Shown here piece after piece: positions 1 to 64,000 of a stretch of DNA of 64,000 bases. Within the stretch, counting starts at the first letter, position 1. The number at the start of each line of letters is the position of its first letter. The position numbers were made by a program, and so were the translations under genes. A model generated the notes under the pieces. That model worked only from the letters and a program-made list of their open reading frames with translations. It was not told the DNA's origin and did not search any database. Source of the stretch: Patescibacteria group bacterium (GTDB lineage: Bacteria > Patescibacteriota > WWE3 > UBA101185 > UBA10185); assembly GCA_049322215.1 (NCBI GenBank), contig JBMORU010000001.1, forward strand, positions 129,697 through 193,696, written 5' to 3'.

Positions 1-227
1 ATGATGGAAGTTTTTCTACTGATTTCTCTGTACTGATTTTCGTATTCGGTGATAATTTAGTCTCACCAATTTTATTATTACTGTTAAGACTTAATACAAC
101 AATTCCCACTATAAATATTAAAATTATAAACACTAAGTATTTTTTCATACCAGTATATTAGCACTTTATTACAACCTTTATAGAAGTAACTGCCTACTGT
201 TTAAGGACAATCAACAAAATCCCAATA

Positions 228-266
228 CCCTATAGTGTTTACAGAGATTTGTTTTCAATATATAAT
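228..266 (+). promoter_or_regulatory. sigma-70-type promoter with CCCTATAGT element fused to the -35
   Basis: CCCTATAGT-GTTTACA, 17 nt, TATAAT; class A architecture. Confidence 0.65.
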
Positions 267-310
267 TATCAAAACCCAATAAGCATCTGTACGTGCAAGG
301 AGAAAAAAAA

Positions 311-598
311 ATGAAATTTTCGTTAGCTTTGATTAAAAAAGGGCTTGGAAAACTACTCCCAGAAAAAAAACTAAAAGTAACTGGGGTTGTAGAAGTAAAG
401 GAAATGGACAGTAGCATGCTTCAAAGTGACGACCCACCTTTTATGCATGTGACTAAATTAGAAGTACGCAACGGAAGACAGTACGCATATCTAAAAGGGT
501 GGGATGGCGCTGTGCTTGTTTTTAAACGTCCTAACGGCGAGTTTTTTGTTGAGGATGAATACAACAAAAGGCAGGCCTGGGTAACCGGAATCAAATAG
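311..598 (+). CDS. hypothetical small protein (about 95 aa)
   Basis: The track ORF 293..598 starts at GTG. The ATG at 311 is preceded by AAGGAGA (297-303) and the conserved promoter at 228-266. Confidence 0.55.
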   Translation: MKFSLALIKKGLGKLLPEKKLKVTGVVEVKEMDSSMLQSDDPPFMHVTKLEVRNGRQYAYLKGWDGAVLVFKRPNGEFFVEDEYNKRQAWVTGIK

Positions 599-656
599 CG
601 CTAGTATTTCCGTTAAAACTAAAATAAAGCAAATTAAAACATAAGGAGATAAAACA

Positions 657-1160
657 ATGGGTAAGCATCGCCAAATAGATAGCGAAGTAGTACCAGAGTT
701 TTACGCAACAAAAAGTGATAAAAACAGACACAATCTACCTGCGGGCACTGTGCTAGCTATTAGTAGTGAGCACGACTTCCCGGGATATTTCAGTATGGGA
801 TATGTTTCTAAACAGACACCCTTTGGTCAAGGAACCTTCATGGGATTTCACGAAGAAGAACTTCGTAAGGCAACTCCCGAAGAGATCAAAAGAGCAATAA
901 AGACCAAACACCCATACGGCAGAAGATTCCGCCCATATAGCCAAGAAGCAAGTAATGCTGCATGGAATATCTTTTTATCAAAAACGTTCAGCAACTGGAC
1001 TACTGACAGTTCTGACACGCAACCGGTTCTAGATGTGTCTCGCAAACAAATTGAGGACTACGGAAAAGAGGCTGCAGCAAAACACCGTAAAATCCTGCGA
1101 AACTGGGGCAGAATTACACGTAATCAAAGAAACGCAACTATAGAAAAATTGAAGAGATAG
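657..1160 (+). CDS. hypothetical protein (167 aa)
   Basis: ATG at 657 with AAGGAGA 8 nt upstream; a hairpin plus T10 follows at about 1186-1246. Confidence 0.6.
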   Translation: MGKHRQIDSEVVPEFYATKSDKNRHNLPAGTVLAISSEHDFPGYFSMGYVSKQTPFGQGTFMGFHEEELRKATPEEIKRAIKTKHPYGRRFRPYSQEASNAAWNIFLSKTFSNWTTDSSDTQPVLDVSRKQIEDYGKEAAAKHRKILRNWGRITRNQRNATIEKLKR

Positions 1161-1185
1161 TTAAAAAACTCTCAAAACTTTACAT

Positions 1186-1246
1186 CGGCCTGGAGAAATT
1201 GAGGTAGCACATAAACCTACACAATTTTCCAGGCCGTTTTTTTTTT
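1186..1246 (+). terminator. rho-independent terminator (long loop)
   Basis: CGGCCTGG…CCAGGCCG stem followed by T10. Confidence 0.45.
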
Positions 1247-1327
1247 GATTTTGAAAAAAACTCGCCAAAACGCTTTTTGTTGCAACGCTATTGCCTAATG
1301 CGCACCGAATATGCAATATTAACTGCA

Positions 1328-2041
1328 ATGGCCAAGCAAACCAAGAAAGCGTCAAAAACCATCTCATTTATAATACCTGCCTTCAATGAAGAAGCCTCAG
1401 TGTTTCAAACCATTACAACATTACCTTATAAAGAATTGCATTCCCAAGGGTACGAAGTAGAGTGCTTAATAGTAAATAACAATTCTACCGATAATACTGT
1501 TAAATTGGCTCTAGAGGCGGGTGCTCGTGTAGTAAATGAAAAAGTTCAAGGTTATGGTGCTGCATACAAAAAAGGCTTTCAAACAGCAAAGGGTGATATT
1601 TTAGTATGCGGGGATTGTGATGGTACATATCCTTTTGCAGTGACACCAAAACTGGTAGATATATTGATAAACGAAAACCTAGACATTATTACAACCAACA
1701 GATTTGAAAATGGGTTTTTAAAACAGAACAACATGCCTATTGTAAATAGGCTAGGTAACTTATTATTAACGTATGAGGCAAGTTTGCTTTATAACAATGC
1801 AATAAGTGACATTATGTCAGGAATGTGGGTACTAAAAAAAGAAGCCTTAGCAGAAATAAATTTACGCTTTGACGACATGTCATTTTCGCATAACATCAAA
1901 ATCGAAATGATACATCACAAAAAATGCAGGTGGAAACAAATACCAATTGAATATAACGCACGTCAGGGCAGTAGCAAATTAAACGTAGCAAAAGACGGAT
2001 ATCACTGTTTTAAAAACATGCTCGTGAGGAAGTTAACTTAA
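1328..2041 (+). CDS. GT2 family glycosyltransferase, polyprenol-phosphate mannose/glucose synthase (Dpm1/Ppm1/ArnC-like)
   Basis: N-terminal GT-A fold motifs 'ISFIIPAFNEE', 'CLIVNNNSTDNT' and a DXD-like 'CGDCDG'. The start is uncertain: the track ORF begins at TTG 1277, and ATG candidates lie at 1298 and 1328. Confidence 0.75.
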   Translation: MAKQTKKASKTISFIIPAFNEEASVFQTITTLPYKELHSQGYEVECLIVNNNSTDNTVKLALEAGARVVNEKVQGYGAAYKKGFQTAKGDILVCGDCDGTYPFAVTPKLVDILINENLDIITTNRFENGFLKQNNMPIVNRLGNLLLTYEASLLYNNAISDIMSGMWVLKKEALAEINLRFDDMSFSHNIKIEMIHHKKCRWKQIPIEYNARQGSSKLNVAKDGYHCFKNMLVRKLT

Positions 2042-2050
2042 CAAGCATTT

Positions 2051-3499
2051 ATGGCAATTTCAAAAGTAGTAACAGTAATCTGCATAACTGTCATGGTAAC
2101 CTTTGCGGTATTCAATTTATATTTTGGGGTTATACACAATTCACATGTAATTTATGATGAAGCAAATACACTAAACATTATTTCGCAAAGTTACAAAGAT
2201 ATATTTACGCTGCTCTCAAAGGAACAAAACATTCCTGGATACTACTTATTGATAGGAACTGTCTTTAAGGCGTTTAAGTCAGTAACAATTATTAAGCTTA
2301 TAAACTACGTAATTTGGATAGCGTCTATAGTAGCGATTTTTAAGCTACTGAAGACCTACATGTCCAATAACATGGCCTTAATTTTTGTCACTGGATATAC
2401 TCTTATTCCCGGTATAAGCTTTTACTCCTATTTTATTCGTATGTATGGACTTATAGTGTTGCTTGTTATTTTGCTTTTACTATTCTATAAACAATTACTA
2501 GATACTGGAGAAAGTAAGTACCTCATAAGGTTTTTTGTATGCTTAGCGCTCTTAGCAACACTACATGCGCAGTTTGTATTTGTATGGGTAATCTTTTTTT
2601 TCTCATTTATCATTAATTTCTATAAATCTCGAAACTTTAAACTTATATTAATTGCCTTCCTTGCAGTTTTTGTACTATTTTTAATACCCTTTGCATTCAA
2701 AAGTGATCTTATAGATATATATGTGCAAAATGGAATCGCTTATGTAAAAGAACAAAAAGCACCTTACTATACGTTTGTTCATTTGTTGTTTTTTAAATAC
2801 GATAACCCCCTAAGCGTGGTATTGGGATTTACGGTACTTATAACTTTCATTGTATTTTGCCGAAAACATTATAGTAAAACCGAATTTCCTTATTTATTGG
2901 CTATAGTTTTCACCGTTTTAATCCCAATTCATAAAAGCTTTAATCAAACCACAATGCACTATATATTTTTAAGTCCATTAATATATGTGATTGTGGCAAG
3001 GGCACTTGCCTCCGTAAAAACACGGGTTAACATTTTATTTTTCATAATTGCTTTTATTTGGATAAACTCCTTTGTGTTTTCATGGCGATTAATTTTATAC
3101 AAAGATTACATTTTAATTAATGCACTGTGTAAAGAAATAAGCTCAAGTACAAATACCATATATTTAACTAGATTTTATAGCTACGAAGCATTTGCGCATT
3201 GTTCTCGCGAGAACTCCACCAACAAAGCATTTATTATTGCAAACAATAACTATTACGATACATCTAGCTTGTCAAAAGCTGAAGTATTACACATTCAAGC
3301 AGAATTAGGTGGGGATTTTTATAATGATTCGGCAGACGTGTTAACTGTTTACCAAAACTTAAGACAGCTAGAACCTACTAAGCAAATATACTATTTGCCT
3401 GTTTATGACATCCTCAATTTTAATCGCAATGAGAAAGTTTTAAGCACATTAGAAGAAAAAGAACTAAACCCTGTGGTTCCTATTTTTGTCTTACCATAA
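2051..3499 (+). CDS. polytopic membrane glycosyltransferase, GT-C fold (GT39/GT83-like, ArnT/PMT family)
   Basis: 482 aa with more than 10 predicted TM helices and an N-terminal loop 'IYDEANT' (D-E motif). It starts 10 nt after the GT2 stop, the typical Ppm/Pmt arrangement. Confidence 0.55.
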   Translation: MAISKVVTVICITVMVTFAVFNLYFGVIHNSHVIYDEANTLNIISQSYKDIFTLLSKEQNIPGYYLLIGTVFKAFKSVTIIKLINYVIWIASIVAIFKLLKTYMSNNMALIFVTGYTLIPGISFYSYFIRMYGLIVLLVILLLLFYKQLLDTGESKYLIRFFVCLALLATLHAQFVFVWVIFFFSFIINFYKSRNFKLILIAFLAVFVLFLIPFAFKSDLIDIYVQNGIAYVKEQKAPYYTFVHLLFFKYDNPLSVVLGFTVLITFIVFCRKHYSKTEFPYLLAIVFTVLIPIHKSFNQTTMHYIFLSPLIYVIVARALASVKTRVNILFFIIAFIWINSFVFSWRLILYKDYILINALCKEISSSTNTIYLTRFYSYEAFAHCSRENSTNKAFIIANNNYYDTSSLSKAEVLHIQAELGGDFYNDSADVLTVYQNLRQLEPTKQIYYLPVYDILNFNRNEKVLSTLEEKELNPVVPIFVLP

Positions 3500-3632
3500 A
3501 AACGCAAGAAAAGCGGTTTTGAACTCAAGTCAGAAATACTAAGTCCTAGAACTGCATACAAAATATAACTATTGTAGAAGGCTTCAACGTCAAGTAATAA
3601 GTAAATCAACCTCATCTGCGAATCCGTAAATA

Positions 3633-3863
3633 ATGTACAATAACGAGCCTTATGTAGTTCAATTACCTGACGATGAAAATACTGTAATGCTAGTGGACAT
3701 AAATAATGGGAGCGAATACAGTGCTGGTGAAAAGATTTCTATAGAAGAGGCAAGAGAAAGAGATTTACCCACACTAAGAGACCTACTTGTTGGACAAATA
3801 GTAACTGAAATTAAGTGGGTACCCCATAGTATTTACACTTCCCCATATCTACGTTATAATTAA
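3633..3863 (+). CDS. hypothetical small protein (doubtful)
   Basis: ORF only. It has no SD and its 3' end overlaps the conserved promoter at 3822-3860. Confidence 0.3.
   Translation: MYNNEPYVVQLPDDENTVMLVDINNGSEYSAGEKISIEEARERDLPTLRDLLVGQIVTEIKWVPHSIYTSPYLRYN
3822..3860 (+). promoter_or_regulatory. class A CCCYATAG promoter
   Basis: CCCCATAGT-ATTTACA, 17 nt, TATAAT. Confidence 0.6.
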
Positions 3864-3908
3864 CATCAATAATTGTTATCAAAATATCTCAAATAAATGG
3901 AGGCTGAA

Positions 3909-4100
3909 ATGGATCAGTGGAATTGGGATAAAAGAGCAGAGCTGGAATTGGCACGTGCTGAAAATCATTTTCAGTCGCCAACCCCAGACACAGTAAAGTT
4001 AACTGGTGATGAGTCGCGACGTTCGTTTGAATTTCACCTCAAGAAGTGCGCAAACCTAATTGCCCTTTGCGAAATTTTTGCAAGTTACACTAAAACTTAA
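3909..4100 (+). CDS. hypothetical small protein (about 63 aa)
   Basis: Promoter at 3822-3860. A GGAGG SD (3899-3903) favours the ATG at 3909 over the track start 3897. Confidence 0.45.
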   Translation: MDQWNWDKRAELELARAENHFQSPTPDTVKLTGDESRRSFEFHLKKCANLIALCEIFASYTKT

Positions 4101-5134
4101 AAGCTAAAAAAGTCTAACACTCTTGTTATAAATGTTTTTTCGCTACGTAATTCCTCTCCATCTTGTGCATCATAATAAACAGTTGAGGGAATCTCTAATT
4201 CAAAAATACCAAAAAGTTTTTCTGCCTTCTTTGTTTTAAGTTTAAACTCTAGTTTATCTTCTGCATCTGTTTCAAGTTCAACCTCTTCAATATCATCAAC
4301 ATCTTCTGAAGATTCAGCCTTTTCTATAATAGCTTGAGGCATTACACCTAATTTTACGTCGCCCTTAGGAGTTTGTACGTATACACTGCCATCAGCTTCG
4401 TTTACAAATAAAGGAAAGTTTTGCAATCCCGAAATACCCTCTTTTTTAATTAATGTTTCAGTATCTTGGACTCTAATTTTAAGCTTGTTGCCAGTAGAAT
4501 CCTCGGTTTCAGATTCAAAACCTTCGTCACTACCCTCATGCTTTTCTTCTCTTATAAGCTTTCCAGAGGCATCATAGGTTTTAGACTCTATTTTAACTTT
4601 ATCCCCTTCAGTTTCTGTTTTAACAATTGAATAGGTGCCATCACTGTTTTGAATTCTGTTTTGCGTTTTAACTTTATTTTCTAACTCATCTTCCACTTCA
4701 AGTTCGAACTCGTTTTCAAAATCATTGTCATCGTCTTTATCATCATCCTCATCTTCATCTTTGTCATCATCCCTGTCGTCATCTTTATCTTCATCCTTGT
4801 CTTCGTCCTCATCATCCTTATCATCATCTTCGTCCTTGTTGTCATCTTCGTCGTCGTCTTTATCATCCTCATGCTTATTATCTTCTTTAGATTCTTTTTC
4901 GTCATCGTCATCGCCTAAAACATATCCTAAAGGCTGTTCTGACAAAGAATCTTCAGATTTCTTAGGAAGAGCTTTAAAAGAAACAAGAGCAGAAAAAGCT
5001 AAGACTCCTAATACTACAAGTAGCACAGGCAAGTGAAGCATATAAAAAGTAATAGTTGTTTTAGTTTTGCTTGGATTATTTTTCTTAGTGTAATACATAC
5101 TATTAATTTTTAACCTTAATGCCCCATAAGTCAA
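4097..5134 (-). CDS. membrane-anchored polyanionic Asp/Glu/Lys-repeat protein
   Basis: N-terminal TM 'MLHLPVLLVVLGVLAF' followed by about 110 aa of D/E/K-rich low complexity (DDDKDDEDEDKDEDKDDD...) and a structured C-terminal domain. The +strand mirror ORF 4725..5036 is an artefact. Confidence 0.6.
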   Translation of the reverse strand: MTYGALRLKINSMYYTKKNNPSKTKTTITFYMLHLPVLLVVLGVLAFSALVSFKALPKKSEDSLSEQPLGYVLGDDDDEKESKEDNKHEDDKDDDEDDNKDEDDDKDDEDEDKDEDKDDDRDDDKDEDEDDDKDDDNDFENEFELEVEDELENKVKTQNRIQNSDGTYSIVKTETEGDKVKIESKTYDASGKLIREEKHEGSDEGFESETEDSTGNKLKIRVQDTETLIKKEGISGLQNFPLFVNEADGSVYVQTPKGDVKLGVMPQAIIEKAESSEDVDDIEEVELETDAEDKLEFKLKTKKAEKLFGIFELEIPSTVYYDAQDGEELRSEKTFITRVLDFFSF

Positions 5135-5196
5135 ATTTAGTACACAAACAAGCCGCTAAACTTTTGTAATAGTGTAATTTTTGATACCATATTCCT

Positions 5197-5796
5197 ATGC
5201 CAAAAGGTAATGGAAAGCCTATTCCAAAAGTGGAAATAGATTTAAATATATCTCCAGATCAAGTAGAAACATTACTTGGCACATTAAAAGAGCGTTTTGA
5301 GCAAAATATGAACCGCCATAAAGATATTGATTGGGTCAAAGTTCATTCAAAGCTAAAATCTAACCCTAAAAAACTGCAGTCACTTAATGCAATGGAAAGT
5401 ACTGGAGGAGAACCCGACGTTATTGGTTACGATAAAAAAACAGATGAATACCTTTTTTGTGATTGTGCTGAACAAAGCCCTAATCGCCGCAGTATTTGCT
5501 ATGACCGTGAAGCAGAAAAACTAAGAGAAAAAAAGGGAGTTTATCCGGGAGGCAATGCTGTAGAACTTGCCGAAAAAATGGGAATAGAACTTTTAAACGA
5601 AGATCAATATAGAGATCTTCAAAAACTTGGGGAATTTGACACTACAACTTCAAGTTGGATTAAAACCCCTGAAAATATTAGAAAACTAGGTGGCGCTCTT
5701 TTTTGTGATCGCCGCTATGACACAGTTTTTACCTACCACAATAGTGCTGAGTCTTTTTATTCCGCTAGAGGATTTAGAGGGTTACTAAGGGTTTAG
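5197..5796 (+). CDS. DUF4256 domain protein
   Basis: Near full-length similarity by recall to the DUF4256 family (…MESTGGEPDVIGYDKKTDEY…KLGGALFCDRRYDTVFTYHN…ARGFRGLLRV). No SD, so possibly leaderless. Confidence 0.65.
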   Translation: MPKGNGKPIPKVEIDLNISPDQVETLLGTLKERFEQNMNRHKDIDWVKVHSKLKSNPKKLQSLNAMESTGGEPDVIGYDKKTDEYLFCDCAEQSPNRRSICYDREAEKLREKKGVYPGGNAVELAEKMGIELLNEDQYRDLQKLGEFDTTTSSWIKTPENIRKLGGALFCDRRYDTVFTYHNSAESFYSARGFRGLLRV

Positions 5797-5812
5797 TCGC
5801 CATATGTTATTG

Positions 5813-5851
5813 CCCTATAGTATTTACACCTGCCCTACTTCAATATATAAT
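5813..5851 (+). promoter_or_regulatory. class A CCCYATAG promoter
   Basis: CCCTATAGT-ATTTACA, 17 nt, TATAAT. Confidence 0.65.
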
Positions 5852-5891
5852 ATCTCTCACAAACAAATAATCTAAATGTAAGGAGAATAAA

Positions 5892-6215
5892 ATGTCAACT
5901 GATGGCACTGATCACAATGGATGGCATGCGTATCGCCATATCATTAGTGAGGTAAATCTGATTTGGTATTTAGACTGGTATGCTAGACCTGACGAAAATA
6001 CTACTAACTATTTAATTACACCAAAACGGCGTAAGCAAATAGTTAGAATTATCGAAAAAAAATACAAGGTAAAACTTAAACCTGAAGATAAAGCCTGGAT
6101 TTTGGAAAAAATGAATTCACCCCGACATTTGTGCACCGACTTTCCAAACCGGTTTAACCCACGGCACTACCCGTCTTTGACCTCGGATTTACCACCGGAA
6201 AACAAGACTAAGTAA
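5892..6215 (+). CDS. hypothetical protein (107 aa)
   Basis: TAAGGAGA SD; conserved promoter at 5813-5851. Confidence 0.6.
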   Translation: MSTDGTDHNGWHAYRHIISEVNLIWYLDWYARPDENTTNYLITPKRRKQIVRIIEKKYKVKLKPEDKAWILEKMNSPRHLCTDFPNRFNPRHYPSLTSDLPPENKTK

Positions 6216-6258
6216 AAAAAGTAAAAGACACAACTAATCAAAAAATAAGGAGACAAAA

Positions 6259-6498
6259 ATGTCACAACATTGGACTGAAACCGAAAAAGGTAAACAGTTA
6301 ATTGAAAGCGCTTTTAAAGCTGCTAACTTACCAGAAGTACAAGAGAACGAGCTTGAAACTGGGACATACACAAACATGCAAATTGCGAAAATGTTTGATG
6401 ATCCTGCTGAGCTAATTTCGCTACTTATGGCTTTACCAAAAGGTGGAGGCAATGCATCTCGCCGCTCGATTTTGAGTTTTGCTGTAGAAATGCGCTAA
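6259..6498 (+). CDS. hypothetical protein (79 aa)
   Basis: AAGGAGA SD; co-directional with 5892 and likely in the same operon. Confidence 0.55.
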   Translation: MSQHWTETEKGKQLIESAFKAANLPEVQENELETGTYTNMQIAKMFDDPAELISLLMALPKGGGNASRRSILSFAVEMR

Positions 6499-6519
6499 TT
6501 CACCAAAAAGGAATAGTAA

Positions 6520-6747
6520 ATGTACGAAAACATGACATGGATCAACAACAGGCTGGATGAAATCGCAAAAGCTACAAATCCACGGCAAGCTTTAGCTGAG
6601 TGGTTTAACAGCTTATCAAGAACACAACGCGAAAAAGTGTTTATCTTCGCTGGGTGGTTAAACCCCAAAGCATACTGCGACCACAGAATGCAGTTAGAAG
6701 GTGACAACATTTTTGACGAATTGTGTTCTTCGTTAAACATTTCTTAA
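6520..6747 (+). CDS. hypothetical protein (75 aa)
   Basis: AAGGAA SD at 21 nt spacing after the 6259 gene. Confidence 0.5.
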   Translation: MYENMTWINNRLDEIAKATNPRQALAEWFNSLSRTQREKVFIFAGWLNPKAYCDHRMQLEGDNIFDELCSSLNIS

Positions 6748-6840
6748 GCCTTCTTTGCTAGCACTAATGCGCCCTTGTAAGCGATTGAAAAGTATCAGAA
6801 AAACTTGACTACTTAATATCGTTTACCGGGGTGCCTTTTT

Positions 6841-7431
6841 TTACATTTGTAAAGCAACAAACCCCTTTTCAACATCACTAAAATAATATCCTTGATACTT
6901 CTCCAACAAAGGAATGTTAGTTTTTAGTAAATTCGAAGGTGAAAATGTTACATAACTATTAAACCTGTGCTCCAAAATAGTTTCTTTTGCAGGGCATTCT
7001 TCTAACACTCCAGATAAAATAAGGTTTTTGTGAGGTAGTACTATTTCAATTAGCCTACTATCAAAGTAATCTATGTTTTTTATAAAAACTACACGTTCTT
7101 TTATATCAATCAAATTGCTAAAAACATACCTAAAAAGTGTTGTATCTCCACTTTTTATTAAAATAGCTTGTTTAGTTAAAAATTTCTGTAAGTCTTCTTC
7201 TGTAGCAACAATTCCTACGTCATTTTTATATTCTTCTACTTGATTTAAAAAATTTTCGGTAGCCATAGGAAACGCAGTTAAAAACAACACCTTATGCCCT
7301 TGCAAAAATAAATTAGTAATTAGTGAAATACTAAAAGCAGATACACCCGATTTCTCTTGACCAACTAATAAACAAGGAAGCTCATTTAGCGAAAAATTAA
7401 ATTTTTTATTATTAAGTAATATACTATTCAC
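6841..7431 (-). CDS. hypothetical protein with a degenerate P-loop-like segment
   Basis: 196 aa; 'LLVGQEKSGVS' resembles a RecA/KaiC-type Walker A without the canonical GK[ST]. Confidence 0.45.
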   Translation of the reverse strand: MNSILLNNKKFNFSLNELPCLLVGQEKSGVSAFSISLITNLFLQGHKVLFLTAFPMATENFLNQVEEYKNDVGIVATEEDLQKFLTKQAILIKSGDTTLFRYVFSNLIDIKERVVFIKNIDYFDSRLIEIVLPHKNLILSGVLEECPAKETILEHRFNSYVTFSPSNLLKTNIPLLEKYQGYYFSDVEKGFVALQM

Positions 7432-7490
7432 AATTAAATAGTATGTTGGATTTATTGTTAATTCAAGGTGAGTTGGCGTAATCTCTACAA

Positions 7491-7527
7491 CCTATAGTAT
7501 TGACGGCTGGCAATATTCCCGTATAAT
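7491..7527 (+). promoter_or_regulatory. class A CCCYATAG promoter
   Basis: CCTATAGT-ATTGACG, 16 nt, TATAAT. Confidence 0.6.
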
Positions 7528-7582
7528 TCTTGTAACTACAAATTCAAATAAATACCCAACACATAAAAAAAGGAGACTGAAA

Positions 7583-7990
7583 ATGAGCAATATTGCTAAA
7601 ATAAGCAAGGTTGTCAAATCGCTATGGCTAGCAGGATGCTTAAATTTAATGATACTTTCGCTGTATAAGTATTTCTCTAATAGGCAAGAAAACAGCGAAT
7701 TTTTGCTCCTTGCTAGCATTTGGACTATTTCATTTGTTCTGGTTGCGTATTCTCTCATCGAAGAATTCATTGTCGAAAGAGGATTTTCTCGCGAAAAGGC
7801 ATTCGAAAAAGCTGCCAAGTACATTAGGCAAGAACATGGGGAAACAGTGGGGCATCAGGAAGGTTACTACACTTTCTACGAGCACTCCAACAGTCATTCC
7901 CTTGATATCTACTTTGGTGAAACGGCCTATGTGTGCAACGTAAACAATCGCACAGGTGAAGTAGAAATAGTACGTATAACCAAACGATAA
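7583..7990 (+). CDS. small membrane protein (135 aa)
   Basis: AAGGAGA SD; promoter at 7491-7527; two TM segments; terminator at 8023-8080. Confidence 0.6.
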   Translation: MSNIAKISKVVKSLWLAGCLNLMILSLYKYFSNRQENSEFLLLASIWTISFVLVAYSLIEEFIVERGFSREKAFEKAAKYIRQEHGETVGHQEGYYTFYEHSNSHSLDIYFGETAYVCNVNNRTGEVEIVRITKR

Positions 7991-8022
7991 AAAAGAGAAT
8001 AAACATCACTTAGCTTATCTAT

Positions 8023-8080
8023 AGACTGTACTAAACTTTAAGGGATAAATCCCCTTCAAAGTAAGTACAGTCTTTTTTTA
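8023..8080 (+). terminator. rho-independent terminator
   Basis: AGACTGTACT…AGTACAGTCT stem followed by T7. Confidence 0.7.
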
Positions 8081-8115
8081 GAAAGACTTGATTAAATGCG
8101 GCACACAAGTTTACA

Positions 8116-8154
8116 CCCCATAGTGTTTGCCGCGTGTATTTTTTATTGTATAAT
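8116..8154 (+). promoter_or_regulatory. class A CCCYATAG promoter
   Basis: CCCCATAGT-GTTTGCC, 17 nt, TG-TATAAT. Confidence 0.6.
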
Positions 8155-8185
8155 CAACAAACATCAAAATAAGGAGAACTAACAA

Positions 8186-8470
8186 ATGATAATTAGGCTT
8201 GCAAAAAAGTTGCTTGGCTCCCCAAAAGTATACGTTAAATATGGAACCACATATAAGCGTGCCCTTGGCCCCCAAGAAATGCTTGATAGCATTAGCGGAG
8301 CCGGAGGCTTTGTAGTAATTGGAGATACAATTGCTATTTGTGCCACAATTAGCATTGGATCAGGATCGTTCGGGTCAAATAACATTAACGGATTTCCCAC
8401 CTCGAGGATGGAATTGGTTGATGTGACACAAGAAGAAGCAAAACGCATCAACAAAGCCCTAGACTTTTAG
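8186..8470 (+). CDS. hypothetical protein (94 aa)
   Basis: TAAGGAGA SD; promoter at 8116-8154; terminator at 8497-8546. Confidence 0.6.
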   Translation: MIIRLAKKLLGSPKVYVKYGTTYKRALGPQEMLDSISGAGGFVVIGDTIAICATISIGSGSFGSNNINGFPTSRMELVDVTQEEAKRINKALDF

Positions 8471-8496
8471 GATAAACAGCTTTCAAATACTTATCG

Positions 8497-8546
8497 CTTG
8501 GGAAAACAGTAAAACTCAAAAACACTGGTTTCCCAAGCTTTTTTTT
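8497..8546 (+). terminator. rho-independent terminator
   Basis: CTTGGGAAA…TTTCCCAAG stem followed by T8. Confidence 0.7.
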
Positions 8547-8587
8547 ACTAAAAATGCACAAATACAAGCACATAAAGGAGAAAAGAT

Positions 8588-8788
8588 ATGTGGCAATTAA
8601 TTGTAGCTGCAATATTGGCAGCAATTGCAGGTTATAGTGGAAAAAAGTCTTACAAAATTGTTAAACAAAACGAACCTGCATGGGCAGAAACTGCGTTCAT
8701 TTTGATAATAGTTTTTGTACTGAGCTTATGTATATCAGTGGTATTCGGGTTATGGGGAATTATAAGTATTGTTACAGCAGCATACTAA
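8588..8788 (+). CDS. small 2-TM membrane protein (66 aa)
   Basis: AAAGGAGA SD; two hydrophobic helices. Confidence 0.5.
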   Translation: MWQLIVAAILAAIAGYSGKKSYKIVKQNEPAWAETAFILIIVFVLSLCISVVFGLWGIISIVTAAY

Positions 8789-8794
8789 CACATA

Positions 8795-8832
8795 ACTTAT
8801 AGTTTACATGCTGACTCTACCGCTGATATAAT
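8795..8832 (+). promoter_or_regulatory. class A promoter (variant ACTTATAGT)
   Basis: ACTTATAGT-TTACAT, 17 nt, TATAAT. Confidence 0.5.
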
Positions 8833-8864
8833 ACGACCCAACAAACAAATAAAAGGAGACTACT

Positions 8865-17999: not shown

Positions 18000-18043
18000 G
18001 GGCAGTATAAAACATTAATTATTAATCAAGTTTTATACTGCCC
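18000..18043. terminator. perfect 14-bp hairpin between convergent genes
   Basis: GGGCAGTATAAAAC…GTTTTATACTGCCC; the T-run is on the minus-strand side. Confidence 0.6.
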
Positions 18044-18056
18044 ACTAAACACAAAG

Positions 18057-18296
18057 TCACAGGTTTGCCAAAGGGGCAAGCGTATCGCGTAACTCCGCTA
18101 ACTTACCGCCATTGAATACAAACTTGCCATCTTTCTCTTTTACAAGCATACACAATAACGAAAAGGCTACGGTACCTTCTTCGGGAATACCTAAAGCAAA
18201 AAAGTCTTTTGGGGGTATTCCGTCTTCGCCTGCTTCTTTGAGTTTGAGAATCAACCCTAACAGGTTCATTTCTATCTCCTTGCACATAGTGCACAA
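18057..18296 (-). CDS. hypothetical protein (79 aa)
   Basis: ORF only; a hairpin at 18000-18043 with a minus-strand T-run lies downstream. Confidence 0.4.
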   Translation of the reverse strand: MCTMCKEIEMNLLGLILKLKEAGEDGIPPKDFFALGIPEEGTVAFSLLCMLVKEKDGKFVFNGGKLAELRDTLAPLANL

Positions 18297-18375
18297 TTAA
18301 TAGGTTCAGGGGTATATTGGTACCTGAAATATAAAATATTTTGTCGCTGAAAGCAAATTAATAAACAGTCTGTGA

Positions 18376-18413
18376 CCTATAGTGTTTACACGCAAGGAAG
18401 ATTAAAGTATAAT
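18376..18413 (+). promoter_or_regulatory. class A CCCYATAG promoter
   Basis: CCTATAGT-GTTTACA, 17 nt, TATAAT. Confidence 0.65.
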
Positions 18414-18445
18414 ACTCAGACAAATCAACAAAAAGGAGATGTATC

Positions 18446-18628
18446 ATGGAGCTTACAATTACTGCAAATGAGCTTAAACCAAAATACAAAAAACAATGGG
18501 CGACATACAAACTTCACTTGCACAACATAAAGTTTCACATGTTTAACTGGAAAACGCGGTTAGCAATTCGTTTAGTTGGGTCAGCCACTTTTCGTTCAGG
18601 TGACTCTTACGAACGAATTACCCCTTAA
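18446..18628 (+). CDS. hypothetical protein (60 aa)
   Basis: AAAGGAGA SD; promoter at 18376-18413; terminator at 18637-18691. Confidence 0.5.
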   Translation: MELTITANELKPKYKKQWATYKLHLHNIKFHMFNWKTRLAIRLVGSATFRSGDSYERITP

Positions 18629-18636
18629 ACAAATAA

Positions 18637-18691
18637 GACTGTATACATTTGGGTTTTTAAATTCACCTAAATGCATACAGTCATTTTTTTC
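18637..18691 (+). terminator. rho-independent terminator
   Basis: GACTGTATACATTT…AAATGCATACAGTC stem followed by T7. Confidence 0.7.
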
Positions 18692-18692
18692 G

Positions 18693-19277
18693 TTAAAAAA
18701 CGATAATGCTGCAAAGTACCGCAAAAAGCATTGAAAGCAAAAATGCAGCTACAGCAGAAACAGTAGCTCCAAGCCAAAGTTTATAGTACTTACCTGAAGT
18801 TGTTGTGTACTCTCCTGAGTGCAGTTTTTGAGGTACTCGCAAAATGCATACAAAAGAGATAAACATTAAAAGGAAGTATACAAATTCCCCCAATGATTCG
18901 TTAAAGTACCAGGGAACAAACAGGGCAAGAACAAAGAAAACAATGCCCCAAATCAAATTCAACCAATGTACTGTGTAGCTACGTGCCAAAAAAGTTGTGG
19001 CTACAAGCGCTCTTGACTCTATTTCCACACGTTTCCACAGCGCCTTAAGAAAATCTTCGCCTTTTTCTGAAATACGCCATGTTGCGCGTTTTCCTTCGCC
19101 ATTGCGACTAATATATCCAAGTTCGTCTAGCGCAGTGAGCCCTTTATACAAGGTTCCAACCAGTACTCCTTCTCCCCATTTTTGTGACACTTTTACAATA
19201 TCGTATCCCGTTAAGTCAGGATTTTCGTACAATGCCTGTAATATTTGAAACCACAGGTTTTCTTTATCAGTCATCAT
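18693..19277 (-). CDS. PadR-like winged-helix regulator fused to a C-terminal 3-4 TM domain
   Basis: N-terminus 'YDIVKVSQKWGEGVLVGTLYKGLTALDELGYISRNG' fits the PadR wHTH; the C-terminal half is hydrophobic; minus-strand promoter at 19320-19357. Confidence 0.6.
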   Translation of the reverse strand: MMTDKENLWFQILQALYENPDLTGYDIVKVSQKWGEGVLVGTLYKGLTALDELGYISRNGEGKRATWRISEKGEDFLKALWKRVEIESRALVATTFLARSYTVHWLNLIWGIVFFVLALFVPWYFNESLGEFVYFLLMFISFVCILRVPQKLHSGEYTTTSGKYYKLWLGATVSAVAAFLLSMLFAVLCSIIVF

Positions 19278-19319
19278 CTACTCCTTGATGTGCTTTAAAC
19301 TGCTTTTTAAGTTGCAGGA

Positions 19320-19357
19320 ATTTTATCAAATGACACAATAATATTCAAACTATAGGT
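19320..19357 (-). promoter_or_regulatory. class A promoter on the minus strand for the PadR-like gene
   Basis: Reverse complement reads CCTATAGT-TTGAAT, 17 nt, GATAAAAT. Confidence 0.55.
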
Positions 19358-19398
19358 TTACAACAACCCCCAAATTGCAAATTAGGTAGATTCACTTA

Positions 19399-21504
19399 CT
19401 AAAGTACAGCCTCTTCTTTTTCATCTACACTTCGCTTAAAAATATGATCGAGTGGAGATGCTAGGTCGTCGCCTTCTAAAGACCCTTTATATTGATTACC
19501 TTCTAAGCTTTTAATAGCAACGGCATCAACAACTGGAGGTGCTCTATAGGCATTAGGATCAACATCAATAGAAGTATGCGGATAAAATATACCTTCAGGA
19601 ATTCCTATAGTATCGTTTGAACCAGGGAAAGTAGTTGCACCTTCAATTCTTACTGCAAATTCATGTCTTTCATTACCTTCAGTAACGTGCACAAGCAAGT
19701 TTTCCGCAGGATTTGTTAAATCTAAAACGTGAATTCCATCGCGCAGTTCAATACTACTCATATACGGAACTGCTTCTGTTTTACCACTTTTATATACAAC
19801 AGCCTCATAACCACCTATCATTTGTTCTAAATTTGCTACCACTTCTTTACCGTTATCAATTAAATTGGCTTGCGCCTGCATTATTTCTACATTTTGAACA
19901 GGTTTTTTTATAAATTCAGGATTTGTTTCTTGTTCAGTTCTTATACCCCGGAGAGAATCTATTTCAATACGGGTAGCGGCTGTTTTACGCAATGCCTCAA
20001 TAACTCTCATATCAGGTGAACTTTGTGATTCGGGCAAAAATTTACTTATACTTGATTTTTCGTTTTTAACTGAGTTAACAAAAGCAGAGGCTGCTAAAAC
20101 AGATTCCATACCAATTTTGGATTCCTCGTTTACTTCTTCCGGAATGGCAGAATCTAAATGACGTATATTTTCTATATCTTGCATTCTGTGCAACAAAAAC
20201 CATATTTTTTGTTCATTATTAAGATTATTGTAAGACGAAATACGAGCTAACATTTCAGCAGACGATTGCGCACGCCCTTCTTGAAGCCATTGCTTATATT
20301 CAGGATGGCCGTTTAATATAAGTGTTACGCGGTTGTTTACAGCCCCATGCCAAATTTCTGGGGTACTGCCGTCGGGGTTAGGTTTGGCCTCAAACTCTAA
20401 AGCTGTACGTGCTGCATCTTTTAAAGCTTCTTCTGCTAATTGGGCGCCTCCTTTATATACACGTTCGTTTAAAACATGGGGTTCTTCAGACTCGTTCGAA
20501 AAGTCAGCTTCATACAAACCACGAGCAATAACATCTGCTTCATCGTGTATTTCTCTACGCAAAGCTAAACGGGATCTGTTTTCTACAAATAACTGACCTT
20601 GAATAAATTCAGCACTACGGTAGCGTTCTGAAATTGCATTAAAACGTTCGGCAGTTTCTTCTTGTACGCGCACATGTTGTAAACGTTCTATATTGTGCCT
20701 GAATCTAAAATTTATAGCTCTGTTAGATACCTCTTTATACATTCGCCCTCTTAATTCTAATGATGCTGCATAAGCTTGCAGTAAGCGCTTTTCTTCAGCA
20801 TTTTTTGAAGCAGTACTTTCTTCTTCCCGCAACAAAATTTCATCGATTCTTCTAGCGGTTTCAGTACAGGCTTCAGCAAAAAAAGCTAAAGGTCTGGGAT
20901 TTACCTCTTCTAAAGAACCTAAGCCTTCAACATAAAAACGCTCCTTCGTAGCTACATCCAATTCATCTAAATACTTCGCATTGGTAGATAAAGTACCCTC
21001 TGCAAGGTCATAGTAAGAAGAATCATTTATACTAGCTAATACTTTTTCATGAGAACCTAAAATAGTTTGCATTCGCTCGCTATATGGTTCGGTTTCTCCT
21101 AAAAATTTGGCTACAGCAGCAGGCATATTGTCTAAATCGCGCATGGCCTGACTAATTGAAGCACGTAACTTTTGAGGGATATTTTCTACAGCGGCAGCCT
21201 CTCGTTCTACCGAACGCTGAATAGCTTCTTCTAAAGTTAAAGGTTGACCATCGGCATGGTAAGAAAGAGTGTCAAAAGTGTTTTGTTGTGTAAATATTTC
21301 GTTAATTGCTGCAAATCTAGGGTAGTTTTCATCAACTTCATCACCAATTACAAGCTCAGGAGTAATATCGAGCTCTTTAAGTTCTTCAGTAGATATGCCC
21401 ATTTCTCTAACTTTGTCCATTTGATCCGCCAGAGCATCATACAATTCATTAGTTTTTGGAAATTCGTCAATAATACTTTGGACAGCTTCGCTATTTTCGG
21501 GCAT
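19399..21504 (-). CDS. large cytoplasmic hypothetical protein (701 aa)
   Basis: Long uninterrupted ORF with no signal peptide and no domain I recognise. Confidence 0.65.
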   Translation of the reverse strand: MPENSEAVQSIIDEFPKTNELYDALADQMDKVREMGISTEELKELDITPELVIGDEVDENYPRFAAINEIFTQQNTFDTLSYHADGQPLTLEEAIQRSVEREAAAVENIPQKLRASISQAMRDLDNMPAAVAKFLGETEPYSERMQTILGSHEKVLASINDSSYYDLAEGTLSTNAKYLDELDVATKERFYVEGLGSLEEVNPRPLAFFAEACTETARRIDEILLREEESTASKNAEEKRLLQAYAASLELRGRMYKEVSNRAINFRFRHNIERLQHVRVQEETAERFNAISERYRSAEFIQGQLFVENRSRLALRREIHDEADVIARGLYEADFSNESEEPHVLNERVYKGGAQLAEEALKDAARTALEFEAKPNPDGSTPEIWHGAVNNRVTLILNGHPEYKQWLQEGRAQSSAEMLARISSYNNLNNEQKIWFLLHRMQDIENIRHLDSAIPEEVNEESKIGMESVLAASAFVNSVKNEKSSISKFLPESQSSPDMRVIEALRKTAATRIEIDSLRGIRTEQETNPEFIKKPVQNVEIMQAQANLIDNGKEVVANLEQMIGGYEAVVYKSGKTEAVPYMSSIELRDGIHVLDLTNPAENLLVHVTEGNERHEFAVRIEGATTFPGSNDTIGIPEGIFYPHTSIDVDPNAYRAPPVVDAVAIKSLEGNQYKGSLEGDDLASPLDHIFKRSVDEKEEAVL

Positions 21505-21575
21505 AGCTAAATATTAGCATTGTATTTTATACCAAACAAAGCCCTTTAATATAAAACCATCATGTCGCATACATT

Positions 21576-21612
21576 ACTATAGGTTTACAAAAACCACTCT
21601 GTCTATTATAAT
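21576..21612 (+). promoter_or_regulatory. class A promoter (ACTATAGG variant), possibly a shared divergent site
   Basis: ACTATAGG-TTTACA, 17 nt, TATAAT. The palindromic core lies between divergent genes 19399..21504(-) and 21679(+). Confidence 0.55.
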
Positions 21613-21678
21613 TACACCACTCAAATAACCTTTAAGACTGCCACACGGTCTTAATTTAAACCATAAGGAGATAGTGTG

Positions 21679-22101
21679 ATGAAAAATTTAACAGTTGTAA
21701 GAGGAAATTTTGTTACCTCAGATGACCCCGGGTTTAATAAAAACTGGGGCTGGGTAACTTTATCCGAGCTAGAGCGCGTAACCGGGTGGTCTAGAGCAAA
21801 TCTGCTCAGTATTTTTGCTCCCCTTTCTAAGGACTTATCTCTAAAGCCAGAAGTTTTAGTTATAAGGGGTACTGTAAAAATCGGGAGTGCCTCGCTAACG
21901 TGTGAATTAGTTCCTGCAGGTTGGGCTTTACAAGTAAACTATGCCCTCAGTTCAGGAGTAACACATATGCAAGTACTTACTACTGAGGCAGGTATTAAAC
22001 CCGGAGCATATACTTGGAACACTATGGCAGCACCAGGTGGAGGTTACGAAGCACTAGCTTACAACGCACAAAACGAATTAGTGCCATTTTTTAAAAGTTA
22101 A
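21679..22101 (+). CDS. hypothetical protein (about 140 aa)
   Basis: The track start is GTG 21676. The ATG at 21679 sits 7 nt after CATAAGGAGA. Promoter at 21576-21612. Confidence 0.55.
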   Translation: MKNLTVVRGNFVTSDDPGFNKNWGWVTLSELERVTGWSRANLLSIFAPLSKDLSLKPEVLVIRGTVKIGSASLTCELVPAGWALQVNYALSSGVTHMQVLTTEAGIKPGAYTWNTMAAPGGGYEALAYNAQNELVPFFKS

Positions 22102-22121
22102 AGGAGACGCAAGGAGACGCT

Positions 22122-22328
22122 ATGTTATTTAATGAATGGTGGGATGCAGCAAGTCCAAAGCAACGACGCAAGCTGTTGCAAAGAGCAAATTTTTCATTAG
22201 CAACAAGTCGAGATTTGGACCGATGGCAAGCACGCAACTACAGAAATCTCGTTTACGAACCTGGAGGCTTATCGCACAGCGACGTTTACAGAATGGAAAG
22301 CCTGCTGAAACAAGATAACGTCCTCTAA
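22122..22328 (+). CDS. hypothetical protein (68 aa)
   Basis: SD inside a tandem duplicated 'AAGGAGACGC' x2 (22101-22120); terminator at 22335-22380. Confidence 0.45.
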   Translation: MLFNEWWDAASPKQRRKLLQRANFSLATSRDLDRWQARNYRNLVYEPGGLSHSDVYRMESLLKQDNVL

Positions 22329-22334
22329 CCCTTA

Positions 22335-22380
22335 AAGGTCTTAGTGTTATTCAAAAAATAACCCTGAGACCTTTTTTTTA
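22335..22380 (+). terminator. rho-independent terminator
   Basis: AAGGTCTTA…TGAGACCTT stem followed by T8. Confidence 0.7.
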
Positions 22381-22397
22381 CGTGCTAAAATAACAGC

Positions 22398-23273
22398 GTG
22401 AAAACAACATATTTAATAAAACGATCTTTACAACTAGATCTACAGTTTTTATTTACAACAAAACTCCCCTTAAAAGCGTATAAACGACTTTACATAACAA
22501 TTTTAAAATATTTTCAAATTACTCGCGATTTATTAATAAAATCAAAAAAGCTTAAGAGCGTAAGAATACTAGGGCAAAAATATTATTACGATAACTTATT
22601 TGCTATTGGCTTTATTCAATCTTACTTTGTAGATGACTCATTTTTAATTGATATCATTCCAAAAAAGTCTGTAATTGTAGATGTTGGTGCAAATATTGGT
22701 CAATCCAACATTTTTTATTACAAGTTTTTAAAAGCCAAAAAGGTTTATAGCTTTGAACCGATACCCGATGCATATAGAGCCTTAGTAAAAAATTCTCCAA
22801 AACCTAAATATTGCTACAACTTCGCAATTTCAAAAAAGGAGAAAATGGATATTTATATGGCTGCCTATAGCGTAGGAGCTTCTTCAATTAAAGATGGACG
22901 GCTAGCCAAAAGAATTATAAAAGCAAAAACCAAAAGACTAGATGAAATACCCAGCATAAAAAAGGAAAGGCGAATAGGTTTGCTAAAAATCGATGTACAA
23001 GGAGGCGAAATGGATGTAGTAAAAGCCAGCTTAGAAACCATAAAAAAAACCGATTTTTTACTTATAGAAGTGGGTTTAAGCAACGAAAGTCAAAATAACT
23101 TAAGGGAGTTACTTAATTTAGTTGGAGACGATTTTAGAATAATTAAAGTTCCAAAAATTAATGAATTTCATCAATCAATTTTTAGCTGGCAATTAGATAT
23201 TTTATTTATAAATAAAGCAATTTTAAAAGACTTTACTAAAAAACATAAGAATAGTCAGTTTAGCACTTTCTAA
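22398..23273 (+). CDS. FkbM family methyltransferase
   Basis: 'VIVDVGANIGQSNIFY…FEPIPDAYRAL' matches the FkbM SAM-methyltransferase motif. The start is probably GTG. Confidence 0.65.
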   Translation: MKTTYLIKRSLQLDLQFLFTTKLPLKAYKRLYITILKYFQITRDLLIKSKKLKSVRILGQKYYYDNLFAIGFIQSYFVDDSFLIDIIPKKSVIVDVGANIGQSNIFYYKFLKAKKVYSFEPIPDAYRALVKNSPKPKYCYNFAISKKEKMDIYMAAYSVGASSIKDGRLAKRIIKAKTKRLDEIPSIKKERRIGLLKIDVQGGEMDVVKASLETIKKTDFLLIEVGLSNESQNNLRELLNLVGDDFRIIKVPKINEFHQSIFSWQLDILFINKAILKDFTKKHKNSQFSTF

Positions 23274-23279
23274 TTATAA

Positions 23280-23315
23280 CTATAGGTTGTTTAAACACCT
23301 TCCTCCTGATATAAT
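23280..23315 (+). promoter_or_regulatory. class A promoter (ACTATAGG variant)
   Basis: CTATAGG-TTGTTT, about 17 nt, TATAAT. Confidence 0.55.
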
Positions 23316-23346
23316 AACCAAACTTTATACTTAAGGAGACAAATAA

Positions 23347-23892
23347 ATGAGTGCGTCACAAATGCATGTAACAAAAACGCAAGTACTTGCATTGGCACCA
23401 GCAACACGTGAGCTTAAAAAAGTAATAGCAAAGGTTACTGGCTACAATAACAAAGTTGCTAGCATGGCAATTAAAAGCTTGCTGGATCCAAAAACCGCAG
23501 TTAATGCCTGGCAAATGTTTATGGCAGGAGTAAAATTTCACGCAAATACAATTCCTGTAGGAGATAAACGCTTAAGCGATTACCCACAACTCATTGAGGA
23601 TATTTTGGGAAGTAACGGACCTAAGTTTTTTACTTGGCTTATGCTAAACGTTTCTAACGAAGAAATGGTGAGCCAAGCAATAATGCGAAACTTATTTCAC
23701 TTCGTGGAATTTACTTTTCGCATAGGTGGTGGTTTGGATCAAAAAGAACTAAAGCGCATGGAAAAGGAGTTTGAGGCTATGAATGTAACCGGAAACACCG
23801 TGTGGTTGTCCAGAATTTTCAACGGTCTTCAAACATCTTTCATTGAGGCGTACATGATACAAAAATACGGCCCCAAATATCTTTTTAACTAA
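23347..23892 (+). CDS. hypothetical protein (181 aa)
   Basis: TTAAGGAGA SD; promoter at 23280-23315; terminator at 23898-23946. Confidence 0.6.
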   Translation: MSASQMHVTKTQVLALAPATRELKKVIAKVTGYNNKVASMAIKSLLDPKTAVNAWQMFMAGVKFHANTIPVGDKRLSDYPQLIEDILGSNGPKFFTWLMLNVSNEEMVSQAIMRNLFHFVEFTFRIGGGLDQKELKRMEKEFEAMNVTGNTVWLSRIFNGLQTSFIEAYMIQKYGPKYLFN

Positions 23893-23897
23893 ATCTT

Positions 23898-23946
23898 GGC
23901 CATAAAGTGTGTAACTACAAAAATCATACTTTATGGCTATTTTTTG
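23898..23946 (+). terminator. rho-independent terminator
   Basis: GCCATAAAGT…ACTTTATGGC stem followed by T6. It overlaps the stop of the convergent minus-strand gene. Confidence 0.7.
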
Positions 23947-26201
23947 ACTTTAAAAGCAAAAGCAGTTAAGTAAATAATAAAAGCCAACAAATATAAAAAA
24001 CTATATCCAAACCCTACCGCAGCATACTCTAAAACTCCCCCAACAATTGCCCCAAATAAATTAGAAGCCAAAAACATAGAAACTTCATTTGTTTTTTCAA
24101 TTTCTTTAGAAAATGCAATTCCTGAAAAGTACAAAGGCAAAACCAATACTAAACTAACTAAATATTTTCCATATGTAAAACCTAAAGCATTTAAGATGTG
24201 CAAGGGCAACAGAAAACTTAAAACTATAGAAATAAGAAGTGCTAAATAAACTTTATTAATGTCAGTCTTTTTTGCCTTCATTACGGTTAAATTGGCTAAA
24301 TAAGCCATTATTAATACAAACGCAGAAACAATACTTATAGTTAGCCAGGTAGTTCCATAATAGCGGGCAATTTCGGTTATTGCTTTAGTATCAATTAACA
24401 TAAAACCAGCCCCAAGTAAAAAAGCCACCACAGAATAGGAAGTTTTCACAGAAGGAATTATTTTCACCAAAAGCAAAAAGCTAACTAAAACTGTTAAAAT
24501 CAAAAAAGTTAAGGTAGCTACGGGAATTTCCTTTTTACTGTTATAAAAAAACGGCCAATTGTCTGTTGATACATCAACCTTGGAGGCAACTTTTTTAAAG
24601 AAATCAGTTTTATATACTGAGGAAGATGTCGTAGTAAGTTCTGAAGTAATACCAGGACCTGCCAAAAAAGTATAACTGTCATCATAAGAGGTGTTTAACA
24701 CGATTGGAGCTTGGTCTACATATAAATTATCTACCATTGCATAAATACGCCCCCCAATGCTAGAAGACAAAACAGCAAAACTTAAACTAATCACACCATG
24801 TTCTTGATTTAATAAAGATTTAGCTTTATTCAAAGATTCCTGTGTATAAACGTAACTGTCTAAACGAATTCCTCCCTTTCCACTTAGTAAAGTATGCGAA
24901 TCTAACAATCCAAAAACTATCATGTCGTATTCGTTTGTAGTGGTTTCTAAAAAGTTACGTGCATCAGTAATTATTAAATTGACTCTAGGATCCCTGTAAG
25001 GATTATTAGGGTGCATTTTCTTACCTATTTGTGCTATTACGGGATCAATTTCTACTGCGTCTATATGCTTAGCACCTTGTTTTAAGGCAGCTGCCACATC
25101 GTTTCCTGAACCGCTACCTAATATTAAAACCCTATCTAAATTAGGTTTAAGTAAGTAGGGAACATTATAGTAATTTTCAGCTTCTTCCTTTGTAGCTGAA
25201 CCCCCTGTTGCATCAAAGTCAAACATACGTTGAAAGTAAGTTGCATTGGTAGAAATTACGGTGTAATCGTGTTCGTTTGAGTTAATTACTCTAATTGCTT
25301 GGTACGGTGAAAAAATACGTAAAATACTAGGGTCTTTTGGCACGTTAAGCAATAAAATTACAAAGGCTGTTGCCAAAACTGTACCAAATAATAGTTGTTG
25401 ATGTTTATATATAAACGGAATAACCAATACGAGAGCTAATAAAATCCAAACAAAAGAGTCAACCTGCATAAACGAAATTGCAGAAAAAGCAATTATTCCA
25501 CATAAGGACCCTAGTAAGTTTAGGCCATAGCTTTCTAGTGGTTTCTTTTTTTGCATATAGTAAGAAGCTAGTTGCCCAAACGGTATAAATGAAAGTGTGC
25601 TAACTGTGAATAACACGCCAATTAGTACATAAATTGTAGTTACAAGCCCTATATCTTTTACATGATTTGTTGTACCCATACCAAATGAATCAGGCAAAGG
25701 ATTTTGCAAAACTAAATGAAAGGGCGAAGTAGTCATAGATTCCATAAAAAGTATTTGAAGTAAAAACAACCAAAATCCTAAATAAACAAAGGGCTTAATT
25801 TTTTTTGGTAATGCGTAACCTATACCTAAACCCAAAAAAGCTGAAATAAGTGTTAAGTTTTTTAAATAAGAGAAGAGCTGAAAGTATGTAGAATAAAAAC
25901 GAATTATTGCGAGTTCAACAAATATACCCAATGCCACAGATAGTAAAATTGCGCATTTAGTATCAATAGAAATATCAACTATATTGAAGTTTTTTAAGTT
26001 TTTATTTTTTGACGCACTAATAATAGACACAGAGGTCATATAGGCTAAATAAGCCACAGGTAAAAGCAGTGTGGTTTTAACAACAATTAATGTACTTAGG
26101 GTACTAAAGTATGCTATCAAAACAACACTTATACACCAAACTATAAAGAATATAAAACTTGTGTTTAGTTTTCTTTTACGAGAAAACCAATTGCTAAACA
26201 T
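23937..26201 (-). CDS. spermidine synthase-like (aminopropyl/methyl-transferase fold) domain fused to a large polytopic membrane domain
   Basis: 'VLILGSGSGNDVAAALKQGAKHIDAVEIDPVIAQIG…ITDARNFL' is the SpeE-type Rossmann core; more than 14 TM helices flank it. Confidence 0.7.
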   Translation of the reverse strand: MFSNWFSRKRKLNTSFIFFIVWCISVVLIAYFSTLSTLIVVKTTLLLPVAYLAYMTSVSIISASKNKNLKNFNIVDISIDTKCAILLSVALGIFVELAIIRFYSTYFQLFSYLKNLTLISAFLGLGIGYALPKKIKPFVYLGFWLFLLQILFMESMTTSPFHLVLQNPLPDSFGMGTTNHVKDIGLVTTIYVLIGVLFTVSTLSFIPFGQLASYYMQKKKPLESYGLNLLGSLCGIIAFSAISFMQVDSFVWILLALVLVIPFIYKHQQLLFGTVLATAFVILLLNVPKDPSILRIFSPYQAIRVINSNEHDYTVISTNATYFQRMFDFDATGGSATKEEAENYYNVPYLLKPNLDRVLILGSGSGNDVAAALKQGAKHIDAVEIDPVIAQIGKKMHPNNPYRDPRVNLIITDARNFLETTTNEYDMIVFGLLDSHTLLSGKGGIRLDSYVYTQESLNKAKSLLNQEHGVISLSFAVLSSSIGGRIYAMVDNLYVDQAPIVLNTSYDDSYTFLAGPGITSELTTTSSSVYKTDFFKKVASKVDVSTDNWPFFYNSKKEIPVATLTFLILTVLVSFLLLVKIIPSVKTSYSVVAFLLGAGFMLIDTKAITEIARYYGTTWLTISIVSAFVLIMAYLANLTVMKAKKTDINKVYLALLISIVLSFLLPLHILNALGFTYGKYLVSLVLVLPLYFSGIAFSKEIEKTNEVSMFLASNLFGAIVGGVLEYAAVGFGYSFLYLLAFIIYLTAFAFKVKK

Positions 26202-26614
26202 TTAAAAAGTATAAAGGAATAACGTTTATTAGAGAATAAAAAAAGAGCGATAGCTACATTACCCGTCGTTAAGTGCTCCCAAACATAATCCAGTACCGGC
26301 CAAGTGTTCATGGTAGAAAAATCTGACATTAGCCAAAGATTACGTCTTGGAAAAGCTTTGGTATCACGCAAAGTAATGTGAACACCAGAATCATTTTCAG
26401 CAATGCTTACTAACGCAGGCGCTGTAAAAACATTAAGGAATTCATCAAAATTTTTAGCTCTTAATACTGCAACTACTTTTTTTCGGAAATCCAAAATTCG
26501 GTAATTTCCTTCGCTACTAAGTTTCATAACGGCAGCACCTTTACGGTTAATTCCTTCAAAGGTCACTCCGTTCAAACCCTGTAAATAAACCAAAGAAACT
26601 GTTTCTAGTTTCAT
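26165..26614 (-). CDS. hypothetical protein (149 aa)
   Basis: ORF upstream of, and overlapping by 37 nt, the SpeE-like gene on the same strand. Confidence 0.45.
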   Translation of the reverse strand: MKLETVSLVYLQGLNGVTFEGINRKGAAVMKLSSEGNYRILDFRKKVVAVLRAKNFDEFLNVFTAPALVSIAENDSGVHITLRDTKAFPRRNLWLMSDFSTMNTWPVLDYVWEHLTTGNVAIALFLFSNKRYSFILFKCLAIGFLVKEN

Positions 26615-26676
26615 AATGCGAATCTCCTATTTGTGTTAGATACGCAAATCATACACTTTTTTTGTAAAAATTGCAA

Positions 26677-26739
26677 CCTATAGTGTTGGATACCACAGTG
26701 CCCCATAGTGTTTATCTTTTGAATTTTTATTGATATAAT
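26677..26739 (+). promoter_or_regulatory. tandem CCTATAGTG / CCCCATAGTG elements plus -35/-10
   Basis: Two motif copies 24 bp apart. The second is fused to GTTTAT, 17 nt, TATAAT. Confidence 0.6.
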
Positions 26740-26776
26740 CCCTAAAACTCAAATACAACAAATAAAGGAGATGCTC

Positions 26777-27349
26777 ATGTCAAAAAATGGCATTAGAATT
26801 GGTGTTTGGCGGTTTGACTCTGCAAAAGACAGGGAGTCACTACCGCTTGAAAAAGCCAAATGGGAAGGCGCCGCGTTTAGTTTTGAAGATTTGGTTGCAT
26901 TGAGCCAAAATAGGGGCTATTTGGCATATACTCTTGACCGTGCTGGGAATCATCGTATCACTTACTCCGAGGCAGCCGCTCTTTTGGGTGTAAATCCTTG
27001 GTTTAATTTGGCGGTGCAAAGTGGTGCGCTGCAAAAACTAAAACAAATTTACTACAGTCTGATCTTTCCAAGCACCGTAGTAAGTATGACTTTAGAGCAA
27101 TTTAACAACTGGAAACGCGTACAAGACACTTTCTTCAGCAAAGAACACCATTCATTTTTTTATATGGATGGGAAAGGAAACGACTTAGTAGTAGCACGTG
27201 CCCACATAAGTGGTATTCAAAATAATGGGCGTGTGTACATTTGGATTCAAAAAGTTCTTCATCGCGGAATCAATACCCAAATTGCTGCAGATACAACGTT
27301 TGTTGCACACTACAGCAATCTATATCTGCTGAAAAATGAAGAGACTTAA
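26777..27349 (+). CDS. hypothetical protein (about 190 aa)
   Basis: AAAGGAGA SD 6 nt before the ATG at 26777; tandem CCYATAGTG promoter at 26677-26739. Confidence 0.6.
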   Translation: MSKNGIRIGVWRFDSAKDRESLPLEKAKWEGAAFSFEDLVALSQNRGYLAYTLDRAGNHRITYSEAAALLGVNPWFNLAVQSGALQKLKQIYYSLIFPSTVVSMTLEQFNNWKRVQDTFFSKEHHSFFYMDGKGNDLVVARAHISGIQNNGRVYIWIQKVLHRGINTQIAADTTFVAHYSNLYLLKNEET

Positions 27350-27743
27350 TCCTAAACATGGCATTGTCATGATGTCTATGGGCGGATCTGACACGCAATG
27401 GTGTTTTATGGTACTTATGGTTACAGAACTCGAACCCTTTTTAAAAAGGGAAAACAAACAGGAGCCAAAAAGCCACCATTTAACTACCGAGGAGCTAGGC
27501 GGCGGAATTGTACAACTCAATATGCAAAACGCATTGTTTGGCTTCTTTATTCCCCTAACTTTACCAAGCGATGCTTTTCTAAACTGGGTTTTGGGTCAGG
27601 AACAAAAGTATGGAATGAGCCTTGTGTTCGACATAGATACAAAAGAGCCAGTGTGCCAAATTTCACGAATGGGTTTGTCACAGCTTTTGATTACCGACTG
27701 GTTACCCCACTTTAGAGAACGCATGCTACTTGACGTGAAGTAA
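27336..27743 (+). CDS. hypothetical protein (135 aa)
   Basis: Overlaps the previous gene; terminator at 27748-27798. Confidence 0.4.
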   Translation: MKRLNPKHGIVMMSMGGSDTQWCFMVLMVTELEPFLKRENKQEPKSHHLTTEELGGGIVQLNMQNALFGFFIPLTLPSDAFLNWVLGQEQKYGMSLVFDIDTKEPVCQISRMGLSQLLITDWLPHFRERMLLDVK

Positions 27744-27747
27744 CTTG

Positions 27748-27798
27748 AGGGAGTGCTAAATTTATTATTACGTAATAAATTTACACTCCTTTTTTTAT
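27748..27798 (+). terminator. rho-independent terminator
   Basis: GGAGTGCTAAATTTATTA…TAATAAATTTACACTCC stem followed by T7. Confidence 0.7.
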
Positions 27799-27824
27799 GG
27801 ACAAAAACATGCCCCACAAACCTA

Positions 27825-27863
27825 GCCTATAGTTTTGACTGAAAAAGATTTTGATAGTATAAT
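27825..27863 (+). promoter_or_regulatory. class A CCCYATAG promoter
   Basis: GCCTATAGT-TTTGACT, 17 nt, TATAAT. Confidence 0.65.
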
Positions 27864-27898
27864 TTCCCTACAAATCAACATATACCAAAGGAGAAAAC

Positions 27899-28522
27899 AT
27901 GTTCACAAGAACAAAAGTTTTTGGACTTCCTGTGAAAAACAGGCTTTTTGCAATGTGGGCACTAATGCAACTTGCCGCAGTACTTACGCTTACAATTCAG
28001 TTTGCACAGTTGTATGCCACTACGTCTTTTGACCCAAAATGGAAAATTGCCACATCAATCTTTTCGATTTTTGTTATTTATGTGGCTTACCTAAATGCAA
28101 GTCGAAATGACGGAATCGCAACCTCCTTTTTAGCCGTAGTTTTTGGCGCATTAGGGTACGGCATGTGGGCAGATGGCATTACAACCATTACTCCATTACA
28201 TACAGTAGAAATGCTTTTCGCATTAATGCTGGTTGTAGCTGGGCTAATTATGATGGAGTTAATTAAACCAGGAATTGTTGCAAAACACCGGGTGTTAATG
28301 TTTCCTGCGCTTGTAGCCTCGGTGGTAGTAATGAATGTCGCCCGTGGATCAGAGGCACTAGGAGTATGGGATGTAGCAATGCTCATCTTTTTTTCTGCCT
28401 CAGTAACGCTGGAATACGAACGCGCCTGGAATCGGGAGCATAACATAGACAATGCAATCGATTTCAGCTTGGAATTTATGGTTGGAATGTTTCAAACCAT
28501 AAAAGAGGCGGTGCAAAAATGA
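27899..28522 (+). CDS. membrane protein (207 aa, about 5 TM)
   Basis: AAAGGAGA SD; promoter at 27825-27863. Confidence 0.6.
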   Translation: MFTRTKVFGLPVKNRLFAMWALMQLAAVLTLTIQFAQLYATTSFDPKWKIATSIFSIFVIYVAYLNASRNDGIATSFLAVVFGALGYGMWADGITTITPLHTVEMLFALMLVVAGLIMMELIKPGIVAKHRVLMFPALVASVVVMNVARGSEALGVWDVAMLIFFSASVTLEYERAWNREHNIDNAIDFSLEFMVGMFQTIKEAVQK

Positions 28523-29145
28523 CACAGCGCAAAAAGGAAGACGAAAAATGGGTTGCAGCAAGATTAACAATCGAGCTGTTTCGCGTTTTATTACAGCTTA
28601 CGGTGTTGGTATTACCCATAATTCACGGGTTACTATACTTCGCACCAAGTGATTTAAACAAAGTAGTAGGTGCAGAAACCCATACAGAAGATGAAAATCT
28701 CATCGCATACTACTGTCAGGATCCCGAAACCGGTGATTTTAGCAGCTGTACCTCGGACGACTGGGAACTTGTTGCCACGGGTTTACCCCCTGTAGTTGGT
28801 GTCGCATCTGACGGCTCAGGCAATCTTATCATATTGTTTGAAGAAGAGGGTTACTACTGGACGGGAGATACTGCAAACGGCCCAACTCAGCAAATTATGC
28901 CCGTGCAAGAAGGTTTGGTAGTAATTGACATCGCAGCAAACCAAGAAGGTGCTTTTGTTGCGGTTTGTCGTCAAGGAGCACGGGTTTGGGATTGCTTTAA
29001 CAACAATCTGGACTTTGCTTTGCAAGACGATCAAAAGCTGGTAGCTCTAACATTTGCAGATGATTCCACCTCTGAACCTGTTTTGTGGTGTGGTGTACGA
29101 GACTCAAAACGTTCAACAGACGCATGCCTAACGCTTGAAGAATAA
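28519..29145 (+). CDS. membrane-anchored or secreted protein (208 aa)
   Basis: ATGA start/stop overlap with the previous gene; N-terminal TM; 6 Cys; terminator at 29161-29207. Confidence 0.55.
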   Translation: MTQRKKEDEKWVAARLTIELFRVLLQLTVLVLPIIHGLLYFAPSDLNKVVGAETHTEDENLIAYYCQDPETGDFSSCTSDDWELVATGLPPVVGVASDGSGNLIILFEEEGYYWTGDTANGPTQQIMPVQEGLVVIDIAANQEGAFVAVCRQGARVWDCFNNNLDFALQDDQKLVALTFADDSTSEPVLWCGVRDSKRSTDACLTLEE

Positions 29146-29160
29146 GTAAAGGCATATAAT

Positions 29161-29207
29161 AGCGGTTTTTGTATTGGTTTAACTAATACACTAACCGCTT
29201 TTTTTAT
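29161..29207 (+). terminator. rho-independent terminator
   Basis: AGCGGTT…AACCGCT stem followed by T7. Confidence 0.65.
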
Positions 29208-29220
29208 TTGCTGTTCAATA

Positions 29221-29258
29221 CCCTATAGTTTGACTAGCCGGACACTTTACCCTATAAT
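29221..29258 (+). promoter_or_regulatory. class A CCCYATAG promoter
   Basis: CCCTATAGT-TTGACT, 17 nt, TATAAT. Confidence 0.7.
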
Positions 29259-29295
29259 TAAGCACACAAATCAGGTATTCATAAGGAGATAAATA

Positions 29296-29817
29296 ATGAA
29301 ACCCAAATATGCGGTTACAGTAATAGATACAATTGGTATCGGAAGCGTTTTCATTGTGAAGCGCGAAGACCAGACACGCATTTTGTGGAGAGAATCTGTT
29401 CGCCAGGGCACGCCATTAGTAACGGCTGTGGCAAACTTAGTGACAGACAGGTTTATGGCGTTAGAAGTTACAACTCCAGAAATGTATTATCCAACCTGGA
29501 ACGTAGAGGGAATTGTAGTTGCCCGCTCTTACCCCTCGACCACTCCAATTATCGTTCACAGAACCCACCACACCCGCTACGGCACTAGCTATTTAGTAGT
29601 GGGCAGTGATATTCAGGGTGTATGGACGCTTCATTGGGATCAAGGGCAATACACTTTGACGAAGGAACGCTTCGACGAAGTAAACATCGATGGGCTAGGG
29701 TTTTTGTACGGCATACGCAACGGTAACCGTGTTTCTGTAGGAAACTGGAAAAACGGCCGTGTACAAAAAACCTACGATTTCACGAAGTCGAGACACCCGG
29801 AAGACTACTTCGTGTAA
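29296..29817 (+). CDS. hypothetical protein (173 aa)
   Basis: CATAAGGAGA SD; promoter at 29221-29258; terminator at 29825-29873. Confidence 0.6.
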   Translation: MKPKYAVTVIDTIGIGSVFIVKREDQTRILWRESVRQGTPLVTAVANLVTDRFMALEVTTPEMYYPTWNVEGIVVARSYPSTTPIIVHRTHHTRYGTSYLVVGSDIQGVWTLHWDQGQYTLTKERFDEVNIDGLGFLYGIRNGNRVSVGNWKNGRVQKTYDFTKSRHPEDYFV

Positions 29818-29824
29818 TAGCCAA

Positions 29825-29873
29825 AGGCGTTTTAGGTATGTATAACTTACAAATCTAAAACGTCTTTTTTTTA
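29825..29873 (+). terminator. rho-independent terminator
   Basis: GGCGTTTTAG…CTAAAACGTC stem followed by T8. Confidence 0.7.
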
Positions 29874-30742
29874 TGCATATAAGCTTCAGCAAGTAATTGT
29901 ACAATTTCAGGAATATACTTTTTAAATATAACCTCTTCCCCTTTTTGAGCAATTGGTGCCAAATTAGTCTTGAATTTATGTGTTTGAACAATGCATTTAG
30001 CCAAACTTTTAGCGTTTTCGCTTTCAAACAAAAACCCAGTTTTTCCATGAACTACTCCCTTTGCAGCAGCTCTATCTTCAGAAGTAATCAAAACTTTATT
30101 TAAAGCATAGGCAGAAATAAATGCAGCTTCCTCAGATAAATCAATTAAAAAGTCACAACCTTCTAGAGCCTCATTAAAACTAATTTTAGGATCTAACTCT
30201 TTTAAACTTTTATGTTGCTTTGGCAAAACTCCCGAATAAACCATCGTTACAGGTAAATTTTGAGGCAAAAAGGTTAAAGCTTCATAAATTAAATCTAACT
30301 TTTCATCTGAAACTTTCACCAAATAGCTAGAAGCCTCAGCATTAGTACCATAATCTTTAGCTACATTAGGCTTAAAGCTTAGTAGTGCTCCCAGTAAGGT
30401 GGTTTTTAAATCTGTATTCAATATGTGAAATCCAAAAATTCGCAAAAGTAGTTGCTTTCGCCTGGACGCATTAAAAACATGAAAAACGTCAAATTCATAC
30501 TTAATTTGCAAAAATAACAGGTAAACATACAAAAATGGAAAAAAATTAAAACCTGTATGTACTGTAAATTCCTTAAGTAGTGCTTCATTTCTAGCTGCGG
30601 CCTTTTTTGAAGTCAATACATGAATTTCATAGTTTTCGTCCTTAAGTTTTAAAAGTATCTTAATAAGAATTGAAACTTTATTTTCGTAATCTGACTGGTT
30701 TTCTAAATTAAGTAAATTTATTAATACTACAAGTTTTGGCAT
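29855..30742 (-). CDS. GT1/GT4-like glycosyltransferase (short)
   Basis: C-terminal 'AFISAYALNKVLITSEDRAAAKGVVHGKTGFLFESENAKSLAKCIV' resembles the GT4 EX7E/nucleotide-sugar-binding region. The N-terminal domain is reduced. Confidence 0.5.
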   Translation of the reverse strand: MPKLVVLINLLNLENQSDYENKVSILIKILLKLKDENYEIHVLTSKKAAARNEALLKEFTVHTGFNFFPFLYVYLLFLQIKYEFDVFHVFNASRRKQLLLRIFGFHILNTDLKTTLLGALLSFKPNVAKDYGTNAEASSYLVKVSDEKLDLIYEALTFLPQNLPVTMVYSGVLPKQHKSLKELDPKISFNEALEGCDFLIDLSEEAAFISAYALNKVLITSEDRAAAKGVVHGKTGFLFESENAKSLAKCIVQTHKFKTNLAPIAQKGEEVIFKKYIPEIVQLLAEAYMHKKKTF

Positions 30743-30807
30743 TTTATATAGCGACAGAATAACACAATGAATTGGATTTTTAGTTGAGATTTGGCTAAAC
30801 TTTGATT

Positions 30808-31188
30808 ATGGATAAAAATAAAGTGGTTTACGCAATATTTGTGCTTTTAATTCTTTTATCCATACCTTTAGCTTTAACTATTATAACCGCAAATGAATTA
30901 GCCAACTGCTATGAGCAATCTTCGCAAATATTAACTATAGAAACCGAAAGAATGCTTACAGAAACAGACGGTATACCACAAAAAGGAGACATTTGCAGCA
31001 CTGGCTACACAATTACTAAAGATTTAATGTCTTGCGTGAATAAAGTTGATAAAAAATCTTTAATCCCCTTGCCTATAATATATAAAGCAACCAATTTAAT
31101 TCAAAAAAGCGAAGTTAATCCTATATACGCAGCACAAAAGCACAATGAATTTTGTGGTGAATATAGCGAGTATTTCATAAACCTATAG
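30808..31188 (+). CDS. small membrane-anchored Cys-containing protein
   Basis: ORF with an N-terminal TM segment. The track start 30802 is TTG. Confidence 0.4.
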   Translation: MDKNKVVYAIFVLLILLSIPLALTIITANELANCYEQSSQILTIETERMLTETDGIPQKGDICSTGYTITKDLMSCVNKVDKKSLIPLPIIYKATNLIQKSEVNPIYAAQKHNEFCGEYSEYFINL

Positions 31189-31219
31189 CATTTACACTTC
31201 GAGTGTTATGGGGTATAAT
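31183..31219 (+). promoter_or_regulatory. class A CCCYATAG promoter
   Basis: CCTATAGC-ATTTACA, 17 nt, TATAAT. Confidence 0.65.
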
Positions 31220-31263
31220 TATTGCAGATTCGAATTCTAATCTAGTACATAAGGAGATCTCCA

Positions 31264-31614
31264 ATGACAAATGAAGAATCGAAAGAAACGCGTCGTAAAG
31301 CTTACTGGCGTCGAGTTCCTGTGGTGCAACTGATTAACACCATTCGTGAACACAAAACCGGCACAACGTATTTCCTGGTAGGCTGTATGATCTTTGCTCA
31401 CGTGCTCGGCTGGCCCTTCATGGTTACCCTGGCAAAATGGACCTTCATCATGGCGACCACCATTTATGTTTGGGAAGCAATCACGGACAAATACGAAGTT
31501 ATTTGGCCTGATATGCCCAAAATGCCCAAATTCCGCCGACTCACGATCAAAGGTATCCGTCGCCGTATCGCTGATGCTCTGAATCCGGACAAACCCGAAG
31601 CCAACAACAGCTAA
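31264..31614 (+). CDS. small membrane protein (116 aa) with atypical (GC-richer, CGT/CTG/CCG) codon usage
   Basis: CATAAGGAGA SD; promoter at 31183-31219; terminator at 31635-31688. By eye its composition is clearly different from its neighbours. Confidence 0.6.
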   Translation: MTNEESKETRRKAYWRRVPVVQLINTIREHKTGTTYFLVGCMIFAHVLGWPFMVTLAKWTFIMATTIYVWEAITDKYEVIWPDMPKMPKFRRLTIKGIRRRIADALNPDKPEANNS

Positions 31615-31634
31615 ACAACGGCCGTTTCGACCCA

Positions 31635-31688
31635 AGCTACTGTATAAAGAAGCCCAAAACTTTTTTATGCAGTAGCTATTTTTTTTCT
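31635..31688 (+). terminator. rho-independent terminator
   Basis: AGCTACTG…CAGTAGCT stem followed by T9. A 10-bp palindrome AACGGCCGTT sits at 31617-31626. Confidence 0.7.
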
Positions 31689-31732
31689 TACCTATAAATT
31701 AGCCATAACAAAACTCAAAAACTTACCCAATG

Positions 31733-31770
31733 CCCCATAGCTTTGCAATAATTCCAAAAAACGCTATAAT
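31733..31770 (+). promoter_or_regulatory. class A CCCYATAG promoter
   Basis: CCCCATAGC-TTTGCA, 17 nt, TATAAT. Confidence 0.65.
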
Positions 31771-31808
31771 CCCAGGCACAAATAATAACAACATAAGGAG
31801 ACAGCAAT

Positions 31809-32186
31809 ATGGCAAAGTATGTACCAACACCAAGTTGGTTTAACAAAAAGCAAGCATTTATTGTTCAAACAGCAAATGGTACTGTTTATAAAATAAACTA
31901 CTTGGGAGATGGATTTTATGAGTTTAAAGCCTTAACCCCACTTAAAGATGCGCGAGCACCAAAAATGTGCCAAATTATTGGAGCAGGAACAGTGGCATAT
32001 GCTAAAAATGATTTGCAAAAGAAAAACCCAATACTTACCACTGTGGCTAAAACAGGTCCATGCCTAGGCTTAACGCTCTTTGTTAAAGATGGCACCCGAA
32101 AAGATTCAACTTGGGCAACTTCCCCCATTGTAACCATTGCTCAAGGCAAAAATACTATGGGAAAACCACTACCTAACAAAAGTTAA
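31809..32186 (+). CDS. hypothetical protein (125 aa)
   Basis: CATAAGGAGA SD; promoter at 31733-31770. Confidence 0.6.
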   Translation: MAKYVPTPSWFNKKQAFIVQTANGTVYKINYLGDGFYEFKALTPLKDARAPKMCQIIGAGTVAYAKNDLQKKNPILTTVAKTGPCLGLTLFVKDGTRKDSTWATSPIVTIAQGKNTMGKPLPNKS

Positions 32187-32262
32187 CCATAACACAAGGT
32201 AGAAAAAGCAAAAAAACCCACTTGCTTCTTCTGCCTTATTTTTTTAGCTGTATACTTACTGC

Positions 32263-33477
32263 ATGTCTGAAACATATAAATTTCCATCAGACTTTTTATG
32301 GGGAACAGCAACCTCAGCACACCAAACTGAGGGAAATAATACAAACAGCGATTGGTGGGACTGGGAACAAAACAAAAAGCCAAGTCATAAATATCCAGAA
32401 CAGCCCTCGGGCATAGCTTGTGATTCTTACAGCAGATATGAAGAAGACTTTGACTTGTGTAAACAGCTAAATAATAATGCCGTTAGAATTTCGATTGAAT
32501 GGGCTCGCATAGAACCACAAGAAGGACAATTTAACCAAGAGGCGATTGAACACTATAAAAAAGTATTGAAAGCAGCCAAAGATAGAAATTTAAAAACTTT
32601 TGTTACACTGCACCACTTTACTAATCCCATATGGTTTAGCAAAAAAAATGGGTGGTTAAACAGCAAAGCATCAAAACTTTTTGCTAATTATGCAGAAAAG
32701 TGTGCACAAGAATTTGGTGCACTCACAGACGTGTTTTTAACCATAAACGAACCCCAAGTCTTAGCCTTAATGGCCTTCACAAACGGAACTTGGCCTCCAA
32801 ACAAAAAAAATTTATTTTCTTCTTTAAGAGTGCAATTAAACATGATGTTAGCCCACAAAAAAGCATACAAATCAATTAAAAAAGTGGGTGATTACCCAGT
32901 AGGAATAGTTAAAAACATAGTTTGGTACGAAACAGATCCTTTTAAAAATAACCCTGTTGATAAACTAATTTGTAAATTCATGAATTATATTGGGCGAGAC
33001 TTTTTTTTACGTCCAATTATTAAGCACATTGATTTACTAGGCTTAAATTACTATTTCACAAATAGAATTACTAATCTTAAATCGGTTAGTCCTAGTGACT
33101 ATGTAAGTGACCTAGGCTGGTGGATTAACCCACCGGGCTTAGCAAAAATACTTGAGCATTTGCACACTTATAATATTCCCATATATGTAACTGAAAATGG
33201 GCTCGCAGATTCAACAGACAAATTTAGAAAAACATTCTTGCAAGACATGCTCATTGCCTGTTCACAAGCTATAACTAACGGAGTGCCTTTAAAGGGCTAT
33301 TTTCACTGGTCACTAATTGATAACTATGAGTGGCATCACGGGTTTTGGCCAAGGTTTGGGCTAGTAGAAATAGATAGAGCAAACAATTTACAAAGAAAGC
33401 CACGCCCTTCTTTTTACTATTACGCACAAGTTTGTAAAGAAAATGAAATAAAAGTGGAAAAAAAAGGAGATGCATAA
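32263..33477 (+). CDS. glycoside hydrolase family 1 beta-glucosidase
   Basis: 'FLWGTATSAHQTEG' N-terminal signature and 'YVTENGLADS' nucleophile motif of GH1. Confidence 0.85.
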   Translation: MSETYKFPSDFLWGTATSAHQTEGNNTNSDWWDWEQNKKPSHKYPEQPSGIACDSYSRYEEDFDLCKQLNNNAVRISIEWARIEPQEGQFNQEAIEHYKKVLKAAKDRNLKTFVTLHHFTNPIWFSKKNGWLNSKASKLFANYAEKCAQEFGALTDVFLTINEPQVLALMAFTNGTWPPNKKNLFSSLRVQLNMMLAHKKAYKSIKKVGDYPVGIVKNIVWYETDPFKNNPVDKLICKFMNYIGRDFFLRPIIKHIDLLGLNYYFTNRITNLKSVSPSDYVSDLGWWINPPGLAKILEHLHTYNIPIYVTENGLADSTDKFRKTFLQDMLIACSQAITNGVPLKGYFHWSLIDNYEWHHGFWPRFGLVEIDRANNLQRKPRPSFYYYAQVCKENEIKVEKKGDA

Positions 33478-33510
33478 ATATAAAAGTACTTATGCACCTC
33501 ACAAATAAGC

Positions 33511-33786
33511 TTAAAGCCACTGTTTGGGGTGAGATTCTACTAAGCTTCTAATGCGATCCAGCAAATTGCGCAATCCCAAAACATCGTAAGAGGTTTTCTT
33601 TAAACCATTAAGCTCGGTAGCATGGTAAATGCGCAAATGAAGGCTTGCAGATACGTTATTATCAAAAACATAGTCGCTAAGTAGGTTACTTAGAGCCGTC
33701 TTTGTTCTAGCATCCAAAAAGTACCATTGCTTGCCATAGTAGAGTGTTGTAGCTCTCTCTAAAAAGTTACTCATTCTCAAAAACAA
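33511..33786 (-). CDS. hypothetical protein (91 aa)
   Basis: ORF only. Confidence 0.35.
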   Translation of the reverse strand: MFLRMSNFLERATTLYYGKQWYFLDARTKTALSNLLSDYVFDNNVSASLHLRIYHATELNGLKKTSYDVLGLRNLLDRIRSLVESHPKQWL

Positions 33787-33903
33787 ATTGGCTTTCTTAT
33801 CTCCTTACAAAGATATGTGATAAGCGCATTTTAAACCTATAATAATCAAACGGCAAACACATTAACATTATCCTACGTATAAAATGTAAGGTACAATTAA
33901 AGT

Positions 33904-34992
33904 ATGTTGAGCTTTTTAAAGCGAAAACCTAGCCTAAATAGAGATGCCAAAAAGGGCATTAAATTGATTAAAAAACTATTTACCCTAAAACTCACAAGGC
34001 TCATTTTAATAATACTTGCATTAATAGTATTTTCACCGCTTATAGCCTTTGTTGCCTTACGCCCAAAAGTATCCGAAGAAATAAATTATGGAGTAACTTT
34101 TAGCAATAAGTATGCAGAAGAATTAGGACTTGATTGGCGAAATTCATATATAAAAGTCTTAGACGATTTGGGCGCAAAGAATCTACGCTTAGTAGTGTAT
34201 TGGGATGAAACCGAGCCAACAAATAACGAATATAGTTTTGACAATATAAAGTTTCAACTGGACGAAGCAGAAAAACGTGATGTTAACGTAATTTTAACTA
34301 TGGGAAGAAAAGTACCTAGATGGCCAGAATGCTTTGAACCGGCCTGGTGGAAAAAAATAAGCAGAGAAGTAGATAGAGACGCCCAGCTTTATGAATTTAT
34401 TGCAACAACAACCTCAGAACTTAAGGACTACAAAACAATTAAAAAGTGGCAAGTAGAAAACGAACCATTTTTCCCTTTTGGAGAGTGCGAATTTGAAATA
34501 AAGCGAGATACACTAAAAAATGAAATTGATATTGTAAGAGAAATTGATAACCGACCTATATTAGTACAAGATAGCGGTGAAGGAGGCTACTGGTATCCTA
34601 GCTATAAATTGGGAGATTATTTAGGAATATCAATGTATAGAAGAATTTGGTATGACTTTTGGGGAATTTTTCTTGGCAACCATATTTACTTTAAATACCC
34701 CTTGGCACACTGGTCTTACAAAATAAAAGCAGAAACGTTACAAGTTCCACCAGAGAAGATAATTGTTACCGAACTGCAAGCAGAACCTTGGGGTCCCGGC
34801 ATTAATTCTAAACTTACTACAGACCAAAAAAATAAAACTATGTCACGAGATAAGTTTATAGACACAATAGCCTACGCACAAAAATCCGGATTCAACAACT
34901 TATATTTATGGGGCGTCGAATGGTGGCTATGGGAAAAAGAGGTTAATAATAACGCATTTTACTGGGATACTGCGAAAGCTCTATTCAATTAA
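33904..34992 (+). CDS. signal-anchored clan GH-A-like glycoside hydrolase (GH5-like)
   Basis: N-terminal TM, then a TIM-barrel-like region with 'WQVENEPF' (NEP acid/base motif). Confidence 0.5.
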   Translation: MLSFLKRKPSLNRDAKKGIKLIKKLFTLKLTRLILIILALIVFSPLIAFVALRPKVSEEINYGVTFSNKYAEELGLDWRNSYIKVLDDLGAKNLRLVVYWDETEPTNNEYSFDNIKFQLDEAEKRDVNVILTMGRKVPRWPECFEPAWWKKISREVDRDAQLYEFIATTTSELKDYKTIKKWQVENEPFFPFGECEFEIKRDTLKNEIDIVREIDNRPILVQDSGEGGYWYPSYKLGDYLGISMYRRIWYDFWGIFLGNHIYFKYPLAHWSYKIKAETLQVPPEKIIVTELQAEPWGPGINSKLTTDQKNKTMSRDKFIDTIAYAQKSGFNNLYLWGVEWWLWEKEVNNNAFYWDTAKALFN

Positions 34993-34999
34993 AGCCTTA

Positions 35000-36439
35000 T
35001 TAGTCTGATAAACCTTCTATAATAACTGAAGAAATAGTAGGCTTTCCAAAGTCATTTACCTTTTTCGAGGGTGCTTTTTGTGTACAAAACCTGTCTACTA
35101 GTTCTTTAGTGTTAATTACATTTAAAGATTTAAATAAAAACTCGAAACGCTCTTCTAACGTAGTGAAAATTGCTTTTTTAGCTTCGGAATCGATATGCCA
35201 CAAATCATGCTTAAATCTTCCCCAACCCTTTTTACGTAATTTGTAGTGAAACTGGTCGTCACTCCAATTAGCCTTTTTTTCATCAAGTTTAGTTTCATCT
35301 AGCCACGTATATATTTTTTCAAGCAGGTCTTTTGGAAAATGCGGGTGATCATAAATTAAGTTTTGAAATCCTGTAGCTAAGTGAATTTCAATTGCCTGTG
35401 TGGCAGGAAAATGTGCAAAGTGTTCATCAGCAAGTGTTGAAGCCCCATGTTGAACAGCTCCTGCAATTTTATAAACTTTTCTTCCATAGGAAGATATTTT
35501 TCCCAAAATAGAAAAATCAATATCAACGTTTGCTAATCGCCCATTAGGAAGAATTACACCCCCATGACTTGTACCAGTTTGAATACTCACTTTGCTTATT
35601 CCAGTTTCTTTGTTATTTAAACCTGCTAGTAAGCCGTTCATATAGACTTTAAAATCTTGCACAGTACTATTGACACCTCCTATATGGCCTATTTCTCCAC
35701 CTACCGAGATTATTAAATTTTTGGGCTGTGAGGCTCTGACCTGGTGTAAAAGTTCTAAAGTATATTTAATATTGGACTCTTGCTGTTCAACAACAGTAGA
35801 CTTTTCTAAATTCACTAAGGTGGATGTATCAATATCTATATTGTAAAAACCGGCTTCAATGGCTTCAGTAATTAACTTTTTTAAAATGTCAATTTCGCCT
35901 TCTTTAGGTACTCCCGGAGATATTGCTTTTGCTTGAAAATGATCACCCTGTATAAAAACGGGACCACTCCATGATTCTTTTATTGCAGCAGCCAAAATTA
36001 CTGAAACATACTCTTCAGGAGATTGATTTGTATAACCCATTTCGCTGCGGGCTATTTCACAAATAAAGGCGCCTACATTTTGCTCTTTTGCAGTTTTAAA
36101 AAGAGCCCTAACCGTGTCATACGTCATTCCCCTAAAATTAAAAGCAGGAGTTGTAAAATTTAACGGAATTTCTTCTTTGCCACGGGCGGTGTACAAGGCA
36201 TAAATAGATGAAGAGTATATGTTTAAGGTTAAGGCAGCTTCCCATATTAACCAACGTGAATGTTTTTTTTCATCGTCAGTACCAAAAACAGCTTTTTCAA
36301 CTAATAAGTCTATTACAGACTTTCTTAAACTACTTTCATTTAAAATTTTAATATTGAAATCGTCAAAAACTTTTATTGTGTCTGAGATTATTTCATTAAT
36401 ACTGTTTGGGAGCATTAGTTTTAGTTTACCAACAGACAC
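35000..36439 (-). CDS. class II aldolase superfamily protein (fructose/tagatose-bisphosphate aldolase or GatZ-like)
   Basis: 'FIQGDHF', 'GGEIGHIGG' and 'VQHGAST' line up with the class II FBA 'HxDH', 'ELGxxGGEED' and 'HGGSG' blocks. The length (479 aa) is atypical. Confidence 0.45.
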   Translation of the reverse strand: MSVGKLKLMLPNSINEIISDTIKVFDDFNIKILNESSLRKSVIDLLVEKAVFGTDDEKKHSRWLIWEAALTLNIYSSSIYALYTARGKEEIPLNFTTPAFNFRGMTYDTVRALFKTAKEQNVGAFICEIARSEMGYTNQSPEEYVSVILAAAIKESWSGPVFIQGDHFQAKAISPGVPKEGEIDILKKLITEAIEAGFYNIDIDTSTLVNLEKSTVVEQQESNIKYTLELLHQVRASQPKNLIISVGGEIGHIGGVNSTVQDFKVYMNGLLAGLNNKETGISKVSIQTGTSHGGVILPNGRLANVDIDFSILGKISSYGRKVYKIAGAVQHGASTLADEHFAHFPATQAIEIHLATGFQNLIYDHPHFPKDLLEKIYTWLDETKLDEKKANWSDDQFHYKLRKKGWGRFKHDLWHIDSEAKKAIFTTLEERFEFLFKSLNVINTKELVDRFCTQKAPSKKVNDFGKPTISSVIIEGLSD

Positions 36440-36466
36440 GTTTGGTATCTAGCGTATAATTACTTT

Positions 36467-36937
36467 ATGGAATTAAAGATCATTTTTGTAATCATAAACT
36501 TAATACTTGCTACTGCATCATTAACAAACATTCCGGGAGCTTTTTTAATTGCAGTGTCGTCAGGAATATATGGGTATTTAACCAATTTTGAAGTGTTTAC
36601 TGTAGAGAACTTAGTTGTATTCACAATAGTAGGTACATTATCTTTACTACTTGATAATATATTTTCAATTTTAGGAGCAAAAAAGTTTGGAGCAAGCAAG
36701 TATGGTGCTATTGGAGCTTTATTAGGAAGTTTTACAATATTTATTTTAGGACCACTAGGCTTAATTTTGGGTCCGTTTTTAGGAGCACTACTGGGAGAAA
36801 TGCTGTTTAACCGTGCTGACAGTGAAAACGCACTGAAAGCCGCTTTTGGAGCTGTAGCAGGCCTTTTTGCAGGAATTGTAGTAAAAACACTAATCGCATA
36901 CTTTTTAGTAGGCTACTTCGTGTATTTAGTGTTTTAA
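36467..36937 (+). CDS. small polytopic membrane protein
   Basis: 156 aa, about 4 TM helices. Confidence 0.5.
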   Translation: MELKIIFVIINLILATASLTNIPGAFLIAVSSGIYGYLTNFEVFTVENLVVFTIVGTLSLLLDNIFSILGAKKFGASKYGAIGALLGSFTIFILGPLGLILGPFLGALLGEMLFNRADSENALKAAFGAVAGLFAGIVVKTLIAYFLVGYFVYLVF

Positions 36938-36946
36938 AAAAATAAG

Positions 36947-36986
36947 GACTGCATATATGTTGTGTTGTTTACATACATATATACAG
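36947..36986 (-). terminator. terminator-like hairpin for the minus-strand lipoprotein gene
   Basis: GACTGCATATATGT…ACATATATACAGCC imperfect stem with a minus-strand T-run (36930-36946). Confidence 0.5.
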
Positions 36987-36997
36987 CCCAAAGTTAG

Positions 36998-37606
36998 TTA
37001 GTTATTAGACGGGGTGACACGTGTGCCAGGCACATTAGGGTCAATCATGTCACACATCCAACCATCATTTTCCCCGGGACGGCCACTAATGCAGGCACTA
37101 GGACTGGGGCTATTATCGGTTGCGCCCATACAAAGTGCAACTTTGATTTCGCCTTCCAGCATATCTACATCAGAAACCGAATACCAGACAACAGGTAAAC
37201 TCTGATCACATCTGGAGTCACCTAGCTGTGGGAACTCTTTCCACCATTCCAAATTTCCGCCGACGGCATTTAGAGAGGGTGCTACAACATCATCGACATC
37301 TCCGACACCACCACCAGAACCTGGAAGTGTTTCGTTAGCGGTAGCTTCGTCTGGGGTATTGGACAAAACAGGAGTAACAGCAACACCAGGCGTATCCGTA
37401 GGCATTTCAAGAATTTGATCATGATAAACGGAATCCTGCTCCTGTGCGGCATCCAACTCAAGAACCTTAGGAACAGACGTCGCTTCAGTTTCTGTAACAG
37501 AGGTGTCAGTGTCACCAGGAAACTCCGGTGTATTACAGGCAACCAAAGCAAAAGCTAAACCGACTAGAACCAAAACCAGCGTACGTAAAAACTTGTTTTT
37601 AAACAT
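36998..37606 (-). CDS. secreted lipoprotein, GC-richer than its neighbours
   Basis: Lipobox-like 'LAFALVAC'; minus-strand promoter at 37643-37671 containing CCCCATAGT. Confidence 0.55.
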   Translation of the reverse strand: MFKNKFLRTLVLVLVGLAFALVACNTPEFPGDTDTSVTETEATSVPKVLELDAAQEQDSVYHDQILEMPTDTPGVAVTPVLSNTPDEATANETLPGSGGGVGDVDDVVAPSLNAVGGNLEWWKEFPQLGDSRCDQSLPVVWYSVSDVDMLEGEIKVALCMGATDNSPSPSACISGRPGENDGWMCDMIDPNVPGTRVTPSNN

Positions 37607-37642
37607 TTTAATCTCCTTTATTAGTTTACGTAGTGTTCAGAT

Positions 37643-37671
37643 ATTTTATCATACTATGGGGTATATAACAA
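37643..37671 (-). promoter_or_regulatory. class B promoter on the minus strand (element inside the spacer)
   Basis: Reverse complement reads TTGTTA, spacer containing CCCCATAGT, then TG-ATAAAAT. Confidence 0.5.
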
Positions 37672-37682
37672 TAATTTAGCTT

Positions 37683-38480
37683 TTAATTAGGTTTGTATTT
37701 AACTATCAGTAAATCGCTTTTCATTTCTATAGATTCAACGTTTTGAGCTTCATCAGTAGCGGTAGTAAAACTATTTAGCATATCTTCAAGTAAGCCCTTT
37801 GAAATACCTTCTAACACACTATTAAAAATCCCACCACCTGAAAGACTTATATCAGCAATTTCTAAGCGTTTTGCATCTGAAGATGGCATTATAGTAGCTT
37901 CTAAAGACAAACCTTCTTCCCAAGACGCAACTATTAGGCTTGTACCATCTTTTATATCTATAGTCATAGTGCTTAAGGCTCCCGCTTCTGCAGAAACTTC
38001 ACCCAAATTTTGCTGAATCATTTTGTTTAAATCAGACTCGGTTATTTCTACCACAACAAAATTAGACTCTAAACGTACTTTTGGTTTGATTTCTTGCTGA
38101 GTAGTAGTAGCAGATTTTTGATTTTTTGATGTCGTTGTATCAGCCTCATTACTATTATTTTCTTCACTTTGGGATTTTTCCGTAACATCTTCACTTAACT
38201 CTAAAGAAACCATATCTCCATCGGCAGACGAATAAGTAAGGTCTTCTTCACTTGTTTTATTAACCTTTTCCGACTGAACTGACTCCTTTTGTACCTTATT
38301 TTCCTGAAGTTTATCTTTATAGTAAAAATTTCCTATAAAGGCTAAAACTATAATTCCTAATAAAATACCAATTTTTAAAAAGCCTTTTTGAGGGTGCAAC
38401 ATTAAATAAATTATACAGCATACAAATTTATTGATATTGCAAGATTTTCGTAAGTTACCTAAACTAAAGGCATGCGCCAA
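37683..38480 (-). CDS. signal-anchored extracytoplasmic protein (265 aa)
   Basis: N-terminal TM, Ser/Thr/Glu-rich linker, globular C-terminus. Confidence 0.5.
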   Translation of the reverse strand: MAHAFSLGNLRKSCNINKFVCCIIYLMLHPQKGFLKIGILLGIIVLAFIGNFYYKDKLQENKVQKESVQSEKVNKTSEEDLTYSSADGDMVSLELSEDVTEKSQSEENNSNEADTTTSKNQKSATTTQQEIKPKVRLESNFVVVEITESDLNKMIQQNLGEVSAEAGALSTMTIDIKDGTSLIVASWEEGLSLEATIMPSSDAKRLEIADISLSGGGIFNSVLEGISKGLLEDMLNSFTTATDEAQNVESIEMKSDLLIVKYKPN

Positions 38481-38879
38481 GGAAATTTATTAATTATTAC
38501 CGCTCTTTTAATTATTGGAGTTGTAGTTGCAATTACTGGTGGAATTTACTATGTAAAAAATATAAAACCTGCACCCATACCTACAACACAGCAAGTTAAA
38601 TTAACAACAGAACAGCCTAAAGCAAAAATAAAAAAAGATAACCCAAATTCATTAATTGGAAGAAATACAAGAGAAATTACAGAAGCAATAGGCGCACCTA
38701 ACGAATCTACTGCAAGCGTAAAACTTAATAAAGCTATATGGGTATACTTAACTAACGAAATTTCAAAAGATGCTATTTTTGTATACCTGCACGATACAGA
38801 TGTAATTAATATTAAAGAGGCTAGATTTGAAGGAAACTTTGATAAAGAAACATGGCTTTTAACTCCTTACTTTGAATAA
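38472..38879 (+). CDS. signal-anchored protein (135 aa)
   Basis: N-terminal TM; divergent from 37683. Confidence 0.45.
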   Translation: MRQGNLLIITALLIIGVVVAITGGIYYVKNIKPAPIPTTQQVKLTTEQPKAKIKKDNPNSLIGRNTREITEAIGAPNESTASVKLNKAIWVYLTNEISKDAIFVYLHDTDVINIKEARFEGNFDKETWLLTPYFE

Positions 38880-38899
38880 TTACCCTATAGATTTATAAT
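38872..38899 (+). promoter_or_regulatory. class B promoter (element in the spacer)
   Basis: TTGAAT, 16-nt spacer containing CCCTATAGA, then TATAAT. Confidence 0.55.
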
Positions 38900-38943
38900 A
38901 TGACAATACAAACTGATCTCGTGAAAAAAAAGGAGAGTTTTAA

Positions 38944-39267
38944 ATGAAAATTTTACTAGTAGATGATGACCCCTATATTTTGCGTATAGTACCACCAATA
39001 CTTGAAAGGGCAGGACACAAGGTAACTACATTCCATGACTTGGAAGAAGCCAAAAAGGCAGTTGGCGGATTTGACTTGGTAGTTACCGACGGCTCTGTAA
39101 ATAAACACAGAGATGGAATTGCCTGGGCAGCACAGTTAAAAACCCACAATACAAAAGTTGTTATTTTGTCTGGAGAACCCCCTGTTGTAGGCCCTAAAGG
39201 TGTTCCTTTCGTGCAAAAAGGTTCGGGTTACAAATCTAACCTTTTAGATGCCGTTAAGTCTATTTAG
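38944..39267 (+). CDS. stand-alone CheY-like receiver domain protein
   Basis: 'MKILLVDDDPYIL…DLVVTDG' is a receiver fold with the acidic pocket. AAGGAGA SD; promoter at 38872-38899 with the CCCTATAG element in the spacer. Confidence 0.55.
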   Translation: MKILLVDDDPYILRIVPPILERAGHKVTTFHDLEEAKKAVGGFDLVVTDGSVNKHRDGIAWAAQLKTHNTKVVILSGEPPVVGPKGVPFVQKGSGYKSNLLDAVKSI

Positions 39268-39354
39268 TCACTAAACTCCTGAGGCAAAACATACTTTGCA
39301 GCAGGAGTTTATTCTTTTAGTACAACTTTTTTTATTAGCGAAATTTTCTAACCA

Positions 39355-40392
39355 TTGTATAATCCCAATATGAAGTTGCTACAAAAAATAGCTTTTTTGA
39401 GAAAAACAAAGGAAAAACAACAAAAACGTGATGCATTACGTTTATTTTTTACAGGTTTTGCAATGGGGTCTGCCGACATAGTTCCCGGGGTATCAGGAGG
39501 CACCATTGCTTTTATATTTGGAATTTACGAAGAACTGATTTACAGCATAAAAACTGCCAGTGGAGATGCAGTAAAGCTACTAGCAAAAGGAAATATCAAG
39601 AAGGCACTAGAGACTATACCCTTTAATTTTTTATTACCACTAGTTTTAGGAATATTTACAGCAATATTTAGCGTAGCAGGAATAATGTCATCATTACTTG
39701 AAACACACCCTGTACCTGTGTGGTCGTTCTTTTTTGGCCTTGTATTATCTTCTATATTCATAGTAAGTAAACGCGTAATAAAATGGGATTATAAAGATGC
39801 TGCAGCTCTGATAATTGCAACAGCAGGTGCTTACACTCTTGTTGGAGCAGTACCGCATGAAACACCCCAAACCACTCTTGCATTATTTTTAGCAGGCGCT
39901 ATTGCAATATGCGCAATGATATTACCAGGAATATCAGGATCATTTTTGTTAATTATAATGGGCAAATATTCCCAAATTCTCAGCGCTGTAAATGATAGAA
40001 ACTTTATGGTTTTAGTAACCGTAGGAATTGGTGCAGTTATTGGTTTAGCTACTTTTTCAAGAGTACTAAATTGGTTATTTAAAAACTACCACGATTTAAT
40101 GGTAGCTACATTAACAGGCTTTATGATTGGGTCATTAAGAAAAATTTGGCCATGGAAAGAAACTTTAGAAACTAGAATAAACAGTCATGGGATAGAAGTT
40201 CCTTTATTACAACAAAACATTTTACCAAGCGCTTTTACCACCGAAGTTTTAATGTCATTAGTTCTTTTTGTAGCTGCAGTTTCTTTAATGATATACGTAC
40301 AAAAACTAGAGCTCACCGAAGAGCATTTGCATGATGTAGAGGATAAAAAGTTTAGACACAAACATAGACACGCCTTACAAGAAGAATTATAA
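39355..40392 (+). CDS. DUF368 family polytopic membrane protein (polyprenyl-phosphate transporter-like)
   Basis: Two repeats carrying 'VPGVSGGTIAFIFG' and 'LPGISGSFLLIIMG', diagnostic of DUF368. Confidence 0.7.
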   Translation: MYNPNMKLLQKIAFLRKTKEKQQKRDALRLFFTGFAMGSADIVPGVSGGTIAFIFGIYEELIYSIKTASGDAVKLLAKGNIKKALETIPFNFLLPLVLGIFTAIFSVAGIMSSLLETHPVPVWSFFFGLVLSSIFIVSKRVIKWDYKDAAALIIATAGAYTLVGAVPHETPQTTLALFLAGAIAICAMILPGISGSFLLIIMGKYSQILSAVNDRNFMVLVTVGIGAVIGLATFSRVLNWLFKNYHDLMVATLTGFMIGSLRKIWPWKETLETRINSHGIEVPLLQQNILPSAFTTEVLMSLVLFVAAVSLMIYVQKLELTEEHLHDVEDKKFRHKHRHALQEEL

Positions 40393-40395
40393 ACA

Positions 40396-40424
40396 TTTAC
40401 ACTAACCTATAGTAGTAGTATAAT
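40396..40424 (+). promoter_or_regulatory. class B promoter (element in the spacer)
   Basis: TTTACA, 17-nt spacer containing CCTATAGT, then TATAAT. Confidence 0.55.
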
Positions 40425-40456
40425 TAAAGTATTATCACAAACTATTGGAGGTTAAC

Positions 40457-40777
40457 ATGAAGGTCTGGAATACACTCAAAAAGATTGGAAAAGGACTTGG
40501 TTATCTGGCAAACGGCATATTGGTACTGGTATTGGCCGGTGTTGCTACCTATTACACAATGGAGTCCATTGTGGCAGTAGACTTACTCAGCACCCTAGTT
40601 GCGCTACCGGCAATACCCCTGGCTTTCTTTGTTGGCTCAGCAAAAGCGGCGTCAATTTACTTTCCGATAATGCTCGCCACCATCTACATGTTTTATGGAT
40701 TAGTGGCAACCTGCATCGGATTCCCTCAATACACCGTTAAACCACTATACAACAAGTTTAAGCAGTACACCGACTAA
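40457..40777 (+). CDS. small 3-TM membrane protein, GC-richer
   Basis: The track start 40445 is TTG. The ATG at 40457 follows GGAGG. Promoter at 40396-40424; terminator at 40785-40840. Confidence 0.55.
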   Translation: MKVWNTLKKIGKGLGYLANGILVLVLAGVATYYTMESIVAVDLLSTLVALPAIPLAFFVGSAKAASIYFPIMLATIYMFYGLVATCIGFPQYTVKPLYNKFKQYTD

Positions 40778-40784
40778 CTAACTT

Positions 40785-40840
40785 CCGAAATGAGAGCAAA
40801 GTTTTAAAAAAACCCTCTCATTTCGGAATACTCTTTTTTA
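40785..40840 (+). terminator. rho-independent terminator
   Basis: CCGAAATGAGAG…CTCTCATTTCGG 12-bp stem followed by T6. Confidence 0.65.
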
Positions 40841-40868
40841 TATTTAAAAACCCCTTATAATTTCACTA

Positions 40869-41609
40869 GTGAATACAACGTTACTATATATAGTTTCATC
40901 TTCAGTAGTTGTTAGCTTACTGGCCTTACTAGGCATAGTTATTGTGGATATACAAAGCACATGGTTTTCCAAATCACTTATGTACTTGGTTGCACTATCT
41001 GCCGGAACCATGATTGGTGGCGTTTTTTTACATTTACTTCCTGAAGCAGCAGAAAACTTTGAAGACACAACATATTTTACCTTAGCCTTAATTTCTTTCG
41101 TTTTGTTTTTCTTAATTGAAAAAGGCTTGCACTGGCATCACTGCCACGATGAAGAATGCGAAAAACACACGTATGGTCAAATGACTCTATTTGGAGATAG
41201 CGTACATAATTTTATTGATGGCTTACTAATTGCTGGAGCATATATAACAGACATAAATTTAGGCATAGCCACTACGGCAGCTATAGCCTTACACGAGCTT
41301 CCACAAGAAATTGGAGATTTTGGTGTGTTAGTACACTCAGGGTTTACAAAAAAGAAAGCGCTATTGGTAAACTTTTTAGTAGCATTAGCTGCGTTAGCAG
41401 GAGCACTTGTAGGATTTTATGTGTCTGAGAGTATTGAAGGAATAACTAAATATGCAATTCCTTTAGCAGCTGGGGGCTTTTTATACATAGCTACCTCAGA
41501 TCTTATACCTGAAATACGAGAAGAAACAAACACAAAAAAATCAATTGGCGCCCTAATTGCCTTCTTTACGGGGATACTGCTAATGTATGCCATGTTGTTC
41601 CTTGAATGA
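40869..41609 (+). CDS. ZIP family divalent metal transporter (ZupT-like)
   Basis: 'HNFIDGLLIAGAY' and 'ALHELPQEIGDFGVLV' ZIP signatures; GTG start. Confidence 0.8.
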   Translation: MNTTLLYIVSSSVVVSLLALLGIVIVDIQSTWFSKSLMYLVALSAGTMIGGVFLHLLPEAAENFEDTTYFTLALISFVLFFLIEKGLHWHHCHDEECEKHTYGQMTLFGDSVHNFIDGLLIAGAYITDINLGIATTAAIALHELPQEIGDFGVLVHSGFTKKKALLVNFLVALAALAGALVGFYVSESIEGITKYAIPLAAGGFLYIATSDLIPEIREETNTKKSIGALIAFFTGILLMYAMLFLE

Positions 41610-41639
41610 ACCAAATTATTCTCTATAATTAGTAGACAC

Positions 41640-43589
41640 ATGACTTTTTTTTACAGAACTTTTAAAGTTCTTCTGCCCATTGTAATACTCACCGTATTTT
41701 TTAACGCTGCACCCTACGTAAACGCAGCCACAAATACTTGGCAAAAAGGCTTAACCTTAAGACTAACAAATGAATCACAAAAAGATGTAGAAGCTTCTAT
41801 AGTACAAATGGCAGAAACAGGCGCTAACTATTTAACTATTACTCCTGGGTACGAAGTTGATAATAAATATGCCTCAAATGTAGATCCAAAGTCGCGTACT
41901 CCAAGTGATGAAATTTTAATTTTTGCTATAAATAAAGCACATGAATTAGACATGCAGGTAATGATAAAACCTCACATAGATAGAAAGGATGGCGGTTGGC
42001 GAGCATTTATTAATCCTACAAATAAAGCCGAATTCTTTAAAAACTATAAAAACATGATATTGCACTACGCAGTATTAGGTGAGCAATATGGTGTAGAACA
42101 ACTTTCTATTGGAGCAGAAACCTACGAGCTTAGTACAAACCCAAACAATGAACAATATTGGCGAGATATTATTTCTGAAGTAAGAAAAGTATATAGTGGA
42201 AAACTAACTTATAGCGCTAATTCTTATAGTGAATATTTTGACGAAGGCAACTTGCCCTTTGGAGACCTACTAGATGTATGGGGAATGTCAATGTACGTAG
42301 AGCTAGCAGCAAACAATAATCCACAAATAAGTGAATTATTAGAGCAGTGGAAAAAGGTAGAAACTGACTACATTTACCCAATATATGAAAAATGGAAAAA
42401 ACCAATAATATTTGCCGAAACTGGATACCGAAGTATAGATGGTGCTGGAATGGAACCTGATGATTTTAGTTCAACCGCAAAAGTAGATTTAGAAGAGCAA
42501 AATACTTTATACAAAGCAATGTTTGAGTTTTGGAAAGACAAAGACTATTTTGCAGGTTTACACATTTGGGACTGGAAACCCGACGTAAATGCAGGCGGTG
42601 ATGAAGATACTGATTACACACCACAAAATAAACCTGCACAAGAAACAATAAAACAATACTTTACACAAGTAAGTGATAATTCTAGTGAAGAGACTCAAAA
42701 TGAAAGCACTTCTGAAACTACAACAGCTGAAACAAATGCGGCAGAATTAATATTAAATCTAAAACCAACAGAGTACTTAATAAAAGAGTTAAAAACAGAA
42801 CTACAGTACTATTTCGATAGAAATTACGAAATAACGCAATACCCAGAATTGTTAAATGGAACGAAAGCAGTAGTAACAAGAAATGGAGATAAATACAATA
42901 ATTCTGAGACCTTTGTCAGCTTCAAAACAAATATCCAACTTTCGATTTTTTTGGCATATGATGCAAGAGCCACACAACTACCAAATTGGCTATCCAACTG
43001 GGAAAAAACCCCAATGACAATACAAACCACAGATAACAACTTCATGCTACTAGTAAAGAATTTCGAGGCTAACGAAACAGTAAACTTGGGAGGAAACAGT
43101 GCTACCGGAATGGTGGGTTCCCAAAGCAATTACTTTTTAATTTTAAAAGAGGGTAAATACGAAAACACAAGTACAACAACGGAAACTCAAACCCAATCCC
43201 CTGAAACCACTACCGAAACACCACCTAACGAAATAGTGGAAGAAGAAATAGTTGAAGAAATACCAACAGAAGAACCAGCTACAGAATCAAACATAAATGG
43301 CACACTTAAAATTGATTATCCTGAAACTGGCGATACATTATCGGGTGAAAGAAAACTCAAAGCCTACATTGAAGGACTAGCAACAAACAAATACTATGCC
43401 ACCTACTCAAAAGACGGATCAACAGAAATAATTATGGATTACGGATCTGATGATAAATATCAGCAAGAGAAAATTGATTTTGGTGAATGGAACGATAAAA
43501 ACGGGACACCGTACACAATAGAAGTAAAAGCATACGACCTTGAGAACAATTTAATAGACAAAACGTCTATACAGATATACATTAAATAG
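41640..43589 (+). CDS. secreted TIM-barrel glycoside hydrolase-like protein with a Thr/Glu-rich linker and C-terminal beta-domain
   Basis: Signal peptide 'VFFNAAPYVNAAT'. A clan GH-A-like 'IFAETGY' nucleophile context. The linker is TTTETQTQSPETTTETPPNE. Confidence 0.4.
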   Translation: MTFFYRTFKVLLPIVILTVFFNAAPYVNAATNTWQKGLTLRLTNESQKDVEASIVQMAETGANYLTITPGYEVDNKYASNVDPKSRTPSDEILIFAINKAHELDMQVMIKPHIDRKDGGWRAFINPTNKAEFFKNYKNMILHYAVLGEQYGVEQLSIGAETYELSTNPNNEQYWRDIISEVRKVYSGKLTYSANSYSEYFDEGNLPFGDLLDVWGMSMYVELAANNNPQISELLEQWKKVETDYIYPIYEKWKKPIIFAETGYRSIDGAGMEPDDFSSTAKVDLEEQNTLYKAMFEFWKDKDYFAGLHIWDWKPDVNAGGDEDTDYTPQNKPAQETIKQYFTQVSDNSSEETQNESTSETTTAETNAAELILNLKPTEYLIKELKTELQYYFDRNYEITQYPELLNGTKAVVTRNGDKYNNSETFVSFKTNIQLSIFLAYDARATQLPNWLSNWEKTPMTIQTTDNNFMLLVKNFEANETVNLGGNSATGMVGSQSNYFLILKEGKYENTSTTTETQTQSPETTTETPPNEIVEEEIVEEIPTEEPATESNINGTLKIDYPETGDTLSGERKLKAYIEGLATNKYYATYSKDGSTEIIMDYGSDDKYQQEKIDFGEWNDKNGTPYTIEVKAYDLENNLIDKTSIQIYIK

Positions 43590-43591
43590 TA

Positions 43592-43927
43592 ATGAAGCTT
43601 ATTTTAAAACTTTTAATTTCAACCTTAAGTGTACTAGTAGCTGCCGAAATACTACCCGGCGTAAGTGTAGAGCCTTTAGCTATTTCTATAATAGTAGCCA
43701 TTTTATTGGGAGTTTTAAATTCAACACTAAGGCCAATACTTGTTCTTTTAACTTTTCCTATTACTTTGCTTACCTTAGGATTGTTTAAATTTGTTGTTAA
43801 TGCACTAATGGTTTTATTAGTGGATTACTTAGTTGCAGGGTTTGCTGTAAATTCCATACTTACTGCTATATTGTTTAGCTTGATTGTTTCAATTGTAAGC
43901 TCTGTATTAGAAACATTAACGGACTAA
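43592..43927 (+). CDS. phage-holin-4-like / YvlD-type 4-TM membrane protein
   Basis: 111 aa with the 'LNSTLRPILVLLTFPITLLTLGLF' pattern of PF04020. Confidence 0.55.
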   Translation: MKLILKLLISTLSVLVAAEILPGVSVEPLAISIIVAILLGVLNSTLRPILVLLTFPITLLTLGLFKFVVNALMVLLVDYLVAGFAVNSILTAILFSLIVSIVSSVLETLTD

Positions 43928-43931
43928 ACAC

Positions 43932-44462
43932 ATGACTCCAAAAGATTTAACAGATAGTCTATTTTGGGTATTTATATTTATAGTTATTATAGGGTTAATA
44001 ATTTTTAGCCTGTTTTTTAAAACCACAACATCTGAAACTGCACAACAACAAGAATCTTCATTAAGTTTTGACAAAACTAAAATCAAAGTTAAAAACATAG
44101 AACTAGAAGTAGAAATAGCAGACACACCTGCAAAACGAGCACGGGGTTTAATGTTTAGAACTGATCTTGCCGATAATGAAGGTATGATATTTATATTTCC
44201 TATGGCATATAAACAGTCATTTTGGATGGCAAACACCAAAATACCTTTAGATATAGTTTGGATTAATGAAAACATGGAAATTGTACACATAAACGCAAAC
44301 ACGCCTCCTTGCCAAAAAACTGGAAACTTAAAAGCCTACTGTACTACCTACAAAACTGATACCGCCGCAAAGTATGTACTAGAAGTAAACGGAGGTTGGA
44401 TGGAAAAAAATAATGTACAAGTAGGTGATCGTATAGAAGTATTAAAAAACCTCTCAGAGTAA
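43932..44462 (+). CDS. DUF192 (COG1430) domain protein, signal-anchored
   Basis: 'EVEIADTPAKRARGLMFR…GMIFIFP…FWMANTKIPLDIVWI' matches the DUF192 consensus. Confidence 0.75.
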   Translation: MTPKDLTDSLFWVFIFIVIIGLIIFSLFFKTTTSETAQQQESSLSFDKTKIKVKNIELEVEIADTPAKRARGLMFRTDLADNEGMIFIFPMAYKQSFWMANTKIPLDIVWINENMEIVHINANTPPCQKTGNLKAYCTTYKTDTAAKYVLEVNGGWMEKNNVQVGDRIEVLKNLSE

Positions 44463-44475
44463 CTACCTAAACAAA

Positions 44476-46617
44476 CTACTCATAGCGTAAAGCATCCAGT
44501 GCCGATATGTTTTTAGATCTTTTTGCTGGATAAACACCCGTAAGCATTCCAACAAAAAAAGATAACACAACTATAATTAAAACAAAGCTTAGAGGTACAT
44601 ATGAAATATCTATATAACCTTCGCCTTTGAATAAAGAAAACATAGTTAATACTAAACCCAACAGTTTACCTGCAGCAGCTCCTACAAATAAGCCTCCAAA
44701 ACCGGCACAAAAACCCATTATGATAGATTCAGTTAAAAATAATTCCTGTACTTCTGAGGTTTTCATACCCATAGCTTTCATTAAACCCACCTCTCTTGTT
44801 CTTTCTAAAAGAGAAACAGTAAGAGTGTTAAACATACCTAATGAGGCTACCGTTAATGCAACCATACCCATAATACCTAAAATCAATCTTAAAGTGCCAA
44901 ACAGGCTGTTTATTTGAGCAACAGTGTCTACCACTGATTGTGTGGTGTAACCTAACGACTCAATTTGTTTACGAACTAAGTCTAAGCTGTCTGCTTTGTT
45001 AACCGCAACTTTAAATTGGGAATAATTTACAATACCTAAAGAACGTAAATCAACAAAGGGCACATAAAATAAGGGGGCACCCTCACCCGGTATTACTGCC
45101 TTTATAACGTATTCTTCAGGCTCTGATTCCACTCTTTTCTCAGAGTCACTTACTAGATCACTCGGTATGACAAAAACAGCACTAAAAGTTTTGCCTATGG
45201 CTTCTTCTTCATTTATACCTAATATTTGTAACATAGCGCGATTTACAACAGCCTCTTTTACTGCAGAATCTGAGAGCTTTACTGTATTGACTTCATTCAC
45301 AGGAACTACACTTTCTCCCGGTAACTCTACCCACTCCGAATTGGGATCAACTTGAAGATCAAATAAAGCATTTGCTGTGGTTTCAATTGCATCAGAAGTA
45401 GCTTCAATTGTTGTAGATGCGTTTGCGGCAACCTGAGTATCAGATTCACCTAAAACATCACCCTGATTAAAATTTATTGGCCTGGTTTTTAAATTTATGT
45501 GTGCCAAAAAACCTTCGCTTTGAACTTTGTTTCCTTCAGCATCGCGAACTAGTAAATAGGTGCCATCTACACAATCTACGTTGTTTGTATCACAAGGTAT
45601 TTCTTCCCATAAGTTAACTTTAGTAAGAACCCAAACACCAAGTGAATTCCCCTCACTATCCGTACCAAAACTTCCAAAAGATTCTTCGTCTTCATAAGAT
45701 TCACCATAGTAAGTTTCACCGTATAACGTCCCTTCGGGGCGTTTGGTATAACCAATTATAGAGTTACTTGTGCCAGGTCCTGAACGCACACGAAACCATT
45801 CTTGATGTTGCAATGCAACGTCAACATCATTTATTTTATCGCCATGTTTGCTTATAACATCTCGTTCATCACTCACACCCTGCACAGCCTCTTGATTTTG
45901 CCCAGCTTCAGGTGGGGCATAAGCAATAGATAAATCATTGCTTTCAAAAAGATCGCCTTTAACAGGCTTAATTGCGGATTGTTCCAAATAACCCCGAGTG
46001 ACGCCATAAACAGCCATGTCAGATACAGAGTTTTGATAGTTAACACGACCAACAACCGCAATTAAAGGATAAACTTCGGAAACATTTGTAAATGCTTTAA
46101 CATCGGAAATAGTTTTATCATCTATTTGTACTTTAGATCCAGGTTGAGTCGCAACATCTGCTTGCTTTAACTCGTCTAAACGCGCAACACGCGATACAAC
46201 TAACTCTTGAAGCCCATACCCTAAAGATACTAAAAACACTATGGCGGCTATACCTATAGAAACTCCCCCTATTGTAATCAACGTTCTAGTAGCTTTAAAC
46301 TTCATATTTCGTAAAGCCAATTCAATTAAATTCACTCTATTAATAGTGTTTTCACCATGTCTATTAAGATTGAGTAGTAAATCATATGCTTTAGAAACAG
46401 GAGGCAATATAAGTTTGGTTAAAAATTTAGGAAAATAACGCCAACTAGATATTTTAATTAGCACTACCATTACTAAATAAGATATTAATAGTATGAGAAA
46501 CGAGCCAAATCTTATGACTGTGTTTTTAAACTTAACTAAAAAGTCTTTAGAAAACAAAAATAATACAAATCTTAAAACTGCTTTTAAATTATTGATTACG
46601 TTTTTTATTATTTTCAT
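44476..46617 (-). CDS. MacB/FtsX-type ABC transporter permease with a large extracytoplasmic domain
   Basis: N-terminal TM, about 450-aa periplasmic region, C-terminal FtsX 3-TM module ('TREVGLMKAMGM…'). Confidence 0.8.
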   Translation of the reverse strand: MKIIKNVINNLKAVLRFVLFLFSKDFLVKFKNTVIRFGSFLILLISYLVMVVLIKISSWRYFPKFLTKLILPPVSKAYDLLLNLNRHGENTINRVNLIELALRNMKFKATRTLITIGGVSIGIAAIVFLVSLGYGLQELVVSRVARLDELKQADVATQPGSKVQIDDKTISDVKAFTNVSEVYPLIAVVGRVNYQNSVSDMAVYGVTRGYLEQSAIKPVKGDLFESNDLSIAYAPPEAGQNQEAVQGVSDERDVISKHGDKINDVDVALQHQEWFRVRSGPGTSNSIIGYTKRPEGTLYGETYYGESYEDEESFGSFGTDSEGNSLGVWVLTKVNLWEEIPCDTNNVDCVDGTYLLVRDAEGNKVQSEGFLAHINLKTRPINFNQGDVLGESDTQVAANASTTIEATSDAIETTANALFDLQVDPNSEWVELPGESVVPVNEVNTVKLSDSAVKEAVVNRAMLQILGINEEEAIGKTFSAVFVIPSDLVSDSEKRVESEPEEYVIKAVIPGEGAPLFYVPFVDLRSLGIVNYSQFKVAVNKADSLDLVRKQIESLGYTTQSVVDTVAQINSLFGTLRLILGIMGMVALTVASLGMFNTLTVSLLERTREVGLMKAMGMKTSEVQELFLTESIIMGFCAGFGGLFVGAAAGKLLGLVLTMFSLFKGEGYIDISYVPLSFVLIIVVLSFFVGMLTGVYPAKRSKNISALDALRYE

Positions 46618-46630
46618 TTTTTATAATAAC

Positions 46631-49600
46631 TTAATTACCAGTATTTAAACCCTCTAAAAAGCCAAACGTTTCACTTAAATTAGATATGACTAGATTTAAA
46701 GCATTATCAGAAGCTTTAGGCGTTATACTTACAGTATCAATTGATTTTGCTTCATTATTGGCTTTATCTTTTGAGATTGCACGCAAGTGATAAACTTTAG
46801 ATGTATTTAAGCCTGTTAAAATTACCACGTGGTTGTAAGTTAAACTAGAATCTTCCTGACTTTTTTGAGAATATGTTGTACCAGTACCCTCACCAAACTC
46901 TACTTGAGAAGTAGCCGGCTCATCTGTATCCCAACTTACAACTAATTGAGCAGAAGCTTCATTATTATTCGCTTTTGTAATAGAACCTTCAACTTTAAGG
47001 TTAGTAATAGATGGCGGTCGTGTATCTGTTGCGGTCGTTACGCGCTGTGGATCACTAACTGCCTCATTGCCTGCTTTATCTCTACCTTTTACTATCATTA
47101 TGTAGGTTGTTTCTGGTAGCAAGCCTCTAATAATCAGCCTATGCGCGCCTGTAACTAATTGAACATTAACTTCGTCTCTCACATCTGCAGGGTTATTCTC
47201 AGGGTAATAAGTAATTATTGAAGAAACTTCTGTGTTAGTTACCCAAGATACTAAAGTAGCCGGTTGTGCTGAATTTCTAACCTGCTGTACTTTAACTCCA
47301 GATATTCTTGGGCGAGGTAATGTTTCAAAAGACAAAATATTACCTTCGTATTCTGCATCTTCTGTATCAAAAGTATTAATTTTATAAAAATATTTAATCC
47401 CGTCTTCTAACTCTTCTAAAGCGGTGTTGTAGGTAGTTTCTGCTGTGGATGTTGAAAGTTCTAAAGACCCCCCAAAGGCAGATGTTTTCCCATAGTAAAT
47501 TTTTACTTTAGAAGCACCTTTTACAGTGTATTGTAAAACAACGTTATTTATTCCAATTGTTTTTGCACTTGGATCTTTTACTGAGGGTGCGGGCTCTGTT
47601 TCAAAAGTAAATTCATCGCTTACTCCCGTATTACCGTCTTCATCGGTCCATTTTGCCAAAGCATAATACTTGGTACCCGGGCTTAAATTAGTTAAATTAA
47701 TTTCATGTGCAGTAACTTGAGTTGAATTTGAAGGCTCCTCATCAAAATAGTCACCAGAGCTTTTACCATACTGAACTTTAGAATCACTAGTTCTGTCAGT
47801 TGACCAGGATATAATAGCTTGTTTTGTAGTAATACCTGTAACCTCAGGATCGGTTTCTAAACCAGCAGCTTCTGTGAATTTACCTGTAGGTAAAAGTACA
47901 ACTGCAGTACTAAAGGCACCACAATTTGAAACACTGTCACAAGCACGAACCTTATAATAATAATTTTGCTGTAGCAAATTAGTATCTATATATGCTAAAC
48001 CTGTGGTGGTAGCAAGCAAACTATAAGAACTACCATCAGTAGAGCTGTGTATTTGATATGTAGATACCCCTGAACCAACATCTGAAGGAGCTGTCCAAGA
48101 AAGTGCTAAACGCCAAGACTCGGTACTTTTTATGGATACATCAGAAATATCCAAATTAAGTGGTATACCCGGAGCAGAAGTATTAGCCGTAAAAGATATA
48201 CTTGCATAAGCACCGTAGTTAATACTCCCACCAACATCCGAACTATTTTTGGCAGCAATATAAAAAGTATTAATTCCTACCTGCGTCGCAAATGAGCTGG
48301 CAGAAAGCGATGTAGCACCAGCACTAGTATAAGTACATGTTGCAGACGAGGGTAAAGTATTAACTGTGTAGCAATAGGTTAAGCCACTAGATTCTCCCGA
48401 GTAAGTTTCAGGAATCTGCCAGGAAAAAGAAAACGAATTTACAGTATTGGTAGTTGGAGTAACAGATAAAAATCTTGGAGCCGTGGGTCCTTCGCCTGCA
48501 AAGTAGTAAGTTGCTTGCAAACTTGTGGCAGAAACATTTCCCGCAGTATCTACAGTACGTAAGTAAAATGTATTTGCGTCTGTTTGGTAAGCGGCTTCAG
48601 CAATTTCTACAGAAGTATCGGTGGTTGTACTCGACCAATCACTCAAAGCACCCGAAGAAGCGCCTGTTTTATATTGATAACCCGCAATCCCAGATCCCGT
48701 ATCGCTTGCAATACCATCCCCAACAGATGGCCAAGAAAATGTAAAAGAATTAGTTGAAGCATAGCCCGAGGGTGTAACGGTTATAGTGCTAGGGTTTGAT
48801 GGGTTTGTGTTGTCATACTTATATATAAATGGGGCATAAACGGTGCTTACGTTTTGAGCATTGTCTTTAGTTTGAATTCTTAAATAATATGTTTGTCCAC
48901 TTGTTAAACTTGCTGCAGAATAGCTTGTACCTGTTTGAAATACACCTGCAGTAGAAGGAACGGCAGCACTATCTGTACCAAAGTAAACAAAGTATCCGGC
49001 AATGCCTGCTCCACCAGAGTCAGAAGCCCCCGCCCATGAAAAATAGGGTGTCGCATAGCTATACCAGTTATTAGTGCTAATTGAAATTCCTCCGGAAGTA
49101 CTCAACGAAGTTAAACTACTTGGAGGGTTTGGGTCTGTTGTGTCTGAATTTGCCTCTACTGTTACCGAACTTAAAGTTACTTCCTGCGTTCCATCACCAT
49201 CTAGTACTGCTTGCCACTTAATACCACTACTTGTGACAGGAAAAGAAGGTATATTTGTATTAACTACGGAAGCCGCGTTTGCTTGTGCTGTTGACGCTGA
49301 TGTTTCCCAAGAGTCACCATCCCAATACTTCCAAGTAGAACCATTATCGCTAGATAACCTATATGTAATTGTTCCACCATTGGCTGTTTCAGAAACAACA
49401 AAACCCGCATAGCTTCCAATATCTTCAGTAAAGGCGGCTGCTGCATTTTGCACTGTTTGAGCAGCGCTAGCGTAAGCGGAGGTATTAAAAGAGCTGCGTG
49501 CAGTATCGCTTATACGAACTTCATCTATCAACCCTTGAAAGTATCCTTGAGCACGACCTTGTTCTCTACCTGCATAAGTAGCACCTATTAGCAAATCATG

Positions 49601-52540
49601 ACTACCATCGGGCATAGAAACAGAAGCAGATGTAGAATTATCTAAAACACCATCTATGTAAAGTTTCATTGTGGAGCCATCGTAGGTTGCAGCCACATGA
49701 TGCCAAGAAGTATTTTGACTTGCGGTTGTAGATTGCAGATATGCGTTGCTCCCATAAGACCAAACAGCAGCATCTACGTTTGCTGACAATCCAGTACCTG
49801 CAAATAAACTACCCCTATACACACTAAAGCTAGAAACTTCCTCTGTAACATTGGTCCAACCGTCATTTAAACTATCACCGCCTATTTGTTCCCAACTAGA
49901 ACCATTCCAACGCCAAACTTCACCATCGCCACCACCGCTTCCAATGCCGGCATATAAATCCCCGTTGTAAACTACTAAAGTACGTACGCGTTCATAAGTT
50001 CCGGTAGTCCAACTTGAATTTACTTCATCACCCCCAACTTGAGTCCAACTTGTTCCATTGTAGCTCCATACCTCGGCATCTCCGGTTCCGGTACCTAAAC
50101 CCGCATATAAAACACCGTTATAAACAATCATGCTGTCTACATGTTCAAAACTGGTAGAATCCCAACTACTGTTTACTGTGTCTCCCCCTACCTTTGTCCA
50201 AGTACTACCTCCCCAGCGCCATACTTCAGCTTCACCTGCACCTGATCCTAAGCCGGCATATAGCTGCCCATTAAACACTGTCATAGAAGCTACCCTATTG
50301 TAGCCAGTAGTCCAACCACTGTTTGTACTATCACCACCTATTTTAGTCCATGAAATACCGTCCCAAGACCAAACTTCAGCATCACTATTACTATTTCCCA
50401 AACCTGCATATAGTAAATCACCATAAGTGGCCATTGAAGTAACTTCTTCAAAATTTGTAGTCCAACCACTGTTTGTACTATCACCACCTATTTTAGTCCA
50501 CGAAGTACCGTTCCACTGCCAAACTTCAGCATCATTAGCAGAAATACCCAAACCAACAGTAAGAGTACCCTTATAACTCACCATGCTAAGCACTGACTCA
50601 TATGTATCGGCAGCCCAGCCGCTATTTAAACCCTGGCCTCCAATAAGATCCCAAGTAGAACCATCATATTCCCATACAAGCGCGTTTCCCGAATTAGTTT
50701 GACCTAAACCAGCGTATAAATTAGCTCCCGAAACCTGCATTGTTTCAACATTACGCAACCCTCTAAAACCCCAACTATCGTTTACATAATCACCACCTAA
50801 TTGAGTCCAAGTATCGGTGCCGTTAAAACTCCATACTTGTGCAGATCTAGCAGCATTACCAGAACTTAAACCTGTGTAAACTGTAGAACCATTAACTGCC
50901 AGTGCTTGAACAATAGTGTGCGTAGTACCGGTATAACCCGAATTTACTCCATCACCGCCTACTTTTGTCCAAGAGGAGCCACCCCAACGCCAAAGCTCGT
51001 TATCACCCCCGGACGCCCCCAATCCAGCATATAAATAAGTCCCATCATTTAACAATGAATAGACGCCCTCATAATTTGTAGTCCAACCACTATTTAAACT
51101 ATCACCACCAATTTGTGTCCAGGATGTTCCGTTCCAACTCCATACTTCGGCATCATTTGCGGAAGTACCAACACCCGCATACAAAGTACCCCCAAAGTAT
51201 TCCATGCTTAAAACATATTCAAACGTAGAGTTTGCCCAGCTACTATTAACGGCATCTCCACCTATACGGCTCCAAGTTCCACCAGATATACTGTACCTCC
51301 ATACTTCTGCATCACCCGCAGTTAAACCAAGTCCAGCGTATATATAAGTGCCATCAGTTTCCAAAGAAGATACCTGCTCAAAATTAGTAGTCCAACCGCT
51401 ATTTACACTATCACCACCAATTTTTGTCCATGTGCTGCCATTCCAACTCCATACTTCTGCATCATTTGCCGAAGTTCCTAAGCCTGCATATAAAATGCCA
51501 TTTTCGTAAAGTAAGCTGTAAACACCTTCAAAAGTGTTTACTTGCCAACTGCTATTAACAGCGTCTCCACCTATTTTAGTCCAGGTACCAGCACTAACAT
51601 TGTATCTCCAAACCTCGCCATCTCCAGCGGTAGTTCCTAAACCCACATAAACATTAGTACCATCGTTTGCCATAGACCATACACTTTCAAAAGTTGCAGC
51701 AGCCCAACTGCTGTTAACAGCATCGCCACCTACTTGTTCCCAAGTATTACCATCCCAACTCCACACATCAGCATCTCCATTACCGCTACCTAAACCCACA
51801 TACAAAATAGAGTTAAGATACGTCATAGAACTCAAGAGTACTTTTCCGTCCAAGTCCCAACTACCATCTATGTCATTACCAGCTCTTCTTGTCCATGATG
51901 TTTCGGTACTATCAGCAACTTCATAAGTTAACTTGCCTGTTTCGTTATCATAGTAAAGCTGGTAAACCCCCTTATCAACAACACCCTGACGCTGTACATG
52001 ACTTCCACTTGAAAAAGCAGCATCAAACTTTGTCCATGCCTCAAGAGTATTAGCTTGTTCTAAAGACAAAGACACTGAATCAGAAACACTAACTTTAGAA
52101 GAAGTGCCATTTAAATCCAAAGCGTTATTTAAATTTCCTGACGCCCACGTAGGATCGGTTGCAGTACCCGTATTTGAGTTGCTTGAAGAGTCTGCAACAG
52201 TAGTTCCTGATGCTTCGTCTAAATGGTACAAAGCCACAGTATTAGCGTCGGAAGCATAATTTTGAACTTTTAGTTTTGCCGAATTAGAAGCAACTTCTAC
52301 ATAATTGCTGTCTGATAACGTGTAATCACCTGAATTGGAAAAATCCCAATCGTATGAAACATCCCCAGCTGCAAGTACATTTTTTACAGTTAAAAACACT
52401 ACAAATAGAGACACTACTGTTAAACCTATAAATACACGGTTATTATCTTTAACAACAATTGTAGTTACACTATTTCTGTTTTTTTTTAAGAAGCGGTTAG
52501 ATAAAACTGATAAAGGCTTTTTTAGCCATACTTTAGTCAT
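46631..52540 (-). CDS. giant cell-surface protein: N-terminal TM, LamG_3, about 20 tandem ~47-aa repeats, second LamG, multiple FN3-like domains
   Basis: 1969 aa. 'ALYHLDEASGTTVADSSSNSNTGT' is the LamG_3 signature. Repeats of the form 'GLG.SANDAEVWSWNGTSWTKIGGDSVNSGWT'. 'LYIDGVLDN…DEVRISDTARS' is LamG. C-terminal beta-sandwich repeats. Confidence 0.8.
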   Translation of the reverse strand: MTKVWLKKPLSVLSNRFLKKNRNSVTTIVVKDNNRVFIGLTVVSLFVVFLTVKNVLAAGDVSYDWDFSNSGDYTLSDSNYVEVASNSAKLKVQNYASDANTVALYHLDEASGTTVADSSSNSNTGTATDPTWASGNLNNALDLNGTSSKVSVSDSVSLSLEQANTLEAWTKFDAAFSSGSHVQRQGVVDKGVYQLYYDNETGKLTYEVADSTETSWTRRAGNDIDGSWDLDGKVLLSSMTYLNSILYVGLGSGNGDADVWSWDGNTWEQVGGDAVNSSWAAATFESVWSMANDGTNVYVGLGTTAGDGEVWRYNVSAGTWTKIGGDAVNSSWQVNTFEGVYSLLYENGILYAGLGTSANDAEVWSWNGSTWTKIGGDSVNSGWTTNFEQVSSLETDGTYIYAGLGLTAGDAEVWRYSISGGTWSRIGGDAVNSSWANSTFEYVLSMEYFGGTLYAGVGTSANDAEVWSWNGTSWTQIGGDSLNSGWTTNYEGVYSLLNDGTYLYAGLGASGGDNELWRWGGSSWTKVGGDGVNSGYTGTTHTIVQALAVNGSTVYTGLSSGNAARSAQVWSFNGTDTWTQLGGDYVNDSWGFRGLRNVETMQVSGANLYAGLGQTNSGNALVWEYDGSTWDLIGGQGLNSGWAADTYESVLSMVSYKGTLTVGLGISANDAEVWQWNGTSWTKIGGDSTNSGWTTNFEEVTSMATYGDLLYAGLGNSNSDAEVWSWDGISWTKIGGDSTNSGWTTGYNRVASMTVFNGQLYAGLGSGAGEAEVWRWGGSTWTKVGGDTVNSSWDSTSFEHVDSMIVYNGVLYAGLGTGTGDAEVWSYNGTSWTQVGGDEVNSSWTTGTYERVRTLVVYNGDLYAGIGSGGGDGEVWRWNGSSWEQIGGDSLNDGWTNVTEEVSSFSVYRGSLFAGTGLSANVDAAVWSYGSNAYLQSTTASQNTSWHHVAATYDGSTMKLYIDGVLDNSTSASVSMPDGSHDLLIGATYAGREQGRAQGYFQGLIDEVRISDTARSSFNTSAYASAAQTVQNAAAAFTEDIGSYAGFVVSETANGGTITYRLSSDNGSTWKYWDGDSWETSASTAQANAASVVNTNIPSFPVTSSGIKWQAVLDGDGTQEVTLSSVTVEANSDTTDPNPPSSLTSLSTSGGISISTNNWYSYATPYFSWAGASDSGGAGIAGYFVYFGTDSAAVPSTAGVFQTGTSYSAASLTSGQTYYLRIQTKDNAQNVSTVYAPFIYKYDNTNPSNPSTITVTPSGYASTNSFTFSWPSVGDGIASDTGSGIAGYQYKTGASSGALSDWSSTTTDTSVEIAEAAYQTDANTFYLRTVDTAGNVSATSLQATYYFAGEGPTAPRFLSVTPTTNTVNSFSFSWQIPETYSGESSGLTYCYTVNTLPSSATCTYTSAGATSLSASSFATQVGINTFYIAAKNSSDVGGSINYGAYASISFTANTSAPGIPLNLDISDVSIKSTESWRLALSWTAPSDVGSGVSTYQIHSSTDGSSYSLLATTTGLAYIDTNLLQQNYYYKVRACDSVSNCGAFSTAVVLLPTGKFTEAAGLETDPEVTGITTKQAIISWSTDRTSDSKVQYGKSSGDYFDEEPSNSTQVTAHEINLTNLSPGTKYYALAKWTDEDGNTGVSDEFTFETEPAPSVKDPSAKTIGINNVVLQYTVKGASKVKIYYGKTSAFGGSLELSTSTAETTYNTALEELEDGIKYFYKINTFDTEDAEYEGNILSFETLPRPRISGVKVQQVRNSAQPATLVSWVTNTEVSSIITYYPENNPADVRDEVNVQLVTGAHRLIIRGLLPETTYIMIVKGRDKAGNEAVSDPQRVTTATDTRPPSITNLKVEGSITKANNNEASAQLVVSWDTDEPATSQVEFGEGTGTTYSQKSQEDSSLTYNHVVILTGLNTSKVYHLRAISKDKANNEAKSIDTVSITPKASDNALNLVISNLSETFGFLEGLNTGN

Positions 52541-52547
52541 TTATATT

Positions 52548-53489
52548 TCAAAAATTAAGATAATTATATGCCTCACTAGAAAGTTTTTCCATGAAATTTA
52601 ACGCAGAAGCACGCCCTGTATCTGTTGTGTCAGCAACAAATACAGTAATCAAATATGGCTTATTTGGAACATACACAATACCACTATCTAAATATAAACC
52701 TTCTTGATTTTTTTCACCAAATTTATGAGCAAAAACCACATCGGAAGACAACCCACTATTAAGATATTCGTCATAGGGTGATTTTGATAGCCAAAAAAGC
52801 ATTTGTTGAGATGATTCTCTATTTAAGTAACTAGAAGTGTATAGGGCGCGAAATAGCCTAGAGTACTCCTTAGCTGAAATCTCTCCGGCTTCGTTAAAAA
52901 GTTCTTCTAATCCTAAAGTATCACCAAATTGAGTTACGTCGTTTAGCGATAAATTTTTATATAAAATATTATGCGCAGTGTTATCTGAATTAATTAACGA
53001 TTGTTGAAGTAATTCGTCTAAAGTAAATGTTGCTCCGGGTTTACTTTTATATAAATCACCCCAACCTGAATCTCTATCTTCTTCTGTTAAGTTAAATTCA
53101 GTATCCATCGCAAGTACACCCTCCTCTATTTTTTTCATATACATCATAGCTACTGGAACCTTAGTTAAACTTGCAGGATTAACGCGCATTTCGGGATTTA
53201 AAGAAATGTTAGAGCCTGTATTAAGAAACTCAATATATACAGAAATTGAGGCGTCTGGATAACTGCTTAAAAGGTTTACTGCGTATTCTCTTAAAGGTTT
53301 TAAATTAACAATAAAATACTTTTGCTCTATAAAACTTCGTGAAAAATCTATAAATGGATATGGGTTAGTTAGTGAGGTAGCCTCAAAACTTTTTCTATAG
53401 TGCGAAGATACATACAAAGTAGTAAAGTTGCTCAATAGCAAAACTATAATTATAATTATGTACCCTCTATTTCTTAATTTCATAGGCAT
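52548..53489 (-). CDS. signal-anchored serine hydrolase, class A beta-lactamase / D-Ala-D-Ala carboxypeptidase-like
   Basis: 'ASLTK' (SxxK) and 'SDNTAHNIL' (SDN) motifs; N-terminal TM. Confidence 0.55.
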   Translation of the reverse strand: MPMKLRNRGYIIIIIVLLLSNFTTLYVSSHYRKSFEATSLTNPYPFIDFSRSFIEQKYFIVNLKPLREYAVNLLSSYPDASISVYIEFLNTGSNISLNPEMRVNPASLTKVPVAMMYMKKIEEGVLAMDTEFNLTEEDRDSGWGDLYKSKPGATFTLDELLQQSLINSDNTAHNILYKNLSLNDVTQFGDTLGLEELFNEAGEISAKEYSRLFRALYTSSYLNRESSQQMLFWLSKSPYDEYLNSGLSSDVVFAHKFGEKNQEGLYLDSGIVYVPNKPYLITVFVADTTDTGRASALNFMEKLSSEAYNYLNF

Positions 53490-53571
53490 ACTGAATAATA
53501 GAGTATTCTGGGGCGGGTGGGAATAGACATGTTCTTACAAGTGGCAATGATGTATTATTTTAGTTGAAGAT

Positions 53572-54390
53572 ATGAATGAAGTTACTACAAGTCCTACAAC
53601 TCCTATAATTTCTATTGAAGATGTACATAAAAGCTTTCAAGTTGGAATACAAGATATTCAAATACTCAAAGGAGTAGATGTAAAAATAAATTACGGAGAC
53701 TTTGCGGTCATTATTGGACCATCAGGCTGCGGAAAATCTACACTTCTGCACATTTTGTTAGGACTGGAGCCTCCTACTAAAGGCATAGTTAAATTTTTGG
53801 GATCAGACTTATATGCCGGTACTAATGAAGATACTCGCTCAGACTTTAGAAAAAAGCACATAGGAATGGTATATCAACAAGCCAACTGGATCAAATCTTT
53901 AACTGTGATTGAAAACGTATCGTTTCCGTTATTACTACTAGGAATAGGAAAACCTAAAGCTATGGCTAAAGCTTATGAAATGTTAAAAAAAGTTAACATG
54001 CAAGATTGGGGAGATTACATACCTACAGAGCTATCTGGAGGACAACAACAAAGGGTGGCTTTAGCAAGAGCATTAATTAATAACCCCGAAATTATAATTG
54101 CAGATGAACCTACAGGAAACCTGGACTACGAAGCCGGTCAAAATATAATGACGCTTTTGACAAACTTAAATAATGAATTTGGAAAAACCGTAATTATGGT
54201 AACGCATGACTTAGAATACATTTCTTATGCAAAAACTACAGTTAGACTTTTAGACGGAAAAGTATTAGGCATTTACAATGAAGGTCAAAAAGATAAATTA
54301 ATGGAAGAACTAAAATTTAAACGACTGGGTGATATGAAAGCAAAATTACAAGAAAGTGAAAACATAACACCTGCACCAGCAACTAACTAA
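53572..54390 (+). CDS. ABC transporter ATP-binding protein (MacB/LolD/FtsE-like)
   Basis: Walker A 'GPSGCGKST', signature 'LSGGQQQRVALARAL', Walker B 'IIIADEPTGNLD'. Confidence 0.9.
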   Translation: MNEVTTSPTTPIISIEDVHKSFQVGIQDIQILKGVDVKINYGDFAVIIGPSGCGKSTLLHILLGLEPPTKGIVKFLGSDLYAGTNEDTRSDFRKKHIGMVYQQANWIKSLTVIENVSFPLLLLGIGKPKAMAKAYEMLKKVNMQDWGDYIPTELSGGQQQRVALARALINNPEIIIADEPTGNLDYEAGQNIMTLLTNLNNEFGKTVIMVTHDLEYISYAKTTVRLLDGKVLGIYNEGQKDKLMEELKFKRLGDMKAKLQESENITPAPATN

Positions 54391-54503
54391 ATTAGCTAAT
54401 ATCATTTAACCCCATAGCAAACTAATGGTGCAGCTTTCCAACTAAAAAATTTGTGATACAATTTAAATCCACAAAACCTATAAGAAAAAGGAGGTGACCA
54501 CAA

Positions 54504-54743
54504 ATGAGAGACGTAGCTATTACAAGTAGGTTTCCATGGATTGACGATTTGCTGGTACTTCTACAAATCAAGTATGGCAGACCTGAACCTGGGTTTCGAC
54601 TGTTTTACTCAGATGCAGAAGTAGCTGAGCATACGGGACTCGTAGCAAAAGTAGCACATGCGCGTGGGCTGGTAAAACCCGCTAAAGATGGCTTTGGTTG
54701 GGTTCCAACGCAAAAAGGCAAACACATGTTTTTGCGCTACTAA
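54504..54743 (+). CDS. hypothetical protein (79 aa)
   Basis: AAAGGAGG SD; extended -10 TGTGATACAAT at about 54452-54462; terminator at 54788-54834. Confidence 0.5.
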   Translation: MRDVAITSRFPWIDDLLVLLQIKYGRPEPGFRLFYSDAEVAEHTGLVAKVAHARGLVKPAKDGFGWVPTQKGKHMFLRY

Positions 54744-54787
54744 ACCCATGAAGTGAGGGAGTACCATGAAGTACGTCAAAGTTAAAA

Positions 54788-54834
54788 AGAGGTGATAGTG
54801 TTAAACAAACAAAGCATTTTCACCTCTTTTATTT
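54788..54834 (+). terminator. rho-independent terminator
   Basis: AGAGGTGA…TCACCTCT stem followed by a T-rich tail. Confidence 0.55.
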
Positions 54835-54844
54835 ATCTAGCAAT

Positions 54845-55579
54845 TTAAGACATAACAGAATTTTCAACAATTTCTATTTCTTTATTCTCCACATTTTTCA
54901 TGCGTTGAAAACCTAAAAGAGAAAACACCAAAACAGAAGAAACCACAATACCTACAAAATTTACTAAAAACATATCAAAAGCACCTTTCATAACAGCTAC
55001 GTCCCCTTGAGAAAGACCTATGCCCACAACACAAAGCGGGGGTAATAAGGCTACCGCAACAGCCACGCCGGGCAATGTAGCTGATAACTTAGGTTTTGCC
55101 CAACAATATGTTGCAGCTAATCCTGATAGCAGTGCTATATGTACATAAAACCAACTTGGTTCAGTTCTTTGTAATATCTCACTACTTTGAAGGGTTTCAA
55201 TACCAGAGTAGGAAGAAACTAAATACGATAAAAACAAAACAATAGTAACCGATCTAATTATTGCCCAACTTGAACGAACTAAAGATTTAAAACTTACCGT
55301 TACAAACCCTAAACCTAATGCCAGTATAGATGTAAGAAGTGGTGTAATTAGCATACCTCCAATCACAATAGACCCATTGTTGCTTAATAAACCAAAGGTA
55401 GTTATAAGCGTAGAAATAATTAATAAAACAAAATAATCAAAATTTGTATTACTATCATCTATTAAACGCGATACTGCCTCTTTTTTTTCGGTAAAGTTCC
55501 TGCGTAAAGATGTATTTATATAAAAACCATGTAGGAACTTAACTTTTTCTTCAGCAAACAGCTTTGACACTATGTTCAT
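54845..55579 (-). CDS. polytopic membrane protein (possibly DUF389-like)
   Basis: Hydrophobic throughout. The track start at 55717 would overlap tal, so an internal ATG (MNIVSK) was chosen. Assignment is tentative. Confidence 0.4.
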   Translation of the reverse strand: MNIVSKLFAEEKVKFLHGFYINTSLRRNFTEKKEAVSRLIDDSNTNFDYFVLLIISTLITTFGLLSNNGSIVIGGMLITPLLTSILALGLGFVTVSFKSLVRSSWAIIRSVTIVLFLSYLVSSYSGIETLQSSEILQRTEPSWFYVHIALLSGLAATYCWAKPKLSATLPGVAVAVALLPPLCVVGIGLSQGDVAVMKGAFDMFLVNFVGIVVSSVLVFSLLGFQRMKNVENKEIEIVENSVMS

Positions 55580-55614
55580 ACAATAATAATACCAGAGCAT
55601 GCTAAACTTTACCC

Positions 55615-56502
55615 ATGCGACCTGCAAACCTGAAAACCAAGATATTTTTAGACAGTGGGGATCCACAAGAAACAAAGCAAGCTTTAGATTTATTAGGGTT
55701 TTTAGATGGACAAACAACTAATCCAAGCTTGGTTGCAAATAAACTAAAGAAAAATAACGAAGGTATTAAACTAAGCGCACAAAACCTATTGAGTGAATAT
55801 AAAAAAATAGTTCAGGAAGTATCAGTATTAATACCAAAGGGCTCAGTTTCAATAGAAGTGTATGCAGATAAAAACTCAACAGCACAACAGCTATTTGTAC
55901 AAGGTCAAGAAATGTTTAGCTGGATACCCAATGCACACATTAAATTTCCAACTACAACCGCAGGTTTAGAAGCAGCTCAAAAAGCTATACAAAATAAAAT
56001 GAGAGTCAATATGACTTTAGTATTTACTCAACAACAGGCTGCCGCAGTATTTGCAGCAACAAGAGGGGCCAAATTTGGAGAGGTATTTGTATCCCCTTTT
56101 ATTGGACGTCTCGACGATACCAATGTAAATGGGATGTCTTTAGTTGATAACATTTCAAAAATGTATAAAACCCAATCCGAAAATCATGTGCAAGTTTTAG
56201 CAGCAAGCATAAGAACGCTACCTCACTTTTTATATAACATTTATGCAAAAACAGACATAGTAACAGTACCGTATGAATTACTAAAAAAATGGTCAGACCT
56301 GGGAAAGCCGTTACCGGGGGAAAATATTAACATAGCCGCTTTTGAAGATGAAAAAGTTTATTTAAAGGCTGAAAAGCTAGAGAATATTCCTTTTGAGGAT
56401 CTAAATTTAGAGAATACATGGCAAGAATATAGTATTAATCACCCTTTAACAGATACAGGCTTAGAAAAATTTGCTGCCGACTGGAATAGCTTAATTTTAT
56501 AA
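55615..56502 (+). CDS. tal: transaldolase / fructose-6-phosphate aldolase family
   Basis: 'KIFLDSGD…GQTTNPSLV' signature and Schiff-base Lys context 'IKFPTT'. Confidence 0.8.
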   Translation: MRPANLKTKIFLDSGDPQETKQALDLLGFLDGQTTNPSLVANKLKKNNEGIKLSAQNLLSEYKKIVQEVSVLIPKGSVSIEVYADKNSTAQQLFVQGQEMFSWIPNAHIKFPTTTAGLEAAQKAIQNKMRVNMTLVFTQQQAAAVFAATRGAKFGEVFVSPFIGRLDDTNVNGMSLVDNISKMYKTQSENHVQVLAASIRTLPHFLYNIYAKTDIVTVPYELLKKWSDLGKPLPGENINIAAFEDEKVYLKAEKLENIPFEDLNLENTWQEYSINHPLTDTGLEKFAADWNSLIL

Positions 56503-56530
56503 CTTTTAATAAGCAGATGCAGGGCTCAGT

Positions 56531-56559
56531 TTGCAATATACACCCTATAGTATTATAAT
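56531..56559 (+). promoter_or_regulatory. class B promoter, copy 1 of a 48-bp duplicated promoter
   Basis: TTGCAA, 17-nt spacer ending in CCCTATAGTAT, then TATAAT. Confidence 0.6.
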
Positions 56560-56605
56560 GTAGTTAGAGTCAAATATATACCATTGCATACATAAGGAGA
56601 ACAAA

Positions 56606-56989
56606 ATGCAAAAAGTAACCAGATCAATTTTATTGGTATCCGCTCTGCTGATCGCCACCGCGGGAATTACATTTGCTGCAACGGCACTCAGCTTGACCAA
56701 CGTTCGTAATGCTTCGCAACTAATCTGGAACAACCGGGAAGACCTGACCCAACAGATTGTAGAAGATGCCATCGAAACCATTGATTCTAACGCCGACAAC
56801 GTTGAATACGTGGTTAGCACCCATGACTACGGGTTTGGCGAAACAGTCCAGGAAGTTGAAGTAACCTTTGAGACCACAGGCACCTGGAAGTATAGCCGCT
56901 ATGCATACTACCTGAAAGGTTTTGGTATTTTCAACCTCAAGGTATACAACGGAAACGCCACGTTAAGCATCTTCATGAACGAACGTTAG
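56606..56989 (+). CDS. small secreted protein (127 aa) with atypical GC-rich codon usage
   Basis: Signal peptide 'ILLVSALLIATAGITFA'; CATAAGGAGA SD; promoter at 56531-56559; terminator at 56996-57052. Confidence 0.6.
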   Translation: MQKVTRSILLVSALLIATAGITFAATALSLTNVRNASQLIWNNREDLTQQIVEDAIETIDSNADNVEYVVSTHDYGFGETVQEVEVTFETTGTWKYSRYAYYLKGFGIFNLKVYNGNATLSIFMNER

Positions 56990-56995
56990 CCACAT

Positions 56996-57052
56996 CGGAG
57001 GGTTTAGACTTGTTTAAAATCAAACTAACAAGCCTAACCCTCCCTTTTTTTA
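56996..57052 (+). terminator. rho-independent terminator
   Basis: GGAGGGTTTAG…CTAACCCTCC stem followed by T7. Confidence 0.7.
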
Positions 57053-57146
57053 TCTTAAACTTTTATATACATAAAAAAGGCATTGATTCCTAAAATTTTA
57101 TATAAAAATATACATAGTATTACTTAGTTAGCACGAGTGTTTATAG

Positions 57147-57175
57147 TTGCAATATATACCCTATAGTATTATAAT
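57147..57175 (+). promoter_or_regulatory. class B promoter, copy 2 of the duplicated promoter
   Basis: Near-identical to 56531-56578: TTGCAATATATACCCTATAGTATTATAATGTAGTTAGAGTCAAAT. Confidence 0.6.
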
Positions 57176-57225
57176 GTAGTTAGAGTCAAATTAACTCAGA
57201 AATCACAAATAAAATAGGAGACATC

Positions 57226-58041
57226 ATGTTAGTAACAAAAATTGTTGTACAGATCGTTTTGGTGATTGCAGCAGTATTAGCCTACAAAGGACGTTTGTTT
57301 TTGGAACGCCGCTTATGGGCAGAAGGATCTCGTTCGACCGGCGGTGGTGATTGGGGCGAACATCCTGCGAAAAAAGCTTCCTTTAACATTGCACGCCGCA
57401 TCCTCATTTTTGTGCCCTTTTTGGTAGCCATGATAAGCGTAGGAATGTGGTCACATCCCTATCTAACCGAAGAGAGCGAATTGAAATGGGAATTGGCTTA
57501 CTATAACGGCCATGGCCTGGATCTTACGGCACAGAAAGTTGAAGGTGACCCCTACCTGCTCTACGAAACATTCGGCGGTTTAGTAGAAAACAAATATGAT
57601 ACATTTTCAACGTTCCAGGATTTGTATTTGAGCCAATCAAACGTTATCATCTACGACAACCCGTTCGAAGTAGGCACACCAACGTTTGGCCCCAAAGATG
57701 CACGTGAAATTGACGCCAACATCAAAATGTATGGGAAGGCTAACTGGAAACGCATTGGTTTGCTCATCTGGTGGATAGAAAACAAAGCTGTAGTCAAGTT
57801 AGTGCGTGTGGATACAACTCAACATGAAGGTAATCAGTGGCCGACGGAAATTGTTAACACCACATTAAAAGAAACCGTGGTCGAAAACATTAACCGTGGT
57901 GATTCCTTCGTAGTCACGGTTTCGTTACCCGACGGTCGTGATCAGGACATTTTGTTTCATATGGGAGAGTTGCCGGACTTACATTTGTATACCCCAGCGT
58001 ACTCTCTGACCACGCCAACCTACACCGGAAACGATCGCTAA
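57226..58041 (+). CDS. signal-anchored extracytoplasmic protein (271 aa) with atypical GC-rich codon usage
   Basis: N-terminal TM; the promoter at 57147-57175 is a 48-bp duplicate of the one at 56531; terminator at 58049-58104. Confidence 0.6.
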   Translation: MLVTKIVVQIVLVIAAVLAYKGRLFLERRLWAEGSRSTGGGDWGEHPAKKASFNIARRILIFVPFLVAMISVGMWSHPYLTEESELKWELAYYNGHGLDLTAQKVEGDPYLLYETFGGLVENKYDTFSTFQDLYLSQSNVIIYDNPFEVGTPTFGPKDAREIDANIKMYGKANWKRIGLLIWWIENKAVVKLVRVDTTQHEGNQWPTEIVNTTLKETVVENINRGDSFVVTVSLPDGRDQDILFHMGELPDLHLYTPAYSLTTPTYTGNDR

Positions 58042-58048
58042 CACATAA

Positions 58049-58104
58049 GCCCGCTTGTTTTGACTTTAACTTTGTTAACTTCAAAACAGCGGGCATTTTT
58101 TTTC
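58049..58104 (+). terminator. rho-independent terminator
   Basis: CCCGCTTGTTTTGA…TCAAAACAGCGGG stem followed by T8. Confidence 0.75.
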
Positions 58105-58126
58105 TTTTGCATGATAAACTTTTATT

Positions 58127-59434
58127 ATGAGATTTCAGTATAAAGATACAGCCCAAGTTAAAGAAAACGAGATTATAGGTGAGGGTAAAAGAATTGCTGA
58201 ATATGTAAAACATCTAAATACTGTGGCCAACAGAAATAACTACCAAGACCCAGAAAGTTCAATAAATTTACCTTTTGATGAAAACATACTAAATGAAGTA
58301 CTAAATTTAAAAAAACAGCTAGTTTCTAACAAACTTAAGTATATTTTAAATATAGGTATTGGTGGATCAAATTTAGGCACAAAGGCAATTTATGATGCCA
58401 TATATGGCTACACAGATTTGTTAGAACCACAAAGATTTCCAAAAATAATATTTGCCGATACAACAGACGCTGATTATTTATCCCACATACAAAATTTTTT
58501 AAAAACGCAAATAAAATCCTCTGAAGAAATAATTGTAAACGCAATAAGTAAATCAGGGGGAACTACAGAAACAATAGCAAATTTAGAAATGCTCTTAGGC
58601 TTTATAGACAACTACAAAACCAGGCTGGTAATAACAACAGGGGAAAATTCTGAATTAATGGAAATAGCGCAAAACGAAAATATTGCTACATTATTCATTC
58701 CAAAAACTATTGGGGGTAGATACTCTGTTTTTTCTACTGTAGGTCTTTTTCCTTTAGCATGTGCAAATATTGATGTGTTAGGAGTTTTAGAAGGAGCTAT
58801 GCAAGCACGTGCAGAAGGACTAGAAGAAACCATACTAGAAAATCCAGCGTTAATTTCGGCAATTATAATTTATTTGCAATACAAAGATGGAAAAATAATT
58901 AATGACAATTTCTTTTTTCACCCTGAGTTAGAGTCTTTAGGAAAATGGTACAGACAGCTTATGGCAGAAAGCATAGGCAAAGAGCATGACCTAAATAAAA
59001 ATACTGTTTTTACAGGTATCACACCTACAGTATCTATTGGTTCTACAGATTTGCACTCTATGGGGCAGCTGTACTTAGGAGGTCCACGAAATAAACTATT
59101 TACACTTATACACGGCAGGCATGAAGATTCAAAACCTAAAATTCCAACAGAATTACCGTTGCCACTAACTGTAGTGGAATTAGAAGGCAAAAAAGCAAGC
59201 ACTATAATGGAAGCTATTTATGAAGGTGTCAAAATTGCATACAAAAAACAAGGATTGCCTTTCATGGAAGTACAGCTTAACAATATTGATGAAAATGCTT
59301 TGGGCTATTTTTTGCAGTTTAAAATGATAGAAATGATGTACCTAGGAAAGCTACTTAATGTGAATACGTTTGACCAACCAAATGTAGAGGATTACAAATT
59401 AGAAACAAGAAAAATCCTTCAGGAAGAAAACTAA
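58127..59434 (+). CDS. pgi: glucose-6-phosphate isomerase (short type)
   Basis: 'SKSGGTTET' and 'IGGRYSVFSTVG' PGI signatures. Confidence 0.85.
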   Translation: MRFQYKDTAQVKENEIIGEGKRIAEYVKHLNTVANRNNYQDPESSINLPFDENILNEVLNLKKQLVSNKLKYILNIGIGGSNLGTKAIYDAIYGYTDLLEPQRFPKIIFADTTDADYLSHIQNFLKTQIKSSEEIIVNAISKSGGTTETIANLEMLLGFIDNYKTRLVITTGENSELMEIAQNENIATLFIPKTIGGRYSVFSTVGLFPLACANIDVLGVLEGAMQARAEGLEETILENPALISAIIIYLQYKDGKIINDNFFFHPELESLGKWYRQLMAESIGKEHDLNKNTVFTGITPTVSIGSTDLHSMGQLYLGGPRNKLFTLIHGRHEDSKPKIPTELPLPLTVVELEGKKASTIMEAIYEGVKIAYKKQGLPFMEVQLNNIDENALGYFLQFKMIEMMYLGKLLNVNTFDQPNVEDYKLETRKILQEEN

Positions 59435-59444
59435 CACACATAGC

Positions 59445-59975
59445 TCATACCCCATCATTTTCTTTTAATAATTTCCTGACGGCATTTAGTAAAGATGCGT
59501 TTGACTTTATTTTTACCGACTTAATACCCACAAGTTCGCCACATAAAATGTCAGTGTCAGAGTCGCCAATTAAAAAGCTTTTCGTAATGTTTATGTTGTG
59601 TTCAAGTATAGCTTTAAAAAGCATGCCTGGGTTAGGCTTTCTGCAGTAGCATTTGTGTTCATGGTTATGTGGACAAATGTAATAGCTATCAATAACAATT
59701 CCATTTTCTGCTAAAACATTATCTAGACTTTTGTGAATATTATTTACAGTAGCGCTAGAAACCAAGTTTAATGCAATTCCCCGCTGATTAGTTATAACAA
59801 TTACTTTATAGCCCTTGGAATTTATTAATTTTATAGCATCTATAGTTGTAGGGAGTAGTTCAAATTCATTAAATGTTTTTACGTAATCATGTGGCTTGGG
59901 TTTTTTGTTTATAACGCCATCGCGATCTAAAAAAAATGCTTTATTCATATTGAGCACAGAATATATTAAAAACAT
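59445..59975 (-). CDS. HAD-IIIA phosphatase, D,D-heptose-1,7-bisphosphate phosphatase (GmhB)-like
   Basis: 'FLDRDGVIN' motif I and the Zn-finger 'CPHNHEHKCYCRKPNPGM'. Confidence 0.75.
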   Translation of the reverse strand: MFLIYSVLNMNKAFFLDRDGVINKKPKPHDYVKTFNEFELLPTTIDAIKLINSKGYKVIVITNQRGIALNLVSSATVNNIHKSLDNVLAENGIVIDSYYICPHNHEHKCYCRKPNPGMLFKAILEHNINITKSFLIGDSDTDILCGELVGIKSVKIKSNASLLNAVRKLLKENDGV

Positions 59976-60020
59976 CTAAAAAACCATAACGCTCAAAAAA
60001 TGCTATTATGATATTAAATT

Positions 60021-60827
60021 ATGTACGTTCTATTTGATGTAGGTGGCACTAAAACAAGAATAGCTGTATCTAAAAACGGTGAGGGTTTTGGTGAACCTAA
60101 AATTTTTTCTACCCCTCAAAGTTTTGACGAGGGAATTTCTTTAATAATCGGCGCAGGAAAAGAACTGCTTAACGGTGAAAGAGCCACAGTAGTAGCCGGG
60201 GGCATTGCAGGCCCATTAAATTTAAAAAAAACCAAACTAGTTAACTCCCCTAATTTACCTGGATGGATACAGAAACCATTACACAAAGAGCTTTTTAAGG
60301 CTTTTGGGGCTCCTGTATTTTTAGAAAATGATACTGCTTTAGTGGGTTTGGGTGAAACACACTACGGAAAAGGACAAGGGCATAAAATAGTTGTTTACAT
60401 GACCTTTAGCACAGGTGTGGGCGGGGCACGCTACGTAAATGGCAAAATTGATGCAAATACATTTGGGTTTGAACCAGGACATCAGTACATTGAAGGAACA
60501 AAAAAAGACTTGGACGCATTAGTATCGGGTAAAGGTATTGAAAGTATTTATGGCGTCACGCCTGAAAATATAACAGATGCTAGGATTTGGGAAGAAATTA
60601 CTGAAAAAATGGCAATAGGTGTACACAATACTTTAGTAATGTGGTCTCCAGAAATAATAATTCTTGGTGGGGGCTTAATACAGCATGCGGTTAAAATTGA
60701 AAGCATAAAAGCAGGTTTAGACAAAATTCTTAAAATATTTCCAAATTCACCTAAGCTAGAAGGTTGTGTTTTGGGAAGCACAGGGGGTTTATTTGGAGCG
60801 TTAGTTTTTGCGAAACAAAACTTATGA
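60021..60827 (+). CDS. ROK family sugar kinase (glucokinase-like; lacks the Zn Cys motif)
   Basis: 'LFDVGGTKTRIAV' and 'ENDTALVGLGE' ROK motifs. Confidence 0.65.
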   Translation: MYVLFDVGGTKTRIAVSKNGEGFGEPKIFSTPQSFDEGISLIIGAGKELLNGERATVVAGGIAGPLNLKKTKLVNSPNLPGWIQKPLHKELFKAFGAPVFLENDTALVGLGETHYGKGQGHKIVVYMTFSTGVGGARYVNGKIDANTFGFEPGHQYIEGTKKDLDALVSGKGIESIYGVTPENITDARIWEEITEKMAIGVHNTLVMWSPEIIILGGGLIQHAVKIESIKAGLDKILKIFPNSPKLEGCVLGSTGGLFGALVFAKQNL

Positions 60828-61468
60828 TAAATATTAATGAATTAAATTCAAGCAGCATAATAGATATTTCGCTGCCCATAGTTTCAGGAATGGCTAAATT
60901 TCCCCACAACCCGGAAGTTGAAATTGAAACACTTGAAACAGGGCACTCCCAGGTATCAAAAATTATAATGGGAACACATACTGGAACTCATATGGACGTT
61001 CCACGGCACCTTAGCAAATTGGGATTAAGTTTAGAACAAATACCTCTTGCCACGTTAATAGGATTATGCAGAGTAGTAGACTTTACAAGTTCTGAAAAAT
61101 ATATAAGCCTACAAGACGTAACAAGTAAAAAAATTCAACTAGGAGAACGAATTATTGCCAAAACTAAAAACTCCATAAGAGGCTACGATAAATTTTATGA
61201 AGACTATATATATTTACATGGAGATGCGGCTGCTTTTTTAGCAAATGTACATATAACCTTGTTTGGTATAGATTATTTATCCATAAACCAAAAAGGCAGT
61301 AAAGATAACAGACCCCATACAGAACTTTTAGGCAAAAACATACCAATTTTTGAGGGTTTAAACCTTAAAGATGTACCAGAAGGAAACTATACTTTTATAG
61401 GACTGCCCTTGAAACTAGTTGATATTGATGGTGCACCTAGTAGAGTTATACTTATAAAAAATGACTGA
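60824..61468 (+). CDS. cyclase family protein (kynurenine formamidase-like)
   Basis: 'HTGTHMDVPRH' metal-binding motif. The start was moved to the ATG (MININ…) that overlaps the glk stop. Confidence 0.65.
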   Translation: MININELNSSSIIDISLPIVSGMAKFPHNPEVEIETLETGHSQVSKIIMGTHTGTHMDVPRHLSKLGLSLEQIPLATLIGLCRVVDFTSSEKYISLQDVTSKKIQLGERIIAKTKNSIRGYDKFYEDYIYLHGDAAAFLANVHITLFGIDYLSINQKGSKDNRPHTELLGKNIPIFEGLNLKDVPEGNYTFIGLPLKLVDIDGAPSRVILIKND

Positions 61469-61838
61469 AAAATTTACAAAAAAAGTATTAATAGTTGAAG
61501 ACGATATTTTTTTAACTAATATTTATCGTCAACGTTTACAAGATGCTGGTTATATTGTAGAAGCAACACTAAACGGTGAAGAGTGCCTGGAAAGAATGAA
61601 ACTATTTAAACCAGACATAATACTACTCGACATAATAATGCCTAAAACCGATGGATTTGAAACATTAAAAGCAATAAAAGCTAACAAAGATCACAACACT
61701 ATACCAATAATAGTGGTTTCGAATCTTAGTGAGCGAGATGATATAGACAGAGCATATTCATTGGGAGCATCCGATTACATAATAAAAAGTGATGTACCAA
61801 TAGAGCACATAATACAACGTATACAAGAATTGTTTTAA
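61461..61838 (+). CDS. stand-alone response-regulator receiver domain (CheY-like)
   Basis: 'VLIVEDDIF…DIILLDIIMPKTDG…VVSNL…K' has the canonical DD/D/T/K residues. Confidence 0.7.
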   Translation: MTEKFTKKVLIVEDDIFLTNIYRQRLQDAGYIVEATLNGEECLERMKLFKPDIILLDIIMPKTDGFETLKAIKANKDHNTIPIIVVSNLSERDDIDRAYSLGASDYIIKSDVPIEHIIQRIQELF

Positions 61839-61844
61839 ACAAAA

Positions 61845-63440
61845 ATGCAGCTTCTCAATAAAGCATCTCTAAGAATAAAAAAGATTAATATTAAAATGTT
61901 TGTAATAACATTTGGGTTATTATTAATTGGAGCCATTTTTAGACTCAACGATATTAACTTTGGTTTACCACACAGTTTATACGCAGATGAACCCGAAATT
62001 GCAGAATTTGCAATTAAGTATACTTATGAATTAAGAAATATAGTTGGCAACGACAAATACTACGAATTAATACCCGTTTCTTTTGTTTATGGAACCTTCC
62101 CTACCTATGTTTTTACTATAGTTACAATGTTTTATAGTAAATTTAGTAATTTGTTAAATATATCGTTTGATAAAGAAGATATATATGTCTTTTTAAGAAC
62201 AACTAATGCATTACTAACTCTAGCAGTAATTCCACTTACAGCTCTTTTATATAAAAGTGTATTCAAAAAGAGAATGGGAATATACATAAGTCTGTTTTTA
62301 GCAGCACTAAACTGGAAACTAATAGTACATGCACACTATCTTAATCAGGACATTATTTTGACGTTATGCTTATTGGGAGCTTATATAGCAATGGTTCATT
62401 ATAACAATAAGCAAAATGATACCTTATACACAGTAGTTGCAGGCTTACTTTTTGGGCTAGCCGTAGGAACAAAAGTGACAGCATTATTAACACTACCTGT
62501 GCTTTTATATTTGTATTTTGTAAAAAAAGACTTAAAGGGTGCAATAGCATTTGTTTGTTTAACTTACGGAGCTTTTATACTTACGAATCCTTTTTCTGTA
62601 GCATTCTTTGACGATTTTCTATTTAGAGTTTACACATTGAGTGTAAAGGAAAATGGTTTGGTATTTGACTCAGTAGATTCAGATGTTTTTAAATACGTCA
62701 GAGCTTTGTTTTTAATTACTACGCCACTTGTAGCACTGTTTAGTTTATTTGGAATAGCAAAAATTCTAAAAAGAGGTATAGCCAAAACAAATAGCACGCA
62801 TCTCTTTTTGCTACTACACATAGTTATATACCTGGTGTTTTATTCAACAGGAAGCCGAAGAGTTGACAGGTGGTTACTGCCCATTTTACCAATAATGTTT
62901 GTATACGCTGCCTATGGAATTTCTTATTCCTACAGCAAATTGAACAAACTTTGGGCGCTAATGCTTACCGTGCTTTTACTAGGAAGCTACCTATACTTTC
63001 CTATGTTACTGTTAGTGCAATTTCAAAGAAACACGCCAAAGTCTGCTTCATACATTTGGGCAAAAGATAATTTAGAACCAGGAGCAAATAAATATGCAGT
63101 TACAGAAGAAGGCTTGGATCCTTTAAATAAACTACAAAGCACTACTGTTTATCACTATAAGGTTTATAGCAACGAGGGCGCTAGTTTGTCGTATCCCCAA
63201 GATCCGCTCGGTTATCACTATATAATTATTTCATCCCGACCGATGACAAATTTTAAAAGACCTGAGGTAAAACAAGCCTATCCAAATTACGTTGGGCGCT
63301 GGGAAGAATTTGAGCAAATAATTACAGATCCAACAAAGTTTGAACTTATAAAAAGCTTCGAACTTCCTAAGCCAAACCTAGTACCACTATCTGATGTACT
63401 TATTTACAAAAACTTAAACCCAATAGAACCTATTATTTAG
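61845..63440 (+). CDS. GT39/GT83-like (ArnT/PMT family) membrane glycosyltransferase
   Basis: 531 aa, polytopic, with a loop-1 'LYADEPEIAEF' DE motif and a C-terminal soluble domain. Confidence 0.6.
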   Translation: MQLLNKASLRIKKINIKMFVITFGLLLIGAIFRLNDINFGLPHSLYADEPEIAEFAIKYTYELRNIVGNDKYYELIPVSFVYGTFPTYVFTIVTMFYSKFSNLLNISFDKEDIYVFLRTTNALLTLAVIPLTALLYKSVFKKRMGIYISLFLAALNWKLIVHAHYLNQDIILTLCLLGAYIAMVHYNNKQNDTLYTVVAGLLFGLAVGTKVTALLTLPVLLYLYFVKKDLKGAIAFVCLTYGAFILTNPFSVAFFDDFLFRVYTLSVKENGLVFDSVDSDVFKYVRALFLITTPLVALFSLFGIAKILKRGIAKTNSTHLFLLLHIVIYLVFYSTGSRRVDRWLLPILPIMFVYAAYGISYSYSKLNKLWALMLTVLLLGSYLYFPMLLLVQFQRNTPKSASYIWAKDNLEPGANKYAVTEEGLDPLNKLQSTTVYHYKVYSNEGASLSYPQDPLGYHYIIISSRPMTNFKRPEVKQAYPNYVGRWEEFEQIITDPTKFELIKSFELPKPNLVPLSDVLIYKNLNPIEPII

Positions 63441-63457
63441 CTAAAGTTTAGTATTTA

Positions 63458-64000
63458 TTACAAGTAGTCTTTTAAGCGTTTGCTTCTTGATGGATGGCGC
63501 AATTTACGTAAGGCTTTTGCTTCTATTTGACGAATACGTTCTCTAGTAACACCAAACTCTTTTCCTACTTCTTCAAGTGTTCTAGAACGACCATCTTTTA
63601 AACCAAAACGCAATTCCAATACACGTCGCTCTCTAGGATTTAATGTTTCTAATACATCATCTAAATGACCTTTTAACAACTCATGGCTGGCCGAATCAAA
63701 TGGCGATAAGGTTATTTCATCTGGAATAAATTCTTTTAATCGGCTGTCTTCTTCTTTACCTACAGGAGTTTCAATCGAAGTTGTGTCTTGAGAAATTTTT
63801 TCTATTTCGTGAGCTTTGTCGGCATCAATTTCCATAACTTTTGCTACTTCTTCAGGTGTAGGAGGACGCTCAAGCTTTTGCTCAAGTTCACGAGCAATGC
63901 GCTTATATTTGTTAATGGTCTCAATCATATGTACAGGAATTCTTATAGTGCGCGCTTGGTCTGCAATTGCTCTTGTAATAGCCTGACGTATCCACCATGT
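63458..64000 (-). CDS. rpoD: RNA polymerase sigma-70 (RpoD/SigA), C-terminal regions 2.4-4.2; 5' part beyond the window
   Basis: The frame stays open to the window edge and encodes '[31 protein letters not shown]…[10 protein letters not shown]…TLEEVG…[18 protein letters not shown]'. Confidence 0.9.

Follow-up and report, generated by a model that had tools for sequence, protein, structure and literature searches.

The window, a 64,000-nucleotide stretch of DNA from a member of the Patescibacteria (CPR), ultra-small bacteria, contains 28 predicted sigma-70 promoters marked by a short element of the form (A/C/G)CC(C/T)ATAG(T/C). The sequence-only reading had counted more than 25 such promoters, at least 21 of them with the element just upstream of the −35 hexamer (class A) and five with the element in the spacer (class B). 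Our count agrees: there are 22 class A promoters, with the core 1–2 nt 5′ of −35, the same five class B promoters and one odd site. They are given below with strand, promoter and downstream gene.

Element-bearing promoters and their genes

228..266, + strand: class A, CCCTATAGT-g-TTTACA-17-TATAAT, ORFan 311-598
3822..3860, + strand: class A, CCCCATAGT-a-TTTACA-17-TATAAT, ORFan 3909-4100
5813..5851, + strand: class A, CCCTATAGT-a-TTTACA-17-TATAAT, ORFan 5892-6215 (and 6259, 6520)
7490..7527, + strand: class A, ACCTATAGT-a-TTGACG-16-TATAAT, ORFan 7583-7990
8116..8154, + strand: class A, CCCCATAGT-g-TTTGCC-17-TATAAT, ORFan 8186-8470
8795..8832, + strand: class A, weak variant, ACTTATAG-TTTACA-18-TATAAT, ORFan 8865-9047
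11128..11165, + strand: class A, TCCCATAGT-TTTGTT-17-TATAAT, ORFan 11208-11408
11776..11814, + strand: class A, CCCTATAGT-a-TTTACA-17-TATAAT, ORFan 11852-12148
14099..14135, + strand: class A, flipped element, GCTATAGG-TTGTTA-17-TAAAAT, ORFan 14177-14425
14514..14552, + strand: class A, CCCCATAGT-g-TTGACT-17-TAAAAT, ORFan 14596-15102
15187..15223, + strand: class A, CCCCATAGC-TTGACT-16-TATAAT, ORFan 15251-15598
17252..17288, + strand: class A, flipped element, GCTATAGG-TTGTGA-17-TATAAT, ORFan 17327-17626
18375..18413, + strand: class A, ACCTATAGT-g-TTTACA-17-TATAAT, ORFan 18446-18628
19320..19357, − strand: class A, ACCTATAGT-TTGAAT-17-TAAAAT, membrane-anchored PadR-like ORFan 18693-19274
21576..21612, + strand: class A, flipped element, ACTATAGG-TTTACA-17-TATAAT, ORFan 21676-22101
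23279..23315, + strand: class A, flipped element, ACTATAGG-TTGTTT-17-TATAAT, ORFan 23347-23892
26648..26684, − strand: class A, flipped element, ACTATAGG-TTGCAA-17-TATGAT, ORFan 26165-26614
26701..26739, + strand: class A, CCCCATAGT-g-TTTATC-17-TATAAT, gene 26777-27349
27825..27863, + strand: class A, GCCTATAGT-t-TTGACT-17-TATAAT, ORFan 27899-28522
29221..29258, + strand: class A, CCCTATAGT-TTGACT-17-TATAAT, ORFan 29296-29817
31181..31219, + strand: class A, ACCTATAGC-a-TTTACA-17-TATAAT, ORFan 31264-31614
31733..31770, + strand: class A, CCCCATAGC-TTTGCA-17-TATAAT, ORFan 31809-32186
37643..37671, − strand: class B, TTGTTA-tataCCCCATAGTatga-TAAAAT, lipoprotein-like gene 36998-37606
38872..38899, + strand: class B, TTGAAT-aattaCCCTATAGAtt-TATAAT, receiver-domain protein 38944-39267
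40396..40424, + strand: class B, TTTACA-ctaACCTATAGTagtag-TATAAT, 3-TM protein 40457-40777
56530..56559, + strand: class B, TTTGCA-atatacaCCCTATAGTat-TATAAT, secreted ORFan 56606-56989
57147..57175, + strand: class B, 98% duplicate (45 nt) of the 56530 promoter, gene 57226-58041
54410..54462, + strand: odd site, CCCCATAGC 25 nt 5′ of TTTCCA-16-TACAAT, ORFan 54504-54743 downstream
63458..64000, − strand: listed for context, primary sigma factor gene rpoD, C-terminal 180 aa

The exact 9-mer CCCYATAGY occurred 14 times, 13 of them on the + strand, against 1.21 expected (at most four in 100 shuffles), and all 14 matches lay in an intergenic promoter context. The composite C[CT]ATAG-N1-2-TTK...-N16-18-TAnnnT was found 22 times against 0.5 expected, with a maximum of four in 200 dinucleotide shuffles. 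The latter count contradicts the compositional artefact that the sequence-only reading raised as a possible refutation. In a separate scan for consensus promoters at positions 1-20000, the element is present at eight of the nine sites that reached 11 of 12 matches. A repeat search grouped the element promoters into two families (D4 and D6) that are only 66–76% alike because their spacers differ; since the spacers are unrelated, these promoters are not copies of one another. The 56530 promoter has the same sequence in a strain variant.

The element is asymmetric and can be flipped. GCTATAGG and ACTATAGG, previously described as minor variants, are the reverse reading of ACCTATAG(C/T), and the flipped copies (14099, 17252, 21576, 23279, 26676) keep the same distance between core and −35. 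At 17252, the opposite strand has no gene able to use the forward reading. The T variant has a 6-bp palindromic core, the C variant breaks the dyad, and the flanks are asymmetric in either case. The window has no copy of the perfect palindrome CCTATAGG, which is almost never used; one case lies at locus L124. The supposed tandem pair at 26676/26701 consists of two divergent promoters with one copy each. Of the two positions previously called fixed, the class A position holds, whereas the gap between core and −10 in class B varies from 0 to 6 nt. All sites except 54410, i.e. 27 of 28, abut or overlap the polymerase-contacted region (−45 to +10); class A copies cover about −45 to −37 and class B copies do not. 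In the window and at the orthologous promoters described below, the core of upstream copies is centred at −39.5 to −41.5 from the predicted transcriptional start, with promoter strength and start sites predicted by E. coli/Bacillus rules. Core promoters in the window are near-consensus (TTTACA or TTGACT with TATAAT).

The element marks a distinct and coherent set of orphan genes. None of the 22 class A genes reached the Pfam cut-off, compared with 25 of 38 genes without an upstream element of their own (Fisher p = 2e-7), which strongly bears out the earlier assignment to orphan and accessory genes. Class A genes also differ in GC3 (0.37 versus 0.25, p = 2e-7), and their leaders carry strong SD sequences. 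Secreted or membrane-bound products, previously said to be many, are encoded by four of the five class B genes but only six of the 22 class A genes. As noted before, pgi, tal, the GT genes and the ABC ATPase of the window lack the element. Several of the 13 Pfam-negative genes without an element of their own sit 3′ of a class A gene.

Conservation of the element across Patescibacteria

A check for conservation in related genomes, as the sequence-only reading had proposed, found the composite promoter at more than 116 CPR loci among the matches listed, where about 13 would be expected by chance over the whole collection. The lineages in this sample of listed matches are WWE3, Saccharibacteria, Dojkabacteria (Dojkabacteria/WS6) and Microgenomates. 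This spread indicates that the element is common to a large part of the Patescibacteria and not private to the genome of the window. Three relatives seeded with transaldolase (49 kb) had no element, and 2.9 million viral contigs yielded just two matches, both chance-like in appearance.

The most detailed picture comes from a sortase-anchored surface protein, whose promoters were gathered from 53 orthologues by protein similarity alone. In 48 of them the core is kept 2–3 nt from −35, and six element positions carry 1.2–1.7 bits each, with drift in the flanks and over most of the spacer. Invariant are C and C at −9/−8 and G at −3, counted from the start of −35. TTGACN-17-TAnnnT is present in 51 of the 53 promoters, with TTGACA in 92% of these. 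About half have a second, inverted copy 1 nt from −10; the paired copies lie 23 bp apart, centre to centre, and bracket −35. The element is kept even where the orthologous proteins are only 40–60% identical and, to judge from this retention, it is under selection at its promoters.

Its position is less constant elsewhere. Among 343 unselected strong promoter-like sites from CPR loci, the 7-mer occurred 15 times at −10 to −8 and about 14 times in the spacer (about one expected), so that upstream, spacer-proximal and spacer-distal positions are all in use. Of the genomes with homologues of gene 26777, two have the element at −40 and three in the spacer. Flipped copies at unchanged distance were found in the window and at L013, L089, L112 and L124, as would suit a reader that accepts either orientation. 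In the same element-bearing lineages, none of 54 tRNA promoters and only a minority of housekeeping promoters carry the element.

Candidate readers of the element

With roughly even confidence, we propose that the element is the operator of a widely conserved putative DNA-binding protein that silences intrinsically strong promoters until a signal is received. A repressor is the most likely kind of reader because the element occurs in both orientations, is about as frequent in spacers as upstream across CPR, shifts between orthologues and accompanies near-consensus cores. As it holds the same place in related uncultured CPR genomes, the element most likely serves as a docking site for a master regulator of surface-protein and orphan genes. 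A protein conserved in Microgenomates, WWE3, Dojkabacteria/WS6 and Saccharibacteria would bind sites flush with the −35/−10 hexamers, either 1–3 nt 5′ of −35, in the 17-nt spacer, or at both as an inverted pair. Once bound, it would occlude sigma region 4 and the spacer, and the strong promoters would stay off until some signal removed it. The controlled set would include dozens of single-gene ORFan cassettes in the present genome and, in many CPR lineages, the major surface protein anchored by sortase. Near-perfect core promoters would not need an activator, and a repressor operator better fits a surface-protein promoter that often has both copies bracketing −35. On the other hand, upstream and spacer sites in the window stand at 22 to 5 and not 1:1, and the element is asymmetric with its perfect palindrome hardly used. 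Polymerase contact, by activation or direct recognition, would also give the spacing of 1–3 nt between upstream copies and −35.

Of the scheme first put forward, activation from −45 combined with repression from the spacer, the activating half now seems the less likely, given the near-consensus cores, the CPR-wide spacer frequency, the orthologue shifts and the paired copies. We regard it as unlikely that one protein acts in both ways, activating from about −40 through sigma region 4 or alpha-CTD in class II style. The position 1–3 nt from −35 in the window, the seeded loci and the 48 orthologous promoters, a core centre where classical class II sites lie, and class B copies placed so that a protein on them would collide with polymerase are all consistent with such a dual regulator. 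However, the class A cores are already near-consensus, which activator-dependent promoters typically are not; the switch between −40 and spacer among orthologues would invert the sign of regulation; and the surface-protein promoter holds both positions at once. Less probable still is an element intrinsic to polymerase, such as a lineage-specific ‘extended −35’ or a G+C-containing UP analogue for the strongest promoters, with alpha-CTD, sigma or a stably attached accessory subunit as its reader. In favour of this explanation, the element falls exactly on the proximal UP subsite (−46 to −38); it goes together with consensus −35/−10, 17-nt spacing, a start at A, leaders that are A/C-rich and unstructured, and a perfect SD, a profile suggestive of maximal expression; and its most conserved target is a probable major surface protein. 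A transcription-factor site nevertheless fits better, because the tRNA promoters lack the element and it occurs in both orientations and in spacers, where alpha-CTD or sigma region 4 could not read it. The sigma-70 likewise has no extra domain. If the reader were an accessory subunit attached to polymerase, which we consider less likely, the element would represent a new class of core promoter element.

A dedicated sigma or sigma/anti-sigma regulon, also suggested earlier, could explain a coherent gene set with a common upstream sequence by −35 recognition extended upstream. We consider it highly improbable, since the promoters have the hexamers and 17-nt spacing of the primary sigma (TTGACA-17-TATAAT) and rpoD encodes an ordinary sigma-70: regions 2.4–4.2 at the window edge are canonical, with a standard region 4.2 and no extension, and the full gene at L124 encodes 431 aa. 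The element moreover flips or moves into the spacer, and no second sigma gene was found in the 76 kb examined. The least probable explanation is that the element has no function of its own and is a compositional artefact, the remnant of a mobile promoter cassette or a fragment of a phage/T7-type promoter. Read as the reverse complement, ACTATAGGG, it is identical to positions −6 to +3 of the T7 promoter, the promoters at 56531 and 57147 are recent duplicates, and class A genes look foreign in GC3. The shuffled counts, the unrelated spacers, the retention at divergent orthologues and the near absence from viral contigs argue strongly against it, and the match to the T7 promoter covers only 9–10 of its 23 positions.

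The PadR-like protein at 18693, named earlier as a candidate regulator, was rejected: among 5.8 billion proteins its sole homologue is itself, which excludes it as the factor behind an element of phylum-wide spread. The search with ORFan 14596-15102 likewise matched only itself. No conserved DNA-binding gene recurs in the neighbourhoods of element sites.

The data establish the motif, where it lies, how it is conserved and which genes it marks; we infer that a protein other than polymerase reads the element and that its effect is negative. Extended to the scale of the phylum, the repressor would act as a silencing switch, one protein holding dozens to hundreds of ORFan cassettes and the main surface protein off in each genome and releasing all of them together; this extension is tentative. 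If it is true, each cassette would be a maximal-expression unit of foreign-looking composition, joint release might follow, for example, contact with the host cell, and the element would mark a master on/off programme for episymbiosis in bacteria nearly devoid of other transcription factors.

Comparison with known systems

A literature look-up found no description of the element, in agreement with the sequence-only reading, which knew of no such family. Proximal UP elements, the alpha-CTD sites of rRNA promoters, share its location (−46 to −38) and consensus hexamers. As the earlier distinction from A/T-rich UP elements implied, the present element differs from them in its invariant C, C and G. 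UP elements consist of A/T tracts, recognised through the minor groove, and are typical of stable-RNA promoters, whereas none of the 54 tRNA promoters examined has the present element. Class II activator sites (CRP/FNR at −41.5, lambda cI at OR2) resemble it in a centre near −40, abutting −35 at fixed spacing. Their promoters have poor −35 hexamers and dyad sites of 16–22 bp, in contrast to a consensus −35 and 9 bp here, and the element is found in the spacer too, to which it shifts in orthologues: the class II position is kept in 48 of 53 surface-protein promoters, but the spacer is used in three of five gene-26777 orthologues.

The T7-like promoter (about 23 bp, TATAGGG at the start, pointing into the gene) matches only in ACTATAGGG; the sequence upstream of it reads as the −35 hexamer in reverse, and the match points away from the genes. 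The MqsA-type palindrome, ACCT-N2-4-AGGT, has the same form as an idealised, palindromic version of the element (ACCTATAGGT), but both halves almost never occur together and the C variant CCCCATAG departs from it. The inverted copies of the surface-protein promoter recall CIRCE/HrcA-type operators, in that a consensus promoter is overlaid by an interrupted inverted repeat; unlike CIRCE (9-N9-9, chaperone genes), most targets of the element have a single copy.

KorB class I operators (OB) of IncP plasmids such as RK2 are short sites a few bp 5′ of −35 in many strong sigma-70 promoters. They are plasmid-borne, perfect 13-bp palindromes read by a ParB-family protein, and RK2-type promoters have KorA operators at −10 as a second position. 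The element differs in being an asymmetric 9-mer on the chromosomes of a whole bacterial radiation, with one sequence at both positions. It resembles the KorB system in the short site close to −35, in the second operator position on the −10 side and, if the repressor reading is correct, in one global repressor that would silence a set of accessory genes.

Element promoters and their genes in the window

The 9-mer CCCYATAGY occurred 14 times in the window against 1.2 copies expected; 13 copies lay on the + strand and every copy was found in an intergenic promoter context. A loose composite of element and promoter (C[CT]ATAG-N1-2-TTK...-N16-18-TAnnnT) was observed 22 times, whereas 200 dinucleotide shuffles gave 0.5 (at most 4). 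Of the 9 sites with 11 of 12 matches in a separate consensus scan of 1-20000, 8 carried the element. The enrichment over shuffled sequence and the promoter-only placement agree with the sequence-only reading, which had described a conserved element in promoters. Clearly, the finding is genuine; its statistical support is overwhelming and it makes coherent biological sense. The consensus of the element is (A/C/G)CC(C/T)ATAG(T/C), and the promoter classes were counted by reading every upstream region of the window.

Element promoters of the window
Class A: 22 promoters, all within 228-31,770; core 1-2 nt 5′ of the −35, spacer of 16-18 nt, TATAAT-like −10
Class B: 5 promoters, within 37,643-57,175; element inside the spacer
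Odd site: 54410; element 25 nt upstream of a −35

The flanks beyond the window (approximately 12 kb) added one class A promoter on the left and one promoter of each class on the right. Except for a 98% duplicate pair, similarity between the promoters is 66-76% over 41-53 nt. The matches are confined to the element and the hexamers, so the promoters did not arise by copying of a longer repeat. A repeat or MITE was rejected since the spacers are unrelated and the sole true duplicates are 56531 and 57147. This pair is a 45-nt promoter segment (56531-56575 and 57147-57191) ahead of two unrelated genes; the window has no other recent copy of a promoter. The only consensus TTTACA-17-TATAAT with a Shine-Dalgarno sequence and ATG that lacks the element is located at 17699-17727, ahead of a 74-aa ORFan (17765-17989).

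GCTATAGG and ACTATAGG, previously taken for variants, are the asymmetric 9-mer of the element as it reads on the opposite strand. Five window promoters (14099, 17252, 21576, 23279 and 26676) carry the element in flipped orientation with the core still 1 nt from the −35; at 17252 and 23279 the opposite strand has no gene able to use the forward reading. Flipped copies at equal distance also occur in other genomes and in the flank (L013, L089, L112 and L124; L numbers denote fetched loci). The pair 26676/26701, previously described as tandem, comprises two promoters in divergent orientation, each having a single copy. If the spacer is 17 nt long and transcription starts 7 nt after the −10, the core is centred at about −40. 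Class A leaders are A/C-rich and end with AAGGAG followed by ATG. About 10 of the 22 start with ACAAA, 5-9 nt after the −10, and share ACAAA(T/C)(C)AA (e.g. 5858, 14558, 18420, 27870 and 29266), which is probably the transcription start with the initial transcribed sequence.

All class A genes are small (60-207 aa, n = 22). None of them reached the Pfam cut-off, compared with 25 of 38 genes without the element in their own upstream region (Fisher p = 1.9e-7); of the 13 element-less genes without a Pfam match, several sit downstream of a class A gene in its unit. One class A gene gave a sub-threshold PadR match. Searched against 5.8 billion proteins, two class A genes matched only themselves, and a third had four distant homologues. 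They are real coding sequences, as frame 0 was top-scoring in 22 of 22, and their GC3 is 0.37 versus 0.25 (Mann-Whitney p = 1.9e-7). A membrane segment was predicted for 6 of the 22 class A genes versus 4 of the 5 class B genes. Thus, the genes behind the element are small orphans as first proposed; the further statement that many are secreted or membrane-bound holds for class B, not for class A.

The single-gene class A cassettes form a 32-kb island (228-32186), in which we found no integrase, phage or plasmid markers. Its GC3, atypical compared with the housekeeping genes, suggests foreign origin or different codon selection; the G+C content of the window is approximately 35% throughout. Recognizable proteins of the window are PMT-type glycosyltransferases, GH1/GH5/GH113 hydrolases, a transaldolase (best named relatives Roizmanbacteria and Daviesbacteria, 55-62% identity), PGI, a FtsX/MacB permease and a 1969-aa LamG/FN3 surface protein. 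The relatives of the transaldolase assign the window to Patescibacteria (CPR), with a Microgenomates-like character. The gene of the surface protein (46631-52540, minus strand) contains about 12 tandem units of approximately 150-153 nt at 49854-51900, with a G+C content of up to 43%; they encode protein repeats of 60-100% identity in this giant LamG/FN3/Kelch-like protein. The enzyme genes (GH1, GH113, GTs, pgi and ROK kinase) have no element, as the sequence-only reading had noted for recognizable housekeeping genes, and appear leaderless, with TAnnnT 6-10 nt before the ATG and a weak −35. Most enzyme and housekeeping genes have such apparently leaderless starts, with ATG or GTG and no SD (15697, 32263, 33904, 40869, 41640, 58127 and 60021). 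The ORFan cassettes, by contrast, have leaders of 30-45 nt with a perfect AAGGAG, so that two distinct expression architectures exist within one genome.

Distribution across Patescibacteria and recurrent targets

One-genome-per-species bacterial and archaeal contigs were scanned for the composite of element, −35, spacer and −10, using the reverse complement ATTATA-N16-18-WGTMAA-N0-1-ACTATRGGG. More than 116 stretches matched, compared with about 13 estimated by chance over the whole collection. By record title, the matches listed comprised WWE3, Saccharibacteria, Dojkabacteria/WS6, Daviesbacteria, Curtissbacteria, Gottesmanbacteria, Roizmanbacteria, Levyibacteria, Woykebacteria and Patescibacteria; none among them was named Parcubacteria, ABY1 or Gracilibacteria, and about eight scattered other taxa correspond to the chance level. 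About 21 of the matches listed were labelled ‘uncultured Gammaproteobacteria’. These labels look wrong because at least four of these loci share proteins of 56-70% identity with named CPR loci. The TPA MAGs concerned (L005, L011, L012, L038, L072, L103 and about 15 more, titled ‘uncultured Gammaproteobacteria/Pseudomonadales’) are syntenic with named Microgenomates, WWE3 and Saccharibacteria loci, and their titles appear to be wrong. The element is thus conserved in related genomes, mostly CPR, and its conservation is of phylum scale and includes a surface-protein target, a wider scope than first envisaged. It is not universal: three transaldolase-seeded loci of relatives (49 kb) contained no promoter-associated element. 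With an identity of 98%, the single near relative (L117) was uninformative for footprinting.

In 28 of 117 promoters retrieved with the composite (seeded promoters), an ATG follows TATAAT by 4-12 nt, which would give leaderless mRNAs and is an independent sign that these promoters work. Arrays of consecutive element promoters ahead of small unrelated ORFs, as in the window island, were found in L015, L023, L056 and L065. The 81 proteins downstream of seeded promoters had few Pfam matches and a median length of 176 aa, and 39 contain a membrane or signal segment.

Several further features of the seeded loci were recorded. Ten of 54 tRNA genes (L008, L015, L048, L057, L066, L084, L086, L089, L094 and L113) are followed by an element promoter at most 70 nt beyond the 3′ end, and one overlaps it; islands may have inserted next to tRNA genes, with an enrichment that is modest and biased by ascertainment. 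A tRNA-Ile with the anticodon UAU is encoded in L038, L086 and L109 (WWE3 and two ‘Gammaproteobacteria’-labelled MAGs). This anticodon is unusual, as bacteria normally read the codon with a lysidine-modified CAU tRNA-Ile. In Saccharibacteria and Dojkabacteria loci (L007, L022, L026, L035, L036, L058 and L063), a boxA-like CTGCTCTTTAATAA lies 20-70 nt downstream of the −10. Long leaders and genes for small membrane or secreted proteins, not rRNA, come next; Rfam gave no match at these leaders.

ORF clustering revealed one gene common to 12 of the 116 seeded loci. It encodes a secreted protein of 190-230 aa with an LPxTG-type sorting signal and adjoins a gene for a sortase-domain protein, rho and obg. 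For an unbiased test, an alignment of the LPxTG protein (A3), not the DNA motif, was used to fetch 80 JGI metagenome loci, giving 53 distinct upstream regions. TTGACN-17-TAnnnT was present in 51 of them and C[CT]ATAG in 48, located 2-3 nt 5′ of the −35 and with CC distal in 47 of the 48. Information reached 1.2-1.7 bits at six element positions, approaching the better-conserved −10 positions, and was near zero further upstream and in most of the spacer. Since the proteins are only 40-60% identical, the element at this promoter is under purifying selection. In about half of the LPxTG promoters, t-a-T-A-(G/A)-G is present as a further block, separated from the −10 by one base. This block is an inverted copy of the element, 23 bp from the first centre to centre, so that the pair brackets the −35; such second copies are rare at other targets. 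The LPxTG genes of L125-L202 are preceded by 5′ leaders of about 40-250 nt with locally conserved stretches such as TTTCCCTGCC and ATTAAGTTTGGTAA. Rfam gave no match in the loci tested, and the leader may be a regulatory leader of a new type.

A second recurrent target (L016, L022, L029, L035, L075, L083, L100 and L114) encodes a small signal-peptide protein (79-90 aa in two examples read) with the motif GHVPVDT(G/A) and a C-terminal membrane segment. Its gene lies beside two others, one small and sortase-like and one VanY-like; the protein is possibly a pilin or a minimal substrate of a sortase.

Recognition of the element and its likely mode of action

An element read by RNA polymerase itself, comparable to an ‘UP-like’ or ‘extended −35’ element, would fit the position of class A next to the −35. 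None of 54 tRNA genes in loci of element-bearing lineages carries the element in its own promoter, however, many of these showing a TGn-type extended −10, and the housekeeping genes lack it as well. The C-terminus of rpoD lies at the right edge of the window, and the full gene (L124, right flank) encodes an ordinary sigma-70 of 431 aa comprising regions 1.1 to 4; a sigma factor with an extra domain was therefore rejected. Together with the flipped copies and those within spacers, these data make a polymerase-intrinsic element very unlikely and argue for a separate sequence-specific protein as the putative reader of the element.

The PadR-like protein 18693, previously suggested as candidate regulator, was rejected for a phylum-wide element, as it is itself an ORFan homologous only to itself. 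No homologues of the window class A or class B proteins were detected in the 116 seeded loci, and neither the comparison of window proteins with all ORFs of these loci nor ORF clustering revealed a recurrent DNA-binding family near the sites. Recurrent families were the LPxTG protein, the sortase-domain protein, Rho, Obg, GT2 and, several kb away, a tyrosine recombinase. Pfam detected no HTH in the small island proteins without an element promoter. A phage or mobile promoter type was rejected: 2.9 million viral contigs contained two composite matches, both inside genes of phages with 29-31% GC, and PHROGs on ten island proteins gave one methyltransferase match. A T7-like promoter was also rejected; the reverse complement equals T7 −6 to +3, while the rest of the T7 consensus is missing and the direction is wrong. 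No known RNA families except tRNAs were found in the window or in 20 loci.

The sequence-only reading proposed a factor that activates from upstream of the −35 and represses from the spacer. The upstream copy stays within 1-3 nt of the −35, as would also result from protein–protein contact with the polymerase, and this speaks against a repressor; a possible steric alternative is that the site lies as near as allowed without altering the hexamer. Against dual action, the core promoters of element genes are close to perfect and should need no activator, and orthologous sites shift into the spacer. All four homologue groups of window gene 26777 carry the element, each at a different place:

Position of the element in homologue groups of gene 26777
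L206: element at −40
L205: one-mismatch copy abutting the −10
L207: element just after the −35
L209: TATAGG-T-TACAAT

An activator site in the spacer would reverse its effect, and these wandering sites thus point to an operator. We therefore regard dual action as rather unlikely. The idea of promoter-embedded sites stands; its activation half is now the less likely one, and the sign of action probably differs from the first guess.

We favour a repressor, to which we would give about an even chance: the bound protein would act negatively on promoters carrying the element. Among 343 strong promoter-like sites in the seeded loci, the seed promoters excluded, the 7-mer occurred fifteen times at −10 to −8 and about 14 times inside the spacer (three artefacts removed), in both orientations and flush to the −35 or −10, with approximately 1 expected. 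By these counts, class B is as common as class A across CPR. The most conserved target, the LPxTG promoter, often has two copies around the −35, and two operator copies around a promoter are the usual design of tight repression.

Significance and comparison with known systems

Patescibacteria/CPR account for a large part of bacterial diversity. Hardly any have been cultured, their genomes contain very few regulator genes and about half of the genes have no assigned function. Through a 9-bp site conserved from Microgenomates to Saccharibacteria, a co-regulated set of genes can be traced by sequence alone in thousands of genomes of uncultured bacteria. The promoter of a probable major sortase-dependent surface protein and whole ORFan islands are marked by this site, which also nominates candidate genes for host interaction and suggests that a global regulator has so far been missed. 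This regulator could be isolated from the few Saccharibacteria that can be cultivated, and experimental follow-up in them is worthwhile. Moreover, the element promoters, predicted to be strong and probably switchable, offer parts for new genetic tools in these bacteria.

In the literature on CPR/Saccharibacteria promoters, start sites and sigma factors we found no published description of the element, and it goes unmentioned in a 2025 core-promoter survey that covers 188 start sites of TM7x. Text searches returned nothing for the composite sequences and only T7-primer matches for the 9-mers. The element is a new putative regulatory site of a general kind that is already known, with a wider scope than first thought. 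In position, class A is similar to class II activator sites and to the proximal UP subsite but does not share their other defining features. MqsA sites have the form ACCT-N2-4-AGGT, which the idealized palindrome ACCTATAGGT of the element shares, and serve as a lead only. The closest known working analogy is provided by the promoters of IncP plasmids, where global repression involves KorB operators a few base pairs upstream of the −35 and KorA operators at the −10.

Follow-up and report, generated by a model that had tools for sequence, protein, structure and literature searches.

A divergent Kelch-type double propeller predicted within the LamG domain of a giant Patescibacteria protein

To our knowledge, how CPR/Patescibacteria epibionts recognise and hold their hosts is largely unknown beyond type IV pili. 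The window analysed here, a stretch of 64,000 nucleotides from a Patescibacteria contig, encodes a giant protein with a regular tandem repeat. We did not find the giant protein described in the literature on Saccharibacteria and CPR.

The repeat array, its predicted fold and its relation to Kelch

The giant protein and its parts were located as follows, from the N- to the C-terminus:

46631..52540, minus strand: giant ORF, 1969 aa (ORF list and translation, Pfam domains)
52358..52444, minus strand: hydrophobic anchor/signal segment, residues 33-61, ...VFIGLTVVSLFVVFLTVKNVLAAG... (Kyte-Doolittle scan; the only such segment in the giant protein)
51896..52111, minus strand: N-half of a Laminin_G_3 (ConA-like) domain, residues 144-215 by Pfam (complete match only when joined to the C-half)
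50810..51895, minus strand: predicted propeller 1, blades 1-7, residues 216-577 (repeat parsing, 14 DNA copies, AlphaFold2, PDB structural matches)
49745..50809, minus strand: predicted propeller 2, blades 8-14, residues 578-932 (AlphaFold2 of residues 572-940, Foldseek)
49493..49744, minus strand: Laminin_G_3 C-half, residues 933-1016 (Pfam match, profile positions 55/67-146 only)
49061..49453, minus strand: beta domain, about 130 aa, located after LamG and before the FN3 chain (tblastn; orthologues retain it at a median identity of 52%)
46718..49060, minus strand: about eight FN3/Ig-like domains (Pfam fn3, Pur_ac_phosph_N and Ig_Rha78A_N matches)
46658..46717, minus strand: C-terminal motif KASDNALNLVISNLSETFGF (last 90 aa aligned in 70 full-length orthologues)

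Repeat parsing of the ORF gave 14 units of 50-54 aa (about 51 aa), occupying residues 216-932 (window 49745-51895), and a DNA repeat family of the same gene (D3) also comprised 14 copies, with a spacing of 150-162 nt. The initial annotation had recognised this regular tandem repeat, but counted about 20 units of about 47 aa. The motif that it gave was borne out by the unit consensus, W-T-K-I-G-G-D-x-V-N-S-x-W ... V-x-S ... L-Y-A-G-L-G ... D-A-E-V-W-x-W-N-G-x-x. The span that it proposed, 49270-51850 (residues 231-1091), misses the start of blade 1 and overshoots the last blade by about 475 nt, into the LamG C-half and the next domain. Similarity among the units was far beyond chance, with a mean pairwise local BLOSUM62 score of 129.9 versus 29.4 ± 0.8 for shuffled units, and their mean protein identity was 47%.

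It had also been suggested that the underlying DNA is correspondingly repetitive and therefore at risk of assembly collapse. Neither concern was substantiated: the DNA copies were only 60-79% identical, the longest exact repeat measured 44 nt, and Tandem Repeats Finder reported no array. Collapse appears unlikely, and the general reading that the repeat number is an artefact, with units collapsed or expanded during assembly, is hardly credible: the internal similarity of the array and the 44-nt exact match between two adjacent units speak for it, but the ORF is intact, 13 of the 14 blades match one-to-one with blades of the closest orthologue, and exactly 14 blades were found in 79 of 82 independently assembled orthologous loci.

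AlphaFold2 modelled residues 201-935 with a pLDDT of 90 and a pTM of 0.88, with four strands per unit, and residues 572-940 with a pLDDT of 88 and a pTM of 0.90, the latter model containing 28 strands (7 × 4). The best PDB matches of the two-propeller model in Foldseek were tandem seven-bladed double propellers, while those of a single propeller were seven-bladed propellers. Moreover, the number of blades per protein across the family peaked at 7 and 14, with 21 in two proteins. From these high-confidence models, which agree with the earlier suggestion of a beta-propeller/blade repeat, the 14 units are predicted to be the blades of two tandem seven-bladed beta-propellers. Each unit would provide four strands, D (W-T-K-I-G-G), A (V-x-S-M-x-x), B (L-Y-A-G-L-G) and C (A-E-V-W-x-W), and the D-to-A loop, G-G-D-x-V-N-S-x-W, is a family-specific element taking the place of the usual Kelch P-x-x-R loop. 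When conservation was examined position by position, the blade-specific conserved positions were dispersed among three loops (D-A, A-B and B-C), and neither propeller face was clearly favoured.

Pfam and NCBIfam claim none of the repeat region, and the clean Pfam match to a known propeller repeat that would have spoken against the initial view did not appear. No Pfam model, including those of Kelch, reached its gathering score in the repeats; the best was Kelch_6 (21.3 bits versus a cut-off of 25.3), and Kelch_4 and Kelch_1 scored far lower. There was no match to NCBIfam in the repeat region, and PDB sequence searches with the whole array and with the 14-blade profile returned nothing significant. 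Among 37 family members, weak matches to Rax2, Kelch_4, Kelch_6 or Reg_prop were obtained in a few only, and any given Kelch model was matched at E ≤ 0.01 by 2-3 of the 37. Close orthologues passed the Kelch_4 and Kelch_1 thresholds narrowly, P0001 scoring 23.0 versus 21.6 for Kelch_4 and 21.9 versus 20.1 for Kelch_1.

The possibility raised initially, a new family that could not be placed in Kelch by eye, was not supported. In blade register, the array matched accepted Kelch proteins, for which the Pfam Kelch E-values ranged from 7e-86 to 9e-111 and those of the database search from 5.6e-25 to 2.9e-19. The repeat region matched one of these, P0090 (Pfam Kelch E 7e-86), with a database-search E of 5.6e-25 and a BLASTP E of 2e-13 over 678 columns; P0100 and P0101 were matched likewise, blade by blade. 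In addition, hhalign aligned the 14-blade profile with a canonical Kelch blade profile over strands A-B-C (probability 84.6%, E 6.9e-6), leaving the G-G-D-x-V-N-S-x-W part of the D-to-A loop unaligned. The unit length of 50-54 aa, modelled as a four-stranded blade at a pLDDT of about 90, falls within the 44-56 aa or so of Kelch repeats. Taken together, the significant matches to Kelch proteins, the hhalign result and the near-threshold orthologues argue that the repeats belong to a divergent Kelch-type subfamily without a model of its own, and not to a new fold.

On structure alone, Kelch does not stand out among propeller families. For one propeller, the top PDB match was the EPTP/EAR propeller of LGI1 (5y2z, 8y6b; E 5.5e-10, TM 0.65), an extracellular, ligand-binding domain that also has seven blades of about 50 aa. 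LGI1 was also the sole PDB sequence match, which was not significant (phmmer E 0.82). In contrast to the giant protein, this propeller is animal-specific, and the two have no significant sequence similarity; no Pfam EPTP match (the family of LGI1 and ADGRV1) was obtained at E ≤ 1, the fold alone being in agreement. The likeness is at the level of the general fold, since WD40 propellers score almost equally. The WD40 likeness is itself generic (TM 0.55-0.6, 10-12% identity): there was no WD40 match, and the units, of 51 aa as against about 40 aa in WD40 repeats, are without GH/WD. An Asp-box/BNR identity of the W-N-G-x-S-W turn was rejected, as the spacing differs on inspection and no BNR or Sortilin match was found.

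The split LamG domain and the rest of the giant protein

An N-terminal LamG_3 domain and a second LamG had been described on either side of the array. The N-half gave no Pfam match by itself, and the orthologue P0011 showed the same partial Laminin_G_3 match as the C-half. When the N-half was joined in silico to residues 930-1031, thereby removing the propellers, one continuous match above the gathering score was obtained, covering positions 1-146 of the 151-position profile (93 bits); in the native sequence, the match is split. The two putative domains are therefore two halves of a single Laminin_G_3 domain, which probably starts near residue 100, and the double propeller is predicted to sit inserted in it.

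The hydrophobic segment at residues 33-61 could be an N-terminal membrane anchor or, alternatively, a Sec signal peptide whose n-region is long. The Kyte-Doolittle scan found no C-terminal transmembrane segment, and no recognisable wall-anchoring signal (LPXTG, C-terminal TM) was observed. Because of the single N-terminal hydrophobic segment and the FN3/LamG content, the protein is likely to be extracellular. The domain of about 130 aa that follows LamG had no Pfam match. The chain of FN3/Ig-like domains is presumed to form a stalk; in 5 of the 82 loci, a separate ORF downstream encodes it. Pfam confirmed the FN3-like chain reported in the initial annotation, but not as a region rich in Ser/Thr, Ser+Thr being 26% in the chain and 24% in the whole protein. 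The family consensus of the C-terminal motif is A-[ST]-D-[SN]-A-L-x-x-V-[IV]-x-x-L-x-x-x-F-G-[FL].

Conservation and the linked ABC genes

Using an alignment of 8 close sequences as the query of a genome scan, we found relatives of the giant protein encoded in at least 214 species genomes, mostly of Saccharimonadia. The best 80 of these 214 relatives all span the whole array, at 50-69% identity, and most of them carry the label Saccharibacteria, Saccharimonadales or Patescibacteria. With about 1,500 clusters among 1.84 billion representatives, the repeat family is small. The annotation table of Southlakia epibionticum, a genetically tractable strain, has no entry for a LamG_3 or Kelch protein, and the giant protein therefore seems dispensable for epibiosis, at least in that lineage. 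The essential 'FN3'/'VCBS' proteins of this strain, SEML1_0890/0891, were considered as orthologues and rejected (195 and 565 aa, with FG-GAP/lysozyme-like content).

The genes surrounding the giant gene were the following:

44476..46617, minus strand: FtsX/MacB-type ABC permease, 713 aa (Pfam FtsX and MacB_PCD; begins 13 bp downstream of the giant gene)
52548..53489, minus strand: class A beta-lactamase/PBP-like gene, 313 aa (Pfam Beta-lactamase2; NCBIfam bla_class_A below cut-off)
53572..54390, plus strand: LolD/FtsE/MacB-type ABC ATPase, 272 aa (Pfam ABC_tran; best NCBIfam matches LolD, FtsE and MacB)

By hydropathy, the permease has an extracytoplasmic region of about 425 aa; its NCBIfam matches were MacB/LolCE/FtsX-like and below cut-offs. 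Its synteny with the giant gene was kept in 73 of the 82 loci. The ATPase gene is divergent and upstream of the giant gene in the window, and lies between the giant gene and the permease gene in most orthologous loci; the order giant gene, ABC ATPase, FtsX/MacB permease was colinear in nearly all loci long enough to show it. The ATPase of the window is likely to be the partner of the permease, and their synteny with the giant gene suggests that the giant protein probably works with this MacB/FtsX-type ABC system. The pair has the features of a type VII ABC system, namely a four-TM FtsX permease with an extracytoplasmic domain and a LolD/FtsE/MacB-like ATPase, with Pfam FtsX, MacB_PCD and ABC_tran above cut-off.

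The beta-lactamase/PBP-like gene shares the strand of the giant gene and ends 7 bp upstream of it; this neighbour was present in two other loci only (L026 and L043). A GH113-like gene is located 3 kb away, outside the conserved cassette. One protein, P0026, in which 12 blades are fused to an FtsX C-terminus, was rejected as a propeller-permease link: it starts inside a blade, its junction (...LYAGLG|MFNT...) falls at a short stretch identical to the permease (...SLGMFNT...), and it has the appearance of a chimera or a deletion product.

Median identity among species was 57% for the propellers, 56-57% for LamG, 46% for the ABC ATPase, 45% for the FN3 chain and 34% for the permease. Since the head is more conserved than the ATPase, the FN3 chain and the permease, it fits poorly with a fast-evolving host-specificity adhesin, and better with a conserved ligand or a structural role in the envelope.

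Proposed function and comparison with known systems

We consider it reasonably probable that the giant protein is a ligand-binding, adhesion-type surface protein, whose divergent Kelch double propeller within LamG would be a head, probably glycan-binding, linked to an ABC system. The double propeller would enter a loop of the single Laminin_G_3 (ConA-like lectin) jelly roll, the two together making up the head at the N-terminus of a giant protein exported by Sec; the remainder would be an FN3-like stalk with the conserved C-terminal motif at its end. This head would probably recognise a conserved cell-envelope glycan, and the MacB/FtsX-type (type VII) ABC system may anchor, assemble or mechanically actuate the giant protein. 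A binding role is suggested because the propeller module ends phage tail proteins, and because PorZ, GH74 and BT4663 analogues are among the structural matches.

A structural component of the envelope, such as a surface layer or scaffold, in which the head self-assembles or binds the wall of its own cell, with the ABC/FtsX system helping in the installation of the protein, is a less likely explanation that nevertheless accounts for several observations. Besides the higher conservation of the head relative to the adjoining ABC ATPase and permease, all 82 loci have one copy of the gene at the syntenic position, with the blade number fixed as described above, and the distinctive blades 1, 8 and 14 keep their positional identity in most of the orthologues compared. 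Against it, the same module occurs at the receptor-binding end of phage tail proteins, which points to a foreign cell surface; no SLH, LysM or other known S-layer/wall-binding domain was detected with Pfam and NCBIfam; and the protein is apparently absent from Southlakia epibionticum.

A more elaborate version of the ligand-binding reading, which we regard as speculative and rather doubtful, is that the type VII ABC mechanotransducer and the giant protein constitute an undescribed envelope apparatus of environmental Saccharimonadia. The ABC system would hold the C-terminal A-S-D-x-A-L...F-G-F motif, and ATP would drive the deployment or retraction of a glycan-binding head that docks the epibiont onto its host, with a propeller module exchanged with phage receptor-binding proteins.

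Catalysis by the double propeller is improbable. The propeller pair would then act on polysaccharide of the host wall, either as a glycoside hydrolase or lyase whose cleft lies between the propellers, like that of GH74, or as a Kelch enzyme resembling galactose oxidase. GH74 structures (2ebs, 1sqj, 6p2l) were indeed among the Foldseek matches of the two-propeller model and had the highest identities of the list (14-15%), a polysaccharide lyase propeller (7esl) was matched by the single domain, and the GH113-like gene is nearby. However, TM-scores to GH74 were only 0.28-0.38, no family of glycoside hydrolases or oxidases, and no BNR/Asp-box family, was matched by the repeat region, the conserved residues common to all 14 blades resemble scaffold positions and not one active site, and GH113 is not part of the cassette.

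If displayed on the surface as proposed, the giant protein would rank among the best conserved of the large surface proteins in Saccharimonadia. This analysis revises its domain map to a single LamG domain in which two Kelch-like propellers are nested. It also places the giant gene in a cassette of three genes with a MacB-type ABC system, and shows that the propeller is shared with phage tail proteins. With no dedicated Pfam/NCBIfam model, such proteins are annotated only as 'LamG domain-containing' or 'hypothetical', which a curated model would fix. The practical pay-off is limited, because the proposed function is an inference and the gene seems to be missing from the best genetic model strain.

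Among known systems, the closest comparators belong to the Pfam clan Beta_propeller (Kelch_1-6, Kelch_KLHDC2_KLHL20_DRC7), together with bacterial 'W-x-W-D-G-x-x-W' Kelch proteins and galactose oxidase; seven blades are known among Kelch proteins too, galactose oxidase being an example. Like Kelch propellers, the array has a unit of about 50 aa forming a four-stranded blade, and its sequence matches are in blade register. The Kelch signature residues are followed in part: strand B is hydrophobic and closes with a pair of Gly, strand C carries an aromatic residue and strand D a Trp, but the pair is G-L-G (G-x-G) in L-Y-A-G-L-G instead of G-G, E-V-W has Trp instead of the Kelch Tyr, and a D-to-A loop with a short 3-10 turn stands in place of P-x-x-R. 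The array also differs in having two propellers in tandem, nested within LamG.

PorZ (5m11), the GH74 xyloglucanases (2ebs, 6p2l) and the BT4663 sensor domain (4a2m) bind or cleave polysaccharides. They are extracytoplasmic proteins of bacteria and, as predicted for the giant protein, have two seven-bladed propellers in succession, but TM-scores were low (0.28-0.39), they have repeat families of their own (Asp-box/BNR, Reg_prop), and no sequence relationship was detected.

The neighbouring ATPase and permease group with the type VII ABC systems MacB, LolCDE and FtsEX, members of which pass ATP-driven movement to extracytoplasmic partners, although all NCBIfam matches of these genes were far under equivalog cut-offs. 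We know of no type VII member that pairs with a giant propeller/LamG/FN3 protein.

Finally, some phage tail proteins, encoded within tail modules and matching PHROG 4271 and Phage-tail_3/Rcc01698_C, have the seven-blade module as their C-terminal part. These proteins (P0044/L083, L085) belong to the same repeat family, with G-G-D-x-L-N-S-G-W and D-A-E-V-W motifs and 44-48% identity, but carry one propeller at their C-terminal end, with no LamG, FN3 chain or ABC cassette.

The fourteen-blade repeat array

The repeat array forms part of a single minus-strand ORF (window 46631-52540), which encodes a giant protein of 1969 aa. Anchored on the G-G-D-x-x-N-x-x-W motif, residues 216-932 (window 49745-51895) were found to consist of 14 consecutive units, or blades, of 50-54 aa each; 14 copies were likewise found at the DNA level, with a spacing of 150-162 nt. 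Pairwise identity among units ranged from 25 to 71%, with an average of 47%, and five columns were invariant (W1, G6, G34, G36, and W45). The mean pairwise alignment score was 129.9 between units, versus 29.4 ± 0.8 for shuffled units. The regular tandem repeat described in the initial annotation is therefore real, but its count (about 20), its period (about 47 aa, where we measured about 51), and its limits (49270-51850, corresponding to residues 231-1091) all required correction.

GC content was 42-43% across window 48001-52000, which includes the repeat region, versus about 35% elsewhere, with a GC skew of -0.38 at 50001-52000; both values fit Gly/Trp-rich coding on the minus strand. A 112-aa GTG ORF, antisense within the giant gene (window 49074-49412, plus strand), is most likely spurious.

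Repetitiveness of the underlying DNA had been noted initially as a risk for assembly collapse. It is unlikely that the repeat number is an assembly artefact, because Tandem Repeats Finder reported no array, the DNA copies were only 60-79% identical, the longest exact repeat in the array was 44 nt, and exactly 14 units were present in 79 of the 82 orthologous loci, which stem from independent assemblies. The 13 units counted in the other three loci probably result from contig truncation or from one blade scoring below the profile threshold. Blades paired one-for-one with those of the closest orthologue in 13 out of 14 cases, and for most of the other, more distant orthologues in the comparison the distinctive blades 1, 8, and 14 still mapped to themselves.

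The suspicion that these units are propeller blades was borne out. AlphaFold2 modelling of residues 201-935 with 36 homologues (pLDDT 90, pTM 0.88) gave four strands per unit and a short 3-10 turn at V-N-S. With this model, Foldseek retrieved tandem seven-bladed double propellers: the UTP and Elp2 WD40 pairs, Aip1, PorZ, GH74, and the BT4663 sensor. TM-scores were low (0.3-0.5), as expected if the inter-propeller angle differs. Residues 572-940, modelled alone (pLDDT 88, pTM 0.90), yielded 28 strands, that is, seven predicted four-stranded blades; judging from this strand count, the last blade is presumably closed by the D strand at the N-terminus, W-T-Q-L-G-G. Across the repeat family, blade counts peaked at 7 and 14, with 21 in two proteins. 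The matched proteins P0121, P0122, and P0125 stood out for array size, with 47-60 detectable units in P0125 (5722 aa), so the repeat also occurs in far larger arrays.

A LamG domain interrupted by a double propeller

The Pfam Laminin_G_3 match at residues 923-1016 was limited to profile positions 55-146, an identical partial match was found in the orthologue P0011, and the N-terminal 230 aa on their own had no Pfam match. When residues 58-215 were fused in silico to residues 930-1031, a single uninterrupted Laminin_G_3 match was obtained (profile 1-146 of 151, 93 bits; 72.7 bits for the C part alone). The protein thus contains a single LamG jelly roll, one loop of which harbours the 717-aa double propeller, and what had been read as an N-terminal LamG_3 domain and a second LamG are the two halves of this jelly roll. 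The mapped elements are as follows:

51896-52111, minus strand, N half of Laminin_G_3 (in silico joining)
49493-49744, minus strand, C half of Laminin_G_3 (Pfam and in silico joining)
46658-46717, minus strand, conserved C-terminal motif (C-termini of 70 orthologues)

The LamG domain is followed by a domain of ~130 aa that matched no Pfam family, by about eight FN3/Ig-like domains identified with Pfam, in agreement with the FN3-like chain noted initially, and by the motif A-[ST]-D-[SN]-A-L-x-x-V-[IV]-x-x-L-x-x-x-F-G-[FL], conserved across the 70 orthologues and possibly a signal for docking or sorting. The N-terminus is predicted to be of the Sec type, with the only hydrophobic segment at residues 33-61; neither a C-terminal TM segment nor an LPXTG motif was found.

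Gene context, phage relatives, and proposed role

One genome per GTDB species was scanned, and 214 genomes were found to encode a relative. In the best 80 of these 214, the full array was covered at 50-69% identity; nearly all were labelled Saccharibacteria, Saccharimonadales, Saccharimonadia, or Patescibacteria, and other labels were borne by a few automatically named MAGs. Together with a GC content of 35%, these relatives would make Saccharimonadia the most likely source of the window. Wherever the contig was long enough, the order was colinear: LamG-N, propellers, LamG-C, middle domain, FN3 chain, ABC ATPase, and FtsX/MacB permease. The ABC gene was found in 75 and the FtsX gene in 73 of the 82 loci; the giant gene was a single ORF in 75 and was split ahead of the FN3 chain in 5. 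The cassette of giant protein, LolD/MacB-type ATPase, and FtsX/MacB permease is kept in nearly all orthologous loci, and linkage of the giant gene to a type VII ABC system is conserved. Its partners in the window are:

44476-46617, minus strand, FtsX/MacB permease
53572-54390, plus strand, LolD/FtsE/MacB-type ATPase, upstream of the giant gene and divergent

The giant gene lies 13 bp from the downstream permease, and a class-A beta-lactamase/PBP-like gene lies between it and the ATPase, whose upstream, divergent position differs from that in most orthologous loci.

Median identity of orthologous segments to the window
Propellers: 57%
LamG halves: 56-57%
Middle domain: 52%
ABC ATPase: 46%
FN3 chain: 45%
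Permease: 34%

The permease in the window belongs to a long type (713 aa): it has an additional hydrophobic segment at the N-terminus and an extracytoplasmic region of ~425 aa, ~350 aa of which matched no Pfam family; a short form (409 aa) occurs in other genomes. In a 760-aa ORF (P0026; locus L084, 6001-8283), 12 blades run straight into the final TM helices of an FtsX permease (...LYAGLG|MFNT...). This ORF starts inside a blade; instead of a genuine fusion, it probably represents a deletion product or a chimera created during assembly. Outside the conserved cassette, 3 kb from the giant gene, lies the gene for a 649-aa protein that matched GH113 and GTA_TIM-barrel (window 41640-43589, plus strand).

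Several matches carried Phage-tail_3 and Rcc01698_C ahead of a seven-blade copy of the repeat. One of these, P0044 (locus L083, 10001-12925), is part of a siphovirus-like tail module, in which it comes behind the tape-measure and distal-tail genes, and one IMG/VR contig (L085, 6483-9020) has the same arrangement. PHROG 4271, "tail protein", was matched by the first ~465 aa of both proteins, and their blades were 44-48% identical to those of the window; P0044 carries an additional C-terminal domain of ~130 aa. The BFVD neighbours of the model were mostly phage virion or fibre-type proteins. The distal place of the module in the tail protein suggests that it binds cell-surface structures.

We propose that the giant protein would be displayed on the cell surface, where its LamG-propeller head may bind a conserved envelope glycan, with the FN3 chain as a putative stalk, and that the ABC/FtsX pair might anchor, install, or actuate it. 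That the head is so well conserved speaks against its being a determinant of host specificity that diversifies rapidly, and is compatible with a structural role in the envelope. A catalytic function resembling that of GH74 or of an oxidase is poorly supported. No description of the protein was found in the literature searched, and Southlakia epibionticum appears to be without it. Three results go beyond the original claim and are of greater interest: the head in which a double propeller is nested within LamG, the cassette with a MacB-type ABC system that extends across Saccharimonadia, and the propeller module shared with phage tail proteins.

Relationship to Kelch propellers

The initial annotation had suggested a possible new blade family. 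No curated Pfam model claims the repeat (Kelch_6 reached 21.3 bits, below its cut-off of 25.3), NCBIfam gave no match in the region, and PDB sequence searches returned LGI1 alone (E 0.82). Among 37 family members, the Pfam propeller models Rax2, Kelch_4, Kelch_6, Reg_prop, and DUF6242 matched weakly and only in a minority. In the structure search with one propeller, the best PDB match was the LGI1 EPTP domain (TM 0.65), closely followed by seven-bladed WD40 domains, while six-bladed Kelch domains showed the highest identity (18%); this search does not discriminate among propeller families.

Sequence comparison points clearly to homology with Kelch. The repeat region matched P0090, P0100, and P0101 in the database search (E 5.6e-25 to 2.9e-19), and a Pfam re-scan of P0090 and P0101 gave Kelch at E 7e-86 and 9e-111. 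BLASTP against P0090 (E 2e-13) aligned blade on blade, pairing L-Y-A-G-L-G...D-A-E-V-W-S-W-N-G-T-S-W-T with L-F-G-G...N-D-T-W-T-W-D-G-S-T-W-T. The 14-blade profile also matched a profile of 15 canonical Kelch blades (probability 84.6%, E 6.9e-6), over strands A-B-C only. The scores of the orthologues P0001 and P0011 fell right at the Kelch_4 and Kelch_1 thresholds. We conclude that these propeller blades, which lack a dedicated model, represent a divergent Kelch-type subfamily and not a new fold. The subfamily is small: among 1.84 billion representative proteins, 1,514 matched at E ≤ 1e-3, 525 at E ≤ 1e-10, and 137 at E ≤ 1e-30. It is distinguished by the D-to-A loop G-G-D-x-V-N-S-x-W, where Kelch repeats usually have a P-x-x-R loop.

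Follow-up and report, generated by a model that had tools for sequence, protein, structure and literature searches.

Two orphan genes, here called ORFan1 and ORFan2, lie between the sugar-metabolism genes tal and pgi in a Patescibacteria MAG, each with its own promoter, Shine-Dalgarno (SD) box and intrinsic terminator. They are the GC-richest members of a class that comprises about 36 mostly small and mostly family-less SD-led genes, which are interleaved with core genes throughout the window (the whole 64,000-nt stretch of DNA that was analysed) and most of which are preceded by sigma70-type promoters with a CCYATAG element. In the preferred reading, to which we assign a probability of roughly 0.45, the pair represents moron-like, autonomous accessory cassettes of a lineage-wide gene class, and the distinct composition of this class would reflect a separate, younger history.

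The locus contains the following features.

55615..56502, plus strand: tal (transaldolase, TAL_FSA), upstream neighbour and core gene, GC3 0.25, with TAAACT 6 nt before the ATG.
56531..56575, plus strand: promoter copy 1, with -35 box TTGCAA (56531-56536), CCCTATAG (56543-56550) and -10 box TATAAT (56554-56559).
56576..56605, plus strand: 5'UTR of ORFan1, not related to that of ORFan2, with the SD box AAGGAG (56594-56599) 6 nt upstream of the ATG.
56606..56989, plus strand: ORFan1 (ACOZAO_00995), 127 aa, GC3 0.54, without homologue or family.
56997..57052, plus strand: intrinsic terminator of ORFan1, consisting of a hairpin (-20.1 kcal/mol, z = -5.3) and a downstream T-run.
57046..57066, plus strand: TTTTTTATCTTAAACTTTTAT stretch resembling the putative leaderless promoter of pgi at 58105-58125.
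57147..57191, plus strand: promoter copy 2, with -35 box (57147-57152), CCCTATAG (57159-57166) and -10 box (57170-57175).
57192..57225, plus strand: 5'UTR of ORFan2, with the SD box TAGGAG (57215-57220) 5 nt before the ATG.
57226..58041, plus strand: ORFan2 (ACOZAO_01000), 271 aa, GC3 0.48, without homologue or family.
58049..58103, plus strand: intrinsic terminator of ORFan2, consisting of a hairpin (-24.6 kcal/mol, z = -8.0) and a downstream T-run.
58115..59434, plus strand: pgi, downstream neighbour, GC3 0.25, with a -10-like TAAACT (58115-58120) 6 nt before the ATG (58127).

The two promoter copies are identical in 44 of 45 nucleotides. The repeat covers exactly the -35 box, the 17-nt spacer with CCCTATAG, the -10 box and about 16 nt past it, and CCCTATAG sits 3 nt ahead of TATAAT in both copies. 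At the sequence level both promoters, of the form TTGCAA-17 nt-TATAAT, agree with the sigma70 consensus in 10 of 12 positions. The window contains no third copy of the 45-nt repeat, no repeats apart from the promoter copy flank the pair, and the 27-nt core of the duplicated promoter has no match in the JGI metagenomes. The original prediction, made from the sequence alone, described a 48-bp promoter duplication and explained it by duplication of a cassette followed by ORF replacement. The near-identical duplication is present, although it is 45 nt long and not 48. However, cassette duplication is not the simplest reading, as the core promoter alone is duplicated. Since the 5'UTRs, ORFs and terminators of the two cassettes are unrelated outside the repeat, a recent copying of just the promoter module, or its gene conversion, appears to fit better. 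The strong terminators predicted for each gene are indeed found immediately downstream of both.

The start of pgi is apparently leaderless, since the -10-like TAAACT stands only 6 nt before the ATG, and tal apparently starts in the same mode. Further genes beyond pgi are ROK and rpoD (and dnaG in the Logan assembly). The TTTTTTATCTTAAACTTTTAT stretch is possibly a relic of an old terminator/pgi junction, but this suggestion is weak, as an 11-mer match in an AT-rich spacer is close to the chance level. No tRNA genes and no Rfam families were found in the window. The nearest relative found, WWE3 locus L001, is distant, with Pgi proteins 58-60% identical. In L001, tal is absent from the site, the gap between the DUF389 gene and pgi is 77 nt, and GC3 is uniform at about 0.23. 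Because this relative is so distant, the absent synteny and the orphan status of the pair weigh less.

Each of the two proteins matches itself alone among 5.8 billion proteins, and an exhaustive HMMER scan of 1.84 billion cluster representatives with ORFan2 likewise produced only the self-match. Neither protein has a match in Pfam, PHROGs or NCBIfam. They are not paralogous to each other (BLASTP E = 7.2), nor does either have family members within the window. ORFan1 has a single signal-peptide-like hydrophobic segment at the N-terminus, and ORFan2 has two N-terminal hydrophobic segments (approximately residues 1-26 and 52-78), which makes the earlier assignment of both as secreted or anchored proteins plausible. 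The single-sequence AF2 models of the two ORFans are poor (pLDDT 45 and 57). With low confidence, they place helices and a five-stranded sheet after the hydrophobic segment of ORFan1, and a beta-rich C-terminal domain behind two hydrophobic helices of ORFan2. A Foldseek comparison of the ORFan1 model with PDB yielded no match below E = 0.3.

As predicted, the pair is markedly GC-richer than its neighbours, and the per-gene analysis of GC3 and codon usage separates it strongly from the apparently leaderless core genes. GC3 is 0.543 in ORFan1 and 0.483 in ORFan2, versus 0.251 in tal and 0.246 in pgi. Relative to 29 leaderless genes (0.242 +/- 0.036), the z-scores are 8.4 and 6.7, respectively. 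The pair is skewed toward a defined subset of codons. From the bulk to the pair, the share of ATC rises from 3% to 38%, AAC from 40% to 91%, ACC from 15% to 49%, and CGT plus CGC from 29% to 88%, while ATA falls from 46% to 8% and AGA from 49% to 6%. The shift is not a uniform rise in GC, as GAA (89%) and AAA (78%) are kept. It follows the classic pattern of optimal codons: NNT is replaced by NNC; ATA, AGA and TTA are lost; GAA and AAA are retained. The codon usage had been described as E. coli-like. This is only partly so: CTG reaches 18%, the main proline codon is CCC and not CCG, and all seven histidine codons are CAT. Contamination with E. coli or vector DNA was rejected, as blastn against 5,426 E. 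coli genomes gives no match and leucine, proline and histidine codons are chosen differently from E. coli.

The pair belongs to a larger set of genes of the same type. Within the window, GC3 averages 0.375 in 36 SD-led genes, 0.249 in 19 strictly leaderless genes and 0.294 in the other 27, and the SD-led genes differ from all the remaining ones (MWU p = 4e-8). The first two codon positions are shifted as well. In genes of at least 80 aa (28 SD-led, 29 leaderless), GC1 is 0.502 versus 0.437 and GC2 is 0.384 versus 0.330 (p about 2-3e-5 for each). The distance between dinucleotide signatures of the two classes is 70.6, whereas the null value is 37 +/- 11. The core genes are AT-rich and apparently leaderless, tal and pgi among them: of 37 non-SD genes, 73% have a -10-like hexamer whose end lies 5-8 nt upstream of the start codon, as against 10% of 167 internal ATGs. 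Codons 1-12 are richer in AT than those that follow (0.279 versus 0.383, p = 4e-4), and thus the synonymous sites look tuned. Class members other than the pair include the following.

11777..12148, plus strand: 98-aa protein (the 11852 family), GC3 0.38, the only class member with a detected homologue.
26702..29145, plus strand: four-gene SD-led unit with CCCCATAG and GCCTATAG promoters, no Pfam family, GC3 0.37-0.45.
29222..29817, plus strand: 173-aa ORF with a CCCTATAG promoter and SD box, family-less, GC3 0.50.
31182..31614, plus strand: 116-aa membrane ORF with a CCTATAG promoter and SD box, family-less, GC3 0.54.
36998..37671, minus strand: 202-aa acidic lipoprotein-like ORF with a spacer-type CCCCATAG promoter and SD box, family-less, GC1 0.59, GC2 0.45, GC3 0.37.
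40396..40777, plus strand: 106-aa multi-TM ORF with a spacer-type CCTATAG promoter and SD box, family-less, GC3 0.51.

The class also contains regulators, namely a receiver-domain protein and a PadR-like protein. The anomaly noted earlier for further ORFs under the same motif was reproduced for those at 31264 (GC3 0.54), 40457 (0.51), 36998 (0.37) and 26777-29145 (0.37-0.45). A compositionally distinct class under a promoter type specific to the lineage had thus been recognized correctly, but it is larger and sharper than noted.

The motif CCCYATAG of the original prediction is clearly non-random (16 occurrences in the window, with 2.0 +/- 1.5 expected). Its first C varies, however, and the conserved core is CCYATAG or CYATAG. 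We define a CCYATAG-type sigma70 promoter as one with CCYATAG either 1-3 nt upstream of the -35 box (upstream type) or 3-6 nt upstream of the -10 box (spacer type). The window holds 20 promoters of the upstream type and five of the spacer type. More than 80 of 118 GTDB matches to the upstream-type pattern are in Patescibacteria. In IMG/VR, the pattern has 24 single matches, which is the chance level and means no viral enrichment. The CPR loci that were compared are 8-kb blocks selected by the promoter and thus carry an ascertainment bias; in them, GC3 exceeds the locus median by at least 0.10 in 21 of 90 SD-led ORFs and in two of 118 leaderless ones. The SD-led excess is significant in CPR loci (paired Wilcoxon p = 0.001), whereas non-CPR loci show no such effect. 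An all-against-all comparison of all window ORFs and 81 GC3-rich ORFs of other loci detected no families common to different Patescibacteria, the only related pair being a local duplicate in L047. The 11852 family has a homologue in WWE3 (loci L065/L149), 46-47% identical and preceded by a CCTATAG promoter and SD box, with GC3 0.32. In the metagenomes this family occurs at one locus, with the same protein as L065 and probably from the same lineage. A literature search for a CPR promoter element, a leaderless/SD dichotomy or a codon-class dichotomy found nothing relevant.

The two cassettes would act as independent, self-contained expression units lodged between tal and pgi. The ordinary sigma70-type RNA polymerase would read each of them from its near-consensus promoter with CCCTATAG in the spacer. 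Each transcript would begin with a leader some 40 nt long, in which a canonical SD box lies, and would stop at its own intrinsic terminator. The product of ORFan1 may be a small secreted or anchored protein, and that of ORFan2 a two-helix membrane protein with a domain facing outward. The SD-led class as a whole may represent lineage-specific accessory genes with fast turnover, a cellular counterpart of phage morons.

The origin of these genes is less clear than their structure. The original prediction had proposed a horizontally acquired or otherwise compositionally distinct class. The second part is supported, but acquisition is not shown: although the composition is atypical with respect to the core genome, as in transferred DNA, the donor search with both proteins was empty, and no homologue, integrase or shared families were detected. 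No integrase or recombinase domains occur among the approximately 50 window ORFs scanned against Pfam, and mobility signatures in the form of tRNA genes in the window or flanking repeats are also absent. Moreover, the promoter grammar of the cassettes is that of the host lineage. Any foreign gene would need to originate within Patescibacteria or to acquire its promoter once it had arrived. A mobile gene pool shared among Patescibacteria was rejected, as the 81 GC3-rich ORFs and the window ORFs share no families. A phage or prophage origin has no support, given the chance-level promoter frequency in IMG/VR, the absence of PHROGs for the ORFans and an empty tblastn search with ORFan2 against phages and plasmids. 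A PHROG scan of ten window proteins, both ORFans included, retrieved only a glycosyltransferase and one weak match of unknown function. Finally, integron cassettes were rejected, because both ORFs come with a promoter, the hairpins at their 3' ends are terminators with T-runs, and there is no attC and, among the ORFs scanned, no intI.

The distinct composition of the class, seen in every codon position, most likely points to a younger separate history and not to codon adaptation for high expression. Among the observations that count against a younger history is that GC3 in the 11852 family is still elevated at 47% protein identity. The same family, which retains the promoter, the SD box and the elevated GC3 across deep divergence, is in line with an alternative that we hold to be unlikely, though worth weighing, namely that these are native, very highly expressed envelope genes, in which selection on translation or mRNA keeps GC3-rich codons. 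This alternative would account for the canonical optimal-codon pattern with unchanged GAA and AAA, for 5' codons with more AT than the rest of the gene, a trait of tuned mRNAs, and for the shift of the entire SD-led class along a single axis, on which the pair lies furthest out. The combination of strong promoter, SD box and terminator looks like a design for high expression, and neither a donor nor a mobility signature was seen. However, highly expressed genes of relatives do not behave in this manner. GroEL in L073 and L090 and ribosomal proteins S13, S11 and S4 in L034 keep the bulk GC3 and codon choice (in the L073 GroEL, ATC 18%, TTC 11%, CGY 12%), and both GroEL loci also contain GC3-rich SD-led ORFs. 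Simple expression-linked codon adaptation is therefore disfavoured. The comparison relies on relatives, as neither the window nor the 10 kb of reachable flanking sequence contains ribosomal-protein, EF-Tu or chaperone genes. Besides, the gene at 31809-32186 has a perfect promoter and SD box and yet a GC3 of 0.26, GC1 and GC2 are shifted too, and the regulators in the class are unlikely to be abundant proteins. Translational selection is reportedly weak in slow-growing bacteria whose small genomes have few rRNA and tRNA genes. The preferred reading, that of a younger separate history, is itself not a simple mixture of ages under amelioration, since this would predict a positive correlation of GC3 with GC1+GC2 inside the class, and rho = -0.11 is seen.

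GC-biased gene conversion (gBGC), raising the GC content of accessory genes that are often exchanged among strains, seems improbable. It agrees with the rise at three codon positions, with the accessory-like, family-less nature of the class and with the recurrence of the effect in many lineages that share no genes. The nearly identical promoter copies would fit local gene conversion, and Patescibacteria carry DNA-uptake machinery. Against it, GAA and AAA fail to shift to the G-ending codons, and the size of the effect (GC3 from 0.24 to 0.54) is far above the gBGC effects reportedly observed in bacteria. Least probable of all, to a degree that makes it hardly credible, is an assembly or binning artefact in which foreign DNA was joined to a CPR contig at the repeated 45-mer. 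The Logan contigs, which contribute a further 2.3 kb to the left and 10 kb to the right, end or start inside both promoter copies, so that ORFan1 is tied to its neighbours through the repeat alone; but such breaks are expected at a 45-nt repeat in a short-read assembly. The possibility of a chimeric join, raised in the original prediction, is largely answered, as the independent Logan assembly of SRR32167788 joins ORFan2 to pgi, ROK, rpoD and dnaG. In addition, the NCBI record consists of one contig of 1.11 Mb, both cassettes follow the promoter and SD grammar of the host lineage together with about 34 like genes across the window, and neither does the region 56531-58104 match E. coli nor the 271-aa protein any phage or plasmid record.

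A tentative generalization, which we would not put above a one-in-three guess, is that Patescibacteria contain two co-resident "dialects", an AT-rich housekeeping core, apparently leaderless, and SD-led GC-enriched micro-cassettes under CCYATAG, which would be bounded by terminators, spread across the phylum yet private to each lineage, and in many cases code for small envelope proteins that lack homologues. If the micro-cassettes are a dedicated system, the ORFan pair would be its freshest members. They could then form a regulon under a putative factor that binds CCYATAG and supply the episymbiotic lifestyle with surface or effector proteins of fast turnover, and their composition would be kept by a force other than translational selection, an undescribed feature of CPR genomes. 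A very large share of the genes of CPR bacteria is hypothetical, and to our knowledge almost nothing has been reported on the regulation of these genes. The CCYATAG grammar, the initiation mode, the own terminator and the three-position composition together provide a sequence handle that parts core genes from a large class of family-less ones, many of which code for envelope proteins. Provided that this class is real and its genes are expressed, it would mark a candidate repertoire of surface and host-interaction proteins of episymbionts, and genes and start sites in CPR MAGs could be predicted better. An evolutionary question arises as well, as the youngest-looking genes are GC-richer than their AT-rich host though no donor was found.

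Several known systems resemble the one described here. Phage morons, as reportedly defined, are single ORFs with their own sigma70-type promoter and factor-independent terminator, inserted between two genes. As here, they differ from their neighbours in base composition, and their products are often small envelope or accessory proteins whose function is unknown. However, the carrier in our case is a cellular chromosome and not a prophage, no phage genes were seen nearby among the proteins scanned against PHROGs, the ORFans have no PHROG matches, IMG/VR shows no enrichment of the promoter type, and there are dozens of units, interleaved with core genes and GC-richer than the host.

Orphan or accessory genes of atypical composition have reportedly been ascribed to horizontal transfer with later amelioration. 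The odd GC at three positions, the distinct dinucleotide signature, the absence of homologues and the interstitial location are common to such genes and to the pair. Among horizontally acquired genes, a higher AT content than in the host is the more frequent case, whereas the pair is GC-rich in an AT-rich genome. Other differences are the absence of a donor, mobility genes and tRNA or repeat boundaries, the native promoter and SD grammar, the selective codon shift, and the lack of correlation between GC3 and GC1+GC2 among class members.

The codon bias reportedly characteristic of highly expressed bacterial genes, as captured by CAI, is similar in the preference for NNC, CGT/CGC, GAA and AAA, in the avoidance of ATA and AGA, and in its association with strong promoters, SD sites and AT-rich first codons. 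It differs in that GroEL and ribosomal proteins of the relatives are free of the bias and that nonsynonymous positions shift here as well.

Finally, leaderless and SD-led genes are reportedly mixed in one genome in some bacteria. Like the window studied here, mixed genomes such as Mycobacterium and Deinococcus (group C of GeneMarkS-2) contain many genes with a -10 box at a distance of 6-7 nt from the start codon and others with a canonical SD box. A passage of PMC12641261 cites Cortes et al. 2013 on genomes of this kind. What sets the present case apart is that the two modes of initiation coincide with two compositional classes and with the division between core and family-less genes.

Between the tal and pgi genes lie two genes, here ORFan1 and ORFan2, each preceded by one copy of a promoter repeat:

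56531-56575, promoter copy 1
56606-56989, ORFan1, 127 aa
57147-57191, promoter copy 2
57226-58041, ORFan2, 271 aa

The promoter copies are identical at 44 of 45 positions, and thus the original prediction of a near-identical duplication is retained with a length of 45 rather than 48 nt. The repeat covers the -35 box TTGCAA, a 17-nt spacer with CCCTATAG, the -10 box TATAAT and about 16 nt beyond; there is no third copy within the window. The two cassettes show no relation upstream of the -35 box, in the remaining 5'UTR or between the terminators, and the proteins are unrelated (BLASTP E = 7.2). Duplication of an entire cassette followed by ORF replacement, as suggested earlier, is the less economical explanation, since the shared part is the core promoter alone; recent copying or conversion of this 45-nt segment seems the best explanation. 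After the ORFan1 terminator and before promoter copy 2 there is a segment, TAAACTTTTAT, whose short similarity to the pgi promoter is within chance and at most hints at an older junction. The AT-rich palindromes TAAACTTTTATATA and TATATAAAAATATA also lie between this terminator and promoter copy 2 (57046-57112).

As predicted, each gene has a strong terminator of its own, with hairpins of -20.1 kcal/mol (z = -5.3) for ORFan1 and -24.6 kcal/mol (z = -8.0) for ORFan2, both followed by T-runs. Canonical Shine-Dalgarno boxes, AAGGAG and TAGGAG respectively, are situated 5-6 nt before the ATG. The N-terminus of ORFan1 contains one hydrophobic segment and that of ORFan2 two (residues ~1-26 and ~52-78). 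In the first 12 codons GC3 is 0.33, lower than in the remainder (0.57 in ORFan1, 0.49 in ORFan2). Judged by these three features, both look like real genes, and they are predicted to encode envelope proteins without detectable relatives. Indeed, a search of 5.8 billion proteins and, for ORFan2, an exhaustive phmmer search of 1.84 billion cluster representatives yielded self-matches only, and neither protein matched Pfam, PHROGs or NCBIfam. A search of E. coli genomes with the whole ORFan region gave no match, nor did one of phage and plasmid records with the ORFan2 protein. Single-sequence AF2 models are poor (pLDDT 45 and 57), and the ORFan1 model produced no Foldseek match below E = 0.3.

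The pair is, as had been noted, markedly GC-richer than its surroundings: GC3 is 0.543 in ORFan1 and 0.483 in ORFan2, compared to 0.251 in tal and 0.246 in pgi, with z = 8.4 and 6.7 relative to 29 leaderless genes (0.242 +/- 0.036). The predicted shift of codon usage away from AGA is present and large. GC does not rise uniformly, since GAA and AAA stay put.

Codon shares in bulk genes and in the ORFan pair
ATC (Ile): bulk 3%, pair 38%
ATA (Ile): bulk 46%, pair 8%
AAC (Asn): bulk 40%, pair 91%
AGA (Arg): bulk 49%, pair 6%
CGT+CGC (Arg): bulk 29%, pair 88%
ACC (Thr): bulk 15%, pair 49%
GAA (Glu): bulk 81%, pair 89%
AAA (Lys): bulk 80%, pair 78%

In core genes NTC codons are almost absent (Ile: ATC 3%; Val: GTC 4%; Leu: CTC 3%; Phe: TTC 9%), while NAC codons make up 31-44% in bulk genes. 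GA/TC dinucleotides are under-represented in both gene classes described below (rho* about 0.78). The NTC avoidance and the GA/TC deficit may reflect a context-dependent TpC-to-TpT mutation bias.

The 130 nt 5' of every gene in the window were read and the genes were then classified systematically. About 36 genes are SD-led, with a strong AAGGAG-like Shine-Dalgarno box and a 5'UTR of 20-54 nt. Almost all are small, most are on the + strand, and nearly none belongs to a Pfam family, the exceptions being one gene with a receiver domain and one that matches PadR weakly. Most are preceded by a sigma70-type promoter with the element CCYATAG. The recognisable core genes, including tal and pgi, have no Shine-Dalgarno box and carry a TATAAT/TAAACT -10-like hexamer near the start (e.g. 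TATAAT, 6-7 nt, ATG at 15697, 36467, 39370; TAAACT, 6 nt, ATG at 55615, 58127, 30808). Of 37 genes lacking a Shine-Dalgarno box, 73% have such a hexamer ending 5-8 nt ahead of the start codon, compared to 10% of 167 internal ATGs, and thus the core mRNAs appear to be leaderless. Several ORFs of 60-80 aa have perfect Shine-Dalgarno sites (6259, 8588, 17765, 18446, 22122, 54504), and so the small-protein content of the window is probably under-annotated.

The prediction of a compositionally distinct gene class is borne out at all three codon positions. GC3 over all called genes is 0.375 in SD-led (n=36), 0.249 in strict leaderless (n=19) and 0.294 in other genes (n=27); for SD-led genes against all the rest, the 27 others included, p = 4e-8. 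Among genes of at least 80 aa (28 SD-led, 29 leaderless), GC1 is 0.502 versus 0.437 (p = 2e-5) and GC2 0.384 versus 0.330 (p = 3e-5). The dinucleotide distance between the classes, delta* = 70.6, exceeds that of random core-gene subsets (37 +/- 11); the shape of the profile is common to both (e.g. GA/TC 0.77-0.78). ORFan1 and ORFan2 are the most GC-rich members of the SD-led class.

The window contains 16 occurrences of CCCYATAG (2.0 expected). With its first C allowed to vary, two arrangements occupy separate stretches. In the upstream type the element is 1-3 nt before the -35 box (20 promoters, 19 of them on the + strand, sites 229-31734, all in 1-32 kb); in the spacer type it is 3-6 nt before the -10 box (5 promoters, sites 37671-57166, 37-58 kb), and both promoter copies of the pair are of this type. 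The four-gene unit 26777-29145 is preceded by tandem promoters (26677-26740), ACCTATAG-TG-TTGGAT and, 25 nt downstream, CCCCATAG-TG-TTTATC. A perfect upstream-type promoter at 3823-4100, CCCCATAG-TA-TTTACA, 17 nt, TATAAT, seems to drive just one SD-led ORF of 63 aa (3909-4100).

The window (GC 36.3%) has the gene content of ordinary small-genome metabolism, with tal, pgi, a class-II aldolase, a ROK kinase, hydrolases of families GH1, GH5 and GH113, glycosyltransferases of the PMT type, an FtsX/ABC pair and the 3' portion of rpoD. It contains no tRNA genes or Rfam families. A surface protein of 1,969 aa (46631-52540, - strand) with LamG, FN3, Ig-like and Kelch matches has GC2 0.51, bulk-like GC3 (0.26) and strongly negative local GC skew (-0.36 to -0.40). 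A Phage_holin_4_2 family protein (43592-43927, E = 1e-28) of bulk composition is surrounded by core genes, with no second phage-like gene nearby. In the protein search the nearest Pgi, from a WWE3 bacterium, is just 58-60% identical, and thus no genome of a close relative is available.

A pattern similar to the two classes recurs across Patescibacteria. One genome per GTDB species was scanned with CCYATAG, 1-2 nt, TTKACW, 17 nt, TATAAT, which gave at least 118 loci. Among the 118 matches listed, 58 carry a Patescibacteria label (WWE3, Dojkabacteria, Microgenomates-type groups, Saccharibacteria) and 24 more are third-party MAGs labelled uncultured Gammaproteobacteria or Pseudomonadales (binchicken and co-assembly isolates, GC 36-47%). 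The latter have leaderless starts, SD-led ORFs and CCYATAG promoters as in Patescibacteria, and genes of one of them, L047, are homologous to those of the Patescibacteria locus L028; hence these MAGs look like mislabelled Patescibacteria. In 2.9 million viral contigs the pattern occurs 24 times, as single matches only. Judged by its occurrences, this type of promoter is a trait of the lineage rather than of a mobile element. It precedes leaderless and SD-led genes alike; in many matches ATG follows TATAAT by 6-13 nt.

At these loci, which were selected for the promoter and have simple gene calls, the GC3 of leaderless genes stays close to the locus median, whereas a subset of mostly small SD-led ORFs is 0.1-0.3 above it. 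In loci labelled as candidate phyla radiation (CPR), an excess of at least 0.10 is seen in 21 of 90 SD-led ORFs compared to 2 of 118 leaderless ones (p = 3e-5, MWU on pooled ORFs). Pairing by locus gives a difference of +0.065 (Wilcoxon p = 0.001), and no difference is seen in non-CPR loci. The most extreme case is an SD-led membrane ORF of 279 aa in a Saccharibacteria locus (L086:6696-7535, - strand), with GC3 0.73 compared to 0.30-0.42 in the other genes of that locus. An inverted pair of small ORFs, 77% identical (L047:5661-5897, +; 6688-6957, -; GC3 0.52-0.53, locus median 0.33), without homologues among GC3-rich ORFs of other loci or window ORFs, represents a GC-rich ORF that was duplicated locally in another genome.

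Four causes of the compositional difference were weighed. An assembly artefact is highly improbable. In Logan, an independent assembly of reads SRR32167788, the tal contig ends inside promoter copy 1, and a contig starting inside copy 2 carries ORFan2, pgi, ROK, rpoD and dnaG. Such breaks are expected of short-read assemblers at a repeat of this length. The Logan contigs reach 2.3 kb and 10 kb beyond the window. This assembly ties ORFan2 physically to core genes, while ORFan1 is placed only by the repeat and the 1,112,869-nt (1.11 Mb) NCBI contig ('Patescibacteria group bacterium' MAG; protein entries ACOZAO_00995 for ORFan1 and ACOZAO_01000 for ORFan2). The codon pattern and strong expression signals suggest selection linked to high expression. 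However, the usual highly expressed genes lack the shift in related genomes: GroEL has GC3 0.26 and 0.33, with SD-led ORFs of 0.52 and 0.50 nearby (L073, L090), ribosomal proteins S13, S11 and S4 have 0.24-0.30 at a locus median of 0.30 (L034), and the L073 GroEL uses ATC at 18%, TTC at 11% and CGY at 12%. The window gene 31809-32186 has GC3 0.26 despite a perfect promoter and Shine-Dalgarno box, and the SD-led class is shifted in GC1 and GC2 as well. This explanation ranks second in likelihood. Recombination-driven GC bias is less likely still.

Horizontal acquisition, the origin proposed initially, fits in part. The composition is atypical at all codon positions, both genes are orphans, and they are interstitial between their neighbours; the WWE3 relative L001 keeps a DUF389-pgi-ROK-rpoD-dnaG neighbourhood with uniform GC3 (about 0.23) and 77 nt between DUF389 and pgi. 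On the other hand, the homology searches meant to reveal a donor returned only the two proteins themselves; no integrase was found among the roughly 50 window ORFs compared with Pfam, nor any tRNA target or border repeats, and GC3-rich ORFs of different lineages have no common family. Moreover, the regulatory grammar is native, and within the SD-led class GC3 does not correlate with GC1+GC2 (rho = -0.11). The single conserved family argues for persistence: the protein 11852-12148 shares 46-47% identity with one from WWE3 of matching promoter and Shine-Dalgarno architecture, and its GC3 in the window is still 0.38.

As read from the sequence, the SD-led class is set apart from the apparently leaderless core by promoter, mode of translation initiation, termination and composition. 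We tentatively ascribe the compositional difference to a separate, younger accessory history (probability about 0.45). ORFan1 and ORFan2 themselves appear to be autonomous cassettes of promoter, Shine-Dalgarno box, ORF and terminator, similar to the morons of phages, which are single-ORF cassettes with their own promoter and terminator.
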